Shown here in pieces: positions 1 to 64,000 of a DNA stretch of 64,000 bases (position 1 is the stretch's first letter; each line of letters begins with the position of its first letter). The stretch spans positions 316,515 through 380,514 of the forward strand of contig CBFIDD010000002.1 of the NCBI GenBank assembly GCA_965661285.1, read 5' to 3'. Below the pieces are notes generated by a model. That model had not been told where the DNA came from. It did not search any database and saw only the letters and a list, made by a program, of their open reading frames with translations. Made by a program: the position numbers and the translations under genes. This DNA is from Poseidonia sp. (GTDB lineage: Archaea; Thermoplasmatota; Poseidoniia; Poseidoniales; Poseidoniaceae).

Positions 1-71
1 TGCCCTCGCCATCAAGTTCAACTTCGTATTCCGTCCCGTTCACGATGACTTTTCGTGTATCTGTCATGCGA

Positions 72-263
72 TTACCTCCATGGGGAGCGCCCTGCGCGGG
101 CGTTCATCAGCGATGTTTGTCCGGTCATTTGACGACGATGGTCCTGCGACCAAGCAGAACCGGGCTGGCGAGCGATTTGAGCCGGGTCATCACCGTCGCC
201 TTGCGTGGCAGCAATGACTGCCGCGATGGCGGCCATCATCAATTCAGAGATTTCTTCAGCCAC
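72..263 (-). CDS. small ORF (63 aa) immediately downstream of pccB on the same strand; possible small acyl-CoA carboxylase-associated subunit, speculative
   Basis: Starts 10 nt after the pccB stop on the same strand. Ala-rich N-terminus (MAEEISELMMAAIAAVIAATQ). No family match can be asserted from sequence alone. Confidence 0.2.
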   Translation of the reverse strand: MAEEISELMMAAIAAVIAATQGDGDDPAQIARQPGSAWSQDHRRQMTGQTSLMNARAGRSPWR

Positions 264-272
264 TTTATCACC

Positions 273-1829
273 TCAAAGCGGAATATTGCCGTGCTTTCGA
301 GCAGGTCGGAGTTCTTCCTTGTCCATCAGCATCTCGAGCGCCCGGCTCAAACGCTGTCGTGTTTGGTTGGGCTCAATCACATCGTCAAGGTAGCCCAGCG
401 CCGCCGCTTTGTACGGATTGGCAAAGGTCTCTTTGAAATCCTCCGTGAGCCGCTCGCGCTCTTGCTCAGGGTTTCGAGCGTGGGCGATGCGCCGGCGGTG
501 AATGATCTCAACCGCACCGTCAGCCCCCATCACGGCCAGCTCTGCTGAAGGCCATGCGACGTTGTAATCACCACGAATGTGCTTGCTCGACATGACATCG
601 TAAGCACCGCCGTAGGCCTTGCGGAGGATCACGGTCAACTTCGGCACGGTGGCCTCGGCAAACGCATAGAGGAGTTTCGCGCCGTGGCGGATGATGCCAC
701 CCCATTCTTGGTTGGTTCCAGGAAGGAATCCTGGAACGTCCTCAAAGGTGAGGATCGGGATGTTGAAGGCATCACAGAACCGAACAAAACGAGCGGCCTT
801 GTCGCTGGCGTCGATGTCCAAGCAACCGGCAAGAATCTTGGGTTGGTTGGCAACCACGCCGACCGTGTGGCCACCGAGGTGACCGAAGCCGACCACGATG
901 TTTTGCGCCCACTCGGCTTGAACTTCCATGAAACCACCGTCGTCCAACACCTCGGTGATGACGTCGAGGACATCGTAGGGTTTGGCCGCGTCGTCGGGAA
1001 TGATGTTGTCCAGCGCGTCGCAGGAACGGTCCTTGCTGTCCGAGGTCTTCTTCATCGGCGGTCGCTCAAGGTTGTTGGGCGGCAGCATGTCGCAAAGGTC
1101 CCGGGCCATTTGGATGGCGTGTTCGTCATCGCTGGCGGTAAAGTGCGAGACGCCCGACTTTGACCCGTGGGTGGCTGCACCACCAAGGTCCTCGAAACTG
1201 ACCACTTCGTTGGTGACCGTCTTGATGACCTCAGGACCGGTGATGAACATGTGGGCGGTTTGGTCGACCATGATGACGAAATCGGTGATGGCCGGTGAAT
1301 AGACAGCACCGCCTGCACAGGGGCCCATGATGACCGAGATTTGTGGAACGACACCCGAGGCACGGACGTTGCGGAAGAAAATCTCGGCGTAGGAGCCAAG
1401 CGACGCCACGCCTTCTTGGATACGAGCGCCACCGGAATCATTCATGCCAATCACGGGACGACCGGTCTTGAGCGCCATGTCAAGAACCTTGCAAATCTTG
1501 AGGCCGTGCATTTCACCAAGCGAGCCACCGTAGACGGTGAAATCTTGAGCGAAGGCGAAGACTTCCCTCCCGTTGATGGTGCCGTGGCCGGTGACCACAC
1601 CGTCCCCGGGGATGACGTTCTTGTCCATGTCAAAATCACGGCATCGGTGTTCGACCAACGCATCAATCTCCTGGAAACTGCCATCATCGAGCAACAATTC
1701 GAGGCGCTCACGAGCCGTCATCTTCCCTCGGTTGTGTTGGGCTTCAACACGGGCTTGACCGCCGCCAGCTTCGCTGCGAGCCTTGCGATTTCGTAGGTCC
1801 TTGAGTCGCTCTTCGGTGCCAGACATCAA
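273..1829 (-). CDS. pccB: propionyl-CoA carboxylase / methylmalonyl-CoA carboxyltransferase beta subunit (acyl-CoA carboxylase carboxyltransferase)
   Basis: 518 aa. Strong carboxyltransferase hallmarks: [74 protein letters not shown], full-length two-domain layout. Confidence 0.9.
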
Positions 1830-1942
1830 CTTCCCCGAGTCCTACTCGGCCCAAGCCGCCCTTATTGCTTGCTCTTCTGAAGAGATGAATTGACAGGAAT
1901 CATGAGGGTTGCGTTGATAGGGAAGCGACCTCTCCTCACATC

Positions 1943-2389
1943 ATGGACCAACCCCTCCGTATCGTGGTGGCCAAACCCGGCCTTGACGGTCATGACCGAG
2001 GTGCCAAAGTGGTCGCCCGAGCCCTACGAGACGCCGGCCACGAGGTGATCTATACGGGACTGCGCCGCACATCACAGCAAATCGTTGACACCGTTCGCGA
2101 CGAAGACGCACGCTTCCTCGGACTCTCCTCACTTTCGGGTGCACACGCCCATCTCTTCCCGCAGGTCTGCGAAAAACTGCGCGAGGCCGGTCTCGATGAT
2201 GTCATCGTCTTCGGAGGTGGCATCATCCCACAGGAAGACCGCCCTGCGCTTCACGAAGTGGGCATCCGTGCTGTTTTCGGCCCGGGGACGCCAACGGCAG
2301 AAATTCTTGAATTCATCACCGAAGCATCCGGTCGAGACGACGCTGGTGTTGGCCAATCCAACGAATGGCATTGGGAATCCTCGGCTTGA
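1943..2389 (+). CDS. methylmalonyl-CoA mutase, B12-binding small subunit (C-terminal domain type)
   Basis: 148 aa. B12-binding signature: IVVAKPGLDGHDRGAKVVARALRDAGHEVIYTG ... VIVFGGGIIP. Next to meaB. The last residues may be read-through into the overlapping meaB frame. Confidence 0.8.
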   Translation: MDQPLRIVVAKPGLDGHDRGAKVVARALRDAGHEVIYTGLRRTSQQIVDTVRDEDARFLGLSSLSGAHAHLFPQVCEKLREAGLDDVIVFGGGIIPQEDRPALHEVGIRAVFGPGTPTAEILEFITEASGRDDAGVGQSNEWHWESSA

Positions 2390-3312
2390 CGGAGGTGCCA
2401 CGGATGGCCAACGAACTGCAGCAAGCAATGAGCGGCGACCGCCGCGCCCTTGCTCGGATGCTGTCAAGCATCGAAAACGGCGAGGTCCTGCTTGCAGAAC
2501 TCCTACCAAACCGTTCATCCTTGGATGCAGAAACCTGGGCGACCATGGCCATCACCGGTGCCCCGGGCGTTGGAAAATCGGTACTCGTTGACGCGCTGAT
2601 GACCCAGTGGGCCGGCAGTGGTTTGCGAGTGGCGTTGTTGGCGGTGGACCCGAGCTCGCCACGAACGGGGGGTGCGCTTCTCGGCGACCGCGTGCGCATG
2701 TCATCGGTTGACAATCCAGACATCAACGACCGCGTCTATGTTCGCTCCATTGCAACACGGTCGTCCTCTGGAAGCGTTCCTCTTATCGTCGAGGACATGG
2801 CAGCCTTCCTCTTGGCATGCGGCTGGCAACGTGTTTTGATCGAAACCGTGGGTTCGGGCCAAGCAGAGTTGCGATGTGCAGCCGTCGCAGACCGTATTGT
2901 GGTCGTTGAAGGTCCAGCCCGAGGCGACGGTATTCAAGCGGAGAAAGCCGGTCTCCTTGAACTGGCTGATATCGTTCTGGTCAACAAAGCCGACCTCGAA
3001 GGTGCAGAGCAGCATGCAGGTGAACTTCGGGAATCCTACGCCTTGGATGGCGACGAGGCACCCTCCGTCTTGCTGACGTCCGGATTGAAGAACATCGGCA
3101 TTGAAGAAGCGGCGCATGCGCTTCTCAAACTCGAGAGTTCAGGACGTGCGACACGAGCACGCATGCGTGAGCGTCTTCTCGGCCGACACGAACGTCGGTT
3201 AACCCTCCATCCATCGTACAATGCGGTGCTGACCCGACTTTGTGAGGGCACCCTTGATATTGAAGAGGCCATGACTGAACTTCAAGGGGACAAGGATGAC
3301 CGGGCAAGTTGA
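2365..3312 (+). CDS. meaB: methylmalonyl-CoA mutase-associated GTPase MeaB/ArgK (G3E family)
   Basis: P-loop ITGAPGVGKS. Typical MeaB N-terminal helix (RRALARMLSSIENG). VLVNKADL (NKxD). Directly follows the mutase small subunit. The true start is possibly the internal Met near 2404. Confidence 0.85.
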   Translation: MALGILGLTEVPRMANELQQAMSGDRRALARMLSSIENGEVLLAELLPNRSSLDAETWATMAITGAPGVGKSVLVDALMTQWAGSGLRVALLAVDPSSPRTGGALLGDRVRMSSVDNPDINDRVYVRSIATRSSSGSVPLIVEDMAAFLLACGWQRVLIETVGSGQAELRCAAVADRIVVVEGPARGDGIQAEKAGLLELADIVLVNKADLEGAEQHAGELRESYALDGDEAPSVLLTSGLKNIGIEEAAHALLKLESSGRATRARMRERLLGRHERRLTLHPSYNAVLTRLCEGTLDIEEAMTELQGDKDDRAS

Positions 3313-3922
3313 GATGACCAATCCGGTGGAAACATCGGTGGGTGGCATGCGTGGGCACATGCTTCGCCGTACCGTCCACCTGTCGATGGTGGGCATCCCC
3401 TATCTCTACTTCACTCAGGGCGAACGTGTCGCCGATGGTATTGGTATTTCCCTTCAACAAGTGGTGGCAGGGGTGGTCATCATCGCTTTGGTCCTTGAAG
3501 GCGTTCGACTGCGCTTGAAGCTCACCGTTTTTGGACAGCGAGACTACGAGGCCAATCAGATTTCGGCCTTGGCATGGGGTGCGGTCGGTGTCGGATTTGT
3601 TTTGCTTCTCGTACCGCACGAAGCCTATGCATGGCCCATCATCGCCAGCCTGGCGTTGGGAGACCCATTGATGGGTGAATTACGTCGGAAAGATATCGAA
3701 GACCGGAAGGTCATGACCTACGCGACACTTCTGCTTCTCGCCATATGGCTTGTTTCATCCTTCCAATTCGGCACGCCGTTGTGGATGGCCTTCCTGCTCC
3801 CACCGGTCTGCATGATCTCCGAATGGCCTCGTCTCACCTACATCGACGATAACGCCACGATGGTCCTCATCCCCTTGGCTTTGGTTCTCGTGCTGGAACC
3901 CTTCGCCTTGGTGATGGCATAA
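3296..3922 (+). CDS. polytopic integral membrane protein, function unknown
   Basis: 208 aa, about 6 hydrophobic helices (IIALVLEGV, VGVGFVLLLV, LLLLAIWLV, VLIPLALVLVL). No recognisable catalytic motif. Confidence 0.45.
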   Translation: MTGQVEMTNPVETSVGGMRGHMLRRTVHLSMVGIPYLYFTQGERVADGIGISLQQVVAGVVIIALVLEGVRLRLKLTVFGQRDYEANQISALAWGAVGVGFVLLLVPHEAYAWPIIASLALGDPLMGELRRKDIEDRKVMTYATLLLLAIWLVSSFQFGTPLWMAFLLPPVCMISEWPRLTYIDDNATMVLIPLALVLVLEPFALVMA

Positions 3923-3993
3923 CCGGATATTTTCAGCCCGCTGTTTCAATATGTTGAAATGGGGGGTTACTGTCGTTGGATTCAGTGGACGAC

Positions 3994-4104
3994 ATGGCGG
4001 ACGATAACACCAACTCGGACCCACCACAAATTGCCTATCAAGTGGGTTTTGCACTCGCCATCATTCTTCTTGGCGTGGTCATGTTCCGCTACCCGCTTTG
4101 GTAA
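3994..4104 (+). CDS. possible 36-aa single-TM micropeptide (MADDNTNSDPPQIAYQVGFALAIILLGVVMFRYPLW)
   Basis: ATG..TAA ORF not in the supplied track (below the length cutoff). Acidic N-terminus plus one hydrophobic helix. Sits between a palindrome (3944-3959) and asnB. Weak support. Confidence 0.15.
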   Translation: MADDNTNSDPPQIAYQVGFALAIILLGVVMFRYPLW

Positions 4105-4160
4105 GCATTCAGGTCCGATTTTGAACATCTCTTGAAAAAGGGAGCCCTTTTGGAGATAGT

Positions 4161-5948
4161 ATGTGCGCTATCGCAGGCATGCTTGGCCATCCTGATGGCA
4201 GCGTCCTGCAACGCATGAATCGACTGCAACAGCACCGAGGCCCCGATGAAAACGATGTGTGGATGGACGACAGCGTCGGCTTCGCCCACGCTCGACTTTC
4301 GATCCTCGACCTCGATTCAAGTCAGCAACCGATGAGCGACCATGATGGAGCCGTTCTGGTCTTGAACGGAGAGATCTACAACCATCGAGAACTCAGAAAT
4401 GCCCATGCCGCCTACCCGTTTCGTACGGCAGGCGACACCGAAGCCGTTCTTGCCGTTCACCGAACAACACGGGCCGTGGCATCAGGTCCACTTTCAGCAA
4501 ACGACCATGCCGCATGGCTGGCAACGCTCGACGGCATGTACGCCATAGCGCTGTGGAATCCCGCCGACCGGCAGTTCATCCTCGCTCGCGACCCCATGGG
4601 CATCAAACCTCTGGCTCGTACGGAAATTGACGGGACACTGCTGTTCGCCAGTGAAGTGAAGGCGTTCCAGGCCCACGAAGGACATCGGCCCGAACTCGAC
4701 GAACTGGCCCTGGCCGCACGCCTGGTTTGGGAATACCCGCTTGATGCCACCACCCTCCTGAAGGGTGTTCATCAGGTCAGGCCTGGCACGGTTGAACGCT
4801 GGGCGCTGGACCACCACGGTCGGGCGACCCTTCTCGACCGAGCCAACATTGAGCGACAGCACCTCCAGCCAGCTACGTCTTGGAATCCGAACGCCCACGC
4901 CGATGACCTTCTGGAAAGCTTCGTTGAGGGCGTGCAACAACGCTTGCTATCAGATGTACCCGTGGGCATCGTGTTGTCCGGAGGTCTTGATTCGAGTTTG
5001 GTGGCAGCCGTCGCCCACGAAGCAGCAGAACGAGCCGAACAGGACGTCCCTGCCTGTTGGACGGTCGCTGAGAGCGAAGAAAATCCAGATTGGGTGGCCG
5101 CCGAGCAGGTGGCCGCACATCACGACCTTGTTCATCATCAGCACCTTTTGGAGGCCGATGCCTTTGACAAGCGCTTGCCGGACTTGGCATGGCACGGCGA
5201 AGATGCCGACGTGACGGTCATGTTCTTTCACCCGCTGTTTGAACACATGTCGAGGCATGTCAAAGTTGGATTGTGCGGCCAGGGTGCCGACGAGTTGCAC
5301 GCTGGCTACCCACGCTATGGCGACTTGGGTCAGCACAACGCTTTGCTGCAGCAGCGAATGAACGCCCTGCCCGACATGCATCGATCGGCACTCCTGAACG
5401 GCGGCTTATCGTCAGGCGAAGGATGGTACCAATCTTCCCACGACCCGGCGAAGCCGACCGCTGACCTCGGCAGCATGTTGAATTTTGAGCTTGAGCACGG
5501 GCAATTGAGCAACTTCCAACTCCGCTTGGTTGACCGGCACTCGATGGCTCACTCGCTTGAGGTCCGGGTCCCCTTCTTGGGCAGCGCTCACCGAAAAGCC
5601 TCGTACGCTTTGCCCTTGGATTGGAAACGCAGCGCTCAACGGGAAGAAAAGGCAGCCCTCCGCCGGGCCGCCGACCTCACAAACCTTCCCAAAGACATCG
5701 TCCGCCGGCCGAAACTTCCTGCGGGGCGGGCGACAGCCCCGGCCATGCTCGAAACATTCCTTGATGAACGTAGGAGTCAGGTCGAGGAACTCATGGCACA
5801 CTACAACCAGTGGAAACCCGTGCTCAAAGGCCAAGAAGAACTGGCCATCGGCTTGGGCCTGTTTGAGGCACTCCACTTGCGCCACGACGGTCATCGGCGG
5901 GCGAAGCAGAGCATCGACGCTCTCCTCAACGAGGTGATTTCGGCATGA
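4161..5948 (+). CDS. asnB: asparagine synthetase (glutamine-hydrolysing), class II amidotransferase
   Basis: N-terminal MCAIAG (Cys2 nucleophile). GEIYNH. PP-loop SGGLDSS. 595 aa. Confidence 0.85.
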   Translation: MCAIAGMLGHPDGSVLQRMNRLQQHRGPDENDVWMDDSVGFAHARLSILDLDSSQQPMSDHDGAVLVLNGEIYNHRELRNAHAAYPFRTAGDTEAVLAVHRTTRAVASGPLSANDHAAWLATLDGMYAIALWNPADRQFILARDPMGIKPLARTEIDGTLLFASEVKAFQAHEGHRPELDELALAARLVWEYPLDATTLLKGVHQVRPGTVERWALDHHGRATLLDRANIERQHLQPATSWNPNAHADDLLESFVEGVQQRLLSDVPVGIVLSGGLDSSLVAAVAHEAAERAEQDVPACWTVAESEENPDWVAAEQVAAHHDLVHHQHLLEADAFDKRLPDLAWHGEDADVTVMFFHPLFEHMSRHVKVGLCGQGADELHAGYPRYGDLGQHNALLQQRMNALPDMHRSALLNGGLSSGEGWYQSSHDPAKPTADLGSMLNFELEHGQLSNFQLRLVDRHSMAHSLEVRVPFLGSAHRKASYALPLDWKRSAQREEKAALRRAADLTNLPKDIVRRPKLPAGRATAPAMLETFLDERRSQVEELMAHYNQWKPVLKGQEELAIGLGLFEALHLRHDGHRRAKQSIDALLNEVISA

Positions 5949-7147
5949 ATTTGAGAGAACACAACCAACGCTTGGAAAACAAACGCGAGGAAATCACGGC
6001 GTGGATGGCAAAAAAACGTGCTGAGGTCCCCATCCCAATCTATGGTAGCGTGGATGTACGCGACGCCGGTTGGAAAATCGGGGTTGTTGACGCGAATCAC
6101 TTCCCGGCTGGATTTAACAACGTATCTGAAGAAAACCTGATTGAACTTGCGAACTTGTTCAAAGAGCACGTCCACCGTGTCAACCCCTCCTGTGCTTGGG
6201 TTCACATCTACCCTGAAAACCACACGCGAAACCCCGGTTATGTAGAAAACATTGCCAGTATTCAATCCATGATCGAGCATGCAGGATTTACCTGCACCGT
6301 AGGTTCTCCTGACCTCAACGAATTCGATGCACTCAACGGATTGTCCGGCCCGTTGATGCTGCAAAGCGTCGAAGTGGATGACGAAGGAAAGCTGACGGTC
6401 GGGCAACAGAATCCGGACTTGATTTTACTCAACAACGATTTGACCGAAGGCATCATTCCAGGAATTCAAAGCACCAACATCACACCACCACCTCACATGG
6501 GTTGGTATCGCCGACGCAAATCGCAACATTATGAGATGCTCAAGCCTTACGTCGAGGAAATGGCCGACCTTCTTTCCTTGGATCCGTGGCATTTGATGCC
6601 AGAGTGGTTTGTCTCTCAAGACAAATGTTTGATCGAAGATGCATGCAGGTTCAAACTTGCCGCTGAGATCGATGCCTTCCTTGACCGCCTGCGAGCGAAG
6701 TACGCGAGCCTCGGCATCGAGCGAGAACCCACGGTCGTGATGAAGAACGACAGCGGCACCTACGGCCTTGGCGTCATGATGTTAACATCCGGCGAGCAAA
6801 TCCTCAATCTCTCGAAGCGAAAGGCGAACAAACTCCGTTATGCCAAAGGCGGTGCTGATGTTGAAAACTACCTCATCCAAGAAGGCATACCGACCGCCCT
6901 TTCCACCGAGAACAACGAAACCCTCGAGCCTGTGGTCTATCTCGTGGATGGTGAGGCCGCCTCCTGGTTTTACCGCATCAATGCGAAAAAATCCGACATG
7001 GACAATCTCAACTCCCCCAGTTCTCGATTTGAGAATTACGAAGACAGCAAAAACCCGCACCTCGAAGAAGCACACGGGTGGCACGCCCTCGTCGCTGAAT
7101 TGAGCATGCTCGCCATGGGGGCGGAAGCCAAAGCATCGGCCAACTAA
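5945..7147 (+). CDS. putative glutamate--cysteine ligase-like / ATP-dependent carboxylate-amine ligase family protein (tentative)
   Basis: 400 aa. Start overlaps the asnB stop by 4 nt (translational coupling). Overall resemblance to the bacterial GshA-type (Pfam GshA-like) ligases is recalled from memory, not verified. Confidence 0.3.
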   Translation: MNLREHNQRLENKREEITAWMAKKRAEVPIPIYGSVDVRDAGWKIGVVDANHFPAGFNNVSEENLIELANLFKEHVHRVNPSCAWVHIYPENHTRNPGYVENIASIQSMIEHAGFTCTVGSPDLNEFDALNGLSGPLMLQSVEVDDEGKLTVGQQNPDLILLNNDLTEGIIPGIQSTNITPPPHMGWYRRRKSQHYEMLKPYVEEMADLLSLDPWHLMPEWFVSQDKCLIEDACRFKLAAEIDAFLDRLRAKYASLGIEREPTVVMKNDSGTYGLGVMMLTSGEQILNLSKRKANKLRYAKGGADVENYLIQEGIPTALSTENNETLEPVVYLVDGEAASWFYRINAKKSDMDNLNSPSSRFENYEDSKNPHLEEAHGWHALVAELSMLAMGAEAKASAN

Positions 7148-7184
7148 CCCAACAGGATGAAAGCCAAGATTTCCTCGCAGCACC

Positions 7185-7862
7185 ATGAGCCAGCGGGTTT
7201 GGTTGTACATCATGACCATCGCCGTTGGGCTGTGGATTTCTGCAACCGCTGCGGGAGGTCTTCTCCCTGATGCGCTGGCCGAATGGCCCGTGAACGTATG
7301 GTGCTGGGGCGTGTTTGCGTTTATTTTCAAAGGCGCCGACCAAAAGGAGCGCATTGAGATGGTCGCCGTCGTAGCGCTCGCAACGCCCATGGAACTGTTC
7401 TTCTCCGAGGTTTGGCTGGTCTACGAGTACCAACGCGAATTCATGCCGCTCTTTGTCCCAGCAGGCCACTATTTCCTCTTCGATCTGGGCCGGCGAGGAG
7501 CATCCCTGATGCGGGTTGAAATGGCCCTTCCGCTGCTCTTGCCCTTCGTCCCCCTCGTGGCCTACGGCGCATGGACGGGAGGTGACACCTCCGGGGTCGT
7601 CATGCTGCTCCTCGTCTTGGGATTCACCAAATGGGGACCCCAACCGCGACTGTATGCCGCCATGGCGTGGGCAGCCTTGGCCATGGAACTCTGGGGGACC
7701 TATCTCGGAAACTGGACGTGGGCCACCGACGTGCCTTGGACCAACTTGACAGCGTGGAATCCGCCACTCCTGGTGGGCGCCTTCTACTGTTTTGGCGACC
7801 TCTTGGTTAACCTGTGCGTTGCTAAGTTTCAAGGGGAACCTACGTCCGAGGTTCTACCATGA
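7185..7862 (+). CDS. integral membrane protein, unknown function
   Basis: 225 aa, several Trp-rich hydrophobic helices. Tightly packed in the same-strand gene string after the ligase-like gene. Confidence 0.45.
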   Translation: MSQRVWLYIMTIAVGLWISATAAGGLLPDALAEWPVNVWCWGVFAFIFKGADQKERIEMVAVVALATPMELFFSEVWLVYEYQREFMPLFVPAGHYFLFDLGRRGASLMRVEMALPLLLPFVPLVAYGAWTGGDTSGVVMLLLVLGFTKWGPQPRLYAAMAWAALAMELWGTYLGNWTWATDVPWTNLTAWNPPLLVGAFYCFGDLLVNLCVAKFQGEPTSEVLP

Positions 7863-8191
7863 CCGGCGCTGACGAGCTGCGCAAGCGCCGCGAGCAAGAG
7901 GCGCTTCGTATTCGTACGGCGCTGAACCGGCAGCGTGGCGAACAGCGTGCCAACACCAAGGGAGGCGAAGGAACCGTGGCCTTTGTTGAGGAACGCAAAT
8001 GCATCGGTTGCGACCAGTGCACCATCGTCTGTGATGACGATGCGATTGAACTCTACTTCGTGGATGTCCGCAGCCCGCTGATGTCGGTGGAGAGCAACCG
8101 GAAGGCGAAGATCATTCGAGATGCGTGCACAGGATGCCGATTGTGTGTCCTCGCATGCCCAACCGATGCCATCACGATGATTGACCGATGA
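7859..8191 (+). CDS. 4Fe-4S dicluster ferredoxin-domain protein
   Basis: Two CxxCxxCxxxC(P) motifs: CIGCDQCTIVCDD and CTGCRLCVLACP. 110 aa. Overlaps the upstream gene by 4 nt. Confidence 0.7.
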   Translation: MTGADELRKRREQEALRIRTALNRQRGEQRANTKGGEGTVAFVEERKCIGCDQCTIVCDDDAIELYFVDVRSPLMSVESNRKAKIIRDACTGCRLCVLACPTDAITMIDR

Positions 8192-8489
8192 GGTGAACCC
8201 CATGTCAAAGAAAGGAAAAGATGCAACAGCCCAGCGATTTGGAGGCGAATTTGGCCCTTACAGGAAACCCGGCACGGAAGGCGTTTCGCTGTCGACCTTC
8301 AAGAACCTGGTATGGACTTCGAATATCGGAGGTTTGCTCCTCGTCGTGCTCGCTTTGGAACTGCTCTTTGTCCAGCAGCGATTCATGTGGGGCTTCCTGT
8401 CCTTGGTCGCCGGTGTGGCCATCGCCCTGTTCCCGTCCAACTACGAAATCGTCGGGATGAGCGACGAGGACGAAGACGACGCATCGTGA
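8181..8489 (+). CDS. small membrane protein with acidic C-terminus
   Basis: 102 aa. Two hydrophobic helices (LLLVVLALELLFV, LSLVAGVAIALF). Ends DEDEDDAS. Overlaps the ferredoxin gene by 11 nt. Confidence 0.35.
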   Translation: MTDEVNPMSKKGKDATAQRFGGEFGPYRKPGTEGVSLSTFKNLVWTSNIGGLLLVVLALELLFVQQRFMWGFLSLVAGVAIALFPSNYEIVGMSDEDEDDAS

Positions 8490-8515
8490 TGAGGCGTATC
8501 AATCGGTAGCGTCTG

Positions 8516-8587
8516 ACAAGACCCACTGCAAGCCCTCTGATGAGGTCAAAACGAATCAGTGGGTTTGTGCATTGACCCTTTGATTCG
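8516..8587. repeat. left ~72-bp inverted repeat bounding the low-GC cassette
   Basis: 8521-8587 (ACCCACTGCAAGCCCTCTGATGAGGTCAAAACGAATCAGTGGGTTTGTGCATTGACCCTTTGATTCG) matches the reverse complement of 11679-11751 with only a handful of mismatches. Internal hairpin potential (ACCCACTG ... CAGTGGGT). Confidence 0.75.
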
Positions 8588-8611
8588 TTAGTATAACCAT
8601 TGAATCAGCCT

Positions 8612-9799
8612 CTACTTTGCTTTTCGATCTGAATATGAACTCAACCATGCCTCATCAATCATTTCGTTAATCCAATATTTACTTCGTTTTATTATCGTCA
8701 TGAGTTGCCTTCCATGTATTAACTTCAATGGATATCTTAGTTCATGAACCTCTTCTTGTGCTTGTTTTGAGAAAAATGAGGTGGTGACATAAATCCCATA
8801 TTCTCCTCTGTCGAGTCTTGCAACTAAGCGCGATAATTGAACGGGATTAATGTAGTTTGAACTGGCATACCTCTTCACCTCTCCTTTCAATTTAATCTCA
8901 AATCTGAATGGTTCATCAATCATCATTGAACCTATGAAATCAAATCCTCCGTCTCCACTATTCTTGGTTTTTTCTAGATTTTTGAATAAAGTGCCTCCGA
9001 CTTCAAGGAAAAGATCAACGATTATTTGTTCAAAGACATACGGGTTAATTTCATTCAAGCGTTCCAATGCCATCCATTCTGGAGAATTGGTTGGTGGTAA
9101 TTGATCTTCTTTTGTCAAAATTGAATCATTCCAAGCGGTAAGATATGAGTGGGCATTCCTTGATACGTATTCTCTCCAAGCAAGAGGAGATTTGTCCAGT
9201 CGGGAATCAAGTTCCTCATGCTTGCGCCAATTCGTCAACCAATCAATCGCAACCTGTGGGGTATTTAGAATTCGTAAAGTTGCTCTGTAATTCCTAACAG
9301 GTATGTCTCCATCCATGAACCACTCAACGTCTAATTTTTCTAGAATGCACAAACCGTTGAAGCGATTATATCCCGTTCTTTTTGTGAAATGGAGAATGAA
9401 GGAAGGTTGAGTTGAACCGTTGCGGAGGTTTTCATCGAGCGCCTTCAGTACTTTGTTTCCTTTGAAATCATCAAGAGACTTATCTGGGTCTGCAACTGAA
9501 TCGCCCCAGTAATAAATTACACCATTGTGCTGGTCAACAATATCATCCCAAGGTTTAGGAGTATTCGTTTTACCTGAGTGAGTGAACAAAAACACACCGT
9601 CAATTTGCTTCTTTCTTGATGAGTTTGGAGATTTCAATGCTCTAATGCCCCCTGCATTAGTCAACCCGGATTCAGGTAGGTTAACCCAACTCAGAAATTG
9701 GTCTTCCGGATCGTCTTTCCTTTTTGCGTCTCTGTACTCTTTGCCGACCTCAAAGAATTTCCCAGAGCCTGCTGTAATCCAGTTATCTGAACCACTCAT
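8612..9799 (-). CDS. Mrr-catalytic-domain (PD-(D/E)xK) nuclease fusion; candidate modification-dependent (Type IV / MspJI-AspBHI-like) restriction endonuclease with an unassigned N-terminal ~250-aa domain
   Basis: C-terminal 130 aa match the Mrr_cat pattern: FEQIIVDLFLEVGG ... SGDGGFDFIG ... EIKLKGEVKRY ... GIYVTTSFFSKQAQEEV ... LKLIHGRQL (D ... ExK intact). N-terminal domain has no obvious family. Solo gene, no methyltransferase nearby. Low GC. Confidence 0.7.
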   Translation of the reverse strand: MSGSDNWITAGSGKFFEVGKEYRDAKRKDDPEDQFLSWVNLPESGLTNAGGIRALKSPNSSRKKQIDGVFLFTHSGKTNTPKPWDDIVDQHNGVIYYWGDSVADPDKSLDDFKGNKVLKALDENLRNGSTQPSFILHFTKRTGYNRFNGLCILEKLDVEWFMDGDIPVRNYRATLRILNTPQVAIDWLTNWRKHEELDSRLDKSPLAWREYVSRNAHSYLTAWNDSILTKEDQLPPTNSPEWMALERLNEINPYVFEQIIVDLFLEVGGTLFKNLEKTKNSGDGGFDFIGSMMIDEPFRFEIKLKGEVKRYASSNYINPVQLSRLVARLDRGEYGIYVTTSFFSKQAQEEVHELRYPLKLIHGRQLMTIIKRSKYWINEMIDEAWLSSYSDRKAK

Positions 9800-9840
9800 G
9801 AATTCCCCTCAACTGTTGTGGTAATTGAAATTATCACATT

Positions 9841-9925
9841 AATCAGAGGGTCACTCTGATTAGGCCTCAAAGCAGAGGGTACCCACTGCTTACCCATCTG
9901 AGCAAAGGGCGCCCTCTGAAGAATA
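9841..9925. repeat. degenerate third copy / hybrid of the cassette repeat between the nuclease gene and the TetR gene
   Basis: AATCAGAG-GGTCA-CTCTGATT palindrome (9841-9861). TCAAAGCAGAGGG. ACCCACTGCTTACCCATCTGA (cf. ACCCACTGCAAGCCCTCTGAT in the left repeat). GGGCGCCCTCTGAAG. Confidence 0.5.
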
Positions 9926-9935
9926 ATTATCCAAC

Positions 9936-10586
9936 CTAGATCCAACCCTTAAGAATCGTGTGTATACCCGCTTTTAGTTCAACACTCATATCGAGGTTAA
10001 GAAACGTTAAGTCTGGGTGTTTAAGGGCAGATTTGGAAGGGCTTGAGGGGTTTGCCAGAGGATAAAGTCCCAAGGCGAAAGCCAACATCTGTCCAAATGC
10101 TTGAAGGGCATCTTCTAGTCTGGTAAAATGCCCGTTTCTCATTAATGCCTCTGCACCTCTCTGCATGAGTGAGAGTAGATTCAACTTATGTTCAATTAGC
10201 ACTTCAACTGAAACCTCTCGTTCATACAATGCTGGAGTAAGTGAAAAAAGAGAAAGAAAGCGATATTCCTTGAGAAAGATTTTGGTGATGGCACTCGCAA
10301 ACATATCTAAATCGCTTAATTCAAGTTTGGAATCTTCCTCTAATCCGAGAACTACGTCCTCAAAATCGCATAGATGAACATGAAGAAGCAACGATTGGAT
10401 GTTCTCAAAATATCTGTAAATACCGCTCGGTGAAATTCCAACCGAGCTGGCAAGCGGACGCATTCGAAGATCCAGCGGGTCAGTTGTTTTGAGAAGCGTG
10501 CGGACGGCTTCAACAATCGCTCTTTTTCTGACTTCACGATGCTCAGTTGAACGAGCGCGTTGGAAGGGAATCTCTGGGCCAGTCAT
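9936..10586 (-). CDS. TetR/AcrR-family transcriptional regulator
   Basis: N-terminal HTH (RKRAIVEAVRTLLKTTDPLDLRMRPLASSVGISPSGIYRYFENIQSLL). 216 aa. Divergent from an SDR gene. Confidence 0.8.
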   Translation of the reverse strand: MTGPEIPFQRARSTEHREVRKRAIVEAVRTLLKTTDPLDLRMRPLASSVGISPSGIYRYFENIQSLLLHVHLCDFEDVVLGLEEDSKLELSDLDMFASAITKIFLKEYRFLSLFSLTPALYEREVSVEVLIEHKLNLLSLMQRGAEALMRNGHFTRLEDALQAFGQMLAFALGLYPLANPSSPSKSALKHPDLTFLNLDMSVELKAGIHTILKGWI

Positions 10587-10625
10587 GTGAATAACCCCTG
10601 CTCTGGGTGGAGGACACTTGAACTT

Positions 10626-10654
10626 AACGGAACACTGTTTCGTTAAATATATAT
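10626..10654. promoter_or_regulatory. candidate TetR operator palindrome plus TATA-like box in the TetR/SDR divergent intergenic region
   Basis: AACGGAACAcTGTTTCGTT (10626-10644, one mismatch from a perfect palindrome) is immediately followed by TTAAATATATAT. The TATA overlaps the first ATG of the SDR ORF, so the SDR more likely starts at the Met at 10677. Confidence 0.35.
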
Positions 10655-11660
10655 GGAGGATTTGGTTCGGCGAATCATGCCTCGTTCTCTCCGAATTGAC
10701 CCAAGCCTTCGTAACATCGACCTCTCCGGAAAAAGATACGTCATCACCGGTGGCTCAAGCGGCTCAGGACAAGCCACGGTTGAATTCCTTGCAAAGCAGG
10801 GTGCCGAGGTGATCACCACGGGACGAGATCTGGCTCGTGGGCGTCAAAATTTTGAATCCCTACCGCTCGCTGTCCAGGGACGAATCACACTCCTTCATCT
10901 TGATTTAGAAAACATGGAAAGTGTCGAAAAGTTTGCAGCTGAGGTAAACAAAAAGTGGCAGTCGTTTGATGCATTGGTCAACAATGCGGGAGGTGCCCTC
11001 ACGAAAAACGGCACTTTCGAGCTAAACAGAAAAACATACGACAAACAATTTGTCGGCAACCATATAGGGGTATTCCACCTCAGTAACTTACTTCTTCCCG
11101 GGCTTGAAGCCAATGATGGGGCTCGACTCATCAACGTCTCATCCGTCATGCACGACCAGGCGAAAGGTTTGCAGTCGACTCAGGCTCAGATACATTGGGA
11201 TGACATCCATGCCCGCAAGCGCAAGTTCGATGGGTTTGACCAGTATGCTCAATCAAAACTCGCCAACCTCCTTCACGCAAAATCGCTGGCAAGGAAGTAC
11301 GATAAAGACAACATTGCTGTTTTCCCCGTTCACCCAGGGACGATCAGCAAAGGCAGTCGTTTCGGCCGTTCGATGGGACCACTAATGCGCGCAATGATGG
11401 TCCCTCTTAGCATCCTGATGGGACCTATCATGCGCCCCATCACGAAGGAAGACGGCGCTCAGACCACCCTCCACTGCCTGCTTTCCGAGGAAGCTCTGAA
11501 CCACCACGGAGTGTATCACGCTCAAACCGGACTCAAACACAGCGACGGTGTTCGCGGGGGCTGGCCGTACCGGTCAGCCAATCCGTTGTCTCATGACGAA
11601 GCCGCTCAGGACCAATTGTGGAGCCTGAGTGAGGAACTTGTGGCAGAATTGAAAGCCTGA
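10653..11660 (+). CDS. short-chain dehydrogenase/reductase (SDR), retinol-dehydrogenase-like
   Basis: ITGGSSGSGQATVEFLAKQGAEVITTGRD (Rossmann TGxxxGxG). VNNAGG. 335 aa. Probable true start at 10677 (MPRSLR...). Confidence 0.85.
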   Translation: MEDLVRRIMPRSLRIDPSLRNIDLSGKRYVITGGSSGSGQATVEFLAKQGAEVITTGRDLARGRQNFESLPLAVQGRITLLHLDLENMESVEKFAAEVNKKWQSFDALVNNAGGALTKNGTFELNRKTYDKQFVGNHIGVFHLSNLLLPGLEANDGARLINVSSVMHDQAKGLQSTQAQIHWDDIHARKRKFDGFDQYAQSKLANLLHAKSLARKYDKDNIAVFPVHPGTISKGSRFGRSMGPLMRAMMVPLSILMGPIMRPITKEDGAQTTLHCLLSEEALNHHGVYHAQTGLKHSDGVRGGWPYRSANPLSHDEAAQDQLWSLSEELVAELKA

Positions 11661-11678
11661 TTCAATCCACAATTCGTC

Positions 11679-11751
11679 GAATCATAGGGTCAAAGCACAA
11701 ACTCACTGATTCGTTTTGACCCAATCAGAGGGCTTGCAGTGGGTCGAATCA
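11679..11751. repeat. right ~72-bp inverted repeat bounding the low-GC cassette
   Basis: Reverse complement GATTCGACCCACTGCAAGCCCTCTGATTGGGTCAAAACGAATCAGTGAGTTTGTGCTTTGACCCTATGATTCG aligns base-for-base with 8516-8587. An additional palindrome CATCAGAGGGGCCCCTCTGAG lies at 11779-11799. Confidence 0.75.
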
Positions 11752-11808
11752 CTCGCTACCCTGAGATTTGGCAACCCATCAGAGGGGCCCCTCTGAGTCG
11801 TCGCCGTC

Positions 11809-14619
11809 TCAAGCTTCTGCGGTCTCGCCAACGGTCGTTTCGGCACCGAGTTGGGCCTTCTGCTCGTTGACTTGGCGAGCGAGGAAGGACACGACGTCGA
11901 GGATCTCGATGTCAGCATAGGCTTCGTCGCCCTCGAACTTGAGGCACTCAAAGTGAGAAACACACTTTGGGCAGGAGGTCAACATGGTCTCAGCACCGGT
12001 TGCACGGACTTCTTCCATGCGTGTGACACGCAGGGAGCGGGCGTTCTCGTTGCAGGACATCATGCTCGAAACACCGCAGCACATGGCGTCTTCACCGCTG
12101 TGCTCCATCTCAACAATCTCAACACCATCAACAGCGTTGATGAGGTCGCGAGGCTCGTCGTAAATGCCCATCTGTCGACCGAGGCGGCACGGGTCGTGGT
12201 AGGTGACGGTGGTGTCTTCGGTCTTGAGGTTCATGTCAAAGCCTTGCTCGGTCAGGTATTCCGTGGTGTGCATGACCTTCACGTTTTCAAGTTCGTAATC
12301 ACGGGCAAAGGTTCGGAAACACTCAGCACAGGACGAGACCAAGGTGTCAATGCCAGATTCGTTGATCTTGCGCTGGTTGTACGCCTTGAGCTTCTCAAAG
12401 ACTTCATCCAGACCTTGCCACTTTTGGTCGTGGCCGCAGCACTTCAGGAAGTCACGGCCGAGGTAGGCCACGTCGGTGCCCATCTCCTCAAACAGGGTGA
12501 AGGCAGCCGTGGTTGTATCACCAAGGTTCATCGTGCCTTCGTTGACGTGGGAGAAGACCATCTCCTGGTCAAGGTAGTCAACGCATCCAGGGTAGTATCC
12601 GACGTTGGAGGTGATGGGGTAGTCTTCGGTGGCGATGAAATCGTCATCGGCCGCTTCCTCAGCCTCAGCGTTGAGCACCGCTTGAAGGACGGTGTGCGGA
12701 ATTTCTGCCTGCGGGCCGCCAACGATAAGCGAACGACGGATGTCAACGTAGGAGTCATAGTTGACGAGTTGAGGACAGGCGTTGGTGCATGCGGTACAGG
12801 TCAAACAGGAATACAGCGGGACGCCGTCGTCTTCGTTGTTCCACGAATTGTAAATGATGTTCAGTTTGTCGCCACCGTTGAACAAGCGGACCGGACAGGC
12901 GTCGTCGCACAGGTCGCAGCCGTAGCACTTGTTCATCTCGAACTCGTAGCCACGAGCCATGTAGCGCAACAGCACGAAGACCAGCGCACCGAAGGTGATG
13001 CATGGAATGAACATGGCGTAGGTCAATTTTGCGTCAAGGGACTTGGGGTTTTGGTGGTAAGTAGGGTTCTCGATGTACGAGAACGCCGAACCGCCCAGGG
13101 CCATCTCTTCGCTGTTGGTAAGGTTGACCGTGTGGCCGGCCAATGCTGCAGGAGCGCTCTCATCCCACACGAGCAAGGGCTGGTAGGTTGCGATCCTCAT
13201 CGAGGTTTGCGTCGTGATGCTGTTGTTGAGCGCCAGCGCCCCGCTGACCACGACATCGTAGGTGTAGTCGTAGGTGCCAACGGACATTTCGACGGTTGCA
13301 CCCTCGCAGTTGGCGAAGGAAACCACTTCGCTACCCGTGGCGTCGGTGACGGTCAGCATGGTAGCGACCATGGTTTGGGTTGACACATCGTTGATTTTCC
13401 GTTCGCTGGAGCGGAACTCACACGCAAGGTCGGTGGTCAAGGTGGTGACCTCTTCGGGGTGTCCCTCGGGGAAGAGCGTGGTGTCTTCAGTGATGGTAAA
13501 CGAACCGCTCACGCTGAAGCCATCCCCACCGTTGAACGTGGTTCCAGCCGCCGCTGCGTTGATGCCGTTTTCGGCGTCTTGATGCCCGTTCGCATCGTTG
13601 AAATCCGTGATGATGTAGCGGGCTGGCTGGTAGATGTTCCAGTTCAACCATGCCGTGGTTGGAACCACGCCTGAGTCGGACCACCCGCGGTCGTCGGTGA
13701 ATTCATTCACGTCGTGAACATGAACATCGGAAGGCTGCGTTCGCATGGCCTCCAATTCGCCATAGTCCTTGATGGTCAGCAAACCTTTCGCATCCCAAAA
13801 CCCTTTGTCGTAGGTGTCGAAGGTGGCCACGGTAGCGGCGGACGAGAGGATAAGCGCGCCGACGATGAGTTGGCGACTCTTGGCGACCGTGAACCCTGCA
13901 CCCCAGGCGCGGATGAGCAATCCTCTGCCGATGAAATAAATACATATCCACATCAGGACGCCTGTCATCACCCACGGTATCGCATTGAAGACTTCGGCTA
14001 TCCACGGCTCCCGAGTTCCACAGAGGAGGTCGCCGTGGGAATCGAGTTTACAGAAATCGGACCGATTTTTCCCGTACAATTCCAGGAAGATGTTGATGGA
14101 AAACACCGAGATGAACCAGATGTGCGCAAGATAGACGGCACCGGCAGCTGCGAACCAAGGGTCCTCAACGGGTCGCTTCTCACGGCCACCAAGGAAAGGT
14201 GGCAAAGCGAGAATGCCCACGGGGATGCCGGTCAGCGCAGCGCCCCACCATGCAGCGTTCCAAGGGAACATGGGCTGGCCGACGATATCGCCGACGAAAC
14301 CGGTGGGGACCACAAACTGGGGCAAGTATTCGCCCCAGCGGAGATACCCGTAGGAGAACAACACGTACCAGTCGGGGAACACGAAACCGGCCTGTGCATA
14401 CGGGTCGGCTGCGCCGTGCAGTGGTGGAGGAATCAGCCAGGCATAGAAGAGGAGGATGGAGAGCATCGAGGCGAAAATGATGCTATCACGCAGCACTTCG
14501 TGCGGCCAGAAACCGTGGCCGGTTCGGGTTCGCTTACGCTTTTCCTCTGCTTTTTGCAGTTGCTCTTTCTCCTCCATATACATGGAGGCGACGCGTCCAA
14601 AATTGTCAATCAGTCCCAT
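11809..14619 (-). CDS. fusion protein: cytochrome b C-terminal half (b6f subunit IV / PetD-like) + ~270-aa extracytoplasmic insert + TM + cytoplasmic HdrD/GlpC-like iron-sulfur domain (2x[4Fe-4S] + two CCG domains)
   Basis: 936 aa. N-terminal PDWYVLFSYGYLRW (PEWY-type motif) in multi-TM context. Middle Thr/Ser-rich Cys-free segment. TM LTYAMFIPCITFGALVFVLL. Then CYGCDLCDDACP, CLTCTACTNACP, YYPGC...KCCGHD, YHDPCRLG...MCCGVS, CPKC. Confidence 0.75.
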   Translation of the reverse strand: MGLIDNFGRVASMYMEEKEQLQKAEEKRKRTRTGHGFWPHEVLRDSIIFASMLSILLFYAWLIPPPLHGAADPYAQAGFVFPDWYVLFSYGYLRWGEYLPQFVVPTGFVGDIVGQPMFPWNAAWWGAALTGIPVGILALPPFLGGREKRPVEDPWFAAAGAVYLAHIWFISVFSINIFLELYGKNRSDFCKLDSHGDLLCGTREPWIAEVFNAIPWVMTGVLMWICIYFIGRGLLIRAWGAGFTVAKSRQLIVGALILSSAATVATFDTYDKGFWDAKGLLTIKDYGELEAMRTQPSDVHVHDVNEFTDDRGWSDSGVVPTTAWLNWNIYQPARYIITDFNDANGHQDAENGINAAAAGTTFNGGDGFSVSGSFTITEDTTLFPEGHPEEVTTLTTDLACEFRSSERKINDVSTQTMVATMLTVTDATGSEVVSFANCEGATVEMSVGTYDYTYDVVVSGALALNNSITTQTSMRIATYQPLLVWDESAPAALAGHTVNLTNSEEMALGGSAFSYIENPTYHQNPKSLDAKLTYAMFIPCITFGALVFVLLRYMARGYEFEMNKCYGCDLCDDACPVRLFNGGDKLNIIYNSWNNEDDGVPLYSCLTCTACTNACPQLVNYDSYVDIRRSLIVGGPQAEIPHTVLQAVLNAEAEEAADDDFIATEDYPITSNVGYYPGCVDYLDQEMVFSHVNEGTMNLGDTTTAAFTLFEEMGTDVAYLGRDFLKCCGHDQKWQGLDEVFEKLKAYNQRKINESGIDTLVSSCAECFRTFARDYELENVKVMHTTEYLTEQGFDMNLKTEDTTVTYHDPCRLGRQMGIYDEPRDLINAVDGVEIVEMEHSGEDAMCCGVSSMMSCNENARSLRVTRMEEVRATGAETMLTSCPKCVSHFECLKFEGDEAYADIEILDVVSFLARQVNEQKAQLGAETTVGETAEA

Positions 14620-14634
14620 TTTTTCCCCTCTGTA

Positions 14635-15501
14635 TCAATGCGGCTCCGCAATGCCTTGTACCCAAACGATGAACAGATGTATGATGATGAGCGTGGTGAC
14701 GATCACCGGCAGAATGAACACGTGAATGAAATACATTCGAGTGACCGTCAGCGGTGTGAGTTCAGAGCCCGAGAAGAGCAGGGTGGCGATGTACTTCCCA
14801 ACCAGCGGGCTGGAGTTGGCGAGGTTGATCCCGATGATGGCCGCACCGTAAGCAAGGCTGTCCCACGGCAAGAGATAGCCGGAGTAGCCGAAGACGATGG
14901 TCAAGGCCATGAGGGCCACACCGATGAGCCAGTTCAGTTCACGTGGGTTTCGGTAGGCACCGGTGAAGTAGACACGGCACATGTGCAAGAACACGCTGGC
15001 GACCATGAAGTGGGTCGTCCAGTGGTGGACGGCACGCAGAATGTAGCCAAAGGGCAGTTGCGTCATGATGTACTGCATGCTTGCATAAGCGGGTGATGGG
15101 TCGCCTTCGCCTCCGGGGACGTAGTAAATTCCGAGGACGGTTCCCGTGATCACGAGGATGATGAAGGAGAGGAAGGAGATACCGCCGAGACAGTACAGCG
15201 GGTACCAGTACCAGATGATGCGGAGTTTGTATTTCTCAGCGTGTGTCAACGGCATTTGTCGGTGCATGTTGTAGTAGGCACCTTTGGACATGTTCCAGTA
15301 GTCTTGGAGACGGAAGCGGGTGTCAAGCCAGGAGAAGACCCACAGGAACGACCGTTCCGCCACGCCCATCTTGCCGGACGACTCGACCGCTCGCAGGATG
15401 TCTCTGCGAGGCATTTCCTCGTTTTCCTTGCGCAGCGTGAAGGCCACCAAGAGCACGAGGAAGGCGATGAAGAACCACAGAATCCAGAACATTGTCGTCA
15501 T
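14635..15501 (-). CDS. petB: cytochrome b (N-terminal, b6-like heme-binding half) of a bc/b6f-type complex
   Basis: 288 aa. 4 TM with conserved His pairs (RAVHHWTTHFMVASVFLHMCRVYFTGAY ... His in later helices). Confidence 0.85.
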   Translation of the reverse strand: MTTMFWILWFFIAFLVLLVAFTLRKENEEMPRRDILRAVESSGKMGVAERSFLWVFSWLDTRFRLQDYWNMSKGAYYNMHRQMPLTHAEKYKLRIIWYWYPLYCLGGISFLSFIILVITGTVLGIYYVPGGEGDPSPAYASMQYIMTQLPFGYILRAVHHWTTHFMVASVFLHMCRVYFTGAYRNPRELNWLIGVALMALTIVFGYSGYLLPWDSLAYGAAIIGINLANSSPLVGKYIATLLFSGSELTPLTVTRMYFIHVFILPVIVTTLIIIHLFIVWVQGIAEPH

Positions 15502-15510
15502 GTCAACACC

Positions 15511-16356
15511 TCAATCACAATACGTGTACCAGTCCACGTAGTCAGGCAGGCCTTCGATGACGCCGCCGTTGAGCTGAATCGGAATGATGGGAAGACCCAC
15601 AGGGGCAGGACCGCCCGCTCGGCGAATACCAGCATAGTTGAAGGTGGCACCGTTCGAACGGTTACGATTGGTGTTCATCTCCAAGGCCGTTGGGTCAAAG
15701 CGAGAGGAGTGGCAGATGCAGAACATCTTGGTGCCACCGTCGTCGCCGCCACCGGGCGTCCACGAGTCTTCGGTGAAGGAATTCGAGACGAGTTGCCATC
15801 CGGGGATACAACACAGGTGTGTGCAGCGACCGAAGGCCATCACGAGGTCGTCTGAAGGCATTAAACGAGGGTCGGCTTCAGCGAGGTCTTCGAAGTGACC
15901 GACGTATTTGCCAGTCTCGTCGTAGCCTTCCATGAACTGGAACCGAGCCTTACCGTTGGATTCGGGCGTGCCGGCATACTTGGAGTGAGCGACATAGTTC
16001 ACAACGACGGGCACGCCGTTCCATACGCCCGCTGCACCGGCCGTGCCGGTCGAGGAGGAGGCAGCCTCGGCTTCAAAGTCCGCTTTGGTCATGGGCTGCA
16101 GGTGTTTGGCGCCGTACCATGCTTCATCTTCGCGGCCCTTGGCCCAAAATTGGACGGCCAAGTCGCCACCGCTGCCTCCGCCAGGTGGCAGAAGAATAGC
16201 AGCAAATCCGAGCATGCCAAGCGAAGCGGTGAGCACGCCCGCTGCGGTGTTGAAACCGTAGCGAAGGAACTGGCGTCGATTGATGGTGGTGGTGGAACCG
16301 CCCAGAGCATCGTCGCCGCTGGAAGGTGCAGGTTTGAGTTCGTATTCACGTGCCAT
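15511..16356 (-). CDS. petA: Rieske [2Fe-2S] iron-sulfur protein with twin-arginine (Tat) signal
   Basis: RRQFLRYGFNTAAGVL Tat motif. Rieske boxes CTHLCC ... CICHSSRF. Confidence 0.85.
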   Translation of the reverse strand: MAREYELKPAPSSGDDALGGSTTTINRRQFLRYGFNTAAGVLTASLGMLGFAAILLPPGGGSGGDLAVQFWAKGREDEAWYGAKHLQPMTKADFEAEAASSSTGTAGAAGVWNGVPVVVNYVAHSKYAGTPESNGKARFQFMEGYDETGKYVGHFEDLAEADPRLMPSDDLVMAFGRCTHLCCIPGWQLVSNSFTEDSWTPGGGDDGGTKMFCICHSSRFDPTALEMNTNRNRSNGATFNYAGIRRAGGPAPVGLPIIPIQLNGGVIEGLPDYVDWYTYCD

Positions 16357-16362
16357 GCTGCA

Positions 16363-16809
16363 TCACCACTTGTACTCCCGCCAGTCTTTCTGGTGTTCTG
16401 GAATGAATTTGTTTTGAGCGTGCTTGACGATGATGGTGTCGGGAAGGATGAACTTCAGGTAGATGATGCCGATCATGATGAGCGTGGTCATGGTCATGGC
16501 GAGGTGGAAGGAGAGTTGTTGTTGGTCCCATCCCTTTGCAAGCCCGTAAATCATGGAGAAACTCCAGTAGCAGATCCAAAACAGGCCCCAGCCGAGGAAG
16601 AACATCGTGAGGTAGGATGCGCCGGAAGGTGCAAGCGAAGCGCTCACAATGGTGCCCGGCTCAGCGATGTTGAACACACCGTGGTCGATGGCACTCGCCA
16701 TCTCGTCTTCGGTCAATTCTGTACCCTCGAGCGCCTTGCGGGCGTCGTCAACGTTGATGCTGCCGTCAGCAACACCTCGAAGCAGGGTCGTGATTGTATC
16801 GTCCATCAT
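16363..16809 (-). CDS. small membrane protein in the bc operon
   Basis: 148 aa. Acidic N-terminal segment then 2-3 hydrophobic helices. Overlaps the upstream gene by 4 nt. Confidence 0.35.
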   Translation of the reverse strand: MMDDTITTLLRGVADGSINVDDARKALEGTELTEDEMASAIDHGVFNIAEPGTIVSASLAPSGASYLTMFFLGWGLFWICYWSFSMIYGLAKGWDQQQLSFHLAMTMTTLIMIGIIYLKFILPDTIIVKHAQNKFIPEHQKDWREYKW

Positions 16810-17651
16810 TGATCACCTCGGCGCATGAGTTTGTATCGCAAGCGAAGCTGGTTGCTTCGTCCCTTGTACGATGTTGAAAAGCCGTAGCGAAGCAAAAGAC
16901 CGGCGAAGATGACCACGCCAATGACCGCACCGAAGCCGAGAAGCCCCAGCCAGTGCGCACGGAGTTTCGCACCCATGTGATGCAGGTCAACGCCGTGGTG
17001 AGCAGGTTCGGGCGGGCTAACGTTTCCGTCGCCCGCAAACAAGGTACGAGTGCCCATGGCGGCAGAGGCTTCATCACCTTCGTTGAGCGCAAAGTTGAGT
17101 TGATTCCACCGGTCTTCGACACCGGGGATTTGGTCGCCGTTCACGGAGTTTCCAACGATCCAGAAGTTCACGGCGCCCGCACCGGAGTCAGCGGGTGCGG
17201 TCCAGTCAAAGACCCACGAGCGATCCTCGGTGGCAGCCGATGCCTCGGTGTGCGTCAGGGTTTGTTCGTCAAGCGTTCCGTCAATTTCCCAGTTTTGGGC
17301 AACGTCGCTGGCGAGGCTGCCGAGGGAGACACGCATGGAGAATCCTGCAGTGTAGGTGCCGGTGGCTGGAGGTCCGCCGATGAGTTGGAGATGGAGGGTG
17401 TAGGTTTCGCCGGGGACGTAGGCGAAGGGGACGTCGACGAGGATGACCTGGACCGCATTGTCGGCGACTTCGTTGTGGCAAAGACAACCCGATTTTGCCA
17501 CGTCGTCGATGTCGACCTGCCCCGTTGAGCCCTGGTGGGACTGAGGGCCACCGATGCCTCCGTGATAGGAGGAAGCGAGGGCGGGGAGGAGAAGCAAAAC
17601 CCCAACGAGCGTAAGCAGCACGGTGCGGGACGTGAGAGAAGTTTTGTGCAT
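16806..17651 (-). CDS. membrane-anchored extracytoplasmic protein, first gene of the Rieske/cyt b operon; candidate redox partner, function unknown
   Basis: 281 aa. N-terminal signal/anchor (LLTLVGVLLLLPALASS). C-terminal TM (LGLLGFGAVIGVVIFAGLLL). CLCHN is not a canonical CxxCH heme site. No cupredoxin motif recognised. Confidence 0.4.
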   Translation of the reverse strand: MHKTSLTSRTVLLTLVGVLLLLPALASSYHGGIGGPQSHQGSTGQVDIDDVAKSGCLCHNEVADNAVQVILVDVPFAYVPGETYTLHLQLIGGPPATGTYTAGFSMRVSLGSLASDVAQNWEIDGTLDEQTLTHTEASAATEDRSWVFDWTAPADSGAGAVNFWIVGNSVNGDQIPGVEDRWNQLNFALNEGDEASAAMGTRTLFAGDGNVSPPEPAHHGVDLHHMGAKLRAHWLGLLGFGAVIGVVIFAGLLLRYGFSTSYKGRSNQLRLRYKLMRRGDQ

Positions 17652-17807
17652 GGCCTCACCCTTACGACCTAACCGACCTGTAAGGACTCCTTAAACATTG
17701 CCAGCAAAACATCACATTGAGTGCGGCGCAGTGTTGCGTTTTTTGAGATATTTTGGAGCCCCTATCTATCACCCTAAAAACCCACCGAATTTCGTGCAGA
17801 AGGGTTC

Positions 17808-18140
17808 ATGATATCGCGCCGTCACGCCCATTTGAGCACCATGGGGAAGTACACCTTCGAAAACACCTACGACCTCTCCGAACAACAACTCCAAGAGCTG
17901 GACGAAGCAGAGGATTTGATGCTCAAAGGGGCGCTTGGGGCCGCTGAAAAAATGCTCCTCAGCATGCTCAAAGCCGACGAAGAATGCATACCTGTCCTCT
18001 CCAATCTGGGTCACCTGTATGGACGACACCTCTCCGAATTCAAAACCGCTGTGGAGTACTACGACCGAGTTCTCGCCATCGAACCGGACAACGCATGGGC
18101 GAGGGACGCAAGGCGACGGTACCTCCGCTACGTGGATTGA
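17808..18140 (+). CDS. small TPR-like repeat protein
   Basis: 110 aa. TPR-like helices (LGHLYGRHLSEFKTAVEYYDRVLAIEPDNAWA). 23 nt upstream of the FtsZ-like gene. Confidence 0.45.
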   Translation: MISRRHAHLSTMGKYTFENTYDLSEQQLQELDEAEDLMLKGALGAAEKMLLSMLKADEECIPVLSNLGHLYGRHLSEFKTAVEYYDRVLAIEPDNAWARDARRRYLRYVD

Positions 18141-18163
18141 CGGCGACACCAAAGTTCATTGAG

Positions 18164-19099
18164 ATGCCACGCACCGTGGCCCTCATGGACCCCTCCACCA
18201 TTCTGGTCGCTGGAGTGGGGGGCATCGGTTGTTCATGGGCGCAACAAGCCCACGCAAAATGCCACGGTGGAGCCCACCTGGTGCTCATCGATGCCGACGA
18301 TGCCAGTTTCAAAACCGGCGAGGACATTCATGTGCTACGCCTGGGCCACGCCCTTGACAGCGTGGGATGTGCTGCCCTCCCGCCCTTGGCAGAACAGCGT
18401 ATGCGAGGGTTGAGCACCCTCACGAGCCAACTGCTGCAAAACACGGAACTCGTCATTCTTCTCACCGGCCTCGGTGGCGGCGTTGGGACCGGTGCCGCTC
18501 ACGAATTCGCTCGCCAAGCCCGACAATCCGGTGCGGTGGTTTTGGCGGTGGCAGGCCTACCGTTTGAGCACCAGCCCACGAGGATGGAAATCGCTTCCGA
18601 GGGATTGGAACGCCTCGAAAACATGGCGCACGTAACCGTCCGCTTGTCCCTTGACAGGCTGGCTCGGCAAGCCCGAGAGAAAGGACAGTTGTGGCAGATG
18701 GGGGCAGAGTGGATAGAGGACTTGGTTGAGGGTCTTGTGAGCACGTTGATGCGAATGGGGCTGATCAACCTCGACCTGATGGATCTGCGAGCCATTGTGA
18801 ACCAGGTTGGCGAAGCGACAATGTTGGTTGGCGTGGGCCGACCTGATGACCCGAAAGGTATCCTCAAAGCAGCTCTCGGAGCGCCGTTGGCGGCCATGGA
18901 CGTTGCCGGAGCCAAAGGGTGTCTGATTCAAGTGGAAGGGGGTCTGGGTATGACCATTGGTCAGGTGAGCGCCGTTGCCGACCTGTTCACCAGTGCGCTC
19001 GACGACGATGCGACCGTCATTTTCGGCGCTCGGGTGAGCGAACATCTGCACGACACCATCCGGGTGGTCACCTTGCTCTCCGGCATTCGCCCGACTTAG
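18164..19099 (+). CDS. short FtsZ/tubulin-superfamily GTPase (divergent FtsZ/CetZ-like, 312 aa)
   Basis: ILVAGVGGIGCSW (G-box 1). LIDADDA. Tubulin signature GLGGGVGTGAAHEFAR. VLAVAGLPFEHQPTRM. T7-like GLINLDLMDLRAIV. Start moved to the in-frame ATG at 18164 because the upstream part of the track ORF overlaps the TPR gene. Confidence 0.7.
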   Translation: MPRTVALMDPSTILVAGVGGIGCSWAQQAHAKCHGGAHLVLIDADDASFKTGEDIHVLRLGHALDSVGCAALPPLAEQRMRGLSTLTSQLLQNTELVILLTGLGGGVGTGAAHEFARQARQSGAVVLAVAGLPFEHQPTRMEIASEGLERLENMAHVTVRLSLDRLARQAREKGQLWQMGAEWIEDLVEGLVSTLMRMGLINLDLMDLRAIVNQVGEATMLVGVGRPDDPKGILKAALGAPLAAMDVAGAKGCLIQVEGGLGMTIGQVSAVADLFTSALDDDATVIFGARVSEHLHDTIRVVTLLSGIRPT

Positions 19100-20544
19100 T
19101 CGACCACTTCGATATCATCGTCCCAAGCAACCTCGGTCGCAAGAACATCAGGTTCCTTCCAGTCCACATCTGTACCGATGTCTTCAGCGGCTACATCGGG
19201 CGCTGAAACAGGCTCGGAAGCGTCAGCATTCTCCTCGTTTTGCGAGCCGTCATCATCGGCGGGGGCGGAGACCACCGGAGGTTCTGGAGCGATGGTTGCT
19301 GCTTCAACAACCCGCTTAATGTGCTCTTGCGATTCGGTCTGACCCATCGTTTGGCGAAGGATGCGAGGTTGAATCCAGAAAAACGTCAACGCCACCACGA
19401 GGTGGCCAGCCATCATGACCGCTCGAACATCATCCAGAACAGTGGTTAACATGGCGACACTCCCTGCGTAAGCATAACCAAAAGCGAGCCCCATGGGCAA
19501 GGCGTTCTCGGTCCTGACGAGTTTCAGCGGTGAGCGGAACGAACGCGAGGTCAGACCCCAGATCGCCATCAGCACCGTGAAGGCCATCAAGAGGAATTCC
19601 TCGAGAAAGAGAACGGCTGAACCCGGGGAAATAAATTGGTGCCGCCAAACGGTGAGCAGGTGCCACGTGATCATGAACTGGCTTAGGAGAAACCAGCGCC
19701 CAGCGAAGCGGTGGAAATCGGTGCGGGCCGAAGCTTCCAGCCGTGCACCATGAGAACGCCGCCAAGCGAGTGCAAAAACAACGGAAACCATCACGAGGAA
19801 ACCAATGTTTCGAAGCACAATCTCGCCCGGGGTGCTTGAGCTGTCCGCCATCATCTCGAACACATAGAGCAGAAGCGCAGTGAGCGAGAGAATGATGGCC
19901 AACGGCATCGCCATCGAACGGGTGGAGAGGCCTGGTTCACGAGCTGCTGATTCGGGGAGTTTCGATGCCGATACTGAACTGAGCCAGCGACCAAAGCCTC
20001 GACCTTGAACGATGGCCCAGAGGACAAAACAGGAAGACAGCACCCAAGGTATGAGCGAAGAGAGATCCGCAAGCGCTCCCTGCTCCCCCAGCAACAACAC
20101 CAACAGCCCGAACATAACGGCGGAGAGGATCAGCGGAAAAATGCAAATGCGAAACGAGAACACCATGCGTTGGACCTTTGTTCGGTCCGACGAGGCGTCT
20201 TTGGGGAGTTGAATCCAACCCTGAACGGTTGGACGGTTTGCCAGCAATCCCGTCAAGAAATAACCGCTTGAGAGCGCCAAAAAACCGAACGCACTCATCG
20301 CCTCAAACGCATTGACGGCAGCGAGTTGCAGGAGCGATGAAAGAACGATGATGAGCACGATGTGGGGAAGCGTTGAGAAGCTCAAAAGAAGACGGAGCAA
20401 GGTCATCAGGGAAGCGTCTTCTTGTTGAAGATGCGCAAGGGTCGCTCCCCCTTCATGGGACACCGCCTCTCCATCGCCATCCATGGTGTTTCCTGACGCC
20501 GACCCATATTGAGGGTATTCCTTCTCTACGAAGTCAAACATCAT
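19096..20544 (-). CDS. polytopic membrane protein with acidic cytoplasmic termini, unknown function
   Basis: 482 aa, about 10 hydrophobic helices. C-terminal tail extremely acidic (DDDGSQNEENADASEP ... WDDDIEVVD). Confidence 0.5.
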   Translation of the reverse strand: MMFDFVEKEYPQYGSASGNTMDGDGEAVSHEGGATLAHLQQEDASLMTLLRLLLSFSTLPHIVLIIVLSSLLQLAAVNAFEAMSAFGFLALSSGYFLTGLLANRPTVQGWIQLPKDASSDRTKVQRMVFSFRICIFPLILSAVMFGLLVLLLGEQGALADLSSLIPWVLSSCFVLWAIVQGRGFGRWLSSVSASKLPESAAREPGLSTRSMAMPLAIILSLTALLLYVFEMMADSSSTPGEIVLRNIGFLVMVSVVFALAWRRSHGARLEASARTDFHRFAGRWFLLSQFMITWHLLTVWRHQFISPGSAVLFLEEFLLMAFTVLMAIWGLTSRSFRSPLKLVRTENALPMGLAFGYAYAGSVAMLTTVLDDVRAVMMAGHLVVALTFFWIQPRILRQTMGQTESQEHIKRVVEAATIAPEPPVVSAPADDDGSQNEENADASEPVSAPDVAAEDIGTDVDWKEPDVLATEVAWDDDIEVVD

Positions 20545-20568
20545 GAACAGGAGACCTCACCCCCCACC

Positions 20569-20955
20569 ATGGCCAAGCGGCTGACAAAGGCCCTGCGGGG
20601 GAAACGCCGATGGGTCGGGGTCGGCGTCCACCAGCGTTTTCAGGACCGCCCCTCAGTGGAGAAGGGCCTTGAAAAGGTCCAGAAGGCGATGGCATCCCAA
20701 CCCAACCTCCGCCTGATGGACTTCAAAACCATCCAACAACGTGGTGCGTTGGCCGAGCAGCCCGAGTTGACCGACCTTCCGCAGCAAGACGGACTGGCCA
20801 TTGTGCGTGTGCCGCACAACGCCATTCGGGACATACGGAAACTCCTCGAAGAAGAGGACGCCATGGACAAATGGGGATTTCAAAGTTTGACCACCAGCGG
20901 CAAGATTCGCTTGGTTCGCCAACGACTTGGTCTACCAAAACCAAAGCGGAAATAA
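20569..20955 (+). CDS. RNase P protein subunit Pop5 (Rpp14-like)
   Basis: MAKRLTKALRGKRRWVGVGV resembles the Pop5 N-terminus (LPPxLRxKKRYIAF). Also GLAIVRVPH ... SGKIRLVRQR. Start chosen at the internal Met to avoid overlap with the divergent membrane gene. Confidence 0.5.
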   Translation: MAKRLTKALRGKRRWVGVGVHQRFQDRPSVEKGLEKVQKAMASQPNLRLMDFKTIQQRGALAEQPELTDLPQQDGLAIVRVPHNAIRDIRKLLEEEDAMDKWGFQSLTTSGKIRLVRQRLGLPKPKRK

Positions 20956-21036
20956 GGCGATTTGACTCAATGAGTCCCGCTCAGGTCCATCGGTGAAAGC
21001 CGCAGAAGTCAAGAGCATCCACCCCGAGGGCAGGCC

Positions 21037-21528
21037 ATGGGAGGAGGAGGTACGGCGCCCGCTATGAAGATGAGCGATGTCTTCATCCTGACCGGGCTTA
21101 CCCTACTTCTTGGTGGCCTTTTCCTTCATGCTTGGGTCACCCCCATCGACCACAGCGGTGAAGACCCATCCTACACCAACGGCGCTTCCATGATGAAAGG
21201 CGATGAGTTCGCGTTCAGGGTGACGGTTGAAGCCGAAACCACCCTCCGCATTGTGGTGATGGACGATGAGAACACCATCCTTAGCGCCGAAAATTTCGTG
21301 CTTGCCGCCGGTGAAGAGCACAACGAACGAATCACCATGGAGACATCCGGCTACTACACGTACGAGATTGACACCAAAGGCGTCAATGCAACCATTGAAA
21401 CCGATATTGTGCGGAAGTACATGATCGACATGCTCCCCTTCCCCGTGGGTGCACTCCTCCTCGGCTTTGGATTGTATCAGCGCAAAGAAGTGGATGACGA
21501 GGTGCTGGACGCCGAGTTAGACGCCTGA
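21037..21528 (+). CDS. small bitopic membrane protein, unknown
   Basis: 163 aa. N- and C-terminal hydrophobic helices. Acidic C-terminal tail. Confidence 0.4.
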   Translation: MGGGGTAPAMKMSDVFILTGLTLLLGGLFLHAWVTPIDHSGEDPSYTNGASMMKGDEFAFRVTVEAETTLRIVVMDDENTILSAENFVLAAGEEHNERITMETSGYYTYEIDTKGVNATIETDIVRKYMIDMLPFPVGALLLGFGLYQRKEVDDEVLDAELDA

Positions 21529-22971
21529 CCACGTCACATCCTCTGGCTCGTCAAGCGCCTCGATGCCCTCGAGCCGCAATGAACCATCGACATTGACACC
21601 GAGGAGGTTGGATTCTTGACCTCTATAGAGAAGAGGTCCAAGCAGTTCTTCGCCGTGCAGAACCGCTTGTTCAACCTCGTCAGAGGAATCCAACCGTGGA
21701 AGAAGCGCCAGTCGTTCAAACAACGAAGCGACCATGGCATGAAGTTGAGGATGAAGGTCGGCTGAGCAGACTTGATGACCGAGGTCCTGAAGACTGCCAT
21801 GTTCGTCACCGCTGGCGTCAAGATTCAAGCCGATGCCCAGGATCACATGATGGGTCTCGCCTTGAGATATCGCCTCAAAGAGAACGCCACCTGCTTTTTT
21901 CATGTGGCCGTCCGATGAGCGAACGAACAGGTCGTTGGGCCATTTCAAGCACACATCTCCTGCCATTGCACCGCTCATGAACCGGACCATACGGGCCATG
22001 GCCTCTCCAACCCGTAACTGGTCTGCCGTAACGTGAGACCACCCTTGACCCGAATGGACAAGCCACGAGGCCATGAACGCCCCCGGGTAGGATTGCCATG
22101 TTCGTCCTCGTCGACCTCGCCCGGTGGTTTGTTTGTCCGCACGAACGGAGGCCCCGACAGCACCTGCGAACGCCATGACATCGTCGTTCGTACTCTCGGT
22201 GTGTGAGCGATACACCACGGGAGCGTCGACGTAGGGTTTCCACACCGCAATCACCGACAAGTGCTCTTCGTCCGCAAACGAGCGGGTGGCAACACAACGA
22301 GCAGCCATGCCAGCCGCCCACGCCATTTCGCACGCCGTATCACCCACGCCTTTGGAAGAAACCGTCATGTAAGCAACACCGTGCGGCGAAAGGAGGTTCG
22401 AGGAAGCCAGCCGGTGAAGCATCCGAACGTACAGACCTGTTTGGTCGTTGTCCGTGAGTGCCGCTTCCTCAAAGGGCCCCAGTTTCGCTCCCCGCAACGC
22501 ATCACCACCCAAATAAGGCGTGTTCCAAACGACCACGTCGTAGGTTTGATCGCCGCCCCATTGCGCGGACAAGCCGTCATCGGTGGGCCCTGGACCCCCC
22601 TCGAGAACGGTCGCACGGAGGCCATGCTGCTCGAAGTGGGCACGCGTGCAGGCAACAGCAAACGGATTGACATCGCACGCAGTGATAAGACAACCCAATC
22701 GCGCGGCGTAAAGGGAGAGCACACCCGAACCACAACCGATTTCCAGCCATCGCGTTTTAGGCGTCAAGCGCTGCGATGTCAGGACGGAAGCGAGGAGGTC
22801 GGTGTCCTCCCGAGGAGGATAAACTGTGGGGGGCACGGACATCGAGAAGACCTCACCGTTTGGCGCCTTCCAATCAACCAACGTTGCCGCCCGGACAAGG
22901 CGCTCAATCTCGGCCTCCGCATCAGCGGCATGGAAGGATTCATCACCACTCATGCACCGTCCAAAACGCAA
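21517..22971 (-). CDS. birA: bifunctional fusion: N-terminal HemK/Mtq2-like SAM-dependent methyltransferase + C-terminal biotin--[acetyl-CoA-carboxylase] ligase (BirA)
   Basis: MTase half: LEIGCGSGVLSLYAARLG (motif I), DVNP, NTPY (NPPY-type motif IV). BirA half: QTTGRGRRGRTWQS and KWPNDLF. 484 aa single ORF. Confidence 0.75.
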   Translation of the reverse strand: MRFGRCMSGDESFHAADAEAEIERLVRAATLVDWKAPNGEVFSMSVPPTVYPPREDTDLLASVLTSQRLTPKTRWLEIGCGSGVLSLYAARLGCLITACDVNPFAVACTRAHFEQHGLRATVLEGGPGPTDDGLSAQWGGDQTYDVVVWNTPYLGGDALRGAKLGPFEEAALTDNDQTGLYVRMLHRLASSNLLSPHGVAYMTVSSKGVGDTACEMAWAAGMAARCVATRSFADEEHLSVIAVWKPYVDAPVVYRSHTESTNDDVMAFAGAVGASVRADKQTTGRGRRGRTWQSYPGAFMASWLVHSGQGWSHVTADQLRVGEAMARMVRFMSGAMAGDVCLKWPNDLFVRSSDGHMKKAGGVLFEAISQGETHHVILGIGLNLDASGDEHGSLQDLGHQVCSADLHPQLHAMVASLFERLALLPRLDSSDEVEQAVLHGEELLGPLLYRGQESNLLGVNVDGSLRLEGIEALDEPEDVTWSGV

Positions 22972-23154
22972 CCCGTGAAGAGGCTACGGGTCAACACGAT
23001 TGGAAAATATAGCGATATTTGCCAAAATGAGCACATTTATCAAGTCAAGAGCTAAGGGGAGAGCAGGCCCCCATCGAAGCCGTCATGGTCACGGCCGTCC
23101 CGAAACGTATAAGAAGGGCATGCAAGTCGGATGAAAAGCCCAAGTTGCTACATT

Positions 23155-23228
23155 GGGCCTGTAGCTCAGTCAGGTAGAGCGTCGGACTTTTAATCCGATG
23201 GTCGCGGGTTCGAACCCCGTCGGGCCCG
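23155..23228 (+). tRNA. tRNA-Lys (anticodon UUU)
   Basis: 74-nt cloverleaf folded by hand. Acceptor GGGCCTG/CGGGCCC (one G-U). D-stem GCTC/GAGC. Anticodon stem TCGGA/TCCGA with loop CTTTTAA. T-loop TTCGAAC. Discriminator G. CCA not encoded. Confidence 0.9.
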
Positions 23229-23277
23229 CCTGATTGGTCTGCCGGCGCGGTGTGGGTGGGCGATCCGGGGAGTAAAA

Positions 23278-23928
23278 ATGGTCGTAAAGAGTGCAACAAA
23301 AAAGCGATTGATGGAACTTGGCGTCTCCGAAGAGTATGCCCACAAACTCGCTACCGACCGAAACATGACCGACATCAAAAACATGTCTCACGACGATGTC
23401 GCCACCACCCTGGGAATTTCCAAAGACGCTGAGGAATTTATCAACACCATGCGCATCATCGCCGAGCAAGGCTCTCGCCGCCGTGCCGCCAAGAAGAGCA
23501 CGAAAATCACCATCCGTGCCAAAGCCGTTGACGACATGGATCGTCCGGAAATCACCTCCCGCTTCAACGCCCTCAACCACGTGCTCGTTCCCCACCAGGA
23601 ACTCGTCGGCGAGGCCAACATCTCACCCGAAGAACAACTCGCCATCGAGATGGAAGAACTCGCACCTTGGAAGATGGTGCAACCCGATGCCGAGACCGGA
23701 GAAGACCGCCTCGCAAAGGAACTTCTTCCGAAGATTTTGATCACGGACCCCGTGGTTCAGGTCATCAAAGAATTCGCCGAAATTGCAGACGCTGCTGCCC
23801 ATGCGGCCAACCCCGACCACACCCCGTTGGCGGCTGGATGGATTGCAGACCGTGTGCTCAAGGTTGTCCGGCCATCCCCATCCGCCGGAAAGACGGTGGC
23901 TTACCGGCTCATCGTGGAGGGGAACTGA
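23278..23928 (+). CDS. rpoH: RNA polymerase subunit H (Rpb5-like) with ~90-aa N-terminal extension and internal insertions
   Basis: C-terminal region HVLVPHQELV ... LPKILITDPVVQ ... DRVLKVVRPSPSAGKTVAYRLIV matches RpoH. N-terminal [28 protein letters not shown] is paralogous to the N-terminus of RpoA'' ([28 protein letters not shown]). Located immediately upstream of rpoB. Confidence 0.7.
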   Translation: MVVKSATKKRLMELGVSEEYAHKLATDRNMTDIKNMSHDDVATTLGISKDAEEFINTMRIIAEQGSRRRAAKKSTKITIRAKAVDDMDRPEITSRFNALNHVLVPHQELVGEANISPEEQLAIEMEELAPWKMVQPDAETGEDRLAKELLPKILITDPVVQVIKEFAEIADAAAHAANPDHTPLAAGWIADRVLKVVRPSPSAGKTVAYRLIVEGN

Positions 23929-23940
23929 GGAGGAGATATC

Positions 23941-26900
23941 ATGCAGGAAATCATTCAAGCATTTTTCAAACAACGCAGCCTTGTCAACCACCAGTTGGCA
24001 TCCTACAACGACTGTATCCCCGCCTCGGAGAACGCCATCTCCCGCATGGAGCGCATCATCCGAAACATCCGTGTCGGAACCGACGAAGACTTCAACGACG
24101 ACGAAGGCGGCTACATCAAACTCGACGTTCACGACCAAGACATCGTGATTCGTCTCAAGAACGTCAAACTTGGGCAGCCAACGGTGAAGGAAGCTAACGG
24201 TGCCCTGAACCCATCGACACCGATGGAATGCCGACTCCGCAAGTTGACCTACATGTCCCCGGTCACCATCGACTTCACCATCAAGCGCAACGGCGTTCCC
24301 TCTCCAACCGAGACCGGCGTTGCGGTCGGAAACATGCCGATCATGGTACGCTCCGAGCGATGTAATCTTCACGCCAAGCACATTGCTGGCGACCGCGTCC
24401 TCTCGCCGACCACCTCCGCTGAGGACAAGGCCACATGGCACGAACTGCTGCGCAAGAAAGGCGAAGACCCTCTTGACCCCGGCGGCTACTTCATCATCAA
24501 CGGAACCGAGCGCGTGCTCATCTCAATGGAGGACCTCGCTCCAAACCGAGTTACGGTTGAAATCAACAAGCGCTACGCAAAACAAACGGAAGTCGCGAAG
24601 ATTTTCTCACAGAAAGACGGTATGCGCAAGCCGCTGACCGTCGAAAAGCGCCGAGATGGTATGCTCATGGTCAAGATCAGCACGGCCGGTACCACCGCAA
24701 TCCCCGTTGTCTTGTTGATGCGGGCCCTTGGTGTTGAAAACGACCAGAACATCTTCCAAGCGATCGCCGGAAACACGGACTCCTTCAAGTACATCGTCGC
24801 CAACATCAACGAGGTGAACGACAACGAAGAATACAAGGTCGTCACCACCGAAGAAAGCCACCAGTGGCTGGAAAAGAAATTCGCAGCAGGCCAGCAAAAG
24901 GAATACCGCGAGGCTCGTGTGAGCCAACTCCTCGACCGAGAACTCCTCCCTCACTTGGGCGACCAAATCGAAGATCGCGAGAAAAAGGCCATCTACCTCG
25001 GACGCATTGTCCGCCAGGTGTTGGAAATGGCCATTGAAGGACGAGATCCGAACGACAAAGACCACTACGCCAACAAGCGAGTTCGTTTGGCTGGAGACTT
25101 GATCGAAGACCTCTTCCGCGTCTCCGCCGGTCAACTCGCTCGTGACCTCAAGTACCAGTTGGAGCGCCACCACAACCGAAAGCGCGAGCTCAAAATCACC
25201 TCGTGTCTCCGCCCTGACGTTCTCACCAGCAAAATCATGCACGCACTGGCAACAGGAAACTGGGTTGGTGGACGGTCCGGCGTCAGCCAACTCCTTGACC
25301 GCACCACCTACCTTGCCGCGCTCTCCCACATGCGCCGTGTCACTTCCCCGCTTGTTCGAAGCCAACCCCATTTCGAAGCTCGGGATTTGCACCCCACCCA
25401 ATGGGGCCGCCTCTGCCCGAACGAAACACCGGAAGGACAGAACTGCGGTCTGGTGAAGAACGCTGCTCAGATGATCGATATCTCCGAGAACATCGACGAG
25501 GTTGAAATCCGTGAGCGCTTGGATGAACTCGACGTCTACCAACCCGATGACTGGACCGACGGTGACCGTGTCCACGTCAACGGCGACATCTACGGTATCC
25601 ACAAGCGCGGAAAGAAACTCGTGGACCACTTCAAGTCCTCTCGCCGCCGCGGCGTGATTCCTTCCGAGGTCTCCATTCGCCACGATGTGGAGAACAAGGA
25701 CATCTTCATCAACACGGACAAGGGTCGTATCCTTCGACCTTTGCTCATTCTTTACGACGGTGCACCTCGATTGACGCAAGACCACCTGACCAAACTCGCC
25801 AGCGGTGAAATCAACTTCCGCTCCCTCATCCTTGAGGGTGTCGTGGAGTGGGTGGACGCTGAAGAGGAAGAAGACCTCTATATCGCACCTCGTCCGTTCG
25901 TTCTGCCCGAAACCGTCCCCGAAGGCGACAGCGCCGGACTGGCCGGCCGTGTTGTCAAAAACGAGGACATCGAATGGTTGAATTTGGGCGAACCCCGAAG
26001 CGAAGTGGCTCACCTCAAAGCCAAGGTCTCGATGCCCAACGGCGAAATTGCGACCACGGAATTTGATGTTCCGCTTCTCTACACCCCCGAACACACCCAC
26101 TGCGAAATTGACCCGCAACTGGTTCTCGGCGTCTGTGCCTCGCTCATCCCCTACCCCGAACACAACTCAACCCCTCGTGTCACAGGCGGTACGGCGATGG
26201 TCAAGCAATCCTTGGGACTCCCAAGCGCCAACTATCGCATGCGCCCCGACACCCGAGCACACATCTTGCATTACCCGCAACGATCCATCACCCGGACGCG
26301 TGCTATGGAAACCACGAACTTCGACGACCGCCCAGGTGGCCAGAACTTCATCGTGGCCATCATGTCGCTCCACGGGTACAACATGCAAGACGCTGTCATC
26401 ATGAACAAGGGCTCCATTGACCGAGCCCTCGGCCGTTCGACCTTCAACCGCACCTACAACGCTGAACGCCGACGATTCCCAGGCGGACAGGTTGAGGAAA
26501 TCGAAAAGCCCGGTTCGTCCAAGCAGGAGATCAAGGGCTTGAAGGCCCCCGAATCCTACGTCCACCTCGAAGCCGACGGACTCCCCGTCCCGGAAACCGC
26601 CCTTGTAGGCGGGAATGTTTTGGTCGGAAAGACCAGCCCGCCCCGCTTCCTCGAGGAATCCTCAGGTGCTTCGTTCCTGATGGCGCAAGAGCGCCGGGAA
26701 TCCTCGATGCTCGTTCGACACGGTGAGAAAGGCTGGGTCGACAATGTCTACGTGACCGAATCGCTTGATTCCGGCCGCTTGGTTCGCGTGATGGTCCGAA
26801 GCCACAAAGTCCCCGAAGTTGGCGACAAGTTCGCTTCCCGACACGGACAAAAAGGTGTCATCGGCCGCTTGGTTGAACCAGAAGACATGCCGTTCACCCC

Positions 26901-27554
26901 CGATGGTGTTGTCCCCGATCTCATCATCAACCCCCACGCCATTCCGTCGCGAATGACCGTGGCCCACGTTTTGGAAATGATCGGCGGGAAAGTCGGTGCT
27001 ATGGAAGGTCGTCGTATCGACGGCACCGCCTTCCGCGGCGAGAAAGAGTCCAGCCTGCGAGACGGCCTCGTCCGCAACGGGCTTGCCCACACCGGCCGTG
27101 AACTGATGATCAACGGAGAGACCGGTGAATCCTACCCCGCCGATATCTTCGTTGGCTGTATCTTCTACCAACGACTCCACCACCTCGTGAGTTCCAAGAT
27201 TCACGCCCGTTCTCGCGGTCGTGTGCAAATCCTCACACGTCAACCGACCGAAGGTCGTGCTCGACAGGGTGGTCTGCGATTTGGTGAGATGGAACGTGAT
27301 TGTCTCATTGCCCACGGTGCCTCGATGGTCATCAAAGACCGCTTGTTGGACGAGTCCGACGGCATCGACATGTACGTCTGTGCCCAATCCGGTCACATCG
27401 CCTGGTACGACCCCAAGCGTGGCACCTACGTCAGCCCCATCCACGGTGATGGCGCAGAGGTGTACAAGGTACAGACTTCTTATGCATTCAAGCTGCTCCT
27501 CGACGAGATGAAGAGTTTAGGTGTGGCCATGCGTCTTGAACTGGAGGACCGAAG

Positions 27555-27558
<4 letters not shown>
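23941..27558 (+). CDS. rpoB: DNA-directed RNA polymerase subunit B (unsplit, 1205 aa)
   Basis: Continuous ORF covering both B'' and B' homology: GGYFIINGTERVLI, NKRVRLAGDL, GQKGVIG, RFGEMERDCLIAHGA, C-terminal zinc region. No internal stop or split. Confidence 0.95.
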
Positions 27559-32308
<4,750 letters not shown>

Positions 32309-32352
32309 AATTCCAACCATGAGAAACACATGTGGAGAATGGAGGAAGAAAA

Positions 32353-32652
32353 ATGGATCTAAGCCGACAACTGAAGAACGCAATCGCAACAGGAAACCTG
32401 TTGTTTGGACAACGACAAACCAAGGACGCCTGCGCAAACGGGAACGCCAAAATGGTCATTGTGGCAGCCAACTGCCCCGAAGATTACACGACGGCCCTGC
32501 GTGCTGCCCACCCAGAAGTGAGCATGCATCGCGCACGCATGGTGAACCGAGAACTGGGTATTGCCTGTGGTAAACCCTTCTCCGTTTCCACCATCACCGT
32601 CCTCGACGCTGGCGATAGCGACTTGATGGCCCTCGAGAGCAACGTTGAGTGA
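32353..32652 (+). CDS. rpl30e: ribosomal protein L30e
   Basis: MDLSRQLKNAIATGNLLFGQRQTKDACANGNAKMVIVAANCPED is a typical L30e N-terminus. Conserved position after rpoA''. Confidence 0.85.
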   Translation: MDLSRQLKNAIATGNLLFGQRQTKDACANGNAKMVIVAANCPEDYTTALRAAHPEVSMHRARMVNRELGIACGKPFSVSTITVLDAGDSDLMALESNVE

Positions 32653-32704
32653 ACCCTCATCAACGGGACAAAGGCTTGATGGCCTTTGGTGCACACGACA
32701 AACC

Positions 32705-35700
32705 ATGCGAGTGAATCGTGTTACTCTAGCGGCGACCCTGACGGCCCTGCTCTTGTCCAGCCTTCTGCTGAGTGCAGCCGTCAACCCCGCTCAAGAACAA
32801 CCGCTATTGGATGGAGAAGAACACATCGTCCACACCTCAGCACGGTCGACCTCAGCCGAAGTGTTCCTCTCGAGCGGAGGTTCAACCACACACGACGAAT
32901 TTTCAGGAGCCATCGCTGCATCCGACAACGGCTACGTGGTCGCAGGTGACGTGAATTCATCAGCGTCAACCCTCACCTTTGGCCCACATTCCTACACACC
33001 AACCTCTCCATACAGCAACGGCAACGATTTCTTCGTGGCTTCGTTGAACAACAACGGGGGATGGAATTACCTCGTCGGCGCCGACCACACCCAAGGTGGC
33101 GTTTCGTTCATGTCGGATGTGACCTCGCACGCCGGGAATGCCATCGTGGCCGGTTACATGTACGGGCCGGTTGATTTTGGGCCAACGACCCTCTCTTCAG
33201 CCGTGCAGTTTGACGCCTTTGTGGCCCAGACCGATGCCGCAGGAAATTGGATGTGGGCCAAAGGGTTCCAAACCCTCCCGAACTCATCCACCGACTCGAG
33301 CATACCGCAAGCCATCACCGTTGACCAGGTAGGCGACGTGATCGTCGCAGGATATTTCTCCGGTGAAACTGACTTTGGCGGCACCACCATCAACGTCTCA
33401 AATCCCGAAGTGTTCATCGCGAAATTGGACGGAGCGAACGGCGCTCTCAAGTGGGTCGTCAGTGGAGGAGGCATCGGTACGCAGCAGGTCACGGATGTCG
33501 TGGTGGATCCAAGTGGAACGATTCATGTTTCGGGCGTAACGCAAAACAACATACGTTTTGGAACACAAAGTTACAACACCATCGGAACAACTGATTCGTT
33601 TATTGTCAGGGTTTCAAATTCGGGCGCAATCCTCGGCATCAGCGGCTATGGCATCCCCAACCAGGCTGTATCACTTACCAACATGGCCGTGGACAAGAAT
33701 GCTGATCTCTACATCGGCGGCTCGTTTGAAGGTACAATGGCGAAAAACGGATGGTCCATCACCGCCAATAAAGGTGGTTCGGATTTATTTTTCATCAAGG
33801 AAGGAGCTACCCCAAACAATCAGTGGGCCGTTATCGGTGGCACCAACGCAGCCGACAGCTTGCGAGGTATGGAGGTCACATCGAAAGGCGAGCTTGTCTT
33901 CACCACGTTTTTCATCAGTTCGACCTTTACCGGCGGCACCAAAGGAGCGACGCCTACCAGCAGTAGTTGGTACAATAATCAAGCCATTGATGCTCTGATG
34001 GGTGGATTGACAAATACAGGTGGTTGGTCCTGGCTGGATGTTACGTCCAGCAACGCTCTCGAGCTTGGATGGGGATTAGCCTTGAATTCCAGCGATATTG
34101 CCACCGTCGTAGGCTCCTACGCAGGACCATCAGGTAGCGATACCATCACGAAAGGCAGCACAAGCGTCACCACGACGGGGGGTTGGGATAACTTTGTTTG
34201 GGCATTGGATCCGAGCATGAAAGCTGACAGCGACAACGACGGCGTGCCAGACGTGAACGATAACTGCCCCAGCGATGTCAACCCGCTTCAGGAAAACACC
34301 GACGGGGACGCACAGGGTGATGCATGCGATTCGGATGATGACAACGATGGCATCACGGACAATTCTCCGGACAACTGCCCCAGAGGTGGAGCGGCGAATT
34401 GGGGCTCCACACAGAACTTTAACGACCCGGCCAACTCCACCGATTGGGACCGAGATGGATGCAAGGACGATGTCGAAGACGCAGACATGGACAACGACGG
34501 CGTGGAAAACGATGTTGACCTTTGCCCACGCACGTCCTACCAACCGCCTCGCCCGACCTGGGTTTCTGATGAAATTACGGATGTTGACAGTGATGGTTGC
34601 CGAGATGCGGACGAGGATACCGATGATGACGGCGACGGATTTGAGGACGTCAGCGATGACTGCCCAACGGTGATTGGTAACTCAACCCTCGGTGAGGAAG
34701 GGTGCGTTGACAACGACGGCGATGGTTGGTCAAACAATTTCGATGACTGTCCTAACGATTTCGGCAACTCAACGCTGGGCGGCAAGAACGCCTGCCCCGA
34801 CATGGACGGCGATGGTTGGGCCGACGTTGACGACGCCTTTATCGAAGACCCAACACAATGGTCGGACGCTGACGGCGACGGCTACGGCGACAATCCCGAA
34901 GGAACCACGCCGGACGATTGCCCGGCGGCGGTTGGCACCTCGGTTTTGGACCGCCTCGGCTGTTTGGACACCGACGGCGATGGGTATTCTGACCCCGATA
35001 GCATGTGGGACGCAGAATCCGGCGCTGACGCCTTTATCGAGGACACAACGCAATGGTCCGACTTCGACGGCGACGGCTACGGCGACAACTATGCGAACGA
35101 TACATGGACGGACCGCAACCCGTCTTGGCCCGGCGAATATCGAGACGATGTCGTGCTCCAAGACGCCTGCCCCACGCAAGAGGGCACATCGTGGCAAAAC
35201 GGCATGATCGGTTGCCCGGACCAAGACGGTGATGGATGGTACAACCTCCAAGACGCCTTCCCAAACGACGCCACACAGTGGTCTGACGGTGACGGTGACG
35301 GCTACGGCGACAACGCTTCTGGAAACGATGCCGACCAGTGTCCAGACATCGCTGGCACCTCCACCACCGACCGGTTGGGTTGTGTTGATAGCGATGATGA
35401 CGGATATTCTGACCCCGACATCACATGGACACCGGCTCAAGGTGCTGACGCCTTCATGGCCGACCCTACGCAGTGGGCTGACCAGGACAACGATTTCTTC
35501 GGCGATAATCCCGCTGGCGACCGCCCCGATGACTGCCCGACCGTTCGTGGCACCTCCTTCATCGACCGCTTTGGTTGCGAGGACAGCGATGGCGATGGCC
35601 TCTCCGATGCCACCCCTGAATGGACGCTTGAACAAGGAGCAGATGCATGTCCCCTGGCTTACGGGAACTCGAGTGCTGACCGAATTGGCTGCGTGGACAC

Positions 35701-36187
35701 CGACGGGGACAACTACTCTGACCCAACACCTGATTATCGTGCAGAAGACGGTGCTGACGCCTATCCACAAGACCCGACGCGCTGGATTCTCGAACCGGAG
35801 GAAGAAGGCGCGCTCTTCGCCTCGAGCAACGTGCTCGTCGGCGGTGGCGTTGGACTCGTGGTGCTTCTCGCCCTGATCGGATTCTTCATGCGTGGACGTC
35901 GGCCAAAGAGCGACAACGCTGCTTGGGAGATACCGCCAACCGTCGGAATGCCGGACTTCAACGCTCAACCCGCAGCCATTTCGCCGGGATACGCAGCGCC
36001 GGTCGCCATGCCCGACTTCAACGCTCAACCCGCCCAGGCCACTGTGGCTGCTCAACCCGCCTATGCACCGCCCGTGGCACAGCCTGACCCCGCTCGGGAG
36101 TACTACAACAGCCTCATTGCACAGGGGTACCCACACGATGATGCCGTGCGATATACTAAGCAATACTTCAACCAGTTCCACGGTTGA
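32705..36187 (+). CDS. large type-I membrane-anchored surface protein: signal peptide, SBBP-type beta-propeller repeats, ~20 thrombospondin type-3-like Ca-binding repeats, TM, Pro-rich cytoplasmic tail
   Basis: Start set at MRVNRVTLAATLTALLLSSLLLSAAV (signal). Propeller-like units (GDVIVAGYFSGETDFGG, DSFIVRVSNSG). Repeated DxDxDGxxD units (DTDGDGYSD, DQDGDGW, DGDGDGYGDN). TM LVGGGVGLVVLLALIGFF. Tail with tandem MPDFNAQPA. Confidence 0.7.
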   Translation: MRVNRVTLAATLTALLLSSLLLSAAVNPAQEQPLLDGEEHIVHTSARSTSAEVFLSSGGSTTHDEFSGAIAASDNGYVVAGDVNSSASTLTFGPHSYTPTSPYSNGNDFFVASLNNNGGWNYLVGADHTQGGVSFMSDVTSHAGNAIVAGYMYGPVDFGPTTLSSAVQFDAFVAQTDAAGNWMWAKGFQTLPNSSTDSSIPQAITVDQVGDVIVAGYFSGETDFGGTTINVSNPEVFIAKLDGANGALKWVVSGGGIGTQQVTDVVVDPSGTIHVSGVTQNNIRFGTQSYNTIGTTDSFIVRVSNSGAILGISGYGIPNQAVSLTNMAVDKNADLYIGGSFEGTMAKNGWSITANKGGSDLFFIKEGATPNNQWAVIGGTNAADSLRGMEVTSKGELVFTTFFISSTFTGGTKGATPTSSSWYNNQAIDALMGGLTNTGGWSWLDVTSSNALELGWGLALNSSDIATVVGSYAGPSGSDTITKGSTSVTTTGGWDNFVWALDPSMKADSDNDGVPDVNDNCPSDVNPLQENTDGDAQGDACDSDDDNDGITDNSPDNCPRGGAANWGSTQNFNDPANSTDWDRDGCKDDVEDADMDNDGVENDVDLCPRTSYQPPRPTWVSDEITDVDSDGCRDADEDTDDDGDGFEDVSDDCPTVIGNSTLGEEGCVDNDGDGWSNNFDDCPNDFGNSTLGGKNACPDMDGDGWADVDDAFIEDPTQWSDADGDGYGDNPEGTTPDDCPAAVGTSVLDRLGCLDTDGDGYSDPDSMWDAESGADAFIEDTTQWSDFDGDGYGDNYANDTWTDRNPSWPGEYRDDVVLQDACPTQEGTSWQNGMIGCPDQDGDGWYNLQDAFPNDATQWSDGDGDGYGDNASGNDADQCPDIAGTSTTDRLGCVDSDDDGYSDPDITWTPAQGADAFMADPTQWADQDNDFFGDNPAGDRPDDCPTVRGTSFIDRFGCEDSDGDGLSDATPEWTLEQGADACPLAYGNSSADRIGCVDTDGDNYSDPTPDYRAEDGADAYPQDPTRWILEPEEEGALFASSNVLVGGGVGLVVLLALIGFFMRGRRPKSDNAAWEIPPTVGMPDFNAQPAAISPGYAAPVAMPDFNAQPAQATVAAQPAYAPPVAQPDPAREYYNSLIAQGYPHDDAVRYTKQYFNQFHG
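34850..35320 (+). repeat. coding near-tandem DNA repeats (~45-bp units) inside the TSP3 region
   Basis: CAATGGTCGGACGCTGACGGCGACGGCTACGGCGACAAT at 34852, a near-identical copy at 35047 and another at 35272. Encodes (T)QWSDxDGDGYGDN. Confidence 0.5.
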
Positions 36188-36204
36188 TTCGGGAAGGGCA
36201 GGCG

Positions 36205-37832
<1,628 letters not shown>

Positions 37833-37933
37833 TTACACACCGAGGTGTGTTGCCCCTCCCTAACAAAGTCCCTTTCTAATGGTTGTCCCTCATTCCTCTC
37901 CTCATCAGCCGATTACTGAGAAGAAAAGCGATG

Positions 37934-38416
37934 TCAAAATGAGCACACGGTGAGGTATCGCTCCAAGCGATCCACCCGACGTTGCCCGTTTTCATCGACC
38001 TCGCTCATGGCTCGAATGGATTCCTCGATCAGTGCGTGCTGGTCTTCCTGAAGTCCAATGATTCGACGAAGATGGTCGAGCATCGCCCATTCATCTTCGC
38101 TGATGACATCGTCGTCGAGCGCAGCGATGAGTGCAGACTGATAGGTGGTGGCGTCACCCATGTGATGACCACCGTATTCACTGCCCTCATCAAACGGCCA
38201 ATCGACTTCACCCGCCACAACCGCTCGGCACTCCGCCGTATCTGCTGGCGCCACGCCGAGAGCTCCGGCGAGAATCCTGAGAATTTGGGCCTCATCATCC
38301 GTCACGATGGCGTCTTCAAAGGCCACTCGGAGTGTTTCAAGGTAGAGATAGAGACCCCGTGTGGGTTGCAGTGCCATGAATTCACGTGGAGCAGACTCGT
38401 CTTTCAAACTTCTCAC
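37934..38416 (-). CDS. acidic hypothetical protein with internal repeat (TerB-like helical repeat?)
   Basis: 160 aa. Two related segments (VTDDEAQILRILAGALG / ISEDEWAMLDHLRRIIG). No confident family. Confidence 0.3.
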   Translation of the reverse strand: MRSLKDESAPREFMALQPTRGLYLYLETLRVAFEDAIVTDDEAQILRILAGALGVAPADTAECRAVVAGEVDWPFDEGSEYGGHHMGDATTYQSALIAALDDDVISEDEWAMLDHLRRIIGLQEDQHALIEESIRAMSEVDENGQRRVDRLERYLTVCSF

Positions 38417-38469
38417 CTTGCATCAAGGGTGCGAGGAGAAGTTTGTCATACAGGTAAATACAATTTGTC

Positions 38470-38497
38470 ATCATTTAGAATACAATTATATACGGCT
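38470..38497. promoter_or_regulatory. AT-rich TATA-like element in the divergent intergenic region (TerB-like gene / RHH gene)
   Basis: CATTTAGAATACAATTATATAC sits ~15-35 nt upstream of the RHH gene ATG (38508). Consistent with an archaeal TATA box for a leaderless or short-leader transcript. Confidence 0.3.
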
Positions 38498-38507
38498 TGG
38501 TTCAGTC

Positions 38508-38900
38508 ATGAATTACGAGGCCACCAAGATGACCCAGCCAACCAGCGCCGTTTCCCTCCGAATCACGGAGGAAGATCTCGCCCTGCTGGACGCCCGCATT
38601 GGCATGGACGGCGCACGAAGTCGTTCGGACGTGGTGCGTTTGGCCATTCAGGAATTCCTTCACAACCAACCGCTCCTGCACGACATGAAGTCCGTTCGTA
38701 TCCCACTTGGTCGAAACGACCAGGTTCAACTTGGGAAATTGTACGAACTTCAAGGCACAACGCCCGAAATTGCAGCCCAAGAGGGGTTGAAATTGTACAT
38801 TGACCAAGCCATTGACAAGATTGTCAACGGCATCAAACTCGATGATGCACTGGAGGCGTCCAGAGCAGCAACGATTCGACGCAACGAATACCAAGAATGA
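38508..38900 (+). CDS. ribbon-helix-helix (CopG/Arc/MetJ-like) DNA-binding protein
   Basis: VSLRITEEDLALLDARIGMDGARSRSDVVRLAIQEFL shows the RHH pattern (beta-strand then two helices). Start set at the internal ATG 38508. Confidence 0.5.
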   Translation: MNYEATKMTQPTSAVSLRITEEDLALLDARIGMDGARSRSDVVRLAIQEFLHNQPLLHDMKSVRIPLGRNDQVQLGKLYELQGTTPEIAAQEGLKLYIDQAIDKIVNGIKLDDALEASRAATIRRNEYQE

Positions 38901-39230
38901 ATTGGTGAGAGACTGGAGGGGATGGGATGAATTGGCAAAACTCGGGCTACAACCTTGGTGATGCCACCCTTGGAGTTGTGCAGGACCGGCCTGTCCTGCA
39001 GAGCTTTGTCTCGTTGTGTCAGCGTGCCCGTCGTGCGCGCCTTGGCCTTGGTTCCCACAACCAAACAACCCCACACACCTCCCTGGACGACGGCCAGGGA
39101 GACCCTGATTCCACTCCCGTCAGTTGACGCGGTGGTTCCCCGTGCCCAGCCCCCACACTTCTGGGCACATTGATTCCAGACAGTCAAGCCTGTAACCTCC
39201 ATGCGAATCCTTTAGGAGGGTCGCCGCAGG

Positions 39231-41351
39231 ATGCTTGATATGAACGAGCAGGAAGAACAGGTGGACGCATCCACCTATCCATTTCTTGCTCATGCCAATC
39301 CCCGACCTGGTCAACTAGAAATGATACAAGACGGCATCAAAGCGCTCCAAAACGGAGGCTACCATCTGGCAGCGGCGCCAACAGGTATCGGAAAAACCGC
39401 TGCTTCGTTGGCCGCGGCCCTCGAAGTGGCCAGTCAACAACCGCAGAAGAAAACCGTGTTTTTCCTCACCTCCCGCCAAACACAGCACCGCATCGTTGTG
39501 GATACCGTTCGCCGTATCAACCAGCGAAGAAAGGGCACGATGCCCGTTCGATTGGTCGACATGGTCGGTCAAGCCGGCATGTGCGTCCAACCCTTCGCCA
39601 AAGAATCCCCGTTGGTGTTCTCCCTCCTGTGCAGCCAAGCCAGAAAAACACGTTCGTGCAAGCCGTGGATCACATCGGCACCCGGGCTGAAGGAGCGAAT
39701 ATTGGCCTCGCCCCTTCATGTTGACGAACTGGTCGACATCGCCCGAACACACACGGCCAACGGCGAGCCTGCCCAAACCTGCCCGTGGAAAGCGGCTCGA
39801 GAAGCCGTGAGCGGCGCTGATGTCTTTGTTGGCGATTACAATCACCTCTTTGATGACGGTGTTCGGGAATCCAGCCTCAAAGCGATGGACCTTGACCTCA
39901 GCGACATCATCATCGTCGTTGATGAAGCACACAATCTCCCGGACCGTATCCGAATGACGCTGGAGAAACGACTGACAAGAACCATGATTCGAAATTCCCA
40001 GATGGAATTGGAGGAATACGCCGGCATGCTCGCACAAGCCATGAATGCTCCTGGAGGTGAAGCGCTCTCAATGGCGCACGGTCTTGCTTCTTGGGCGTTT
40101 GAGGTGATCAAAGCCTCACGTGTCGGATTCGATGCGCTTTTTTCCCAGTACCTACGAAACCTCTCGGGTCAAGACGAAGAGGCTGAGGTGAGCGTGGACG
40201 AGGTACTCAATGTCTTTCACCGTGCGTGCGATAGGGTGGAAGGGAAGGCTGGACAACAGCAACTCAACGCCCCGACCTCGTCCAAACATCCGGTTGTCGA
40301 CGTGGCCGTACGCATCCACCAACTTCGAGATGTTTTGGCAAGCGTTGACGTGGATATGGAGGCCGGTGATGACGGCAACCCGATGGAGCCCAATGCCCAC
40401 AGGGTTGCCGAGATTCTCGATTGCATGGTGAAATACGGTTCAACCCCAGCCCTGACCATGATTTACGACACCAAAGGGAAAGACGGGCGAATCACCACCC
40501 ACCTCCTCGACCCCGGTTTGGTCTCAAAGCCCGTCTTCGAACAGTCAGCAGGAGCCATGCTGATGTCTGGCACACTCTATCCACCCAGCATGTACGCCAA
40601 CATCTTGGCCCTCCCGAGTTCCTCTACCACGTCGGTTGCCTACCGGTCACCTTTCGCCGCCATGCGAAGACCGGTGCTCGTTGCGAAGAACGTGACGACA
40701 AAGTACACCGAGCGTGGGCCCGAAAACACCCGGGCCATTCGAGCACACATTCAATCCCTCATCGATGCTTCACCCGGCAACGTGGCCGTGTTTGCCCCCT
40801 CTTACGCGATGCTCAACGATGTCGTTCTTGAAGGGCATTTTACGGGGGCACGCATCATGGCCGAAAGCAGAGAATGGACCAAACAAGATTTGGACCAGGT
40901 GGTTGACACGTTGCTTGAGGAAAAGCGGAGCGGAAGAAAGATTCTCCTCGCTGGCGTATTTGGTGCTCGGCTCTCAGAAGGCGTGGACTACCACAGCGGA
41001 GCTCTTGACGCCGTGGCGTGTATTGGCATCCCAAACTCACCACCCTCTGTTCTCTCCAAGGCGCTGAAAACCTACGCAGAAGACCGTTTCGGACGAAATT
41101 TGGCCTGGCGATACACGGTGTCGCAGCCGGCTGTGAACGCCATCCTGCAAGCCATGGGCCGTCCCATCCGCTCCATTGGTGACCGCGCCCTGATTCTGCT
41201 GTTGGACCGCCGCGTTACCGACCGAACCTATGCCGGGTGTTTCCCGTCGGACTTACGTATGAACGATGCAAGCGACCATGACTCAACACGCCATTTCGCT
41301 CGACGCTTTTTCACAAAAGTTCACCCGGACCGCTCGCTGGAAAGCGAATGA
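39231..41351 (+). CDS. XPD/Rad3/DinG-family ATP-dependent DNA helicase with Fe-S domain
   Basis: Walker A AAPTGIGKTAASL. DEAH box VDEAHNLPD. Four-Cys cluster region (GMCVQP ... LLCSQ ... RSCKPW ... TCPWK). Helicase C-terminal motifs. 706 aa. Confidence 0.8.
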   Translation: MLDMNEQEEQVDASTYPFLAHANPRPGQLEMIQDGIKALQNGGYHLAAAPTGIGKTAASLAAALEVASQQPQKKTVFFLTSRQTQHRIVVDTVRRINQRRKGTMPVRLVDMVGQAGMCVQPFAKESPLVFSLLCSQARKTRSCKPWITSAPGLKERILASPLHVDELVDIARTHTANGEPAQTCPWKAAREAVSGADVFVGDYNHLFDDGVRESSLKAMDLDLSDIIIVVDEAHNLPDRIRMTLEKRLTRTMIRNSQMELEEYAGMLAQAMNAPGGEALSMAHGLASWAFEVIKASRVGFDALFSQYLRNLSGQDEEAEVSVDEVLNVFHRACDRVEGKAGQQQLNAPTSSKHPVVDVAVRIHQLRDVLASVDVDMEAGDDGNPMEPNAHRVAEILDCMVKYGSTPALTMIYDTKGKDGRITTHLLDPGLVSKPVFEQSAGAMLMSGTLYPPSMYANILALPSSSTTSVAYRSPFAAMRRPVLVAKNVTTKYTERGPENTRAIRAHIQSLIDASPGNVAVFAPSYAMLNDVVLEGHFTGARIMAESREWTKQDLDQVVDTLLEEKRSGRKILLAGVFGARLSEGVDYHSGALDAVACIGIPNSPPSVLSKALKTYAEDRFGRNLAWRYTVSQPAVNAILQAMGRPIRSIGDRALILLLDRRVTDRTYAGCFPSDLRMNDASDHDSTRHFARRFFTKVHPDRSLESE

Positions 41352-41863
41352 TGTCTGTCCGAAGGTTCATGTGGGCTCGTCCGTTGCAAAAGCCCATGGA
41401 CAATTGGCAACCGCTGGACATCACCACTGAGGATACGCCCTCCACGCCCCTTGAACCGGCCATTGATGGCCTCGAAACCGACGCTGCAAACCTCCAAGCA
41501 GCCTTTGAAACATCGAGTTCACATCTTGATGAAGTCCGAGCCCGCCACACCGAGGTGCTCGTCACCGCCGGTATGCTTCCCGAAACGGGATTGGCCGACC
41601 GCCACCCTGAGCGAGCCTTGGCTTGGATTGTTGAAAGCATCAACGGCCGCATGAACCCGGACGGCCTCACCGTACCGCTGCTGGGAACGACCGAGGAAGC
41701 CATTCGACTTCATGTGAAGAATACCGAAGACGCCACGCTGGTGAAGTTGGACATTCACGACCCGAACGGACCGCCCTTGCTCCGTGAACTCCCGCTGCCT
41801 GTTGAAGCCAGCGAAACGCTTCAAGCCACCTTTGTTGAGGGCAGGCTCCACCTTCGTTGGTGA
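41348..41863 (+). CDS. acidic hypothetical protein (possible Hsp20-like C-terminus)
   Basis: 171 aa. Coding-like composition. C-terminal ATFVEGRLHLRW resembles alpha-crystallin-domain ends. Overlaps the helicase stop by 4 nt. Confidence 0.3.
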   Translation: MMSVRRFMWARPLQKPMDNWQPLDITTEDTPSTPLEPAIDGLETDAANLQAAFETSSSHLDEVRARHTEVLVTAGMLPETGLADRHPERALAWIVESINGRMNPDGLTVPLLGTTEEAIRLHVKNTEDATLVKLDIHDPNGPPLLRELPLPVEASETLQATFVEGRLHLRW

Positions 41864-41880
41864 ACCGCGCCCTTCGCATC

Positions 41881-44800
41881 TCACCGCTGCGGGATGGCTT
41901 GCATTTGAGCGATTTCACCGCTCATTCGCGTCAGTGCTTGGACAGCGACCTCTTGGTGTTGAGGGCCCATCTCTTCTCGACTGTACCGGGCCATCTCAAA
42001 CGTGTTGTCGAGGGCGGTCAGAGCATCCTCTGACACGCCCTGCAGCGCTTGGCGGATGGCGAATTCGAATTCCCGAACGGTTTCGAAGTCACGTCGGAGG
42101 AAGCCACGCTGCTGCAGCAGACCGCAGAGGTCCTGATAGCAGGTGAAGATGGCTTCTCGTGTTGCATCCCCGGCCGCCAACAACTCGGCGGTGTAAGCGA
42201 AGACCTCGGCCGCATCCTTGAGCAGGTCGTCGGCGAGTTGCTTTCGTCGGTACATCACGACGCCACCGGCGATGAGCGCGGCGAGCGCAAGCACGAGGAG
42301 GTAGGACCACCACGGTGTTTCCGCTTGTTCTTCTGCAAATTCGTATTGCACAGCAAAGCCTTCACTTCGCAGTGATTCAAAGCCCTGAAGGCTTTGGGCT
42401 GAAAGGCGAGGATCGTTCACGATGATATCCATGGTCAACTGGCCCCAAACATCAGCATCGCCGTATGGCGGGTCAGCATCGAACACAAAGGTGGCTTTCC
42501 CGGTTTCATCGGTTTGAGCACCACGGTTGGCGAGTTGGGATTGGTTGGCATCGTAGAGATAAATGACAACATCAATCCCCGGCAAGCCCGTACCCGTATC
42601 TTCGGCGATAACGGTGAGGGAACCGCCCACGTCTTCTTGTTCGTCCTCAACCACCTCGAGGAGGTCTACGGTGATGACGGCGTCGACCTGTACAAACACC
42701 GTTTGACTGATGCTGGCAGCGTTGAGGTAAAGGGAATCGTTTCGAGCGACGTCAAGGAAGAAATACTGCGAACCGACTTCGAGCCAATACGGCGCCGTTG
42801 CGGTCAGCGAGAAGTTTCCGTTTGACCACACGACGCTGCTCTCTGTGAAGCAGCGTGCTCCTTCCCGACCACCCTCACAATCCGAACCGTTCCCAATGCT
42901 CAGCAGGAGGTTCTCAAAGACCTCACCTGAGCCTCCGATCTCCTGCACAGAACCCGAATAGAAGACGGGTTCAAACACACTATCAGAGCGGGTGACGACG
43001 TTCGTGTTTGAAGTTGGGTCGACTTGAATCAACAGGTCAGCCCATACCCGAACACTGCTTTCTACGTCGGCTGGAAGATGCGCCTGCGTCCCTCCAAAGA
43101 CCACGCCGATGGTGTGTTCGCCCCGGGACAAGTCCATGGTTGCAGGCACCGTTGCGCTCCACGCACCATCAGCACCGGTGGTGGTCGTGAAGAGCGTGTT
43201 TCCGTCGAGTTGGACGAGCAATTCGAATCCGACCAAACCGTCGCGGTCAACGGTGTCGAAGTCGTACAGGCGGCCACTCAATTCCCATGTGTCGCCACGG
43301 GTGGCATCAATACCATCGTCGAACACCAAGGTGACCCATGAACGATGGGAGAGGAAGAACGAGACGTTTCCTTCCCCGGCACGGTAATATCCTTGTGGGG
43401 GTGATTCTGCGAACAAGGTTCTGTTCCCGAAGTCAAAGATGTCGGGAACGACCCAGTCATAGGTGAACGCACCGTTTTGGTCGGTGGTCAAGGTGGAGAT
43501 GACGATGCCTTCCACGACCAGTTGAACTTCGTGGTTTGCAACGCCCACGAGTTGATTGTCAACCACCGAACCGGTGATGGTCACGGTTTGGTTCACCGCC
43601 ACCGGCGAGGAAATATCCACCGTTACGAGGACTGGACTGAAGATTTCCCACAAACCACTGGCGTTGCTGGGGAGGTAAGCCACGGTCCCGGTGAATCGGG
43701 TTTCCAGAACCACTGGACCAAGCGGAGCGTCTGCGGGCACAGGATGGACCGCAGAAAACTCGCCAAGTTCGTCCGTCGTCGTGTTGGTCAGCCACTGACC
43801 ACCCAGCCATACCTCGATGGTCAGGTTCGGTAGCGGGTTGTCAACCACATCGAGAAGACGGCCTTGGATGGTGATCGTTGTTTCTCGGTCGGCATCGCCT
43901 GTTGCGGTCAACAGGAGAATCTTCGTGGGTACGCTAACGTTGAATTCCACCATCGCAGAGCTGGGTTGGTAGTATTCGGGATTGTTGGTGTCCCCGTAGC
44001 CGACAGGGTCAACCCATTCACGACCACCACGGAACTCCACCGAGATTTGGTGGGGACCTGCAGCCGTGTCTTCTGGGAGCGCGTACGAAAGGGTGTATGC
44101 ACCCGAGATGTTGTCCGTTTCAATGCTGGCAACGGGAACGCCATCGATGAGAAGGTGCACCACGGCAGTGGAAGGTACACCGTTTCGTTGCAAGACCAAG
44201 CCCAGGTCGTCCAACAGCGTGCCGTTCACGACCAACATGTCGCCAGCCACCAGCACCGTTGGTGCTTCGGTGATGGTAACCTCGGTCGCACCGAGGACGA
44301 CAAAGGACGAACTGGCGTTGGTTCCAATGATGCCCGTGGTGCCGGCGATTCCGGTGTAGTCCGCATGGATGCCGGTCGGGCCGACGCTCATGTTGGCTGG
44401 GACGGTCAGGTTGCCCCAAGCAGAACCGTTGGAAGCCGTCAAGACCGTGATTTGGACGGGTGAAGCATCGTTCAGCGTCGCCGTGAGCGAGACGAGGACG
44501 CTTTGATTAGCCAGCGGGAGGCCTTGGTTGTCCCGGAGGAGAATCGAGAACTCAACGATGTCTCCCCTTTCGGTTCGGTCGTTCAACGAGGGTTGACCGA
44601 TACCGTCAAGTGCGGGGAGAATGAAATTCATGACCGAGAACCCACGAGAATCGAACGAGGTGTTGTTGGTCGAGCCAACGTAATAGTTGACACTCGGGAT
44701 GTAGGTGGCTTCCATCACGTGGCTACCAGCGGCGAAGGTTTCACTGAGGCGAATCGTGGCGTTCCAATACCCATCAGCACCGACGGCACCGCCTGTGGCG

Positions 44801-47800
44801 GTGAAGCCAGTCGGTTGGCCGTCAATGGAGAACAACACGTTGGCGTTCGCCAAGACGGAGTTGTCCCGCTCAACCAGTCCCGAGCCGTTGTCGGAGGTGA
44901 TTTGCCCGCTGATGTTGAAGGAGGTTCCTGCAACGGGGTTGGCTGCGATGCTGTCAACGACCATGAAAGTCAACGAGCGCACGGTGATGCTGGTCAGGTT
45001 GGCGCTGGTTGAAAGGAGGTCGGTGGAACCGTTGAACACCATCTGAACCACGATGAGGCCCAGAGGATGGTCATAGGGCACGTTGTAGGTGAAGTTGGCA
45101 AACCCTTCTCCGTCCGTGGTTTGTGGCAGGAGCCATGTTTCGTGGAATTGCAGCGCCACCTCGTAATTCGAGAGAGGAGTAAACAAGTCTGAGGCTTCGA
45201 CAAGTTGCGCTGACATGTTGATGTCGTTTCCACGGTTGATGACCACGGCATTCAACGGCTGGAGGTTCTCGAGGCGAGAGACGCCCATGACCTGGATGGG
45301 CGATTGCGCCGTGGCGGTGAGATAGAACGGCGAGGACTCGTTGACGACGGTGACCACCAGCGTGTGCGGGCCACGGGTCGTACCGTTGCCGGCCGTGTCG
45401 GTTGGCACGGTCATGTTGAAACTCCCGTTGTTGGTTGTGGCGTAGTTGCTCAAGAGCAACTCTTCGGGGTTTTCTAGCCAGAACACGTTCAGCCTGACGG
45501 CGGAAATGAGTGGACGGGTTGCGTTCTCAGCGTCTTCAACCTGCCCGACGACGTTGAACGGGACGCCTGCCGTTACCGTACTTGGCACAGAGATGAGCGA
45601 GATATCGCTGGTGACTTGCACGGTCACGTTGATCACAGTCAAATTACCGTAGCGGCGCGAGTTACCTTCACTAAGAGCTGCTGTGAGGTCGTCCTGAACA
45701 ACGATGCCGACGTCGTAGAACCCGGGTGCAATGCCCGACGGTGTGAAGTCGAACGTGGAGTTTCCTTCGCCGTTTGAGACCACCGTTCCAAGGCTTTGGT
45801 TTGACTTACCGTAATCCCAGACATAGTCAACGCTTGCTCCGCTGATGTTGGAGTTGTCCGCAATGTCGGTGATCTTCGCCGTGAATGAAACCGTGTTGTT
45901 CATCTCCACGATGTAGGATGAGCGTTCGGCCTCCACCACAACCTCGGTGATGATCCCACCCAGCGTGGATATTTGTGCTGGGGGTGCAGGGGGGACGGAC
46001 GTATCCACAAAGGCGTAGTATGCGCCGCCCGCAGGCGCTTGACTGACGAAGTCAAAGTCAAGAATGAATTCATAAGCGTCTGAACGGAGGTTCATCGGCA
46101 TCCTGATAGGGATATCAAAGGCACCTGTGCTGTTGTTCAAGGTTGATTGCGCGATGTCGATGGGCCCTTGTTCGGTGAACAGGCTGACACTGATGAGCGT
46201 GGTGTTGTTGAGGACCGGCGTGAGATAGACCGCATCAAAAACATCGCCGACAAGTCGGGTCGAGTTGCCCATGAATGTCCAATCCTGCCCGATGGAAAGA
46301 TTCCATCCGATGTTGGCCATGACACGTAGGGAACCGAGTCCAATTGAGGGTTGGTAAAACGATGAACCGTTGAAGGAGATGCCGATGGGGTAGTCGCCCG
46401 AGCGTAGGTTGGCATCGAGAGGGATCACAATTTCCAACACATCGGTTTCCGGATCCACGGTGGTGTTGAACCACGACCCATTGAAGGTGAAATCGTAATT
46501 GCCGAAGATTTCAACGCCGGCGCCCACGCCCCGATGGTCGTTGATCTGCACACTGACAAAAGCATCCTGTCCACGCACCTGTGATGACTCCTGGACCTCA
46601 AACGTCAGCAAGCCTCGGAGGAAGTACGGGGGGTCGACCGTCAAGTTAGCGTCGTCCGTTGCTGGCAGCGTTGAGGGGAAGAAACGCAATCGCGTCTCGA
46701 TAGCGCCGGCTGCTACACCAACGTTGGTTGGCATGGGATACTGAACGGTGAAATTCCCGGTGACACTTTGATTGAACAACTCCACCCAAACATTTCCGGA
46801 ATCCAAGGCCCGAATGGCAAACTGTAGGTTCCCTGTCAGAGCCGTTGGCGTTGGGCCGAGGGACAGGGCACTTCCGTTCACCCAAACGTCATCACCGAGG
46901 AGGAAAACGCTCCTGTTGCTGGTCAGAGGACCTTCGATGGTGGCCGTTAGATTTGGGGCCTCGGTGACGTTGAAGGTAATTGAGGTCGTGGTCGGGTTGA
47001 GATGGAAGAGAGCGGGTGTTGAACCTGGAACGGAGGCATCTTGCCAGCCTGAGAATCCAAGGGTCGCCGATAACGGACCGAGCGTCTCGGCCTCGCTCAA
47101 GTTGATCGAGATGCTCCAGGAGCCACTGATGTCGGTTTGTGCAGTGAGATTTTGCGCTCCGTCAACTGAAGAAGTGTACGACAGCCACACGGTTTGATTT
47201 GGCAGATTGGAGATTTCATCAATCGGTTCATTCGCCAGAGCCAAGCGGCCCTCGAGAACGGTTGTGGCGCCCGCGCCGACAACCGGGGTGTTGATGGCCA
47301 AGGGTGCGGTGTGGACGATGGTGGTGTTCTCGGTCAAATTGACGTAGCCTTCGAAAATAACGCCATCATGCGAAACATAACCGGATTGACGGTGTTCGAT
47401 GACGATGTTGTGCATACCGGGTGCACTGGGTGCGTCGGGGAAGCCGATCATGCTGAAATTGCCGTTGGGGTCAGTGATGTTTTCCTCAAGCAGGAGTGAA
47501 AGGTCAGCGCCTGGACCAGGGACAAAGGGTGCATCACTTACGGGTGAGAGGTAAGCGAACACACGAATATTGGATGCCGGAGTGCCGTTGGCGGCATACC
47601 TCAACTGCCCTGACACCGAGATGCTCTCGGTACCGTCCCGAGCAACGGTGAACGTTGAGATGGTTTGGTTAACGACCTCGATCTCCTCAGCTGGTGGGCA
47701 CGGGTCAAAGGCAATCCATCCGAGGTCGGTGTTTCCGTTGGCGCTGTTTTGCTGCAGTCGAACCTCCGACCACGTGGCGGCGTCCGAGGCGTAGACGGCA

Positions 47801-50800
47801 TAACCTTCGCCTGTCCATGTGCCTCCGATGTAGCCCGTCACCTGACGAGCAGGAAGCCCAGCAAGACGAGCCATGGTCACGAAGGCCGTGTTAAACTCAC
47901 GACACGAACCCTCTTTCACGGCTTCAACCACATTGAGGGTGACGTCCATCGGACTCATGGTTCCCGAACCGTTGAAGTTACGCTTGAACTCGGTCGTAGC
48001 ATTGCCGTTGGTGAGGAAGTCTTCCAGGGCAAGCGCCGTATTGTAAGCATCCGTTGCCCCTGCTTCGGCAATGACAGCGGCCGTGACGTTATTCACGTAT
48101 GAGAAGGCCGAAGAAGAGTCGGTAAACTGAGGGTCGACAAGCAGCTCGTAAGGGAAGCCTTGACCGGGGACGGTCGTTGACGCCAAGTTTGCCCAATCAA
48201 AGTAATACTCAGGTTGTTCGTACAAGACCTGCTCTACAGAACCAGCAACCAGCGAGAGCATGTGCGTATCGTTCGACCTTGAGATGTTGGCTGAGGTTTC
48301 GAAGACGAATGAGATGTTGGAATAATATGCAGGAGCAGGGATTTGCCCTGTCGTTATGGGGCGGTTGAATTGAAGGTTCCACTGGACGGTTGAGTTGGCA
48401 AGGGAAATCGGTGCGAGGTGAGTAAAGTTGCTCATGGGAACAACGACCGCCTCCGAGGGATGAACGCTGTCGAGGTGCGCGTAGGTGCTTCCGGTGTAGA
48501 AGTCATTGGTGATGGTGCGCCACCGATGGTCGCCGTTGAGATCGACGACTCCCGAGGTATTGTTTGCGAAAAAGACAACATCATCCGACATGATGTCATC
48601 GCTGGGGTCAAACACATCAAAGGGCGCGCCTATGCAATCAAAAACCCAAAATGCATCAGGACACTCATCACCGTCAAGCATCCCACCACCGTCTGTATCG
48701 GGGTTGGTCCAGTCGGTTCCGGTTTGATTCTCAACGGCATCGGGCAATCCATCACCGTCAAAGTCGGCGGGTTGAATATCATCAGAAGGATCGTTTTGCG
48801 GGTTCGTTCCGTCAAAGTATTCACTGCGGTCATCCACGCCCCCCTGGTCGGTATCGAACGCGTTGGGAGCTGTCACCCAAACATCTTGGGAGCCGTTGGT
48901 GATGCCGATGTAAATCAAATCACAGCCAGTGGTGTTCTCAAAGTAGTTGTTGAGTCCGTCGGCGTCATCGTCCAAGAGATTTGAACACGGCTGATTGGGA
49001 TCGGTGTTGTCCTGAACTTCGTCAAAGTCATTCACGCCGTCAGCATCGCTGTCGGCGATGCTGGGATTGGAGAACCATCCAAAGGTCCCGAGAAGTTCTT
49101 GCCAGTCTGCCAGACCATCACCGTCGGTGTCCTCGTAATCGTCGTCGCAATACTGCTGCGTTGTGCTGATTGTTCCTGAATTCGTGGCAGCCGTGTGGCA
49201 AAATGAACCGTTGCGATTTGCTACCTGGGTCGCCACGCCCGAGGGCCCGTTGGAAACACCCTGCAGAATGTTGGCAACCACAGTCGCGTAGGCAAAACTT
49301 TCCCATGTTCCGGATACGTTGTACCAACCAACGCCCCCTGCGGGGTTGAAACCCGAGCCGTTTCCTACTTCGACCCTGCTGGCGCTGAGTTCCTGCACGA
49401 AGGTGGTCTCAAAGTTCACAAGTGAATCGCAAGGATCCGTACCGTGGCTGATGTTTCGTTCCTGCCCGTCGTTGATGCCGCCAAAGTCCGTGTCGGCCAC
49501 ATTCCACAGCGTACACGTCAGGTTTTCCTCCCAGTTCTGTATGCCGTCCTGGTCTTCGTCTCCTGAATCCTCACGGCGTGTGGGGTCCGTCTCACCGGCA
49601 TCCAACACACCGTTGAAGTTGGTGTCTTCCTCGCCGTCATCAAAAGCATCCCCGTCGGTGTTGTTGTTGCGCGGGTCGCTGGCTTGGGCAGGGTTGCCGT
49701 AAGCACCGTTCACCTCGATACCGTCGCTGATCCCGTCGCTGTCGGTGTCCGAAGACGTTGGATCGGTCAGCAACGTAAAGGCTTCGTACGAATCGTTCAA
49801 CCCGTCGCCGTCGGTGTCTGCCCTCTGCGGATCTGTCGAGGTGATACCGTCAACCTCAGCGGTAAATGTGGCACAACCACCCGGTCCAATGCCTTGGACT
49901 GGGTCGCAGGGCGAGGTGGTCTCGGTGACGATGCCATCGGGGCCGTTGCGGAAACAGGGCGAAGAGCCGCACATGGTCGTCCATGTCGGGTTGACGTACT
50001 CGAGGAGGTTGTTCAGGCCATCACCGTCGGGGTCGCCGTTTGGACCGTCAGCGTTGGAGGGCGAGGTGGCGTTCAAGCCGTTAGCGGCTTCCCAACCGTC
50101 GGGCATGCCGTCGCCGTCGGTGTCCCAACCTGCGGGGTCTTCATCGATGACGCCGTCGCCATCATCGTCATCCGATAGACAATCGGCATCGCCGTCGTTA
50201 TCCGAGTCCGCCGAGTCGACAAATCCGTCTTTATCATCATCAAATCCATTGGCGCAAATATTCCCGACGGGGTCCTCGTCGCAGAGGATGATCGAGCCCG
50301 TGCCGTCGGAACCTGCCGCACCGCATGCGGGTTGGTTGAACTGCATGGCGTCTTCCTCGTTCCAGTCGTTCACGGGAACGGTGCCGTTCCACCAAACACC
50401 GTTGTCCAGGACAGAAGCGGTGTTGGTGTTGTCCCAACCGCTGGGTTGGAGGTAGAGGTATTCTTGCAAATTGGACATGCCGTCGCCATCCGGGTCAGCG
50501 ACTGCGCCATCGGCACCGGTGGACGACAACGGGTCGAGGCCGTACTTCCACTCCCAGCCATCGGGCAAGCCGTCGTTGTCCGAGTCGGGGTCGTTGGGTT
50601 GGGTGTTCATGAGGTACTCAAGGCCGTACGTGAGACCATCACCGTCCTGGTCGGATGCTGCTTGAACATCAACGACCGTGTACTGAATGGAGGCGAGGGT
50701 GGAGAGGACCATCAAGAGGGTGAGTGAGAGCGACTTGAGCGCTTTTTTCCGCTCTGCGAGGGCTGGTCGAATCGCGGCCGCATTGGAATTCGAGCCTGTC

Positions 50801-50814
50801 AGCATGAGTCTCAC
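41881..50814 (-). CDS. giant (2977 aa) membrane-anchored surface protein: signal, TSP3 Ca-binding repeats, transglutaminase-like core (His apparently replaced), many Ig-like/beta-sandwich repeats, TM, DUF4129-like cytoplasmic tail
   Basis: Signal LSLTLLMVLSTLASI. N-terminal DxDxDG repeats. TGase-like GSCREFNTAFVTMARLAGLPARQVTGY ... ATWSEV ... WIAFDPCP. C-terminal WWSYLLVLALAALIAGGVVMY TM then RRDFETVREFEFAIRQAL ... FEMARYSREEM. Confidence 0.8.
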   Translation of the reverse strand: MRLMLTGSNSNAAAIRPALAERKKALKSLSLTLLMVLSTLASIQYTVVDVQAASDQDGDGLTYGLEYLMNTQPNDPDSDNDGLPDGWEWKYGLDPLSSTGADGAVADPDGDGMSNLQEYLYLQPSGWDNTNTASVLDNGVWWNGTVPVNDWNEEDAMQFNQPACGAAGSDGTGSIILCDEDPVGNICANGFDDDKDGFVDSADSDNDGDADCLSDDDDGDGVIDEDPAGWDTDGDGMPDGWEAANGLNATSPSNADGPNGDPDGDGLNNLLEYVNPTWTTMCGSSPCFRNGPDGIVTETTSPCDPVQGIGPGGCATFTAEVDGITSTDPQRADTDGDGLNDSYEAFTLLTDPTSSDTDSDGISDGIEVNGAYGNPAQASDPRNNNTDGDAFDDGEEDTNFNGVLDAGETDPTRREDSGDEDQDGIQNWEENLTCTLWNVADTDFGGINDGQERNISHGTDPCDSLVNFETTFVQELSASRVEVGNGSGFNPAGGVGWYNVSGTWESFAYATVVANILQGVSNGPSGVATQVANRNGSFCHTAATNSGTISTTQQYCDDDYEDTDGDGLADWQELLGTFGWFSNPSIADSDADGVNDFDEVQDNTDPNQPCSNLLDDDADGLNNYFENTTGCDLIYIGITNGSQDVWVTAPNAFDTDQGGVDDRSEYFDGTNPQNDPSDDIQPADFDGDGLPDAVENQTGTDWTNPDTDGGGMLDGDECPDAFWVFDCIGAPFDVFDPSDDIMSDDVVFFANNTSGVVDLNGDHRWRTITNDFYTGSTYAHLDSVHPSEAVVVPMSNFTHLAPISLANSTVQWNLQFNRPITTGQIPAPAYYSNISFVFETSANISRSNDTHMLSLVAGSVEQVLYEQPEYYFDWANLASTTVPGQGFPYELLVDPQFTDSSSAFSYVNNVTAAVIAEAGATDAYNTALALEDFLTNGNATTEFKRNFNGSGTMSPMDVTLNVVEAVKEGSCREFNTAFVTMARLAGLPARQVTGYIGGTWTGEGYAVYASDAATWSEVRLQQNSANGNTDLGWIAFDPCPPAEEIEVVNQTISTFTVARDGTESISVSGQLRYAANGTPASNIRVFAYLSPVSDAPFVPGPGADLSLLLEENITDPNGNFSMIGFPDAPSAPGMHNIVIEHRQSGYVSHDGVIFEGYVNLTENTTIVHTAPLAINTPVVGAGATTVLEGRLALANEPIDEISNLPNQTVWLSYTSSVDGAQNLTAQTDISGSWSISINLSEAETLGPLSATLGFSGWQDASVPGSTPALFHLNPTTTSITFNVTEAPNLTATIEGPLTSNRSVFLLGDDVWVNGSALSLGPTPTALTGNLQFAIRALDSGNVWVELFNQSVTGNFTVQYPMPTNVGVAAGAIETRLRFFPSTLPATDDANLTVDPPYFLRGLLTFEVQESSQVRGQDAFVSVQINDHRGVGAGVEIFGNYDFTFNGSWFNTTVDPETDVLEIVIPLDANLRSGDYPIGISFNGSSFYQPSIGLGSLRVMANIGWNLSIGQDWTFMGNSTRLVGDVFDAVYLTPVLNNTTLISVSLFTEQGPIDIAQSTLNNSTGAFDIPIRMPMNLRSDAYEFILDFDFVSQAPAGGAYYAFVDTSVPPAPPAQISTLGGIITEVVVEAERSSYIVEMNNTVSFTAKITDIADNSNISGASVDYVWDYGKSNQSLGTVVSNGEGNSTFDFTPSGIAPGFYDVGIVVQDDLTAALSEGNSRRYGNLTVINVTVQVTSDISLISVPSTVTAGVPFNVVGQVEDAENATRPLISAVRLNVFWLENPEELLLSNYATTNNGSFNMTVPTDTAGNGTTRGPHTLVVTVVNESSPFYLTATAQSPIQVMGVSRLENLQPLNAVVINRGNDINMSAQLVEASDLFTPLSNYEVALQFHETWLLPQTTDGEGFANFTYNVPYDHPLGLIVVQMVFNGSTDLLSTSANLTSITVRSLTFMVVDSIAANPVAGTSFNISGQITSDNGSGLVERDNSVLANANVLFSIDGQPTGFTATGGAVGADGYWNATIRLSETFAAGSHVMEATYIPSVNYYVGSTNNTSFDSRGFSVMNFILPALDGIGQPSLNDRTERGDIVEFSILLRDNQGLPLANQSVLVSLTATLNDASPVQITVLTASNGSAWGNLTVPANMSVGPTGIHADYTGIAGTTGIIGTNASSSFVVLGATEVTITEAPTVLVAGDMLVVNGTLLDDLGLVLQRNGVPSTAVVHLLIDGVPVASIETDNISGAYTLSYALPEDTAAGPHQISVEFRGGREWVDPVGYGDTNNPEYYQPSSAMVEFNVSVPTKILLLTATGDADRETTITIQGRLLDVVDNPLPNLTIEVWLGGQWLTNTTTDELGEFSAVHPVPADAPLGPVVLETRFTGTVAYLPSNASGLWEIFSPVLVTVDISSPVAVNQTVTITGSVVDNQLVGVANHEVQLVVEGIVISTLTTDQNGAFTYDWVVPDIFDFGNRTLFAESPPQGYYRAGEGNVSFFLSHRSWVTLVFDDGIDATRGDTWELSGRLYDFDTVDRDGLVGFELLVQLDGNTLFTTTTGADGAWSATVPATMDLSRGEHTIGVVFGGTQAHLPADVESSVRVWADLLIQVDPTSNTNVVTRSDSVFEPVFYSGSVQEIGGSGEVFENLLLSIGNGSDCEGGREGARCFTESSVVWSNGNFSLTATAPYWLEVGSQYFFLDVARNDSLYLNAASISQTVFVQVDAVITVDLLEVVEDEQEDVGGSLTVIAEDTGTGLPGIDVVIYLYDANQSQLANRGAQTDETGKATFVFDADPPYGDADVWGQLTMDIIVNDPRLSAQSLQGFESLRSEGFAVQYEFAEEQAETPWWSYLLVLALAALIAGGVVMYRRKQLADDLLKDAAEVFAYTAELLAAGDATREAIFTCYQDLCGLLQQRGFLRRDFETVREFEFAIRQALQGVSEDALTALDNTFEMARYSREEMGPQHQEVAVQALTRMSGEIAQMQAIPQR

Positions 50815-50893
50815 GCTATCGGGTGCGTCTGATGCCTCATAAGGGAAATGGTACGATGTTCATACAACAACGATTTCGTGAGGCGATTTTTGC

Positions 50894-53869
50894 TCACAAA
50901 TCTTCGAGTTCCTCGAGCAGCTCGAGGTCGTCGTCATCGTCGTCTGCCAGCACAGGCGCAGGTAAATCATCGTCGTCCTCAATCGGCTCAAGTTCCTTTT
51001 CAAGACCCTCGTAGTCCTCGTAGTCTCCGTAGTTAGCAAGGTCAGGACTATCATCGCTGCGGCTTCCACGACCTCGTGCGTAGAAGAGCAGGGCCAAAAT
51101 TACAACGTAAAACGCAATGGTTTGCGGTTCAGGACTGACCAGTTCTCGCAGCAAACAGTTGGCGCCGCTGCATTCCGTCATGTAGTTGAAGGTGAAGGTC
51201 TGGACATAGTCTTCGGAGTACGGTGTCTCGTTGTTCATGGGCGTGACTCTGAACTCAAAGGCTGCTTGCTGGCTGTCTTTGAGATCTTCAGGAGCCTGCA
51301 TGGTCACGCTGAAATCCTTTGAGGAATATGCGGGGAGGTTGATGATGAGGAAATCGCTCCCCAACTGGTTTGAGGTCGCCCGGATGGCGCCCTCCCAACC
51401 ATCGGGTTGGTCAAGGCGAATCACGACGTCGAGCGGGATGTTGTTTTGGTTGCTGATGCGATATTCGAGGCTCTTTGATTCGCCCGGAGCGAAGCGAGAT
51501 TTCTCGGTTTTATCCGTGAGCTCGATGCGGTTTGGAACGACTTCTTCCTGAATGACAACCTTCACCGGGAGGTCGAAGTAGCGAGCGTCGTCAATGTCAA
51601 CACCCTCCTCGATGATGCGGGTGTAGACCGTGTGCTCACCCGCTTCCACCTGACCCCTCAAGGTGATGTCGAGTTTCATGTCGACGTACTCATCCGGGGC
51701 GAGGTTCACCGCCACCAAATTGGAGTTGCTGCCGTTGGAAATGACGTAGTCCCATGCAGCATACTTCGGGTTGTTTTCGGCGTTTTGTTCAACATCACGG
51801 GGATTGATGATCTTCCAGGTGGTTGAGCCAGAACCGGTGTCGCTGGAATCGGTAATTCGGAGATTGAAGTACACCGACGCATCGCCGGTGACCGGTCCAA
51901 CTTGACCGAGCGGATTGTCCTCGCCCGTCCCGTCGCTGTCCGAAATCACCTCGACAAGAATGCCAAACGTCCGGTGAACGGTGAAGGCGATGTCGGTGCG
52001 AAGTTCTGAATCTTCCTTGCTGGACACCGAGATTTCAAACAAACCGATGTCGACACCGTCTCGGTCGGCTGGAGGATAGACCTCCATTCGAATCGTCAGG
52101 ATTTGGGTCGAGCCGATGTCGGGCGTGAGCGAGTAGATGCCTTCCTCTGCGAGTTCAAGACCGGTATCGTTGTCGTAAAATCGGTACTGCCAGTCATCGG
52201 GTTGCTCAAGAATTCGCATTTTGAACGAGTCGGTCTGGAATCCCAAGTTGAAGACGTCGATGAAGAAATCACCGACCTCATCTGCATCCACGTAGTGCGA
52301 AAGGGTCTCATCATAGGCTTCCGGACGCGTTGAATCTGCGATTTGTTTCTGGTGCTCATCGTCTTCGTAGACAAAGAGACGTGGCGCGGCAAGGGTATCC
52401 ACTTCCTCGAATTCTAGCGTGAGGGTTCGTATGGCCACCTCTTCGTTTTGGCCGAGTTCGTTCTGTGCATAGACTCGTGCTTCGATTTCCAAGGAATCGG
52501 GCGCACTGTCCAAATCGCCCTCAGGAACTTCGAGTTGGAGTTCGGGGATGACCGATGCACCGCCGCCGTTGAGCGTGTAGGTGCTGCTTGGTGCGCTCCA
52601 CTGTGGGTCTGACCATGTTGAGGGGAGATTGGTTTCTAGGTCAAAGATCACGTCAATGCTGCTCGATGAGGAGCCCGTATGTTCCACGAGGAATTCGACT
52701 TGGACGACCGCACCGGGAGCGAATAAGACCACATCGGGCTGATTTGAGGGCAGGGTGAGGTAAATGTCGTTCTCAAGCATGGTGATGCCGGGGTGTTCAA
52801 ACACAACGGCGTGGCCCTGTACGTCCTCCACCTCAAGGCGAACGGGGTAGTCACCCGCAGCGATGCCTGCCTCGTAAGTGTAAGTGAAGTTGCCCACCAA
52901 GCCGTTGTTGTCGAGTTTGAAATCATCATCGTCAAAGTTCTTCTCGAAAACCACGTTTGCGCCGTTGGGCGTGTCCATGATGAGGTTGACCTCCTCAATG
53001 TCATCTCGGCCAAAGGCGTCGCGAACTTCAACGGAGAACTGCATCTCTCGGAAGTCAGGACGGTGGTTGGGGGACCACTCAAATTTCTGGGCGTCGTTCC
53101 AGTTGCACCCGAAGGCTTGGTTGCAACTGTGGACGCGTACGCTCGAACCGGAGAGGGCGTTGGTCATGACCTGGAGACGGGAGTACCCTCCCGAGCTTTC
53201 CATCTTGCCAAAGGCGATGTCAACCGCACAATCGCCACCACCCACACCGCCGGTGTTGCCTTCGCAGGTGGCTTGGGCGTCAATGCGGATTTTCAGTTGC
53301 TTTCCTTTGGCCACCATGAACCCGTTGGGCCCGGCGTCAAACTCCACTTCGATGATGCTCCAATCGCAGCCGCCCCCGGTGAAGGGGTTCGGCGAGCATG
53401 CATCTTCCAGTTGTCGGTTCTCTGAGGAAATTTGGGTGTCGCCCGACTTGAGCGAAAAGGTGACATCTGCGGTGGAACCCTCGGCGCCACGGAATTGGAT
53501 GTAGACAGACAGGCGAGCGGTGTTGGAGGAACCGCTTCCGTTGATGTAGAGGTCGCTGATCATCTCGGCGCTTCGGAACTCCAATCCGTCAATGGCGCTG
53601 CCTTCTTCCTGGCCGCCGTTGGGTTCAATTGTGGTAATGGAACCTTGCCCGCCGGTTTCTGAGGTCGCAGCATCGAGATAGAGTTCGTAGGTTTGCTCGG
53701 GGACAGAAACAGGAGCCACAACACGCTCGTCGTCCAGTGTTTGAATCGGCGTGAGAACAGGCGCTGCGGGCACCATCATGCCCACCAAGGAGAACACGAA
53801 CAACGCAACGAGACCAAAGGCCACGGTGCGCTTGCCATTTCCTGAGTCACCAAACAGCATCAAGTCCAC
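50894..53869 (-). CDS. large (991 aa) surface protein with N-terminal anchor/signal, C-terminal TM and poly-acidic cytoplasmic tail
   Basis: TVAFGLVALFVFSLVGMMVPAAPV near the N-terminus. Beta-rich acidic ectodomain. C-terminal AFYVVILALLFYARG TM then DDDDLPAPVLADDDDDDLELLEELEDL. Confidence 0.6.
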   Translation of the reverse strand: MDLMLFGDSGNGKRTVAFGLVALFVFSLVGMMVPAAPVLTPIQTLDDERVVAPVSVPEQTYELYLDAATSETGGQGSITTIEPNGGQEEGSAIDGLEFRSAEMISDLYINGSGSSNTARLSVYIQFRGAEGSTADVTFSLKSGDTQISSENRQLEDACSPNPFTGGGCDWSIIEVEFDAGPNGFMVAKGKQLKIRIDAQATCEGNTGGVGGGDCAVDIAFGKMESSGGYSRLQVMTNALSGSSVRVHSCNQAFGCNWNDAQKFEWSPNHRPDFREMQFSVEVRDAFGRDDIEEVNLIMDTPNGANVVFEKNFDDDDFKLDNNGLVGNFTYTYEAGIAAGDYPVRLEVEDVQGHAVVFEHPGITMLENDIYLTLPSNQPDVVLFAPGAVVQVEFLVEHTGSSSSSIDVIFDLETNLPSTWSDPQWSAPSSTYTLNGGGASVIPELQLEVPEGDLDSAPDSLEIEARVYAQNELGQNEEVAIRTLTLEFEEVDTLAAPRLFVYEDDEHQKQIADSTRPEAYDETLSHYVDADEVGDFFIDVFNLGFQTDSFKMRILEQPDDWQYRFYDNDTGLELAEEGIYSLTPDIGSTQILTIRMEVYPPADRDGVDIGLFEISVSSKEDSELRTDIAFTVHRTFGILVEVISDSDGTGEDNPLGQVGPVTGDASVYFNLRITDSSDTGSGSTTWKIINPRDVEQNAENNPKYAAWDYVISNGSNSNLVAVNLAPDEYVDMKLDITLRGQVEAGEHTVYTRIIEEGVDIDDARYFDLPVKVVIQEEVVPNRIELTDKTEKSRFAPGESKSLEYRISNQNNIPLDVVIRLDQPDGWEGAIRATSNQLGSDFLIINLPAYSSKDFSVTMQAPEDLKDSQQAAFEFRVTPMNNETPYSEDYVQTFTFNYMTECSGANCLLRELVSPEPQTIAFYVVILALLFYARGRGSRSDDSPDLANYGDYEDYEGLEKELEPIEDDDDLPAPVLADDDDDDLELLEELEDL

Positions 53870-53963
53870 CGTATCGCCGTGGTGTAGGGGGTGTTAAACG
53901 GTTTTGCATGGTTTGTGCAACAAATCCATCATCTGCCCCCGGCGTCATGAACGGCGAAAATGG

Positions 53964-54047
53964 TGCAGGGGGTGGGATACGAACCCACGAACCCATACGG
54001 GACCGGATCTTAAGCCCGGCGCCTTTGACCACCTCAGCCACCCCTGC
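53964..54047 (-). tRNA. tRNA-Leu (anticodon UAA), long variable arm; CCA present in the genome at 53961-53963
   Basis: Reverse complement folds by hand. Acceptor GCAGGGG/CCCCTGC (perfect). Anticodon stem CCGGG/TCCGG with loop CTTAAGA. ~14-nt variable arm. T-arm GTGGG-TTCGTAT-CCCAC. Discriminator A then CCA then T-run. Confidence 0.85.
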
Positions 54048-54089
54048 GTGGAGCGATGACGCTTGGGCGTAGCACTTGAATGAATCTCA

Positions 54090-54851
54090 TCATTCGTTCA
54101 ACGTCCAACCACCGTCGACGTGAAGCACGTTGCCGGTGATGGTGCCGTTGGAAAGCAAAAAGAAGACGCCGGCTGCGATGTCTGAGGCTTGACCCGACCG
54201 GCCCAAGGGGACCTTCTCAAGCACCTTGGCGAAGTGCTCAGCCTCCCAGTCGGCCGCCATGATGGCGCCCGGGGCGAGGCAGTTGACACGGATTCTCCCC
54301 GCCAACTCGCCAGCGAGGTTGAGCATCAATTGGCGCAACCCGGCTTTGCTTGAGGTGTAGTGTGCCAGTCCTTCCCAAGCACGCCCCCACGAGGTGTCGA
54401 CCACGGCCACGACCGAGCCCTCGGCTCGCTCCAGCGCAGGGAGGAGCGATTGGGTAAGCAGGTACGGTGCTTCCATGTGAAGTCGGTTGAGGGAGCGGTA
54501 GGTTTCGAGCGGAATTTCCTCGAATGAACCTTGGCTATAGAACGACGCATTATGGACCAAACCGAAGAGACCATGTTTCCGTACGAGCGGATGGTCAAGC
54601 ACCTCCCGATGCAGCCGTTCAAGGTCCTCATCCACCGTTAAATCAGCCACCAAAAGTGAGCCCCTCGGCTCGCCATGGTTGGCCTCAGCCTCGTCCAGCA
54701 GTTGTTGAGCCGGCTCCACTGAAGAGCGGACGTGGATGAGCACGTGCCAGCCTTCGTCCATCAGGCGTCGTGCGGTCGCTGCGCCGAGCCGTTGACCTGC
54801 GCCGGTGATGAGAACAACTCGGCCTTGCACACCCCGCACAGAGCCGCTCAA
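54090..54851 (-). CDS. short-chain dehydrogenase/reductase (SDR)
   Basis: VVLITGAGQRLGAATARRLMDEGWHVLIHVRS is a Rossmann motif. 253 aa. Confidence 0.8.
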   Translation of the reverse strand: MSGSVRGVQGRVVLITGAGQRLGAATARRLMDEGWHVLIHVRSSVEPAQQLLDEAEANHGEPRGSLLVADLTVDEDLERLHREVLDHPLVRKHGLFGLVHNASFYSQGSFEEIPLETYRSLNRLHMEAPYLLTQSLLPALERAEGSVVAVVDTSWGRAWEGLAHYTSSKAGLRQLMLNLAGELAGRIRVNCLAPGAIMAADWEAEHFAKVLEKVPLGRSGQASDIAAGVFFLLSNGTITGNVLHVDGGWTLNE

Positions 54852-54954
54852 CTCATGAAGGCTCGTATGTGACTGGCGCCATCATCACCCAATCGCGAGC
54901 CCCGCACACCTTTTTTGGTGACCGCTTGGTGGCATTGAGCACTGGGGGCAAAGA

Positions 54955-55971
54955 ATGGAAGGAAAACCGCTCCCAATGGCCTCTGCAAGCGAGCCCCGCA
55001 CGCCCGCTCGCCGCCTCCCGGAATGGTTCCGCACCAGCTTGCCGAGCGGTGAGCAACAGGCCACCTTCAACGCCACCAAGTCGGCGGTCAAGGACAACAA
55101 ACTCCACACCGTATGCGAAGAAGCACGATGCCCCAACATCCACGAGTGTTGGGCCAGCGGCGACGCCACGTTCATGATCGCCGGCCAAGAATGCACCCGC
55201 GGCTGTCGCTTTTGCGCGGTGGGCACCATCAAGCGACCACCGCCCCTTGACCCGGAGGAACCGCAGCACCTTGCCCAAGCCGTCGGCTCGATGAATCTCC
55301 GTCATGCTGTCATCACCGTTGTGAATCGGGACGACCTTCCCGACAGCGGCGCGGACCACTACAAGCAATGCATCGACGCGGTGGCGACCACCTCGCCTGA
55401 AGTGACGCTCGAACTCTTGTGTTCTGACCTTGCTGGAGATCTCGATGCCCTGGCCCATTTGTTGGACCAGAGTCCTTTGTCGGTGTTTGCTCACAATGTG
55501 GAGTGCGTCCCCCGACTGGACGCAACCGTCCGGGATGCTCGAGCCTCGTTCGGTCAGTCCATTGCCATCCTCAAGGAAGCCAAACGCCTGCGTCCGGACA
55601 TCATCACCAAATCCTCGCTGATGGTGGGTGTTGGCGAAACCGATGAAGAAATTGACGAGGCTCTCGGCCTGCTTCGAGACGCCGGCGTTGACCTCGTGAC
55701 CATCGGGCAATACCTTGCACCGTCCAAAAAACACCTGCCAGTGGACCGATTCCCTGAGCCCGAACGCTACGACGAGTGGGCAGAGAAAGCCATGCAACTC
55801 GGCTTCTCGGGGGTTGCCAGCGGCCCGCTGGTTCGGTCCTCCTACAAAGCCGGCCTCTTGGTGCGGAAAACCCTAGACCCCGAGAACAGCGAAACCATGC
55901 TGGGCGCCTATGTTCGTGTTGCTCAACCCCATCCTTCCCTACCGACACCACTTAAGACGGACGAGCCCTGA
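54955..55971 (+). CDS. lipA: lipoyl synthase
   Basis: CEEARCPNIHEC and radical-SAM CTRGCRFCAV motifs. RLPEWFRTSLP N-terminal region. Immediately upstream of the 2-oxoacid dehydrogenase operon. Confidence 0.9.
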   Translation: MEGKPLPMASASEPRTPARRLPEWFRTSLPSGEQQATFNATKSAVKDNKLHTVCEEARCPNIHECWASGDATFMIAGQECTRGCRFCAVGTIKRPPPLDPEEPQHLAQAVGSMNLRHAVITVVNRDDLPDSGADHYKQCIDAVATTSPEVTLELLCSDLAGDLDALAHLLDQSPLSVFAHNVECVPRLDATVRDARASFGQSIAILKEAKRLRPDIITKSSLMVGVGETDEEIDEALGLLRDAGVDLVTIGQYLAPSKKHLPVDRFPEPERYDEWAEKAMQLGFSGVASGPLVRSSYKAGLLVRKTLDPENSETMLGAYVRVAQPHPSLPTPLKTDEP

Positions 55972-55980
55972 GGTGAAGCA

Positions 55981-57222
55981 ATGACGGAGCGAAGCACGGT
56001 TACGACCACGCCTTACACCATCGGTGTCGCTCCGTTCCGACCTGGAGATGAGCCATCCTTTGGCGGGGCCTTCACCCAGCAGCCCGAGGATTTGAACCGC
56101 CCCGACCCTGCGACCTGCACGGCCGAGGACACCGCAGAACACGCCAAGGGCTTGATTCGTGTGCTGAACGATGACGGCGAAGCAAAAGGCGAATGGGACC
56201 CCGGTTTGGACGCCGAAACCATGATTCAAGGCCTTGAATACATGATGCGTCTGCGTATTTTCGACGACCGCATGATCAAGATGCAACGCACCGGAAAACT
56301 CTCGTTTTACATGCGGTCATTCGGTGAAGAAGCCGTCGCCATCGCCCAGACCATGGCGCTTGAGGAACAGGACTGGTTGTTCCCATCCTACCGTCAACCC
56401 GGTGCTCAATTCGTGCGCGGTCGCGACATGGTCAGCATGATTTGCCACTGCATCGGCAACACCGAAGACAACGTCCGTGGCCGGCAGATGCCGGTGCACT
56501 ACACCTGGCGTGAAGGCCGATTCATATCGATTTCGTCCCCTGTTGGCACACAATTCTCGCAAGCTGTTGGCGTTGCTATGGCGAGTGCCTACAAAGGCGA
56601 CGACGAGGTGTGCATTTCTTGGCTCGGCGACGGAACCTCTGCCCAAGGCGACTACCACTACGCACTCAACTTCGCTTCGACCTTCAAACCCCCCGTTATT
56701 CTCAACGTGGTCAACAACCAGTGGGCGATCTCAACCCACGTTTCACTGGCCACCGGCGGTCGAACCTTCGCCGAGCGTGGCCTCGCCTACGACATTCCCT
56801 CCTTCCGAGTCGACGGCAACGACTTCCTGGCGCTGTACAGCGTGACCAAGTGGGCCCGTGAGCGAGCCTCAGCCGGCCTTGGTCCAACCCACATCGAGGT
56901 CTACACCTATCGAGCCGGTGCACACTCCTCTTCCGACGACCCGTCGGCGTATCGCCCGGGTAACGAATTCGAGTGCTGGCCCGGTGGCGACCCCGTCGAG
57001 CGTCTTCGCGACCACCTGATGCAAATCGGTGAGTGGGATGAAGAAAAGGACCAGGCACTGACCGAGAAAATTGACAATGATGTCATGACGGCGTACAAGG
57101 AAGCCTGCGAATTTGGCGATTTGGCCACCGGCCCCTACCCCCCTGCATCGACCATCTTTACCGAAGTCTACGAGACGGTGCCGTGGCACATTCAAGAGCA
57201 ACGAGAGGAACTCGGCAAGTGA
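55981..57222 (+). CDS. 2-oxoacid dehydrogenase E1 component alpha subunit (TPP-dependent)
   Basis: TPP-binding GDGTSAQGDYHYALNFASTFKPPVILNVVNNQWAIST. 413 aa. Confidence 0.9.
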   Translation: MTERSTVTTTPYTIGVAPFRPGDEPSFGGAFTQQPEDLNRPDPATCTAEDTAEHAKGLIRVLNDDGEAKGEWDPGLDAETMIQGLEYMMRLRIFDDRMIKMQRTGKLSFYMRSFGEEAVAIAQTMALEEQDWLFPSYRQPGAQFVRGRDMVSMICHCIGNTEDNVRGRQMPVHYTWREGRFISISSPVGTQFSQAVGVAMASAYKGDDEVCISWLGDGTSAQGDYHYALNFASTFKPPVILNVVNNQWAISTHVSLATGGRTFAERGLAYDIPSFRVDGNDFLALYSVTKWARERASAGLGPTHIEVYTYRAGAHSSSDDPSAYRPGNEFECWPGGDPVERLRDHLMQIGEWDEEKDQALTEKIDNDVMTAYKEACEFGDLATGPYPPASTIFTEVYETVPWHIQEQREELGK

Positions 57223-57228
57223 GGTGAG

Positions 57229-58242
57229 ATGATGGCGAAAATGAACATGATTGCTGCCCTCAACTCGGCACTGGCCCACCAACTCGAGCGAGACCCGAAC
57301 GTCGTCATCTTCGGAGAAGACGTCGGCTACTTTGGTGGTGTCTTCCGTGTCACCGCCGGCCTTCAAGAGAAGTATGGTCCGCATCGGGTGTTTGATTCAC
57401 CGCTCGCAGAGGGTGGCATCGCTGCGATTGCCATGGGCATGGGACTGAACGGTCTTCGACCCGTTGCTGAGATTCAATTCGCCGACTATATCTTCCCTGC
57501 CTACGACCAGATCGTCAACGAAATCGCCAAACTGCGCCACCGCTCAGGAGGAGAATTCTCTACGCCGGTGACCTTCCGCACGCCTGCAGGAGGCGGCATC
57601 AAAGGCGGCCACCACCACTCACAATCCCCCGAATCACAGTTCACCCACACCCCCGGACTCAAGGTGGTCTACTGCTCCAACCCTCGCAACGCCAAGGGGT
57701 TGCTCACAAGTGCCATCGAATCCAACGATCCCGTGATTTTCTTTGAGCCAAAACGCTGCTACCGAGGTCCGTTCTACGGCGACCCACACAACGTCCCCAC
57801 CTGGAACAGCCACCCCGACGGTGAAGTTCCCGAAGAGTACTACGCTATTCCACTTGAAGAAGCCAACATCGTCATGGAAGGCAGCGCTTGCACCGTGATC
57901 GCATGGGGCGCCATGGTCCACGTCTGCGAGCAAGCCATCAAAGATTCAGGCGTGGATTGTGAACTCATCGACCTGCAAACCCTCGTTCCTTGGGACCGCG
58001 ACACCGTGGTGAATTCCGTGAAGAAAACCGGTCGCGTGGTCATCGTTCACGAAGCGCCAAAGACCAGTGGATTTGGAGCGGAGATGAGCGCCTCCATCCA
58101 AGAGCGTTGCTTCTACCATCTCGAATCGCCCATCGAGCGCGTCACCGGATGGGACACACCGTTCCCTCACACCACCGAATGGGATTACCTCCCCAGTCCA
58201 TCTCGCATTGCTGAAGCCATACACAGAACACAGGAGGAATAA
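57229..58242 (+). CDS. 2-oxoacid dehydrogenase E1 component beta subunit
   Basis: VVIFGEDVGYFGGVFRVTAGLQEKYGPHRVFDSPLAEGGI. Transketolase-like C-terminal domain. 337 aa. Confidence 0.9.
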   Translation: MMAKMNMIAALNSALAHQLERDPNVVIFGEDVGYFGGVFRVTAGLQEKYGPHRVFDSPLAEGGIAAIAMGMGLNGLRPVAEIQFADYIFPAYDQIVNEIAKLRHRSGGEFSTPVTFRTPAGGGIKGGHHHSQSPESQFTHTPGLKVVYCSNPRNAKGLLTSAIESNDPVIFFEPKRCYRGPFYGDPHNVPTWNSHPDGEVPEEYYAIPLEEANIVMEGSACTVIAWGAMVHVCEQAIKDSGVDCELIDLQTLVPWDRDTVVNSVKKTGRVVIVHEAPKTSGFGAEMSASIQERCFYHLESPIERVTGWDTPFPHTTEWDYLPSPSRIAEAIHRTQEE

Positions 58243-58244
58243 AC

Positions 58245-59531
58245 ATGGGAAAATTTGAGTTTAAACTGCCCGACATCGGCGAAGGCGTCGTTGAAGGTGA
58301 AATCGTTGAATGGATGGTCGCTGTTGGGGACGTCGTCAAGGAAGACGACCCGATTCTCTCGGTGATGACCGACAAAGCCACCGTGGAGATTCCGGCGCCA
58401 TGCGACGGAACGGTGGCCAGCATCGTCGGTGAAGCCGGCGATATCCTCCCGGTCGGCGGCGTTTGCATCGTGTTCGATGTCGACGGTGATGGCAACGCCT
58501 CGGAAGCCTCTGAACCCGTCGCTGAAAAGCCGGCACCTGCTGAAGAAAAGGCTCCCGTTGAGGAAAAGGTGGCTGAAACACCGCCTGCACCTGAACTACC
58601 GCCGGTCGCTGCTGCACCTGCTGCTGCGCCGGTAACGCGTGCCCCGGGCACCAAAGCCCTCGCTTCTCCCGCTGTTCGTCAGCGTGCACGAGCTGCCAAC
58701 ATCGACCTTCAACTCGTGGCCGGTTCAGGCCCCGCAGGTCGCATCAGCCACGCAGACCTCGACCGACACATCGCTGGAGGCGCCGCTGCTGGCTCAGCCT
58801 CCATGCCGATGGGCGGTGTTGCCAAGGTGGCCCGAAACGGTACCGAGGACATCAAGGTCATCGGCCTTCGACGAAAGATCGCCGACGGCATGATGTCATC
58901 CTACAGCACCATCCCTCACTTCTCGTACTTCGAGGAAGTCGACGTCACCGAACTGGAAGCCTTGCGCCAACACCTCAACGCCACACGCCCCGAGGGCGCA
59001 CCCAAGTTGACCTACCTTCCGTTCATCATGCAGGCCCTCGTGAAGGCGCTGGCTCAGCGCCCAGAATGCAATGCGCTTTACGATGATGATGCAGGTGTTG
59101 TCACCCGCCACGAAGCCATCAACCTCGGCATCGCTACGCAAACCGACCGTGGCCTCTACGTGCCTGTGGTCAAGCACGTCGAAGCCATGGACATCTGGCA
59201 ATCGGCCACTGAAATGGTGCGTGTCACCCAGGCCACCCGGGACGGCAAGGCAGGCGTTGAGGACTTGACGGGGTCCACGTTCACCATCACCAGCCTCGGA
59301 CGGCTTGGTGGTCTCGGAGCGACACCCATCATCAACAAACCAGAGGTCGGTATTCTCGGTGTTCACAACGCCAAAGACCGAGCCGTGGTGAAGGACGGGC
59401 ACGTGGTTGTTCGCCGCATCATGAACCTCTCTTCATCGTGGGACCACCGTGTTGTGGACGGCCATGACGGCGCCACATTGGTTCAGTTGGTAAAATCTTA
59501 CTTAGAGCACCCCGCTACCATTTTCATGTGA
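58245..59531 (+). CDS. dihydrolipoamide acyltransferase E2 component
   Basis: Lipoyl domain SVMTDKATVEIPAP. Ala/Pro-rich linker. Subunit-binding domain. Catalytic domain with DHRVVDG. Confidence 0.9.
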   Translation: MGKFEFKLPDIGEGVVEGEIVEWMVAVGDVVKEDDPILSVMTDKATVEIPAPCDGTVASIVGEAGDILPVGGVCIVFDVDGDGNASEASEPVAEKPAPAEEKAPVEEKVAETPPAPELPPVAAAPAAAPVTRAPGTKALASPAVRQRARAANIDLQLVAGSGPAGRISHADLDRHIAGGAAAGSASMPMGGVAKVARNGTEDIKVIGLRRKIADGMMSSYSTIPHFSYFEEVDVTELEALRQHLNATRPEGAPKLTYLPFIMQALVKALAQRPECNALYDDDAGVVTRHEAINLGIATQTDRGLYVPVVKHVEAMDIWQSATEMVRVTQATRDGKAGVEDLTGSTFTITSLGRLGGLGATPIINKPEVGILGVHNAKDRAVVKDGHVVVRRIMNLSSSWDHRVVDGHDGATLVQLVKSYLEHPATIFM

Positions 59532-59541
59532 GGTCGATGAG

Positions 59542-60972
59542 ATGAAGACCAAACAATGCCAAGTTCTTGTCGTCGGGGCAGGCCCCGGCGGCTATGTCGC
59601 TGCCATTCGCTCTGCACAATTGGGCCTGAAGACCATCATCGTTGAAGGCGAGCGTGCCGGTGGAACCTGTTTGATTCGAGGATGCATCCCAAGCAAAGCC
59701 CTCATTCACGCTGCCCACACGTTCCACAACCTGGCCAAGCACGCCGGAAAGGACGGCCACATGGGCATCTCCATCCCAGGTCCTGCCGAGCTCAACATGG
59801 GCCATCTGGTCGGCTGGAAGGAAGGCATCGTTGACCGCCTCAACAAAGGCGTTGAAGCGCTGTTGAAGAATGCCGGCGCCGAACTCGTCAGCGGTTGGGC
59901 CGTCTTCCAAGACGCCAAGACCGTGAAAATCGGAGAAGGCAAGGATGCGACGCTGATTCAAGCCGACCACGTCATCATGGCCCAAGGCTCGGTGCCCATC
60001 GAACTCCCGTTCATGCCGTTCAGCGACCACGTGCTCTCGTCCCGAGAGGCACTGTCACTGGAAACCCTGCCCGACCACGTCGTTGTCGTGGGTGGAGGCT
60101 ACATCGGCCTCGAACTCGGCATCACCTTCCGCATGCTCGGCTCGGATGTCACCATCGTGGAAGCTATGGATTCCGTGCTCCCTCTGTTTGATAAAGAACT
60201 GCGCCGACCTCTCGAAATATTCCTCAAGAAAAACAAGATCACCGTTCATACGGGTGTCTTTGCCAAAGGCGTCGAGGACGCCAAGGGCGGGAAGGTCAAA
60301 CTCAACTTCATTGACAAGAACGAGAACGACGAGAAGAAGATACAGCATGTCATCGCCGACAAGGTCCTGGTCACGGTCGGACGAAAGCCTGCATCAGCCG
60401 GCCTCGATGCGACCGGTGTCGCCATGGACGAGCGTGGTTTCGTCAAGGTGAACGAGCGCTGCGAGACGAACATGAAAGGCGTCTATGCGATTGGTGACCT
60501 CTGTGATTCCGGCGAAATGCTCGCCCACGTCGCTTCCTTCCAGGGCGAGATGGTGGCTGAACTCATCGCAGGCCACAAGCGAGCCTACGACCCTGTCGCC
60601 GTGCCCGCCATCGTCTTTACCGAACCTGAAATCGTCTCGGTTGGTCTCTCACCCGACCAGGCCAAGGAAGCCGGGCACCCCGTCATTACGGGCAAGTTCC
60701 CACTGGCCGCCAACGGTCGCTCCTTGACCCAAGAAGCCGAGAAAACCGGCGGATTCGTGCGTGTCGTCGCCCGAGAAGACGACCATCGTATCCTTGGCAT
60801 CCAAGGCGTAGGGACTCACATCAGCGAACTGGTGGGCGAATGGACGCTCGCCCTTGAGATGGGCGCCGTGCTCGAAGACATTGCGCACACCATCCACGCT
60901 CACCCCACGATGACAGAAATGACCCACGAAGGTGTGCTCGACACGCTGGGGCATGCGATTCACAAGATGTGA
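59542..60972 (+). CDS. lpdA: dihydrolipoamide dehydrogenase E3
   Basis: VVGAGPGGYVAAIRSAQLG. Redox disulfide GGTCLIRGCIPSKAL. C-terminal HAHPTMTE. Confidence 0.9.
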   Translation: MKTKQCQVLVVGAGPGGYVAAIRSAQLGLKTIIVEGERAGGTCLIRGCIPSKALIHAAHTFHNLAKHAGKDGHMGISIPGPAELNMGHLVGWKEGIVDRLNKGVEALLKNAGAELVSGWAVFQDAKTVKIGEGKDATLIQADHVIMAQGSVPIELPFMPFSDHVLSSREALSLETLPDHVVVVGGGYIGLELGITFRMLGSDVTIVEAMDSVLPLFDKELRRPLEIFLKKNKITVHTGVFAKGVEDAKGGKVKLNFIDKNENDEKKIQHVIADKVLVTVGRKPASAGLDATGVAMDERGFVKVNERCETNMKGVYAIGDLCDSGEMLAHVASFQGEMVAELIAGHKRAYDPVAVPAIVFTEPEIVSVGLSPDQAKEAGHPVITGKFPLAANGRSLTQEAEKTGGFVRVVAREDDHRILGIQGVGTHISELVGEWTLALEMGAVLEDIAHTIHAHPTMTEMTHEGVLDTLGHAIHKM

Positions 60973-60981
60973 AGCGGGGAT

Positions 60982-62061
60982 TTACTCTTCTTCAACATCG
61001 TTGGCCATCATCACGGCCACCGGGCGAGTGCGTTCGTTCTCGTCCAAAATAAGGCGGGCGATGATGACCATCGGTGCGCCAATGATGGCGCCTGCAATCC
61101 CCCATACTTGAGAAAACAACATGACGGTCAGCAAGAGCACCAGCGGGGAGATACCGATTTTTGCACCTGAAAGGTTGGGCTCGACCAGCGAGCCAAACAT
61201 CTGCTGGTTTCCGATGAGAAGGGCCAGCATCAGGAGCGCCGACACCGGCTCCAGCATGATGAAACCGATGAGCACGGGAGGGATGGTGGCGAAGAGTGCC
61301 CCCAGAATGGGGATGAAATCAAGGAGGAAACACAGCACGCCGAAGAGGAACCAGCCCGGGATATCAAACCCAATCGGGGAGATGATGATGGTCATCACAA
61401 TCGCTTGTCCTCCACTGCAGGTGACCTTGGAGACGACATAGGCGCTGATGGACTCCATGGAATCGTCAACAATTTTCCGAGCCCGTCCGCTTGATTGGGG
61501 AAAGGCCGCATTGAATCGCTTGGCGATGGTGTGCTCTTCGAGAATGATGAACAACAAGAAAATCAGCACGGTGATCATGCTGCCAACAAAGGCGCCCAGC
61601 GACCCCAAAATGGCGAGCGCGAAGACCTCGATGTTGCTGGGCGAGGCCAGGACATCCACCCACGTCGAATCCGAGAAAATAATTTCCAAACCGTACAAGT
61701 CGGAATTTGCATACCTTGCTCGCTTTTCTTCAAGTTGTGCCGTGATGTCGGGAACCTCTTCAACGAATAACGAGAGCTGCTCGTAGAGGAAAATCGAGAT
61801 GAAGTACATCGAGATGATGAAGGTCGCCAACACCGTTCCGTAGGACACCAACTGGTTGCCCACTTTTTTGTGGATGTAGTGTTCGATGGGCTTGATGAGG
61901 AAAAACAACAGCACGGCGATGGCGAGGGGCATCAAAATGGGTTTAAGGTAGACAAGGGCCAAGTACACGACCACACCAACGATGGCCACGCTTGCTGCCG
62001 TTGTTCGTTTGGAGTCAATGCCAATCTTTGCGTTCACGTCCATGCAGCCCACCTCGCTCAA
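60982..62061 (-). CDS. AI-2E family transporter (UPF0118/PerM-like permease)
   Basis: 359 aa. 7-8 TM with characteristic layout (LMPLAIAVLLFFLIKP ... GFDIPGWFLFGVLCFLLDFIPILG). Confidence 0.75.
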   Translation of the reverse strand: MSEVGCMDVNAKIGIDSKRTTAASVAIVGVVVYLALVYLKPILMPLAIAVLLFFLIKPIEHYIHKKVGNQLVSYGTVLATFIISMYFISIFLYEQLSLFVEEVPDITAQLEEKRARYANSDLYGLEIIFSDSTWVDVLASPSNIEVFALAILGSLGAFVGSMITVLIFLLFIILEEHTIAKRFNAAFPQSSGRARKIVDDSMESISAYVVSKVTCSGGQAIVMTIIISPIGFDIPGWFLFGVLCFLLDFIPILGALFATIPPVLIGFIMLEPVSALLMLALLIGNQQMFGSLVEPNLSGAKIGISPLVLLLTVMLFSQVWGIAGAIIGAPMVIIARLILDENERTRPVAVMMANDVEEE

Positions 62062-62334
62062 ATCTCATCTAAGGTTTCCTCCGATTCCAAAACGAAAACA
62101 GCGGTTCAATCGCAAAAAGATTAGCCGCAGTCAACACGCAGCATCACCCCGATTTACACGCTGCGATAGGTTCGGCGTCCTCTTCCGAACGTCAACGTGC
62201 GAAGGAAATACAGAAGCAGACTTCGTCCATGGTCTCGGCCCCAGTCGGAAGGCGTTTACCAAGCATAAAAAGAATTCACCGGCACAGCCCCGACCGTTGT
62301 TGGTTCCTTGGCGGTTCTTGAGCACAGCAAGGCT

Positions 62335-64000
62335 TCAACTGCCGCACATCAAACAGTCGTCTGGACTGTCAAGACTGCAGGCGATGGCTTCGAGGCTCTC
62401 GGTGTCATCGGCTCGCTCGGCGAGGCCGCCAACGGTTTGGTCTTCCTTGGTGGAAGCTTCAACGGTGAATTGAATGGCGTCAGCAGCGGCCTTGGTTCGC
62501 AGGTAGTACATCCCGGTCTTGAGACCCTGCTTCCATCCGTAGAAATGCATGGAAGTGACCTTTGCCGGGTTGGCATCGACCATGTGAATGTTGAGCGATT
62601 GACTCTGGTCGATGTAGGCGCCTCGGTCGGCAGCCATGTCGAGAACGTGCCGTTGTTTGATTTCCCACGTGGTCTTGTAGATGTCTCGAATGTGCTCAGG
62701 GATGCGGTGGATGCCCTGAATGGAACCCTTGTTGCGCAAGATATCGTTCTTCATCTCAAGGCTCCACATGTCCTGGGCGATCAAATCCTTGACGAGGTGC
62801 TTGTTGAGCACGACGAATTCACCCGACAGGGTCCGGCGGACGTAGAGGTTGGAGGTGAACGCCTCAAAGCACTCGTTGTTGCCGAGGATTTGAGAGGTGG
62901 AGGCCGTTGGCATGGGCGCCAAGAGGAGCGAGTTTCGCATGCCCTTCTCAACGATTTCTGCCTTCAAGCTGTCCCAGTCCCAGCGGCCGCTGTGCTCGTT
63001 CATGCCCCACAGGTCGAACTGAAGGAGGCCTTGGCTGGCCGGTGAGCCCTCAAAGGTCGAGTAGGGACCATCGGCCACGGCTGCGTCCTTGGATGCGGTG
63101 CAGGCAGCGAAGTAGATGGTCTCGAAGATTTCCTTGTTCAGCGCCCGTGCTGCAGGACTTTCGAACGGCAACTTGAGCATGGCAAAGACATCAGCCAAGC
63201 CTTGAACGCCCAAGCCGATGGGGCGGTGGCGCATGTTGGAGTTGCGTGCCTCTTCAACGGGGTAGTAGTTCACGTCGATAACACGGTTCAGGTTGCCCGT
63301 CGCGTGGTAGGTGACGTCGTAGAGCAGTTGGTGGTCAAACACACCGTCGGTCATGTTGACAAACTTGGGAAGAGCGATCGAGGCGAGGTTGCAGACAGCC
63401 ACCTCGTCCTTGGCGGTGTATTCCATGATCTCGGTGCACAGGTTCGAAGAGCGAATGGTTCCCAGGTTCTTCTGGTTCGACTTCTCGTTGGCTGCGTCTT
63501 TGTAGAGCATGTAAGGTGTTCCGGTTTCGATTTGTGCTTCGACGATCTTGTCCCAGACCGTACGTGCAGGAACCGTTTCACGTGCGAGACCACGGCGTTC
63601 GTAGTCTTCGTACATGGCCTTGAATTCAGCACCGTAGACATCCTGCAGACCGGGGCACTCGTTGGGGCAGAAGAAGGACCAGTCGGCATTGTCTTCCACA
63701 CGCTGCATGAACAGGTCGGGTGTCCACATGGCGTAGAACAAATCGCGTGCTCGCATCTCTTCCTTACCGTGATTCTTCTTCAAGTCAAGGAACTGAATGA
63801 CATCGGGGTGCCATGGCTCGAGGTACACGGCAATGGAACCCTTTCGCTTGCCGCCGCCCTGGTCGACGTAGCGTGCGGTGTCGTTGAAGACCCGAAGCAT
63901 GGGGACGATACCGTTCGAGGTGCCGTTGGTTCCCTTGATGTAAGAGCCCTTGGAGCGGACGTGGTGGATGGAGAGGCCGATGCCACCGGCTGATTTGGAG
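62335..64000 (-). CDS. ribonucleotide reductase large (catalytic) subunit, partial (N-terminus beyond window end)
   Basis: RSSNLCTEI and CNLASI active-site motifs. C-terminal [14 protein letters not shown] thiol pair. ORF open to the window edge on the minus strand. Confidence 0.8.

Follow-up and report, generated by a model that had tools for sequence, protein, structure and literature searches.

Marine Group II (MGII) archaea are among the most abundant archaea of the surface ocean and are still uncultured. The literature that we searched contained no description of an MGII cell envelope or of a Poseidoniales S-layer. A stretch of 64,000 nucleotides (the window) from a Poseidoniaceae (Marine Group II, MGIIa) archaeon holds three genes for very large proteins, which we call A, B and C. 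The original prediction for this DNA was that the three share one architecture and could together form a cell-surface adhesion or aggregation system. The question raised by this locus is therefore whether A, B and C belong to one system. The reading that we favor, with a probability of about 0.6, is that they encode three non-homologous cell-envelope glycoproteins of the core genome, organized in two independent units (A by itself, and C followed by B) rather than in one.

Three large proteins of common topology

As longest open reading frames (ORFs), A spans 32645-36187 on the forward strand (1180 aa), and B and C span 41881-50814 (2977 aa) and 50894-53869 (991 aa) on the reverse strand; these versions open at TTG or GTG. 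The lengths of the orthologues favor ATG starts at 32705, 50805 and 53860, and we prefer these starts for that reason. The three large genes are thus located where they had been predicted, but the predicted sizes are those of the longest ORFs, and the start 32705 that had been paired with 1180 aa for A corresponds to 1160 aa. The preferred gene models are as follows.

32705..36187, forward strand: gene A, 1160 aa, predicted signal peptide, SBBP-like head, 16 thrombospondin type-3 (TSP3) repeats, transmembrane (TM) segment and Pro-rich tail (ORF, Pfam TSP_3)
41881..50805, reverse strand: gene B, giant TgpA-like surface protein, 2974 aa (ORF; 62 full-length orthologues)
50894..53860, reverse strand: gene C, 988 aa, predicted signal peptide, multi-beta-sandwich ectodomain, short TM segment and acidic tail ending DDDLELLEELEDL

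Assembly chimeras of repetitive DNA had been named as a possible objection to these models. We can eliminate this possibility, since the DNA repeats in the three genes are short and diverged, no long DNA repeats occur, and B has 62 collinear full-length orthologues of 2975-3036 aa in different species (taken, for all counts, from retrieved genomic loci). Further full-length copies of B lie on a 3.0-Mb contig and on an 886-kb contig. A 314-aa ORF at 54853-55797 (reverse strand) is without Pfam match, overlaps lipoyl synthase on the opposite strand and is considered spurious.

In a Kyte-Doolittle hydropathy scan, each of the three proteins shows a single hydrophobic segment near the N-terminus with basic residues in front of it; the same scan picks up one such segment at the C-terminus of A and of B. 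The corresponding segment of C, TIAFYVVILALLFYA, is short and below the Kyte-Doolittle cut-off used; it falls inside helix 912-932 of a low-confidence AF2 model. Signal peptides and TM helices of all three proteins were judged by hydropathy alone. The proteins are acidic (pI 4.05, D+E 13.5-18.5%), AF2 secondary structure and weak Ig-like Pfam matches indicate a beta-rich content, and 60-120 aa follow the TM helices as tails. Hydropathy, composition and AF2 thus bear out the predicted order of signal/anchor, acidic beta-rich ectodomain, C-terminal TM helix and cytoplasmic tail. The tails also differ as described originally: A contains two copies of MPDFNAQPA, B a DUF4129 and C a poly-Asp/Glu stretch. 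We regard A, B and C as predicted type-I membrane proteins with conserved cytoplasmic tails that are probably exposed at the cell surface. The proposed check for archaeosortase/PGF-CTERM signals was run as an NCBIfam scan, which found no archaeosortase/exosortase-type C-terminal sorting signal in any of the three; a GVDTG_CTERM match (E 0.067) lies on the internal TM helix of B.

The TSP3 repeats that had been noted in two of the three proteins are confirmed by matches above the gathering scores (TSP_3 on A, 28.4 bits against a cut-off of 25; TSP3_bac on B, 28.7 to 48.4 bits against 25). The strict motif DxDxD[GN]xx[DN] occurs 16 times in A, 14 times in B and not in C, and a looser DxDxD count gives 22 for A and 18 for B compared to 2-3 expected from shuffles. 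Neither the motif count nor Pfam finds TSP3 repeats in C. The repeats of A and B would bind Ca2+. Pairwise BLASTP of A, B and C returned no similarity at E 1e-3, and on this result we rejected paralogy or shared modules. Since there is no such similarity and C is without TSP3, the shared architecture of the original prediction holds for topology only.

By sequence comparison, A, B and C each belong to the core genome of the family and occupy a single locus, with tight length conservation and a mean column identity of 68-69%. This core status fits a housekeeping role in the envelope at least as well as facultative adhesion. Gene A comprises the following parts.

32882..34204, forward strand: N-terminal beta-propeller-like head of A, probably SBBP-related, aa ~60-500 (partial NCBIfam match)
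34217..35734, forward strand: putative TSP3 calcium-binding repeat region of A, aa 505-1010 (16 motifs)
35810..35890, forward strand: predicted C-terminal transmembrane segment of A, aa 1036-1062 (Kyte-Doolittle maximum 2.63)
35948..36184, forward strand: predicted cytoplasmic tail of A with two MPDFNAQPA copies and a Tyr-rich end motif (aa 1127-1160)

Orthologues of A measure 1156-1162 aa and fall into about 100 clusters (46-92% identity); public records already call several of them 'thrombospondin type 3 repeat-containing protein'. A probable SBBP relationship of the head of A is indicated by a partial match of aa 116-385 to the NCBIfam model for SBBP lipoproteins of the LipL53 family (E 5.7e-17, with a score that falls far short of the family threshold) and by distant homologues (P0219-P0240, E 1e-26 to 1e-60) that carry PF06739; Pfam is silent on the head of A itself, even at E 1. 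In the PDB, the repeat region matches thrombospondin-2 (E 3e-15) and COMP (E 1e-14); at the DNA level it holds the diverged repeat families D2-D4 and D7. The tail is without Pfam match. Its MPDFNAQPA copies at aa 1082 and 1102 belong to repeat family D6 (91% identical), and its last 35 aa are largely invariant, with P1127, D1128, Y1133, Y1134, L1137, Q1140, Y1142, Y1150, T1151, Q1153, Y1154 and F1158 unchanged in the 20 orthologues compared. Protein A may present an SBBP-type propeller head on a TSP3 'wire' stiffened by Ca2+, with one TM anchor and a Tyr-rich cytoplasmic end.

In three loci, A is placed directly after rpoH-B-A'-A''-rpl30e, the RNA polymerase/L30e operon. An A orthologue of 46% identity (locus L084) keeps this position after rpl30e with different downstream neighbours, and the 10 kb to its left and to its right contain no gene called as a homologue of B or C. 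Between A and B, the Pfam scan confirmed an XPD helicase and a glutamate dehydrogenase (GDH), and a conserved RHH/CopG-like ORF lies there as well, at about 38.5 kb. These observations bear on the idea that all three proteins work together at the cell surface in adhesion or aggregation, as one system with signalling through the cytoplasmic tails. Type-I topology and conserved tails are indeed common to all three, A and B both contain TSP3 repeats, the TSP3 regions give partial NCBIfam matches to the Myxococcus cohesion/gliding adhesins MtsC, MtsD and CglD, and passages in the literature tie thrombospondin and adhesion domains of MGII to particle attachment (PMC6461757, PMC4511931). However, A, B and C are unrelated in sequence and C contains no TSP3; GDH, RHH, XPD and other genes on both strands separate A from B; A remains with rpl30e in different downstream surroundings in L084; and every NCBIfam adhesin match is far below its family cut-off. 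We consider a single three-protein system very improbable. Comparative genomics, which had been proposed as a check of co-occurrence, finds C and B inseparable but A apart from both in L084. Under the two-unit explanation, to which the probability given above applies as a whole, A is probably a stand-alone adhesin-like protein independent of B and C.

The C-B pair

Searches with C returned 471 homologues, one of them 99% identical and also 988 aa long (P0001), and 197 representatives at E<=1e-3 among 1.84 billion proteins. The named members are nearly all Poseidoniales-type archaeal MAG proteins annotated as 'hypothetical protein', and the family appears to be confined to Poseidoniales. Protein C has no NCBIfam match and no PDB sequence relative. 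NPCBM_assoc matches C weakly (26.6 bits against 24.4 for the whole protein, with no single stretch passing; aa 795-831), and the orthologue P0284 at E 6.6e-10. A 62%-identical orthologue appears as 'COG1470 family protein' in one UniRef record, the sole source record with that name. The AF2 model of C is mostly beta with a pLDDT of 58 (low confidence), and because of this low value a fold search with the whole model was uninformative (generic macroglobulin/Ig strings, TM ~0.1, rmsd ~30 A). The poly-Asp/Glu tail is without Pfam match, and its terminal DDDLELLxELEDL is largely invariant.

Gene C is present in 80/80 GTDB species loci, B follows wherever the downstream sequence suffices, and the two genes are adjacent in every locus examined. 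Are they then functionally linked? The genes of the block E1a-LipA-SDR-C-B-p171-XPD keep their order in nearly all loci, and since the macrosynteny E1-LipA-SDR ... p171-XPD is conserved throughout the family, adjacency of C and B by itself supports a functional link only weakly. The two genes might be functionally unrelated neighbours held together by the strong synteny of Poseidoniaceae; this collinearity speaks for such an explanation, as does the appearance that C and B own separate conserved upstream blocks. It does not fit as well that the SDR|C boundary is broken by differing insertions in six lineages (L069, L075, L208, L209, L211 and L212) whereas C|B is never interrupted; in four distant loci with 1-6 different genes inserted between SDR and C, C and B are still adjacent. 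Nor would unrelated neighbours be expected to belong to families with the same narrow taxonomic range, as both do in the searches made, or to enclose a junction element that a motif-based metagenome scan finds only between C and B. We rate unrelated function as possible, though on the unlikely side. The two upstream blocks are these.

53891..53907, reverse strand: BRE/TATA-like block GCAAAACCGTTTAACAC upstream of C (sequence conservation)
50832..50867, reverse strand: conserved 36-nt intergenic element TTGTATGAACATCGTACCATTTCCCTTATGAGGCAT, ending 27 nt before the ATG of B

The block GCAAAACCGTTTAACAC is recognisable in most of 27 diverse aligned loci with variable flanks, and would be the promoter of C. 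The 36-nt element occurs exactly once in 83/83 reference C-B loci, with a mean pairwise identity of 0.93 compared to 0.31 and 0.53 for its flanks; its core CGNNCCATTYSSCTTAWG is kept in distant lineages at 29-33 nt from the ATG of B. It was also found on 120 metagenome contigs, with C upstream and B downstream on 106 of them (13 are cut by the contig end, 1 is unresolved).

Several functions for this element could be set aside. In the main clade it contains an invariant 8-codon frame, MNIVPFPL*, but we rejected an upstream ORF because substitutions show no third-codon-position bias and because the ATG and/or the stop is absent or shifted in L209, L211 and L212 though the core motif persists. 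A structured RNA or riboswitch was likewise rejected (RNAalifold -0.93 kcal/mol, no compensatory pairs); single-sequence folding gave z of about -0.1 to -0.2 and Rfam no match at E<=10. The element is not a regulon-wide motif either: the window and each C-B locus contain a single copy, and its metagenome matches lie at the C|B junction only. It may be B's own promoter or an operator, but since it is unlike the canonical BRE/TATA block upstream of C, the label of promoter is a guess. The conserved RHH/CopG gene between A and B is a candidate for a factor that would bind it.

Within the two-unit explanation that we prefer, C and B are probably a fixed gene pair and a unit separate from A. Protein C would be the physical partner of B in one surface structure.

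The TgpA-like module of B

Pfam assigns Transglut_core, DUF4129, TSP3_bac, MG2 and Big_1 to B, which is divided as follows.

48706..50661, reverse strand: putative N-terminal TSP3 (bacterial type) calcium-binding repeats of B, aa ~49-700 (14 motifs)
47686..48573, reverse strand: TgpA-like ectodomain of B (beta-sandwich and transglutaminase core), aa ~745-1040
42331..47685, reverse strand: beta-rich stalk of B, ~1800 aa (aa 1041-2825), weak Ig-like matches, sequon-rich
42250..42312, reverse strand: predicted C-terminal transmembrane helix of B, aa 2832-2852 (Kyte-Doolittle 2.18; hydrophobic segment 2834-2857 in the hydropathy scan)
41932..42141, reverse strand: predicted cytoplasmic DUF4129 of B, aa 2889-2958 (PF13559)

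The best conserved stretch of B is aa 100-700 (majority identity 0.84-0.92), and TSP3_bac matches two segments at E 4e-8 and 8e-13. At the other end, the DUF4129 segment (conservation 0.83) is matched by PF13559 at E 1.7e-7 in the whole protein and at 1.3e-9 in the tail alone (31.6 to 38.4 bits against a cut-off of 24.8). Within the stalk region, aa 1040-1820 are without Pfam match and aa 1821-2840 give weak matches to Big_3_5, Big_7, MG2, Big_1 and CarboxypepD_reg. The whole protein contains 85 NxS/T sequons compared to 32 +/- 5 in shuffles, mostly between aa 300 and 2500 and scarce in the first 300 and the last 500 residues, which suggests that B is glycosylated. Of the traits that mark archaeal S-layer glycoproteins, the sequences show indirect ones: the sequon excess of B, the acidity and the C-terminal anchors.

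Following the repeats, PF01841 matches aa 918-1038 of the 2977-aa ORF (E 1.4e-14, 54.7 bits against a cut-off of 23), and a PDB sequence match to TgpA (6g49) aligns DAHAW of TgpA with DAATW of B. The AF2 model of this ectodomain (pLDDT 76, pTM 0.76) retrieves 6g49 and 6g4h by Foldseek with E 5e-10 to 7e-10, probability 1.0, ~300 aligned columns and a target TM of 0.62-0.66. Judged from sequence and model, the core of B is a TgpA-type transglutaminase-like ectodomain, which the original prediction had not recognised. The nearest non-orthologous sequence matches of B, P0274 and P0275, have the canonical order TgpA_N, Transglut_core and DUF4129.

Is this module an enzyme? Cys968 and Asp1034 of the triad are invariant in 62/62 orthologues (2974-aa numbering; Cys971 and Asp1037 in the 2977-aa ORF, where the His position is 1013). 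The position of the catalytic His is Ala1010 in B; His occurs there in 0/62 orthologues (the column contains A/T/S/G/N), and both P0274 and P0275 have His in that alignment column. No conserved alternative base is seen in the His strand among the orthologues. The distant lineage L209/L210 has an intact Cys-His-Asp triad, and His is missing in L211 and L212, the former with an additional change of Asp to Asn.

Since the module of B in this clade has lost His but retains Cys and Asp without exception, we infer that it serves as a binding or scaffold element or performs non-canonical chemistry, and that it would not be a standard cross-linking enzyme. The invariant Cys and Asp and the intact triad of L209 leave room for residual or altered enzymatic activity. 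One could go further and propose for B an active enzymatic role in envelope maturation, as a transglutaminase, a protease or a deamidase comparable to TgpA of Pseudomonas, with C as substrate or cofactor, so that both jointly build or cross-link the MGII envelope. This proposal is consistent with the retention of the whole periplasmic fold of TgpA, with the two invariant residues in 62 orthologues and the L209/L210 triad, with the status of B and C as core genes, and with the in vitro transglutaminase activity and the essentiality of TgpA (PMC3507681). On the other hand, none of the 62 orthologues has the canonical His, nor do L211 and L212, of which L211 is without Asp too; no conserved substitute base exists in that strand, and the domain order suggests that a stalk of 1800 aa would put the module far off the membrane, unlike in TgpA. 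We therefore think it unlikely that B acts as such an enzyme, and retain the binding, scaffold or non-canonical role.

Wider meaning and known systems

Since A, B and C occur throughout the family, vary little in length and are predicted to lie at the cell surface, they are good candidates for envelope or attachment structures. They are likewise good candidates as phage receptors and as targets of antibody- or FISH-type probes. With the triad intact in one lineage, His lost in most, and His and Asp lost in another, B forms a natural series that offers a way to ask what the widespread and poorly understood TgpA/DUF4129 proteins do. The locus-specific 36-nt element is a ready target for regulator discovery in an uncultured lineage. 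As a speculation that we hold to be rather improbable, C, the 36-nt element and B could be the core of the MGII cell envelope: B would be the archaeal counterpart of the essential TgpA with a long glycosylated stalk, with an intact triad in one lineage and a Cys/Asp pseudo-enzyme in the dominant Poseidoniaceae, and expression would be set by a lineage-wide, locus-specific operator bound by a factor.

Genes with thrombospondin and calcium-dependent adhesion domains have been noted before in MGII/Poseidoniales (Rinke et al. 2019, PMC6461757; Orsi et al. 2015, PMC4511931). The passages concerned describe the same repeat types in the same organisms but handle the genes as a functional category; they do not describe the TgpA-like core of B, its loss of His, the pairing of C with B, the position of A after the RNA polymerase operon or the intergenic element. 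The DxDxDGxxD arrays of A (16) and B (14) resemble the 'calcium wire' of thrombospondin and COMP, and the motifs of A share with thrombospondin many Cys residues in a recurring CP...GC pattern. Partial NCBIfam matches connect the proteins to CglD (2e-29), MtsC and MtsD of Myxococcus, with scores so far below the equivalog cut-offs that the similarity is at the level of repeats and not of orthology. Unlike these TSP3 surface proteins, the proteins described here have no VWA or MYXO-CTERM domain, and their anchor is a TM helix followed by a long cytoplasmic tail. The link of C to COG1470/NPCBM-associated NEW3 (PF10633) beta-sandwich membrane proteins is tentative: it consists of its own weak NPCBM_assoc match, that of P0284 and one UniRef name, and only one of its roughly >=8 beta-sandwich domains matches.

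The closest parallel is between B and TgpA (PA2873) of Pseudomonas aeruginosa. The two share the transglutaminase core and the ectodomain fold of 6g49/6g4h, and B ends, as TgpA-type proteins do, in a TM helix and a cytoplasmic DUF4129. The P. aeruginosa genes PA2875-PA2874 presumably encode a MoxR ATPase and a DUF58 protein. They lie upstream of tgpA and are co-transcribed with it (PMC3507681). Upstream of B lies the Poseidoniales-specific C, and among 51 ORFs and ORF fragments across the window Pfam finds no counterpart of PA2875-PA2874 and no MoxR/AAA or DUF58 protein. Protein B also differs in size (2974 aa compared to 688 aa) and in the replacement of the catalytic His by A/T/S/G/N in this clade. 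It is without the polytopic TgpA_N (DUF3488): PF11992 gives no match, and the single N-terminal hydrophobic segment, a signal/anchor, takes its place. Some 650 aa of TSP3 repeats are added N-terminally, and ~1800 aa of beta-rich stalk lie between core and TM helix. Protein B would thus be a giant type-I version of TgpA, in which a signal peptide and 14 TSP3 repeats replace the polytopic N-terminus and a glycosylated beta-rich stalk of ~1800 aa is inserted between the transglutaminase module and the membrane.

Three large proteins and their integrity

The reading frames of the three proteins lie where the original prediction had placed them, with starts assigned here from the lengths of orthologues:

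32705-36187, + strand: gene A, ATG at 32705, 1160 aa
41881-50805, - strand: gene B, ATG at 50805, 2974 aa
50894-53860, - strand: gene C, ATG at 53860, 988 aa

The proposed anchored topology was also recovered. Each protein combines a basic and hydrophobic N-terminus, one hydrophobic segment near the C-terminus (in C short, under the hydropathy cut-off used) and a tail of 60-120 residues, and each is acidic (pI ~4.05). The tails carry what had been described: two MPDFNAQPA copies in A, DUF4129 in B and Asp/Glu runs in C. Thrombospondin type-3 (TSP3) motifs, DxDxD[GN]xx[DN], had been claimed for two of the proteins and occur 16 times in A, 14 times in B and not in C; the looser DxDxD pattern is found 22 times in A and 18 times in B versus 2-3 expected by chance, and the repeats score over the gathering thresholds of the TSP_3 and TSP3_bac models. 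From these features we consider A, B and C very probably to be surface or envelope proteins.

The possibility that these genes are assembly artefacts is excluded by the shortness of the DNA repeats (60-90% identical) and by collinear orthologues. Full-length collinear B orthologues (n = 62, 2975-3036 aa) come from different species, with additional full-length copies on 0.9-3.0-Mb contigs. All three genes occur across the whole family, each at one locus and with little variation in length. In long-read ('pilon') assemblies of related genomes (loci L207 and L208), B, C and their neighbours are broken into many small gene calls, which look like frameshift errors; such splitting accounts for the many 'fragment' B homologues in the protein database. 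The homologues stem almost entirely from metagenome-assembled genomes (MAGs) labelled Poseidoniales, Poseidoniaceae, Poseidonia or 'Euryarchaeota/Thermoplasmatota archaeon', including Candidatus Poseidonia alphae, whose C protein is 62% identical. These labels place the source organism in Marine Group IIa (MGIIa). One locus (L005, NZEQ01000074.1) and two proteins (P0122, P0428) labelled 'Verrucomicrobiales bacterium' or 'Deltaproteobacteria bacterium' contain the archaeal locus or proteins at 83-88% identity and are almost certainly mis-binned MAG contigs.

Gene A and the RNA polymerase operon

Gene A follows directly on the archaeal RNA polymerase operon and the L30e gene:

23155-23230, + strand: tRNA-Lys(UUU), just 5' of rpoH
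23278-23928: rpoH
23941-27558: rpoB, fused
27555-30743: rpoA'
30743-32308: rpoA''
32332-32652: L30e, next after rpoA''

This placement 3' of rpoA''-rpl30e recurs in three orthologue loci (L084, L085, L086), at a position that in archaea is usually occupied by nusA/rps12/rps7. The 52-nt gap before A contains a short hairpin, AAAGGC...GCCTTT.

The head of A (aa ~60-500) partially matches the SBBP beta-propeller lipoprotein model (E 5.7e-17), and its distant homologues carry PF06739. Since a Pfam scan of this segment returned no match, SBBP membership is likely, not proven. Like eukaryotic type-3 repeats, the TSP3 region (aa 505-1010) contains many Cys residues; its PDB matches include thrombospondin-2 and COMP (~1e-15). 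After the TM helix come a Pro-rich linker and a Tyr-rich terminus of 35 residues, most of them invariant across 20 orthologues, down to 48% identity.

The original prediction had suggested that A, B and C could together form a cell-surface adhesion/aggregation system. BLASTP detects no similarity among the three. In L084, the most distant of the A loci (46% identical), the genes downstream of A differ, and the 10 kb flanking A on each side contain no called B or C homologue. In the window A thus lies close to B and C through local synteny, not through a fixed association. We therefore regard one system of all three proteins as improbable.

Other window genes include a lipoyl synthase/2-oxoacid dehydrogenase cluster, FtsZ and ribonucleotide reductase. 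GC content falls to 0.45 at 8001-10600 versus ~0.57 elsewhere, and this region, probably a horizontally acquired restriction island, contains two adjoining genes:

8612-9799, - strand: AspBHI_N + Mrr_cat restriction endonuclease
9936-10586, - strand: TetR-family regulator

The C-B pair and the conserved element in its spacer

Searching with C recovered 80 loci of GTDB species; in all of them B comes next after C wherever the downstream sequence is long enough. Adjacency alone is weak evidence, because the flanking housekeeping genes (E1a, LipA, SDR, p171, XPD) are as collinear as the pair itself. The link gains weight from two further observations. The SDR-C boundary is interrupted by 1-6 unrelated genes in several lineages (among them BtpA, aminotransferase, FolB, FGE-sulfatase and methyltransferase), whereas the C-B junction is uninterrupted in every locus compared; and the spacer, 30-180 nt in all, holds a conserved block. 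On this basis we put the probability that C and B are functionally coupled at about 0.55. The elements concerned are:

50832-50867, - strand: 36-nt element TTGTATGAACATCGTACCATTTCCCTTATGAGGCAT, ending 27 nt before B's ATG
53891-53907, - strand: BRE/TATA-like block GCAAAACCGTTTAACAC, conserved upstream of C
53961-54047, - strand: tRNA-Leu(UAA), between the SDR gene and C

Exactly one copy of the 36-nt element is present in 83/83 C-B loci, including those of species with just 48-60% identity between their C proteins. Within the element pairwise identity averages 0.93; the neighbouring sequence is highly variable, at 0.31 over the 32 nt on the upstream side and 0.53 over the 27 nt on the downstream side. 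The distance to the C stop varies; the B start is 31-32 nt away in most loci (~22 nt in one clade), and distant lineages keep the core CGNNCCATTYSSCTTAWG 29-33 nt from B's ATG. At least 120 matches came from a scan of metagenome contigs; among the 120 listed, the element stands between C (upstream) and B (downstream) in 106, a contig end truncates 13 and 1 is unassigned. A structured RNA was ruled out, as neither an Rfam match nor a conserved RNA structure was found for the element, and an 8-codon uORF within it was rejected as a coding feature since it is not conserved outside the main clade. Upstream of C, the GCAAAACCGTTTAACAC block is conserved in most of 27 diverse loci aligned, with a hairpin, CCCCCTCGTAGAGGGGG, just 5' of it in some lineages. 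Because of the intervening tRNA-Leu, C would not be continuous with the SDR transcript unless the tRNA is processed. The position and conservation of the 36-nt element suggest that it may be B's own promoter-proximal control site.

On the other flank of the pair, related loci also keep an RHH/CopG-like gene (ORF 38361-38900, + strand) upstream of XPD. About 65 nt upstream of its RHH/CopG-like domain, at 38442-38487, lies a 22-nt tandem repeat (TTTGTCATCAGGTAGAATACAA, in 2.1 copies), which may serve the RHH protein as operator.

TgpA-type core of B, proposed roles and known systems

B matches Transglut_core (E 1.4e-14), DUF4129 and TSP3_bac in Pfam, with weak Ig-like domains, and its closest solved structure by sequence is the periplasmic domain of Pseudomonas aeruginosa TgpA. 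An AF2 model of aa 700-1150 (pLDDT 76, pTM 0.76) aligns with that whole domain (Foldseek E 5e-10, target TM 0.62-0.66), with runners-up 10^6-fold weaker, and in a large protein database the only matches outside the orthologues are proteins of canonical TgpA_N + Transglut_core + DUF4129 architecture. Sequence, fold and domain matches together thus show that B holds the 'ectodomain - TM - DUF4129' core of TgpA. This core is preceded by a signal peptide and 650 aa of TSP3 repeats (aa 100-700 being the best-conserved part of the protein, 0.84-0.92) and is separated from the membrane by a ~1800-aa stretch rich in beta structure and in sequons. Over its full length B has 85 NxS/T sequons versus an expected 32 +/- 5; the first 300 and the last 500 residues contain few.

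At the catalytic His position B reads DAATW where TgpA reads DAHAW. The column is A/T/S/G/N in 62/62 orthologues, with Cys and Asp invariant; canonical TgpA-type relatives in the same alignment have His. Distant Poseidoniales lineages show Cys/-/Asp (L212), Cys/-/Asn (L211) and an intact Cys-His-Asp triad (L209 and L210, with a B of 3368-3385 aa). In the latter two loci another giant gene (coordinates 1-233), with a product of 3533 aa (L209) or 8132 aa (L210), ends beside the E3 gene of the dehydrogenase cluster also present in the window.

For C, we found neither an NCBIfam match nor a sequence relative in the PDB, and its NPCBM_assoc/NEW3 match is borderline. A profile search of 1.84 billion representatives gave 197 matches at E<=1e-3, mostly fragments, with ~15 full-length clusters and one group of ~750 aa aligned to part of the profile only; named members are nearly all 'hypothetical protein' from Poseidoniales-type MAGs. 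Since the mostly beta AF2 model is of low confidence (pLDDT 58) and resembles only generic beta-sandwich proteins of several domains (TM ~0.1), we describe C only as a probable string of beta-sandwich domains. Its extreme C-terminus, DDDLELLxELEDL, is largely invariant.

The proposed roles build on three predictions, drawn from sequence features and from the behaviour of such domains in other proteins: all three proteins are exposed at the surface, the TSP3 arrays bind Ca2+ and B is N-glycosylated. A would be an independent, Ca2+-stiffened, adhesin-like protein. B would form a long glycosylated stalk with the TSP3 array and the TgpA-type module at its distal end, the module in this clade most likely serving now as a binding or scaffold element, and C could be a lineage-specific partner of B. 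A housekeeping envelope role seems to us no less likely for these proteins than facultative particle adhesion.

The essential protein TgpA acts as a transglutaminase in vitro, and two genes upstream of its own share its transcript (PMC3507681); no homologues of these two partners were found among the window ORFs scanned. The literature searched contained no mention of a TgpA-type core with graded triad decay in a giant protein such as B, of the Poseidoniales-restricted partner gene C, of the fixed place of A after the RNAP/L30e operon or of the locus-specific 36-nt element. Already on record are A orthologues named in public entries as thrombospondin type 3 repeat proteins and, as a category described in two papers, MGII genes for 'thrombospondin' and calcium-dependent adhesion domains (PMC6461757, PMC4511931).

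Follow-up and report, generated by a model that had tools for sequence, protein, structure and literature searches.

Architecture and distribution of the giant gene

The reverse strand of the 64-kb window (the whole stretch of DNA analysed here) carries a giant gene, and its 2977-codon open reading frame, noticed in an earlier sequence-only reading, is real and uninterrupted (Table 1). The nearest ortholog, which is 99% identical, begins at the ATG of codon 4 and has 2974 aa. The next gene upstream, 79 bp away from the giant's start and read in the same direction, encodes a COG1470-family membrane protein, referred to here as the partner. Hydropathy of the giant showed a signal-like N-terminal segment and one transmembrane (TM) segment. 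Conservation among orthologs starts exactly at the predicted cleavage site (residues 53-54, A-SDQDGDG), and we infer that the signal peptide is cleaved between VQA and AS. The protein is read as a ~318-kDa type-I membrane glycoprotein with predicted topology and glycosylation, a view that forms part of the overall reading given below and shares its probability.

Table 1. Features of the giant gene, its predicted protein and the partner gene, with positions in the window
Feature	Residues	Position	Strand	Remarks
Whole ORF of the giant protein	1-2977	41881..50814	-	2977 codons from GTG start, no interruption
Probable true start, ATG	codon 4	50805..50803	-	start of nearest ortholog
Predicted signal peptide	1-52	50659..50814	-	positive n-region (RKK), hydrophobic core, cleavage-like site VQA-AS; hydropathy
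Acidic TSP3-repeat head, predicted calcium-binding	53-744	48583..50658	-	Pfam, motif count, ortholog alignment
TgpA-like ectodomain module	745-1045	47680..48582	-	N-terminal beta-sandwich, helical region, transglutaminase/papain-like core
Transglut_core (PF01841)	918-1038	47701..48063	-	54.7 bits, GA 23
Cys971 (TGT), catalytic-Cys position	971	47902..47904	-	invariant: 118/118 orthologs, 80/80 species loci
Ala1013 (GCC), in catalytic-His column	1013	47776..47778	-	column A/T/S/R/G, never H
Asp1037 (GAC), catalytic-Asp position	1037	47704..47706	-	D 113/118, E 5/118 orthologs
Cys1039 (TGC), clade-specific, Asp+2 (FDPCP)	1039	47698..47700	-	invariant; Thr in canonical relatives
Stalk	1046-2833	42316..47679	-	non-repetitive Ig/MG/CarboxypepD_reg-like beta-sandwich domains
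Single TM helix, then YRRK	2834-2857	42244..42315	-	hydropathy
Cytoplasmic tail	2858-2977	41884..42243	-	four-helix bundle with DUF4129, near-invariant
DUF4129 (PF13559)	2892-2961	41932..42141	-	31.6 bits, GA 24.8, 68/69 profile positions (1-68)
Partner, 991-aa COG1470-family membrane protein		50894..53869	-	N-terminal TM/signal, C-terminal TM, poly-acidic tail

The archaeal origin assumed in the sequence-only reading was supported. The protein had also been called unusual, but it is no one-off: the gene was found in the genomes of at least 80 Poseidoniales species, with 233 relatives in GTDB and a 2012 MG-II assembly included, and it already bears the database name 'transglutaminase domain-containing protein'. 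It is a single-copy gene: each of the 80 species genomes has a single locus, as does every Poseidoniaceae-type (MGII) genome listed. Lengths stayed within 2,908-3,014 aa across 118 orthologs, down to 54% identity, and in a 31%-identical ortholog architecture and synteny were unchanged. Where the contig permits a check, a ~990-aa COG1470 partner lies upstream (66/66 loci) and a convergent XPD helicase gene downstream (62/62 loci); the DUF4129 tail was present in all 68 testable loci. No signalling genes were seen adjoining the giant gene. MoxR and DUF58 genes were absent from its neighbours in loci L001, L002 and L083, and phmmer queries for both, taken from locus L084, gave nothing in a six-frame translation of the window.

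The TSP3 repeats, the transglutaminase-like core and the DUF4129 tail behind the C-terminal TM helix, all named in the sequence-only reading, were recovered with Pfam above gathering scores and by hydropathy. In the head, TSP3_bac (PF18884) scored 28.7 bits (GA 25) over five stretches, and the region 77-692 contains 14 D-x-D-x-D-G-x-x-D motifs that are predicted to bind calcium. All 22 Cys of the giant are invariant among orthologs and occur in neighbour pairs, of which 8 (16 Cys) are in the head and one is 971/1039. Conservation is highest over the first ~400 residues of the head (51-450) and in the tail (2851-2950). The adhesin-type NCBIfam models Ca_tandemer and CglD matched weakly, far under their cut-offs (21.6 bits against 50 for Ca_tandemer) and within the TSP3 repeats only.

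Pfam models matched in the stalk were MG2, Big_1 and SpaA in the giant itself, and Big_3_5, MG4, bMG3 and CarboxypepD_reg in orthologs; the MG2 match is borderline (33.5 against 32.8 bits), with no single stretch passing alone, and the number of ~15-18 stalk domains is an estimate from length only. The stalk holds 63 N-X-S/T sequons compared to 20.7 +/- 4.0 in shuffled sequences, a ~3-fold enrichment, and 45 of 85 sequons are kept in at least 90% of orthologs; the cytoplasmic tail has none. This pattern suggests that the ectodomain is N-glycosylated. Neither TRF on the DNA nor self-BLASTP of residues 1050-2830 detected repeats, and the C[GA][EQ][QE] motif that marks the alpha-2-macroglobulin/thioester class (CGEQ type) is absent from the giant. 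The TM helix runs unbroken into the tail bundle, and DUF4129 matched within the last 110 aa, as had been supposed, with the motifs RRDFETVREF at 2907 and FEMARYS at 2939.

A transglutaminase-like core without the catalytic His

The core of the giant belongs to the papain-like transglutaminase fold, and Cys971 takes the place of the catalytic Cys at a helix N-terminus. As stated in the sequence-only reading, the Cys (GSCREF, 969) and Asp (FDPCP, 1036) positions are kept, and ATWSEV (1013) replaces the H-x-W-x-E-V of the Transglut_core motif, with Ala1013 at the catalytic His. Three independent alignments placed a non-His residue there. In a phmmer comparison with the solved TgpA structure 6G49, the best PDB sequence match of the giant, DAHAW stands opposite DAATW. 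The same column reads A46/T32/S31/R6/G2 in the alignment of 118 orthologs and T36/A29/S12/G2 in the 80 species genomes. The third alignment, a core HMM alignment of the clade with ~140 canonical relatives, gave nearly always C..HxWxE..D/E-P-T in the relatives and C..x..D/E-x-C in the clade. With His in none of the 118 orthologous proteins and none of the 80 species genomes, its loss is ancestral, and every ortholog has gained the Cys at Asp+2 instead.

Residues 852-1134 of the giant contain no His at all, and the Cys-His-Asp triad that is intact in TgpA-type enzymes is broken at the His. The W1015 and E1017 of the motif are invariant in the 118 orthologs. Position 1011 is Asp in the giant and D or N in most orthologs, with His in 31/118 orthologs and 13/80 species, and the beta-sandwich preceding the core has conserved His at 763, 780, 785 and 851. 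The Transglut_core score of 54.7 bits compares with 95.1 for the canonical single-core protein P0240 and with 179.6 for P0226, whose two cores were added together.

Likeness to known proteins

The extracytoplasmic module of the giant has the TgpA fold. Behind it, as in TgpA (PA2873) of Pseudomonas aeruginosa and proteins of its type, come a TM helix and, on the cytoplasmic side, DUF4129. The DUF4129 signature T-x-x-E-F ... F-E-x-A-R-Y-S is common to the giant and to canonical proteins that combine TgpA_N, core and DUF4129. In contrast to these, the giant lacks the multi-TM TgpA_N and has a signal peptide in its stead: TgpA_N/DUF3488 (PF11992) had no match in the giant at E<=1 and scored 118.8 bits in P0240. 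The giant also lost the catalytic His and gained a Cys at Asp+2, it adds the ~690-aa TSP3 head and the ~1,790-aa predicted-glycosylated stalk, and it is archaeal, 4-5 times larger and without a MoxR or DUF58 neighbour. The sequence-only reading had overlooked the gain of Cys1039 coupled to the His loss, the constant partner gene, and the lack of TgpA_N and of MoxR/DUF58 neighbours. PA2875 and PA2874, which we take to be a MoxR-type AAA+ ATPase and a DUF58 protein, represent a pairing that also adjoins the multi-core giant P0133. They are co-transcribed with tgpA, and transglutaminase activity has been measured for the TgpA ectodomain (PMC3507681).

A representative search returned further TgpA-derived giants with several cores, for example P0133 (2801 aa) and P0226 (1897 aa). 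Like the Poseidoniales protein they have a large ectodomain with transglutaminase cores, a CarboxypepD_reg/Big/MG-type stalk, a C-terminal TM helix and DUF4129, and P0226 resembles it further in a head-like region (53 bits) and in its tail, which is closely related (90 bits). They differ in that they carry 2-7 cores, most with C-H-D/E and D/E-P-T, whereas the Poseidoniales giant has one His-less core. MoxR and DUF58 genes come next after P0133 but do not adjoin the Poseidoniales giant, and the other multi-core giants listed do not match the TSP3-head profile, except P0177 weakly (37 bits).

Inactive transglutaminase-like domains serve as scaffolds in EPB42 (erythrocyte protein 4.2), Rad4 and FBXO21 (PMC10318531). 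However, EPB42, Rad4/XPC and FBXO21 are eukaryotic, intracellular and mostly without the Cys, whereas the domain of the archaeal giant is predicted to be extracellular and has kept Cys and Asp, with His alone lost. The tetrabrachion of Staphylothermus marinus and the S-layer glycoprotein of Haloferax have an acidic, N-glycosylated ectodomain, a C-terminal anchor and a head far from the membrane. The giant resembles such archaeal S-layer and surface glycoproteins in its signal peptide, very acidic sequon-rich ectodomain, C-terminal anchor and probably constitutive gene, which is single-copy in each genome listed, and by its predicted features it is secreted, N-glycosylated (as the sequon enrichment suggests) and C-terminally anchored like an S-layer glycoprotein. 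It is, however, far larger than typical S-layer proteins, and NCBIfam and Pfam gave no match in it to S-layer families or to a PGF-CTERM/archaeosortase signal.

A candidate pseudo-transglutaminase of the cell envelope

Since the catalytic His was lost in the clade, a structural or binding role is most likely. We favor, with a probability of roughly 55%, the view that the giant is a TgpA-derived pseudo-transglutaminase and a constitutive envelope or contact glycoprotein, in which the module is a structural or binding part rather than a cross-linking enzyme. The inactive binding module suggested in the sequence-only reading fits the data, but its "cross-linker" is at odds with a general-base His that is missing throughout the clade. 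The ancestor would have been a TgpA-type membrane transglutaminase, of which the giant would have kept the extracytoplasmic module (beta-sandwich and papain-like core), the TM helix and the cytoplasmic four-helix DUF4129 domain. A signal peptide and a TSP3 head, rich in disulfides and binding calcium, would have taken the place of the multi-TM TgpA_N, with ~1,790 residues of putatively heavily N-glycosylated beta-sandwich domains between core and membrane. The module would no longer act as a Cys-His-Asp transamidase or protease and would be retained as a structural or ligand-binding pseudoenzyme. Cys971 is probably engaged with Cys1039, either through a disulfide that spans the pocket left empty by the imidazole or because both serve, together with Asp1037 and residue 1011, as ligands. 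By analogy with papain, the side chain at Asp+2 packs against the His ring, and the C-alpha distance to the catalytic Cys may still be too long for a disulfide without backbone shifts. The giant would be an element of fixed length in the cell envelope or in cell-surface contact, holding a calcium-rigidified head tens of nanometres off the membrane, engaging a conserved cytoplasmic partner through its DUF4129 tail and probably acting together with the co-located COG1470 protein. Against this view, a distal head so well conserved would also be expected of a receptor for one conserved ligand.

The invariant Cys971 and near-invariant Asp1037 could alternatively mean that some chemistry was kept. 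The core would then still be an enzyme with a non-canonical site, in which Cys971 and Asp1037 form a dyad that, assisted by residue 1011 (His in a minority), a beta-sandwich His or Cys1039, cross-links or trims envelope proteins, with the partner or its own stalk as substrate, parallel to the supposed action of TgpA on the bacterial envelope. The constancy of W1015 and E1017 is in line with such an enzyme, but both are structural in canonical cores as well. Residue 1011 shares its strand face with the lost His, which comes two positions later, and is itself His in some orthologs, and the adjacent beta-sandwich offers its four conserved His; however, because 1011 is mostly D or N and the core has no conserved His, there is no clade-wide general base. 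While the closest structure, the TgpA ectodomain, is an active transglutaminase (PMC3507681), the Pfam score of the giant is well under those of intact-triad relatives, and the MoxR and DUF58 genes of one such relative are missing here. We therefore consider a surviving enzyme unlikely. Even less probable is a transmembrane sensor, in which the pocket (Cys971, Cys1039, Asp1037 and Asp/His/Asn1011) is a redox (thiol-disulfide) or metal switch whose state reaches the DUF4129 bundle by way of the one TM helix. All four positions are potential metal ligands or redox-active, two being invariant and two restricted to ligand-type residues (D/E and D/H/N), and the helix leads unbroken into an almost invariant tail. 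The ~1,790-residue beta-sandwich stalk between pocket and membrane nevertheless makes conformational coupling implausible, signalling genes are not adjacent, and the sole invariant His of the tail (2953) putatively falls outside the logic of a CheA-like alignment.

The sequence-only reading had also named the giant an adhesin candidate. As a classical environmental adhesin it would use its TSP3 head and a dead transglutaminase pocket to fasten the cell to particles or phytoplankton. This would suit a giant, acidic, stalked and predicted calcium-binding protein with weak Ca_tandemer and CglD matches and the particle-associated lifestyle proposed for MGIIa, and Rinke et al. counted thrombospondin genes among the markers of adhesion in Poseidoniales (PMC6461757). 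Yet the NCBIfam matches are far under cut-off and confined to the TSP3 repeats, and a single-copy, non-repetitive gene of near-constant length, in perfect synteny with housekeeping genes and with conserved head and tail, is a poor fit, which leaves this role possible but unlikely too. Bap-, RTX- and LapA-type adhesins are repetitive, length-variable and often strain-variable or island-borne. The giant falls outside this repeat-type class, having no near-identical tandem repeats or variable copy number. That conservation peaks in the distal head likewise argues against an environmental adhesin.

Domain layout and relation to TgpA

The gene of the giant protein is an unbroken open reading frame of 2977 codons that starts with GTG (coordinates of this and the other features are collected in the table). 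Since a 99%-identical database ortholog begins at the ATG corresponding to codon 4 (50805..50803), the true product is probably 2974 aa. A database look-up with the exact sequence returned no record, and the orthologs supplied the context. The sequence-only reading had placed TSP3 repeats, a transglutaminase-like core and a DUF4129-like tail in this archaeal protein, and these assignments were borne out by Pfam: TSP3_bac scored 28.7 bits (gathering score 25), Transglut_core 54.7 bits over residues 918-1038 (gathering score 23), and DUF4129 31.6 bits over residues 2892-2961 (gathering score 24.8), with positions 1-68 of the 69 in the profile aligned. The motifs were found as quoted (GSCREF at 969, ATWSEV at 1013, FDPCP at 1036, RRDFETVREF at 2907 and FEMARYS at 2939), and the surrounding genome is archaeal, encoding RpoB, a split RpoA'/A'' and FtsZ.

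Hydropathy analysis gave a signal-like N-terminal segment and exactly one transmembrane helix (residues 2834-2857). The signal peptide has a VQA↓AS-like cleavage site, and the cleavage-like site coincides with the onset of conservation among orthologs (residues 53-54, A-SDQDGDG). Overall the giant is strongly acidic (pI 4.05); its TSP3 head, with 14 D-x-D-x-D-G-x-x-D motifs between residues 77 and 692, consists for 21.8% of Asp and Glu and holds 16 of the 22 cysteines.

When the PDB was searched with phmmer, the top match was the membrane transglutaminase TgpA of Pseudomonas aeruginosa (6G49). Compared with TgpA, the giant lacks the multi-TM TgpA_N/DUF3488 domain and instead has a signal peptide, a TSP3 head of ~690 aa, and a β-sandwich stalk of ~1,790 residues that separates the core from the membrane. 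It is a TgpA-derived, single-pass, C-terminally anchored protein with a His-less transglutaminase core. A thioester/alpha-2-macroglobulin identity for its MG-like domains was rejected, as the CGEQ motif is absent.

A representative search also yielded dozens of multi-core giants (1,000-3,300 aa, 2-7 cores) resembling P0133, a TgpA-derived relative with intact triads. P0133 itself (locus L084, 8001..22012; 2801 aa) has HEAT repeats, an Ig-like stalk, a DUF4129-like end and four cores, two of which have Gly or Ser for Cys. Its gene is followed by an 822-aa gene and then by MoxR (AAA_3) and DUF58 genes; no homologs of these MoxR or DUF58 neighbours were present within the 64-kb window.

Loss of the catalytic His is coupled to gain of a Cys

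Three independent alignments agreed that the core has lost its His, as had been proposed from the sequence. In the phmmer alignment, DAHAW of TgpA was paired with DAATW. When 118 full-length orthologs were aligned with MAFFT, Cys971 was kept in 118/118 and the Asp1037 column read D113/E5, while the His column (Ala1013 in the giant) read A46/T32/S31/R6/G2 and never His. Finally, 1.84 billion proteins were searched exhaustively with HMMER and the best 150 representatives were aligned on a core HMM; almost all cores outside the orthologous group read C…H-x-W-x-E…D/E-P-T, and all members of the group read C…(non-His)…D/E-x-C. The resulting C-(T/A/S/G)-D-C pattern was found in 79 of 80 species-level Poseidoniales genomes, the remaining locus being truncated.

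Residues 852-1134 of the giant contain no His at all. Two residues ahead of the lost His, position 1011 is His in 31 of the 118 orthologs; as it is Asp in the giant and D/N in most others, a general base is not conserved clade-wide. Conserved His 763, 780, 785 or 851 of the preceding β-sandwich may lie near the Cys971 site. We infer from these alignments that the giant is not a Cys-His-Asp enzyme.

Cys1039, two residues after the catalytic Asp, is invariant, clade-specific and coupled to the loss of His, the position being Thr in canonical relatives. All 22 cysteines of the giant are invariant in the ortholog alignment and arranged as neighbour pairs: 164/178, 187/212, 282/287, 303/314, 434/462, 539/556, 610/631 and 718/727 in the head region, and 971/1039, 2646/2655 and 2892/2897 elsewhere. 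This arrangement suggests a bond, or joint action, between Cys971 and Cys1039.

The tail carries a further invariant, Poseidoniales-specific set, the C2892-x4-C2897 pair and His2953, which could form a small metal or redox site. These residues fall outside the general DUF4129 signature, and because the Cys pair is clade-specific the metal-site reading was set aside.

Glycosylation, conservation and gene neighbourhood

N-X-S/T sequons were strongly enriched in the stalk (63 against 20.7 ± 4.0 in shuffled sequences) and in the TgpA-like module (10 against 4.0), and the tail had none; 45 of the 85 sequons were conserved in at least 90% of orthologs. This distribution supports a topology with the ectodomain outside and the tail inside, and points to heavy N-glycosylation. 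Neither DNA tandem repeats nor, by self-BLASTP, internal protein repeats were detected in the giant. Conservation peaked in the membrane-distal head (residues 51-450, mean top-residue fraction about 0.9), the cytoplasmic tail was likewise among the best-conserved regions (residues 2851-2950, 0.82-0.89), and the transglutaminase core was intermediate (0.76-0.80).

At least 120 near-full-length orthologs were found (54-99% identity, all about 2,908-3,014 aa), named, where a name was given, 'transglutaminase domain-containing protein' of Poseidonia, Poseidoniales or Thermoplasmatota. Relatives are encoded in 233 GTDB species genomes; the best 80 of these carry one locus each, are essentially all Poseidoniales or Poseidoniaceae, and include the 2012 MG-II assembly CM001443.1. 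One locus titled 'Verrucomicrobiales bacterium' (NZEQ01000074.1) carries the archaeal giant with 80% identity to that of the window; in all likelihood this is a Poseidoniales contig that was binned wrongly.

The DUF4129 tail was present at 68/68 testable loci, a convergent XPD helicase lay downstream at 62/62 testable loci, and a membrane protein of ~990 aa stood directly upstream on the same strand at 66/66 loci where the contig permits the test. Over a wider stretch the genes follow one another as 2-oxoacid dehydrogenase operon, LipA, SDR, tRNA-Leu, partner, giant and XPD, and even a 31%-identical ortholog of 3,088 aa (P0130) keeps partner, giant, small ORF, XPD and RHH in this order. The giant is conserved and syntenic throughout Poseidoniaceae-type MGII genomes.

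The upstream partner, named 'COG1470 family / uncharacterized membrane protein' in databases, has an N-terminal TM or signal and a C-terminal TM followed by a poly-acidic tail. It contains 5 sequons against 85 in the giant, and its sequence diverges a little more quickly (62/50/26% identity, where the giant has 72/56/31%). The partner shares no sequence similarity with the giant or with the 822-aa neighbour of P0133, so that paralogy with the former and kinship with the latter were rejected; a PDB sequence search with it gave zero matches. On the other side, the small ORF that converges on the 3' end of the giant overlaps the stop codon of the XPD helicase by 4 bp and has equivalents of 147-165 aa at the same position in three relatives' loci (L001, L002 and L083); it looks like a member of the XPD operon, not of the giant's unit.

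Possible functions of the giant

Among archaea, Poseidoniales (MGII) dominate the sunlit ocean and outnumber all other planktonic groups at its surface; they have yet to be cultured. To our knowledge nothing is known of their cell envelope, and we know of no function for DUF4129 in any organism. Our literature search found almost nothing on DUF4129, no paper joining MGII/Poseidoniales to this transglutaminase-like family, and no statement on an MGII S-layer or metaproteome; Rinke 2019 (PMC6461757) mentions only 'thrombospondin genes'. The gene family itself already stands in databases under a generic name. What is new is that His has been lost throughout the clade in a change coupled to the gain of Cys1039; that the giant derives from TgpA at the level of the fold, with DUF4129 kept and without TgpA_N or MoxR/DUF58; that a COG1470 partner is fixed beside it; and that its gene is single-copy in each listed genome, syntenic and length-fixed.

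The sequence-only reading had put the giant forward as an adhesin. This is still possible, and Rinke et al. (PMC6461757) do count thrombospondin genes as adhesion markers; the variable environmental type of adhesin, however, fits worse. The fixed length, the lack of repeats, the single copy, the housekeeping synteny and the conserved distal head better suit a constitutive envelope or contact glycoprotein, which we prefer. A non-canonical enzyme is possible as well, in view of the strict retention of Cys971 and Asp1037, while a redox or metal sensor is unlikely given the stalk of ~1,790 residues between pocket and membrane. We infer that the TgpA-like module has been kept as a structural or binding pseudoenzyme; inactive transglutaminase-like domains are already known from EPB42, Rad4 and FBXO21 (PMC10318531). 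The evolutionary route would then be a clear one: a bacterial-type envelope enzyme module became a component without catalytic role in a giant surface protein, when it lost the catalytic His and, in a coupled change, acquired a partner Cys, with the cytoplasmic DUF4129 retained throughout.

The giant is a membrane-anchored protein of ~318 kDa with predicted heavy glycosylation, and all the listed species genomes have it, at a fixed length and between fixed neighbours. This makes it a leading candidate for an important structure of the surface, which might serve as envelope scaffold, as contact organ or as virus receptor. The most far-reaching form of the envelope reading, to which we give a probability of about 0.2, has the giant and its fixed partner make up the main MGII envelope scaffold, a stalked, calcium-stabilised glycoprotein canopy that would functionally be an S-layer. 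Such a canopy would go back to a membrane transglutaminase and the sealing of its active site, with His lost and Cys971 paired with Cys1039, and DUF4129 would tie it to the cytoplasm. If true, this would offer the first molecular handle on the MGII cell surface and a likely virus receptor.

Other genes in the window

Features of the window discussed in the text
Feature	Coordinates	Strand	Size	Remarks
Low-GC patch	8001..10000			GC 0.446 vs about 0.57 elsewhere in the window
AspBHI_N + Mrr_cat restriction endonuclease	8612..9799	-		type IV, modification-dependent; within low-GC patch
TetR-family regulator	9936..10586	-		adjoins the endonuclease
Second large TSP_3-repeat protein	32645..36187	+	1180 aa
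Small ORF	41348..41863	+	171 aa	no Pfam match
Giant	41881..50814	-	2977 codons
Giant tail, Cys pair and His2953	41953..42141	-
Partner	50894..53869	-	991 aa	COG1470-family membrane protein
ORF	54853..55797	-	314 aa	no Pfam match
Lipoyl synthase	54955..55971	+		LIAS_N + Radical_SAM; overlaps the 314-aa ORF

The 314-aa ORF is probably spurious, because the gene called at that position in relatives is the lipoyl synthase. The restriction endonuclease gene probably serves in defence and arrived by horizontal transfer. Close paralogy between the second TSP_3 protein and the head of the giant was rejected, their similarity being at motif level only; the second protein adjoins L7Ae and RpoA'' and is syntenic in relatives, with 1141 aa in L002 and more than 1,100 aa in L001, a locus that stops short of the gene's end.
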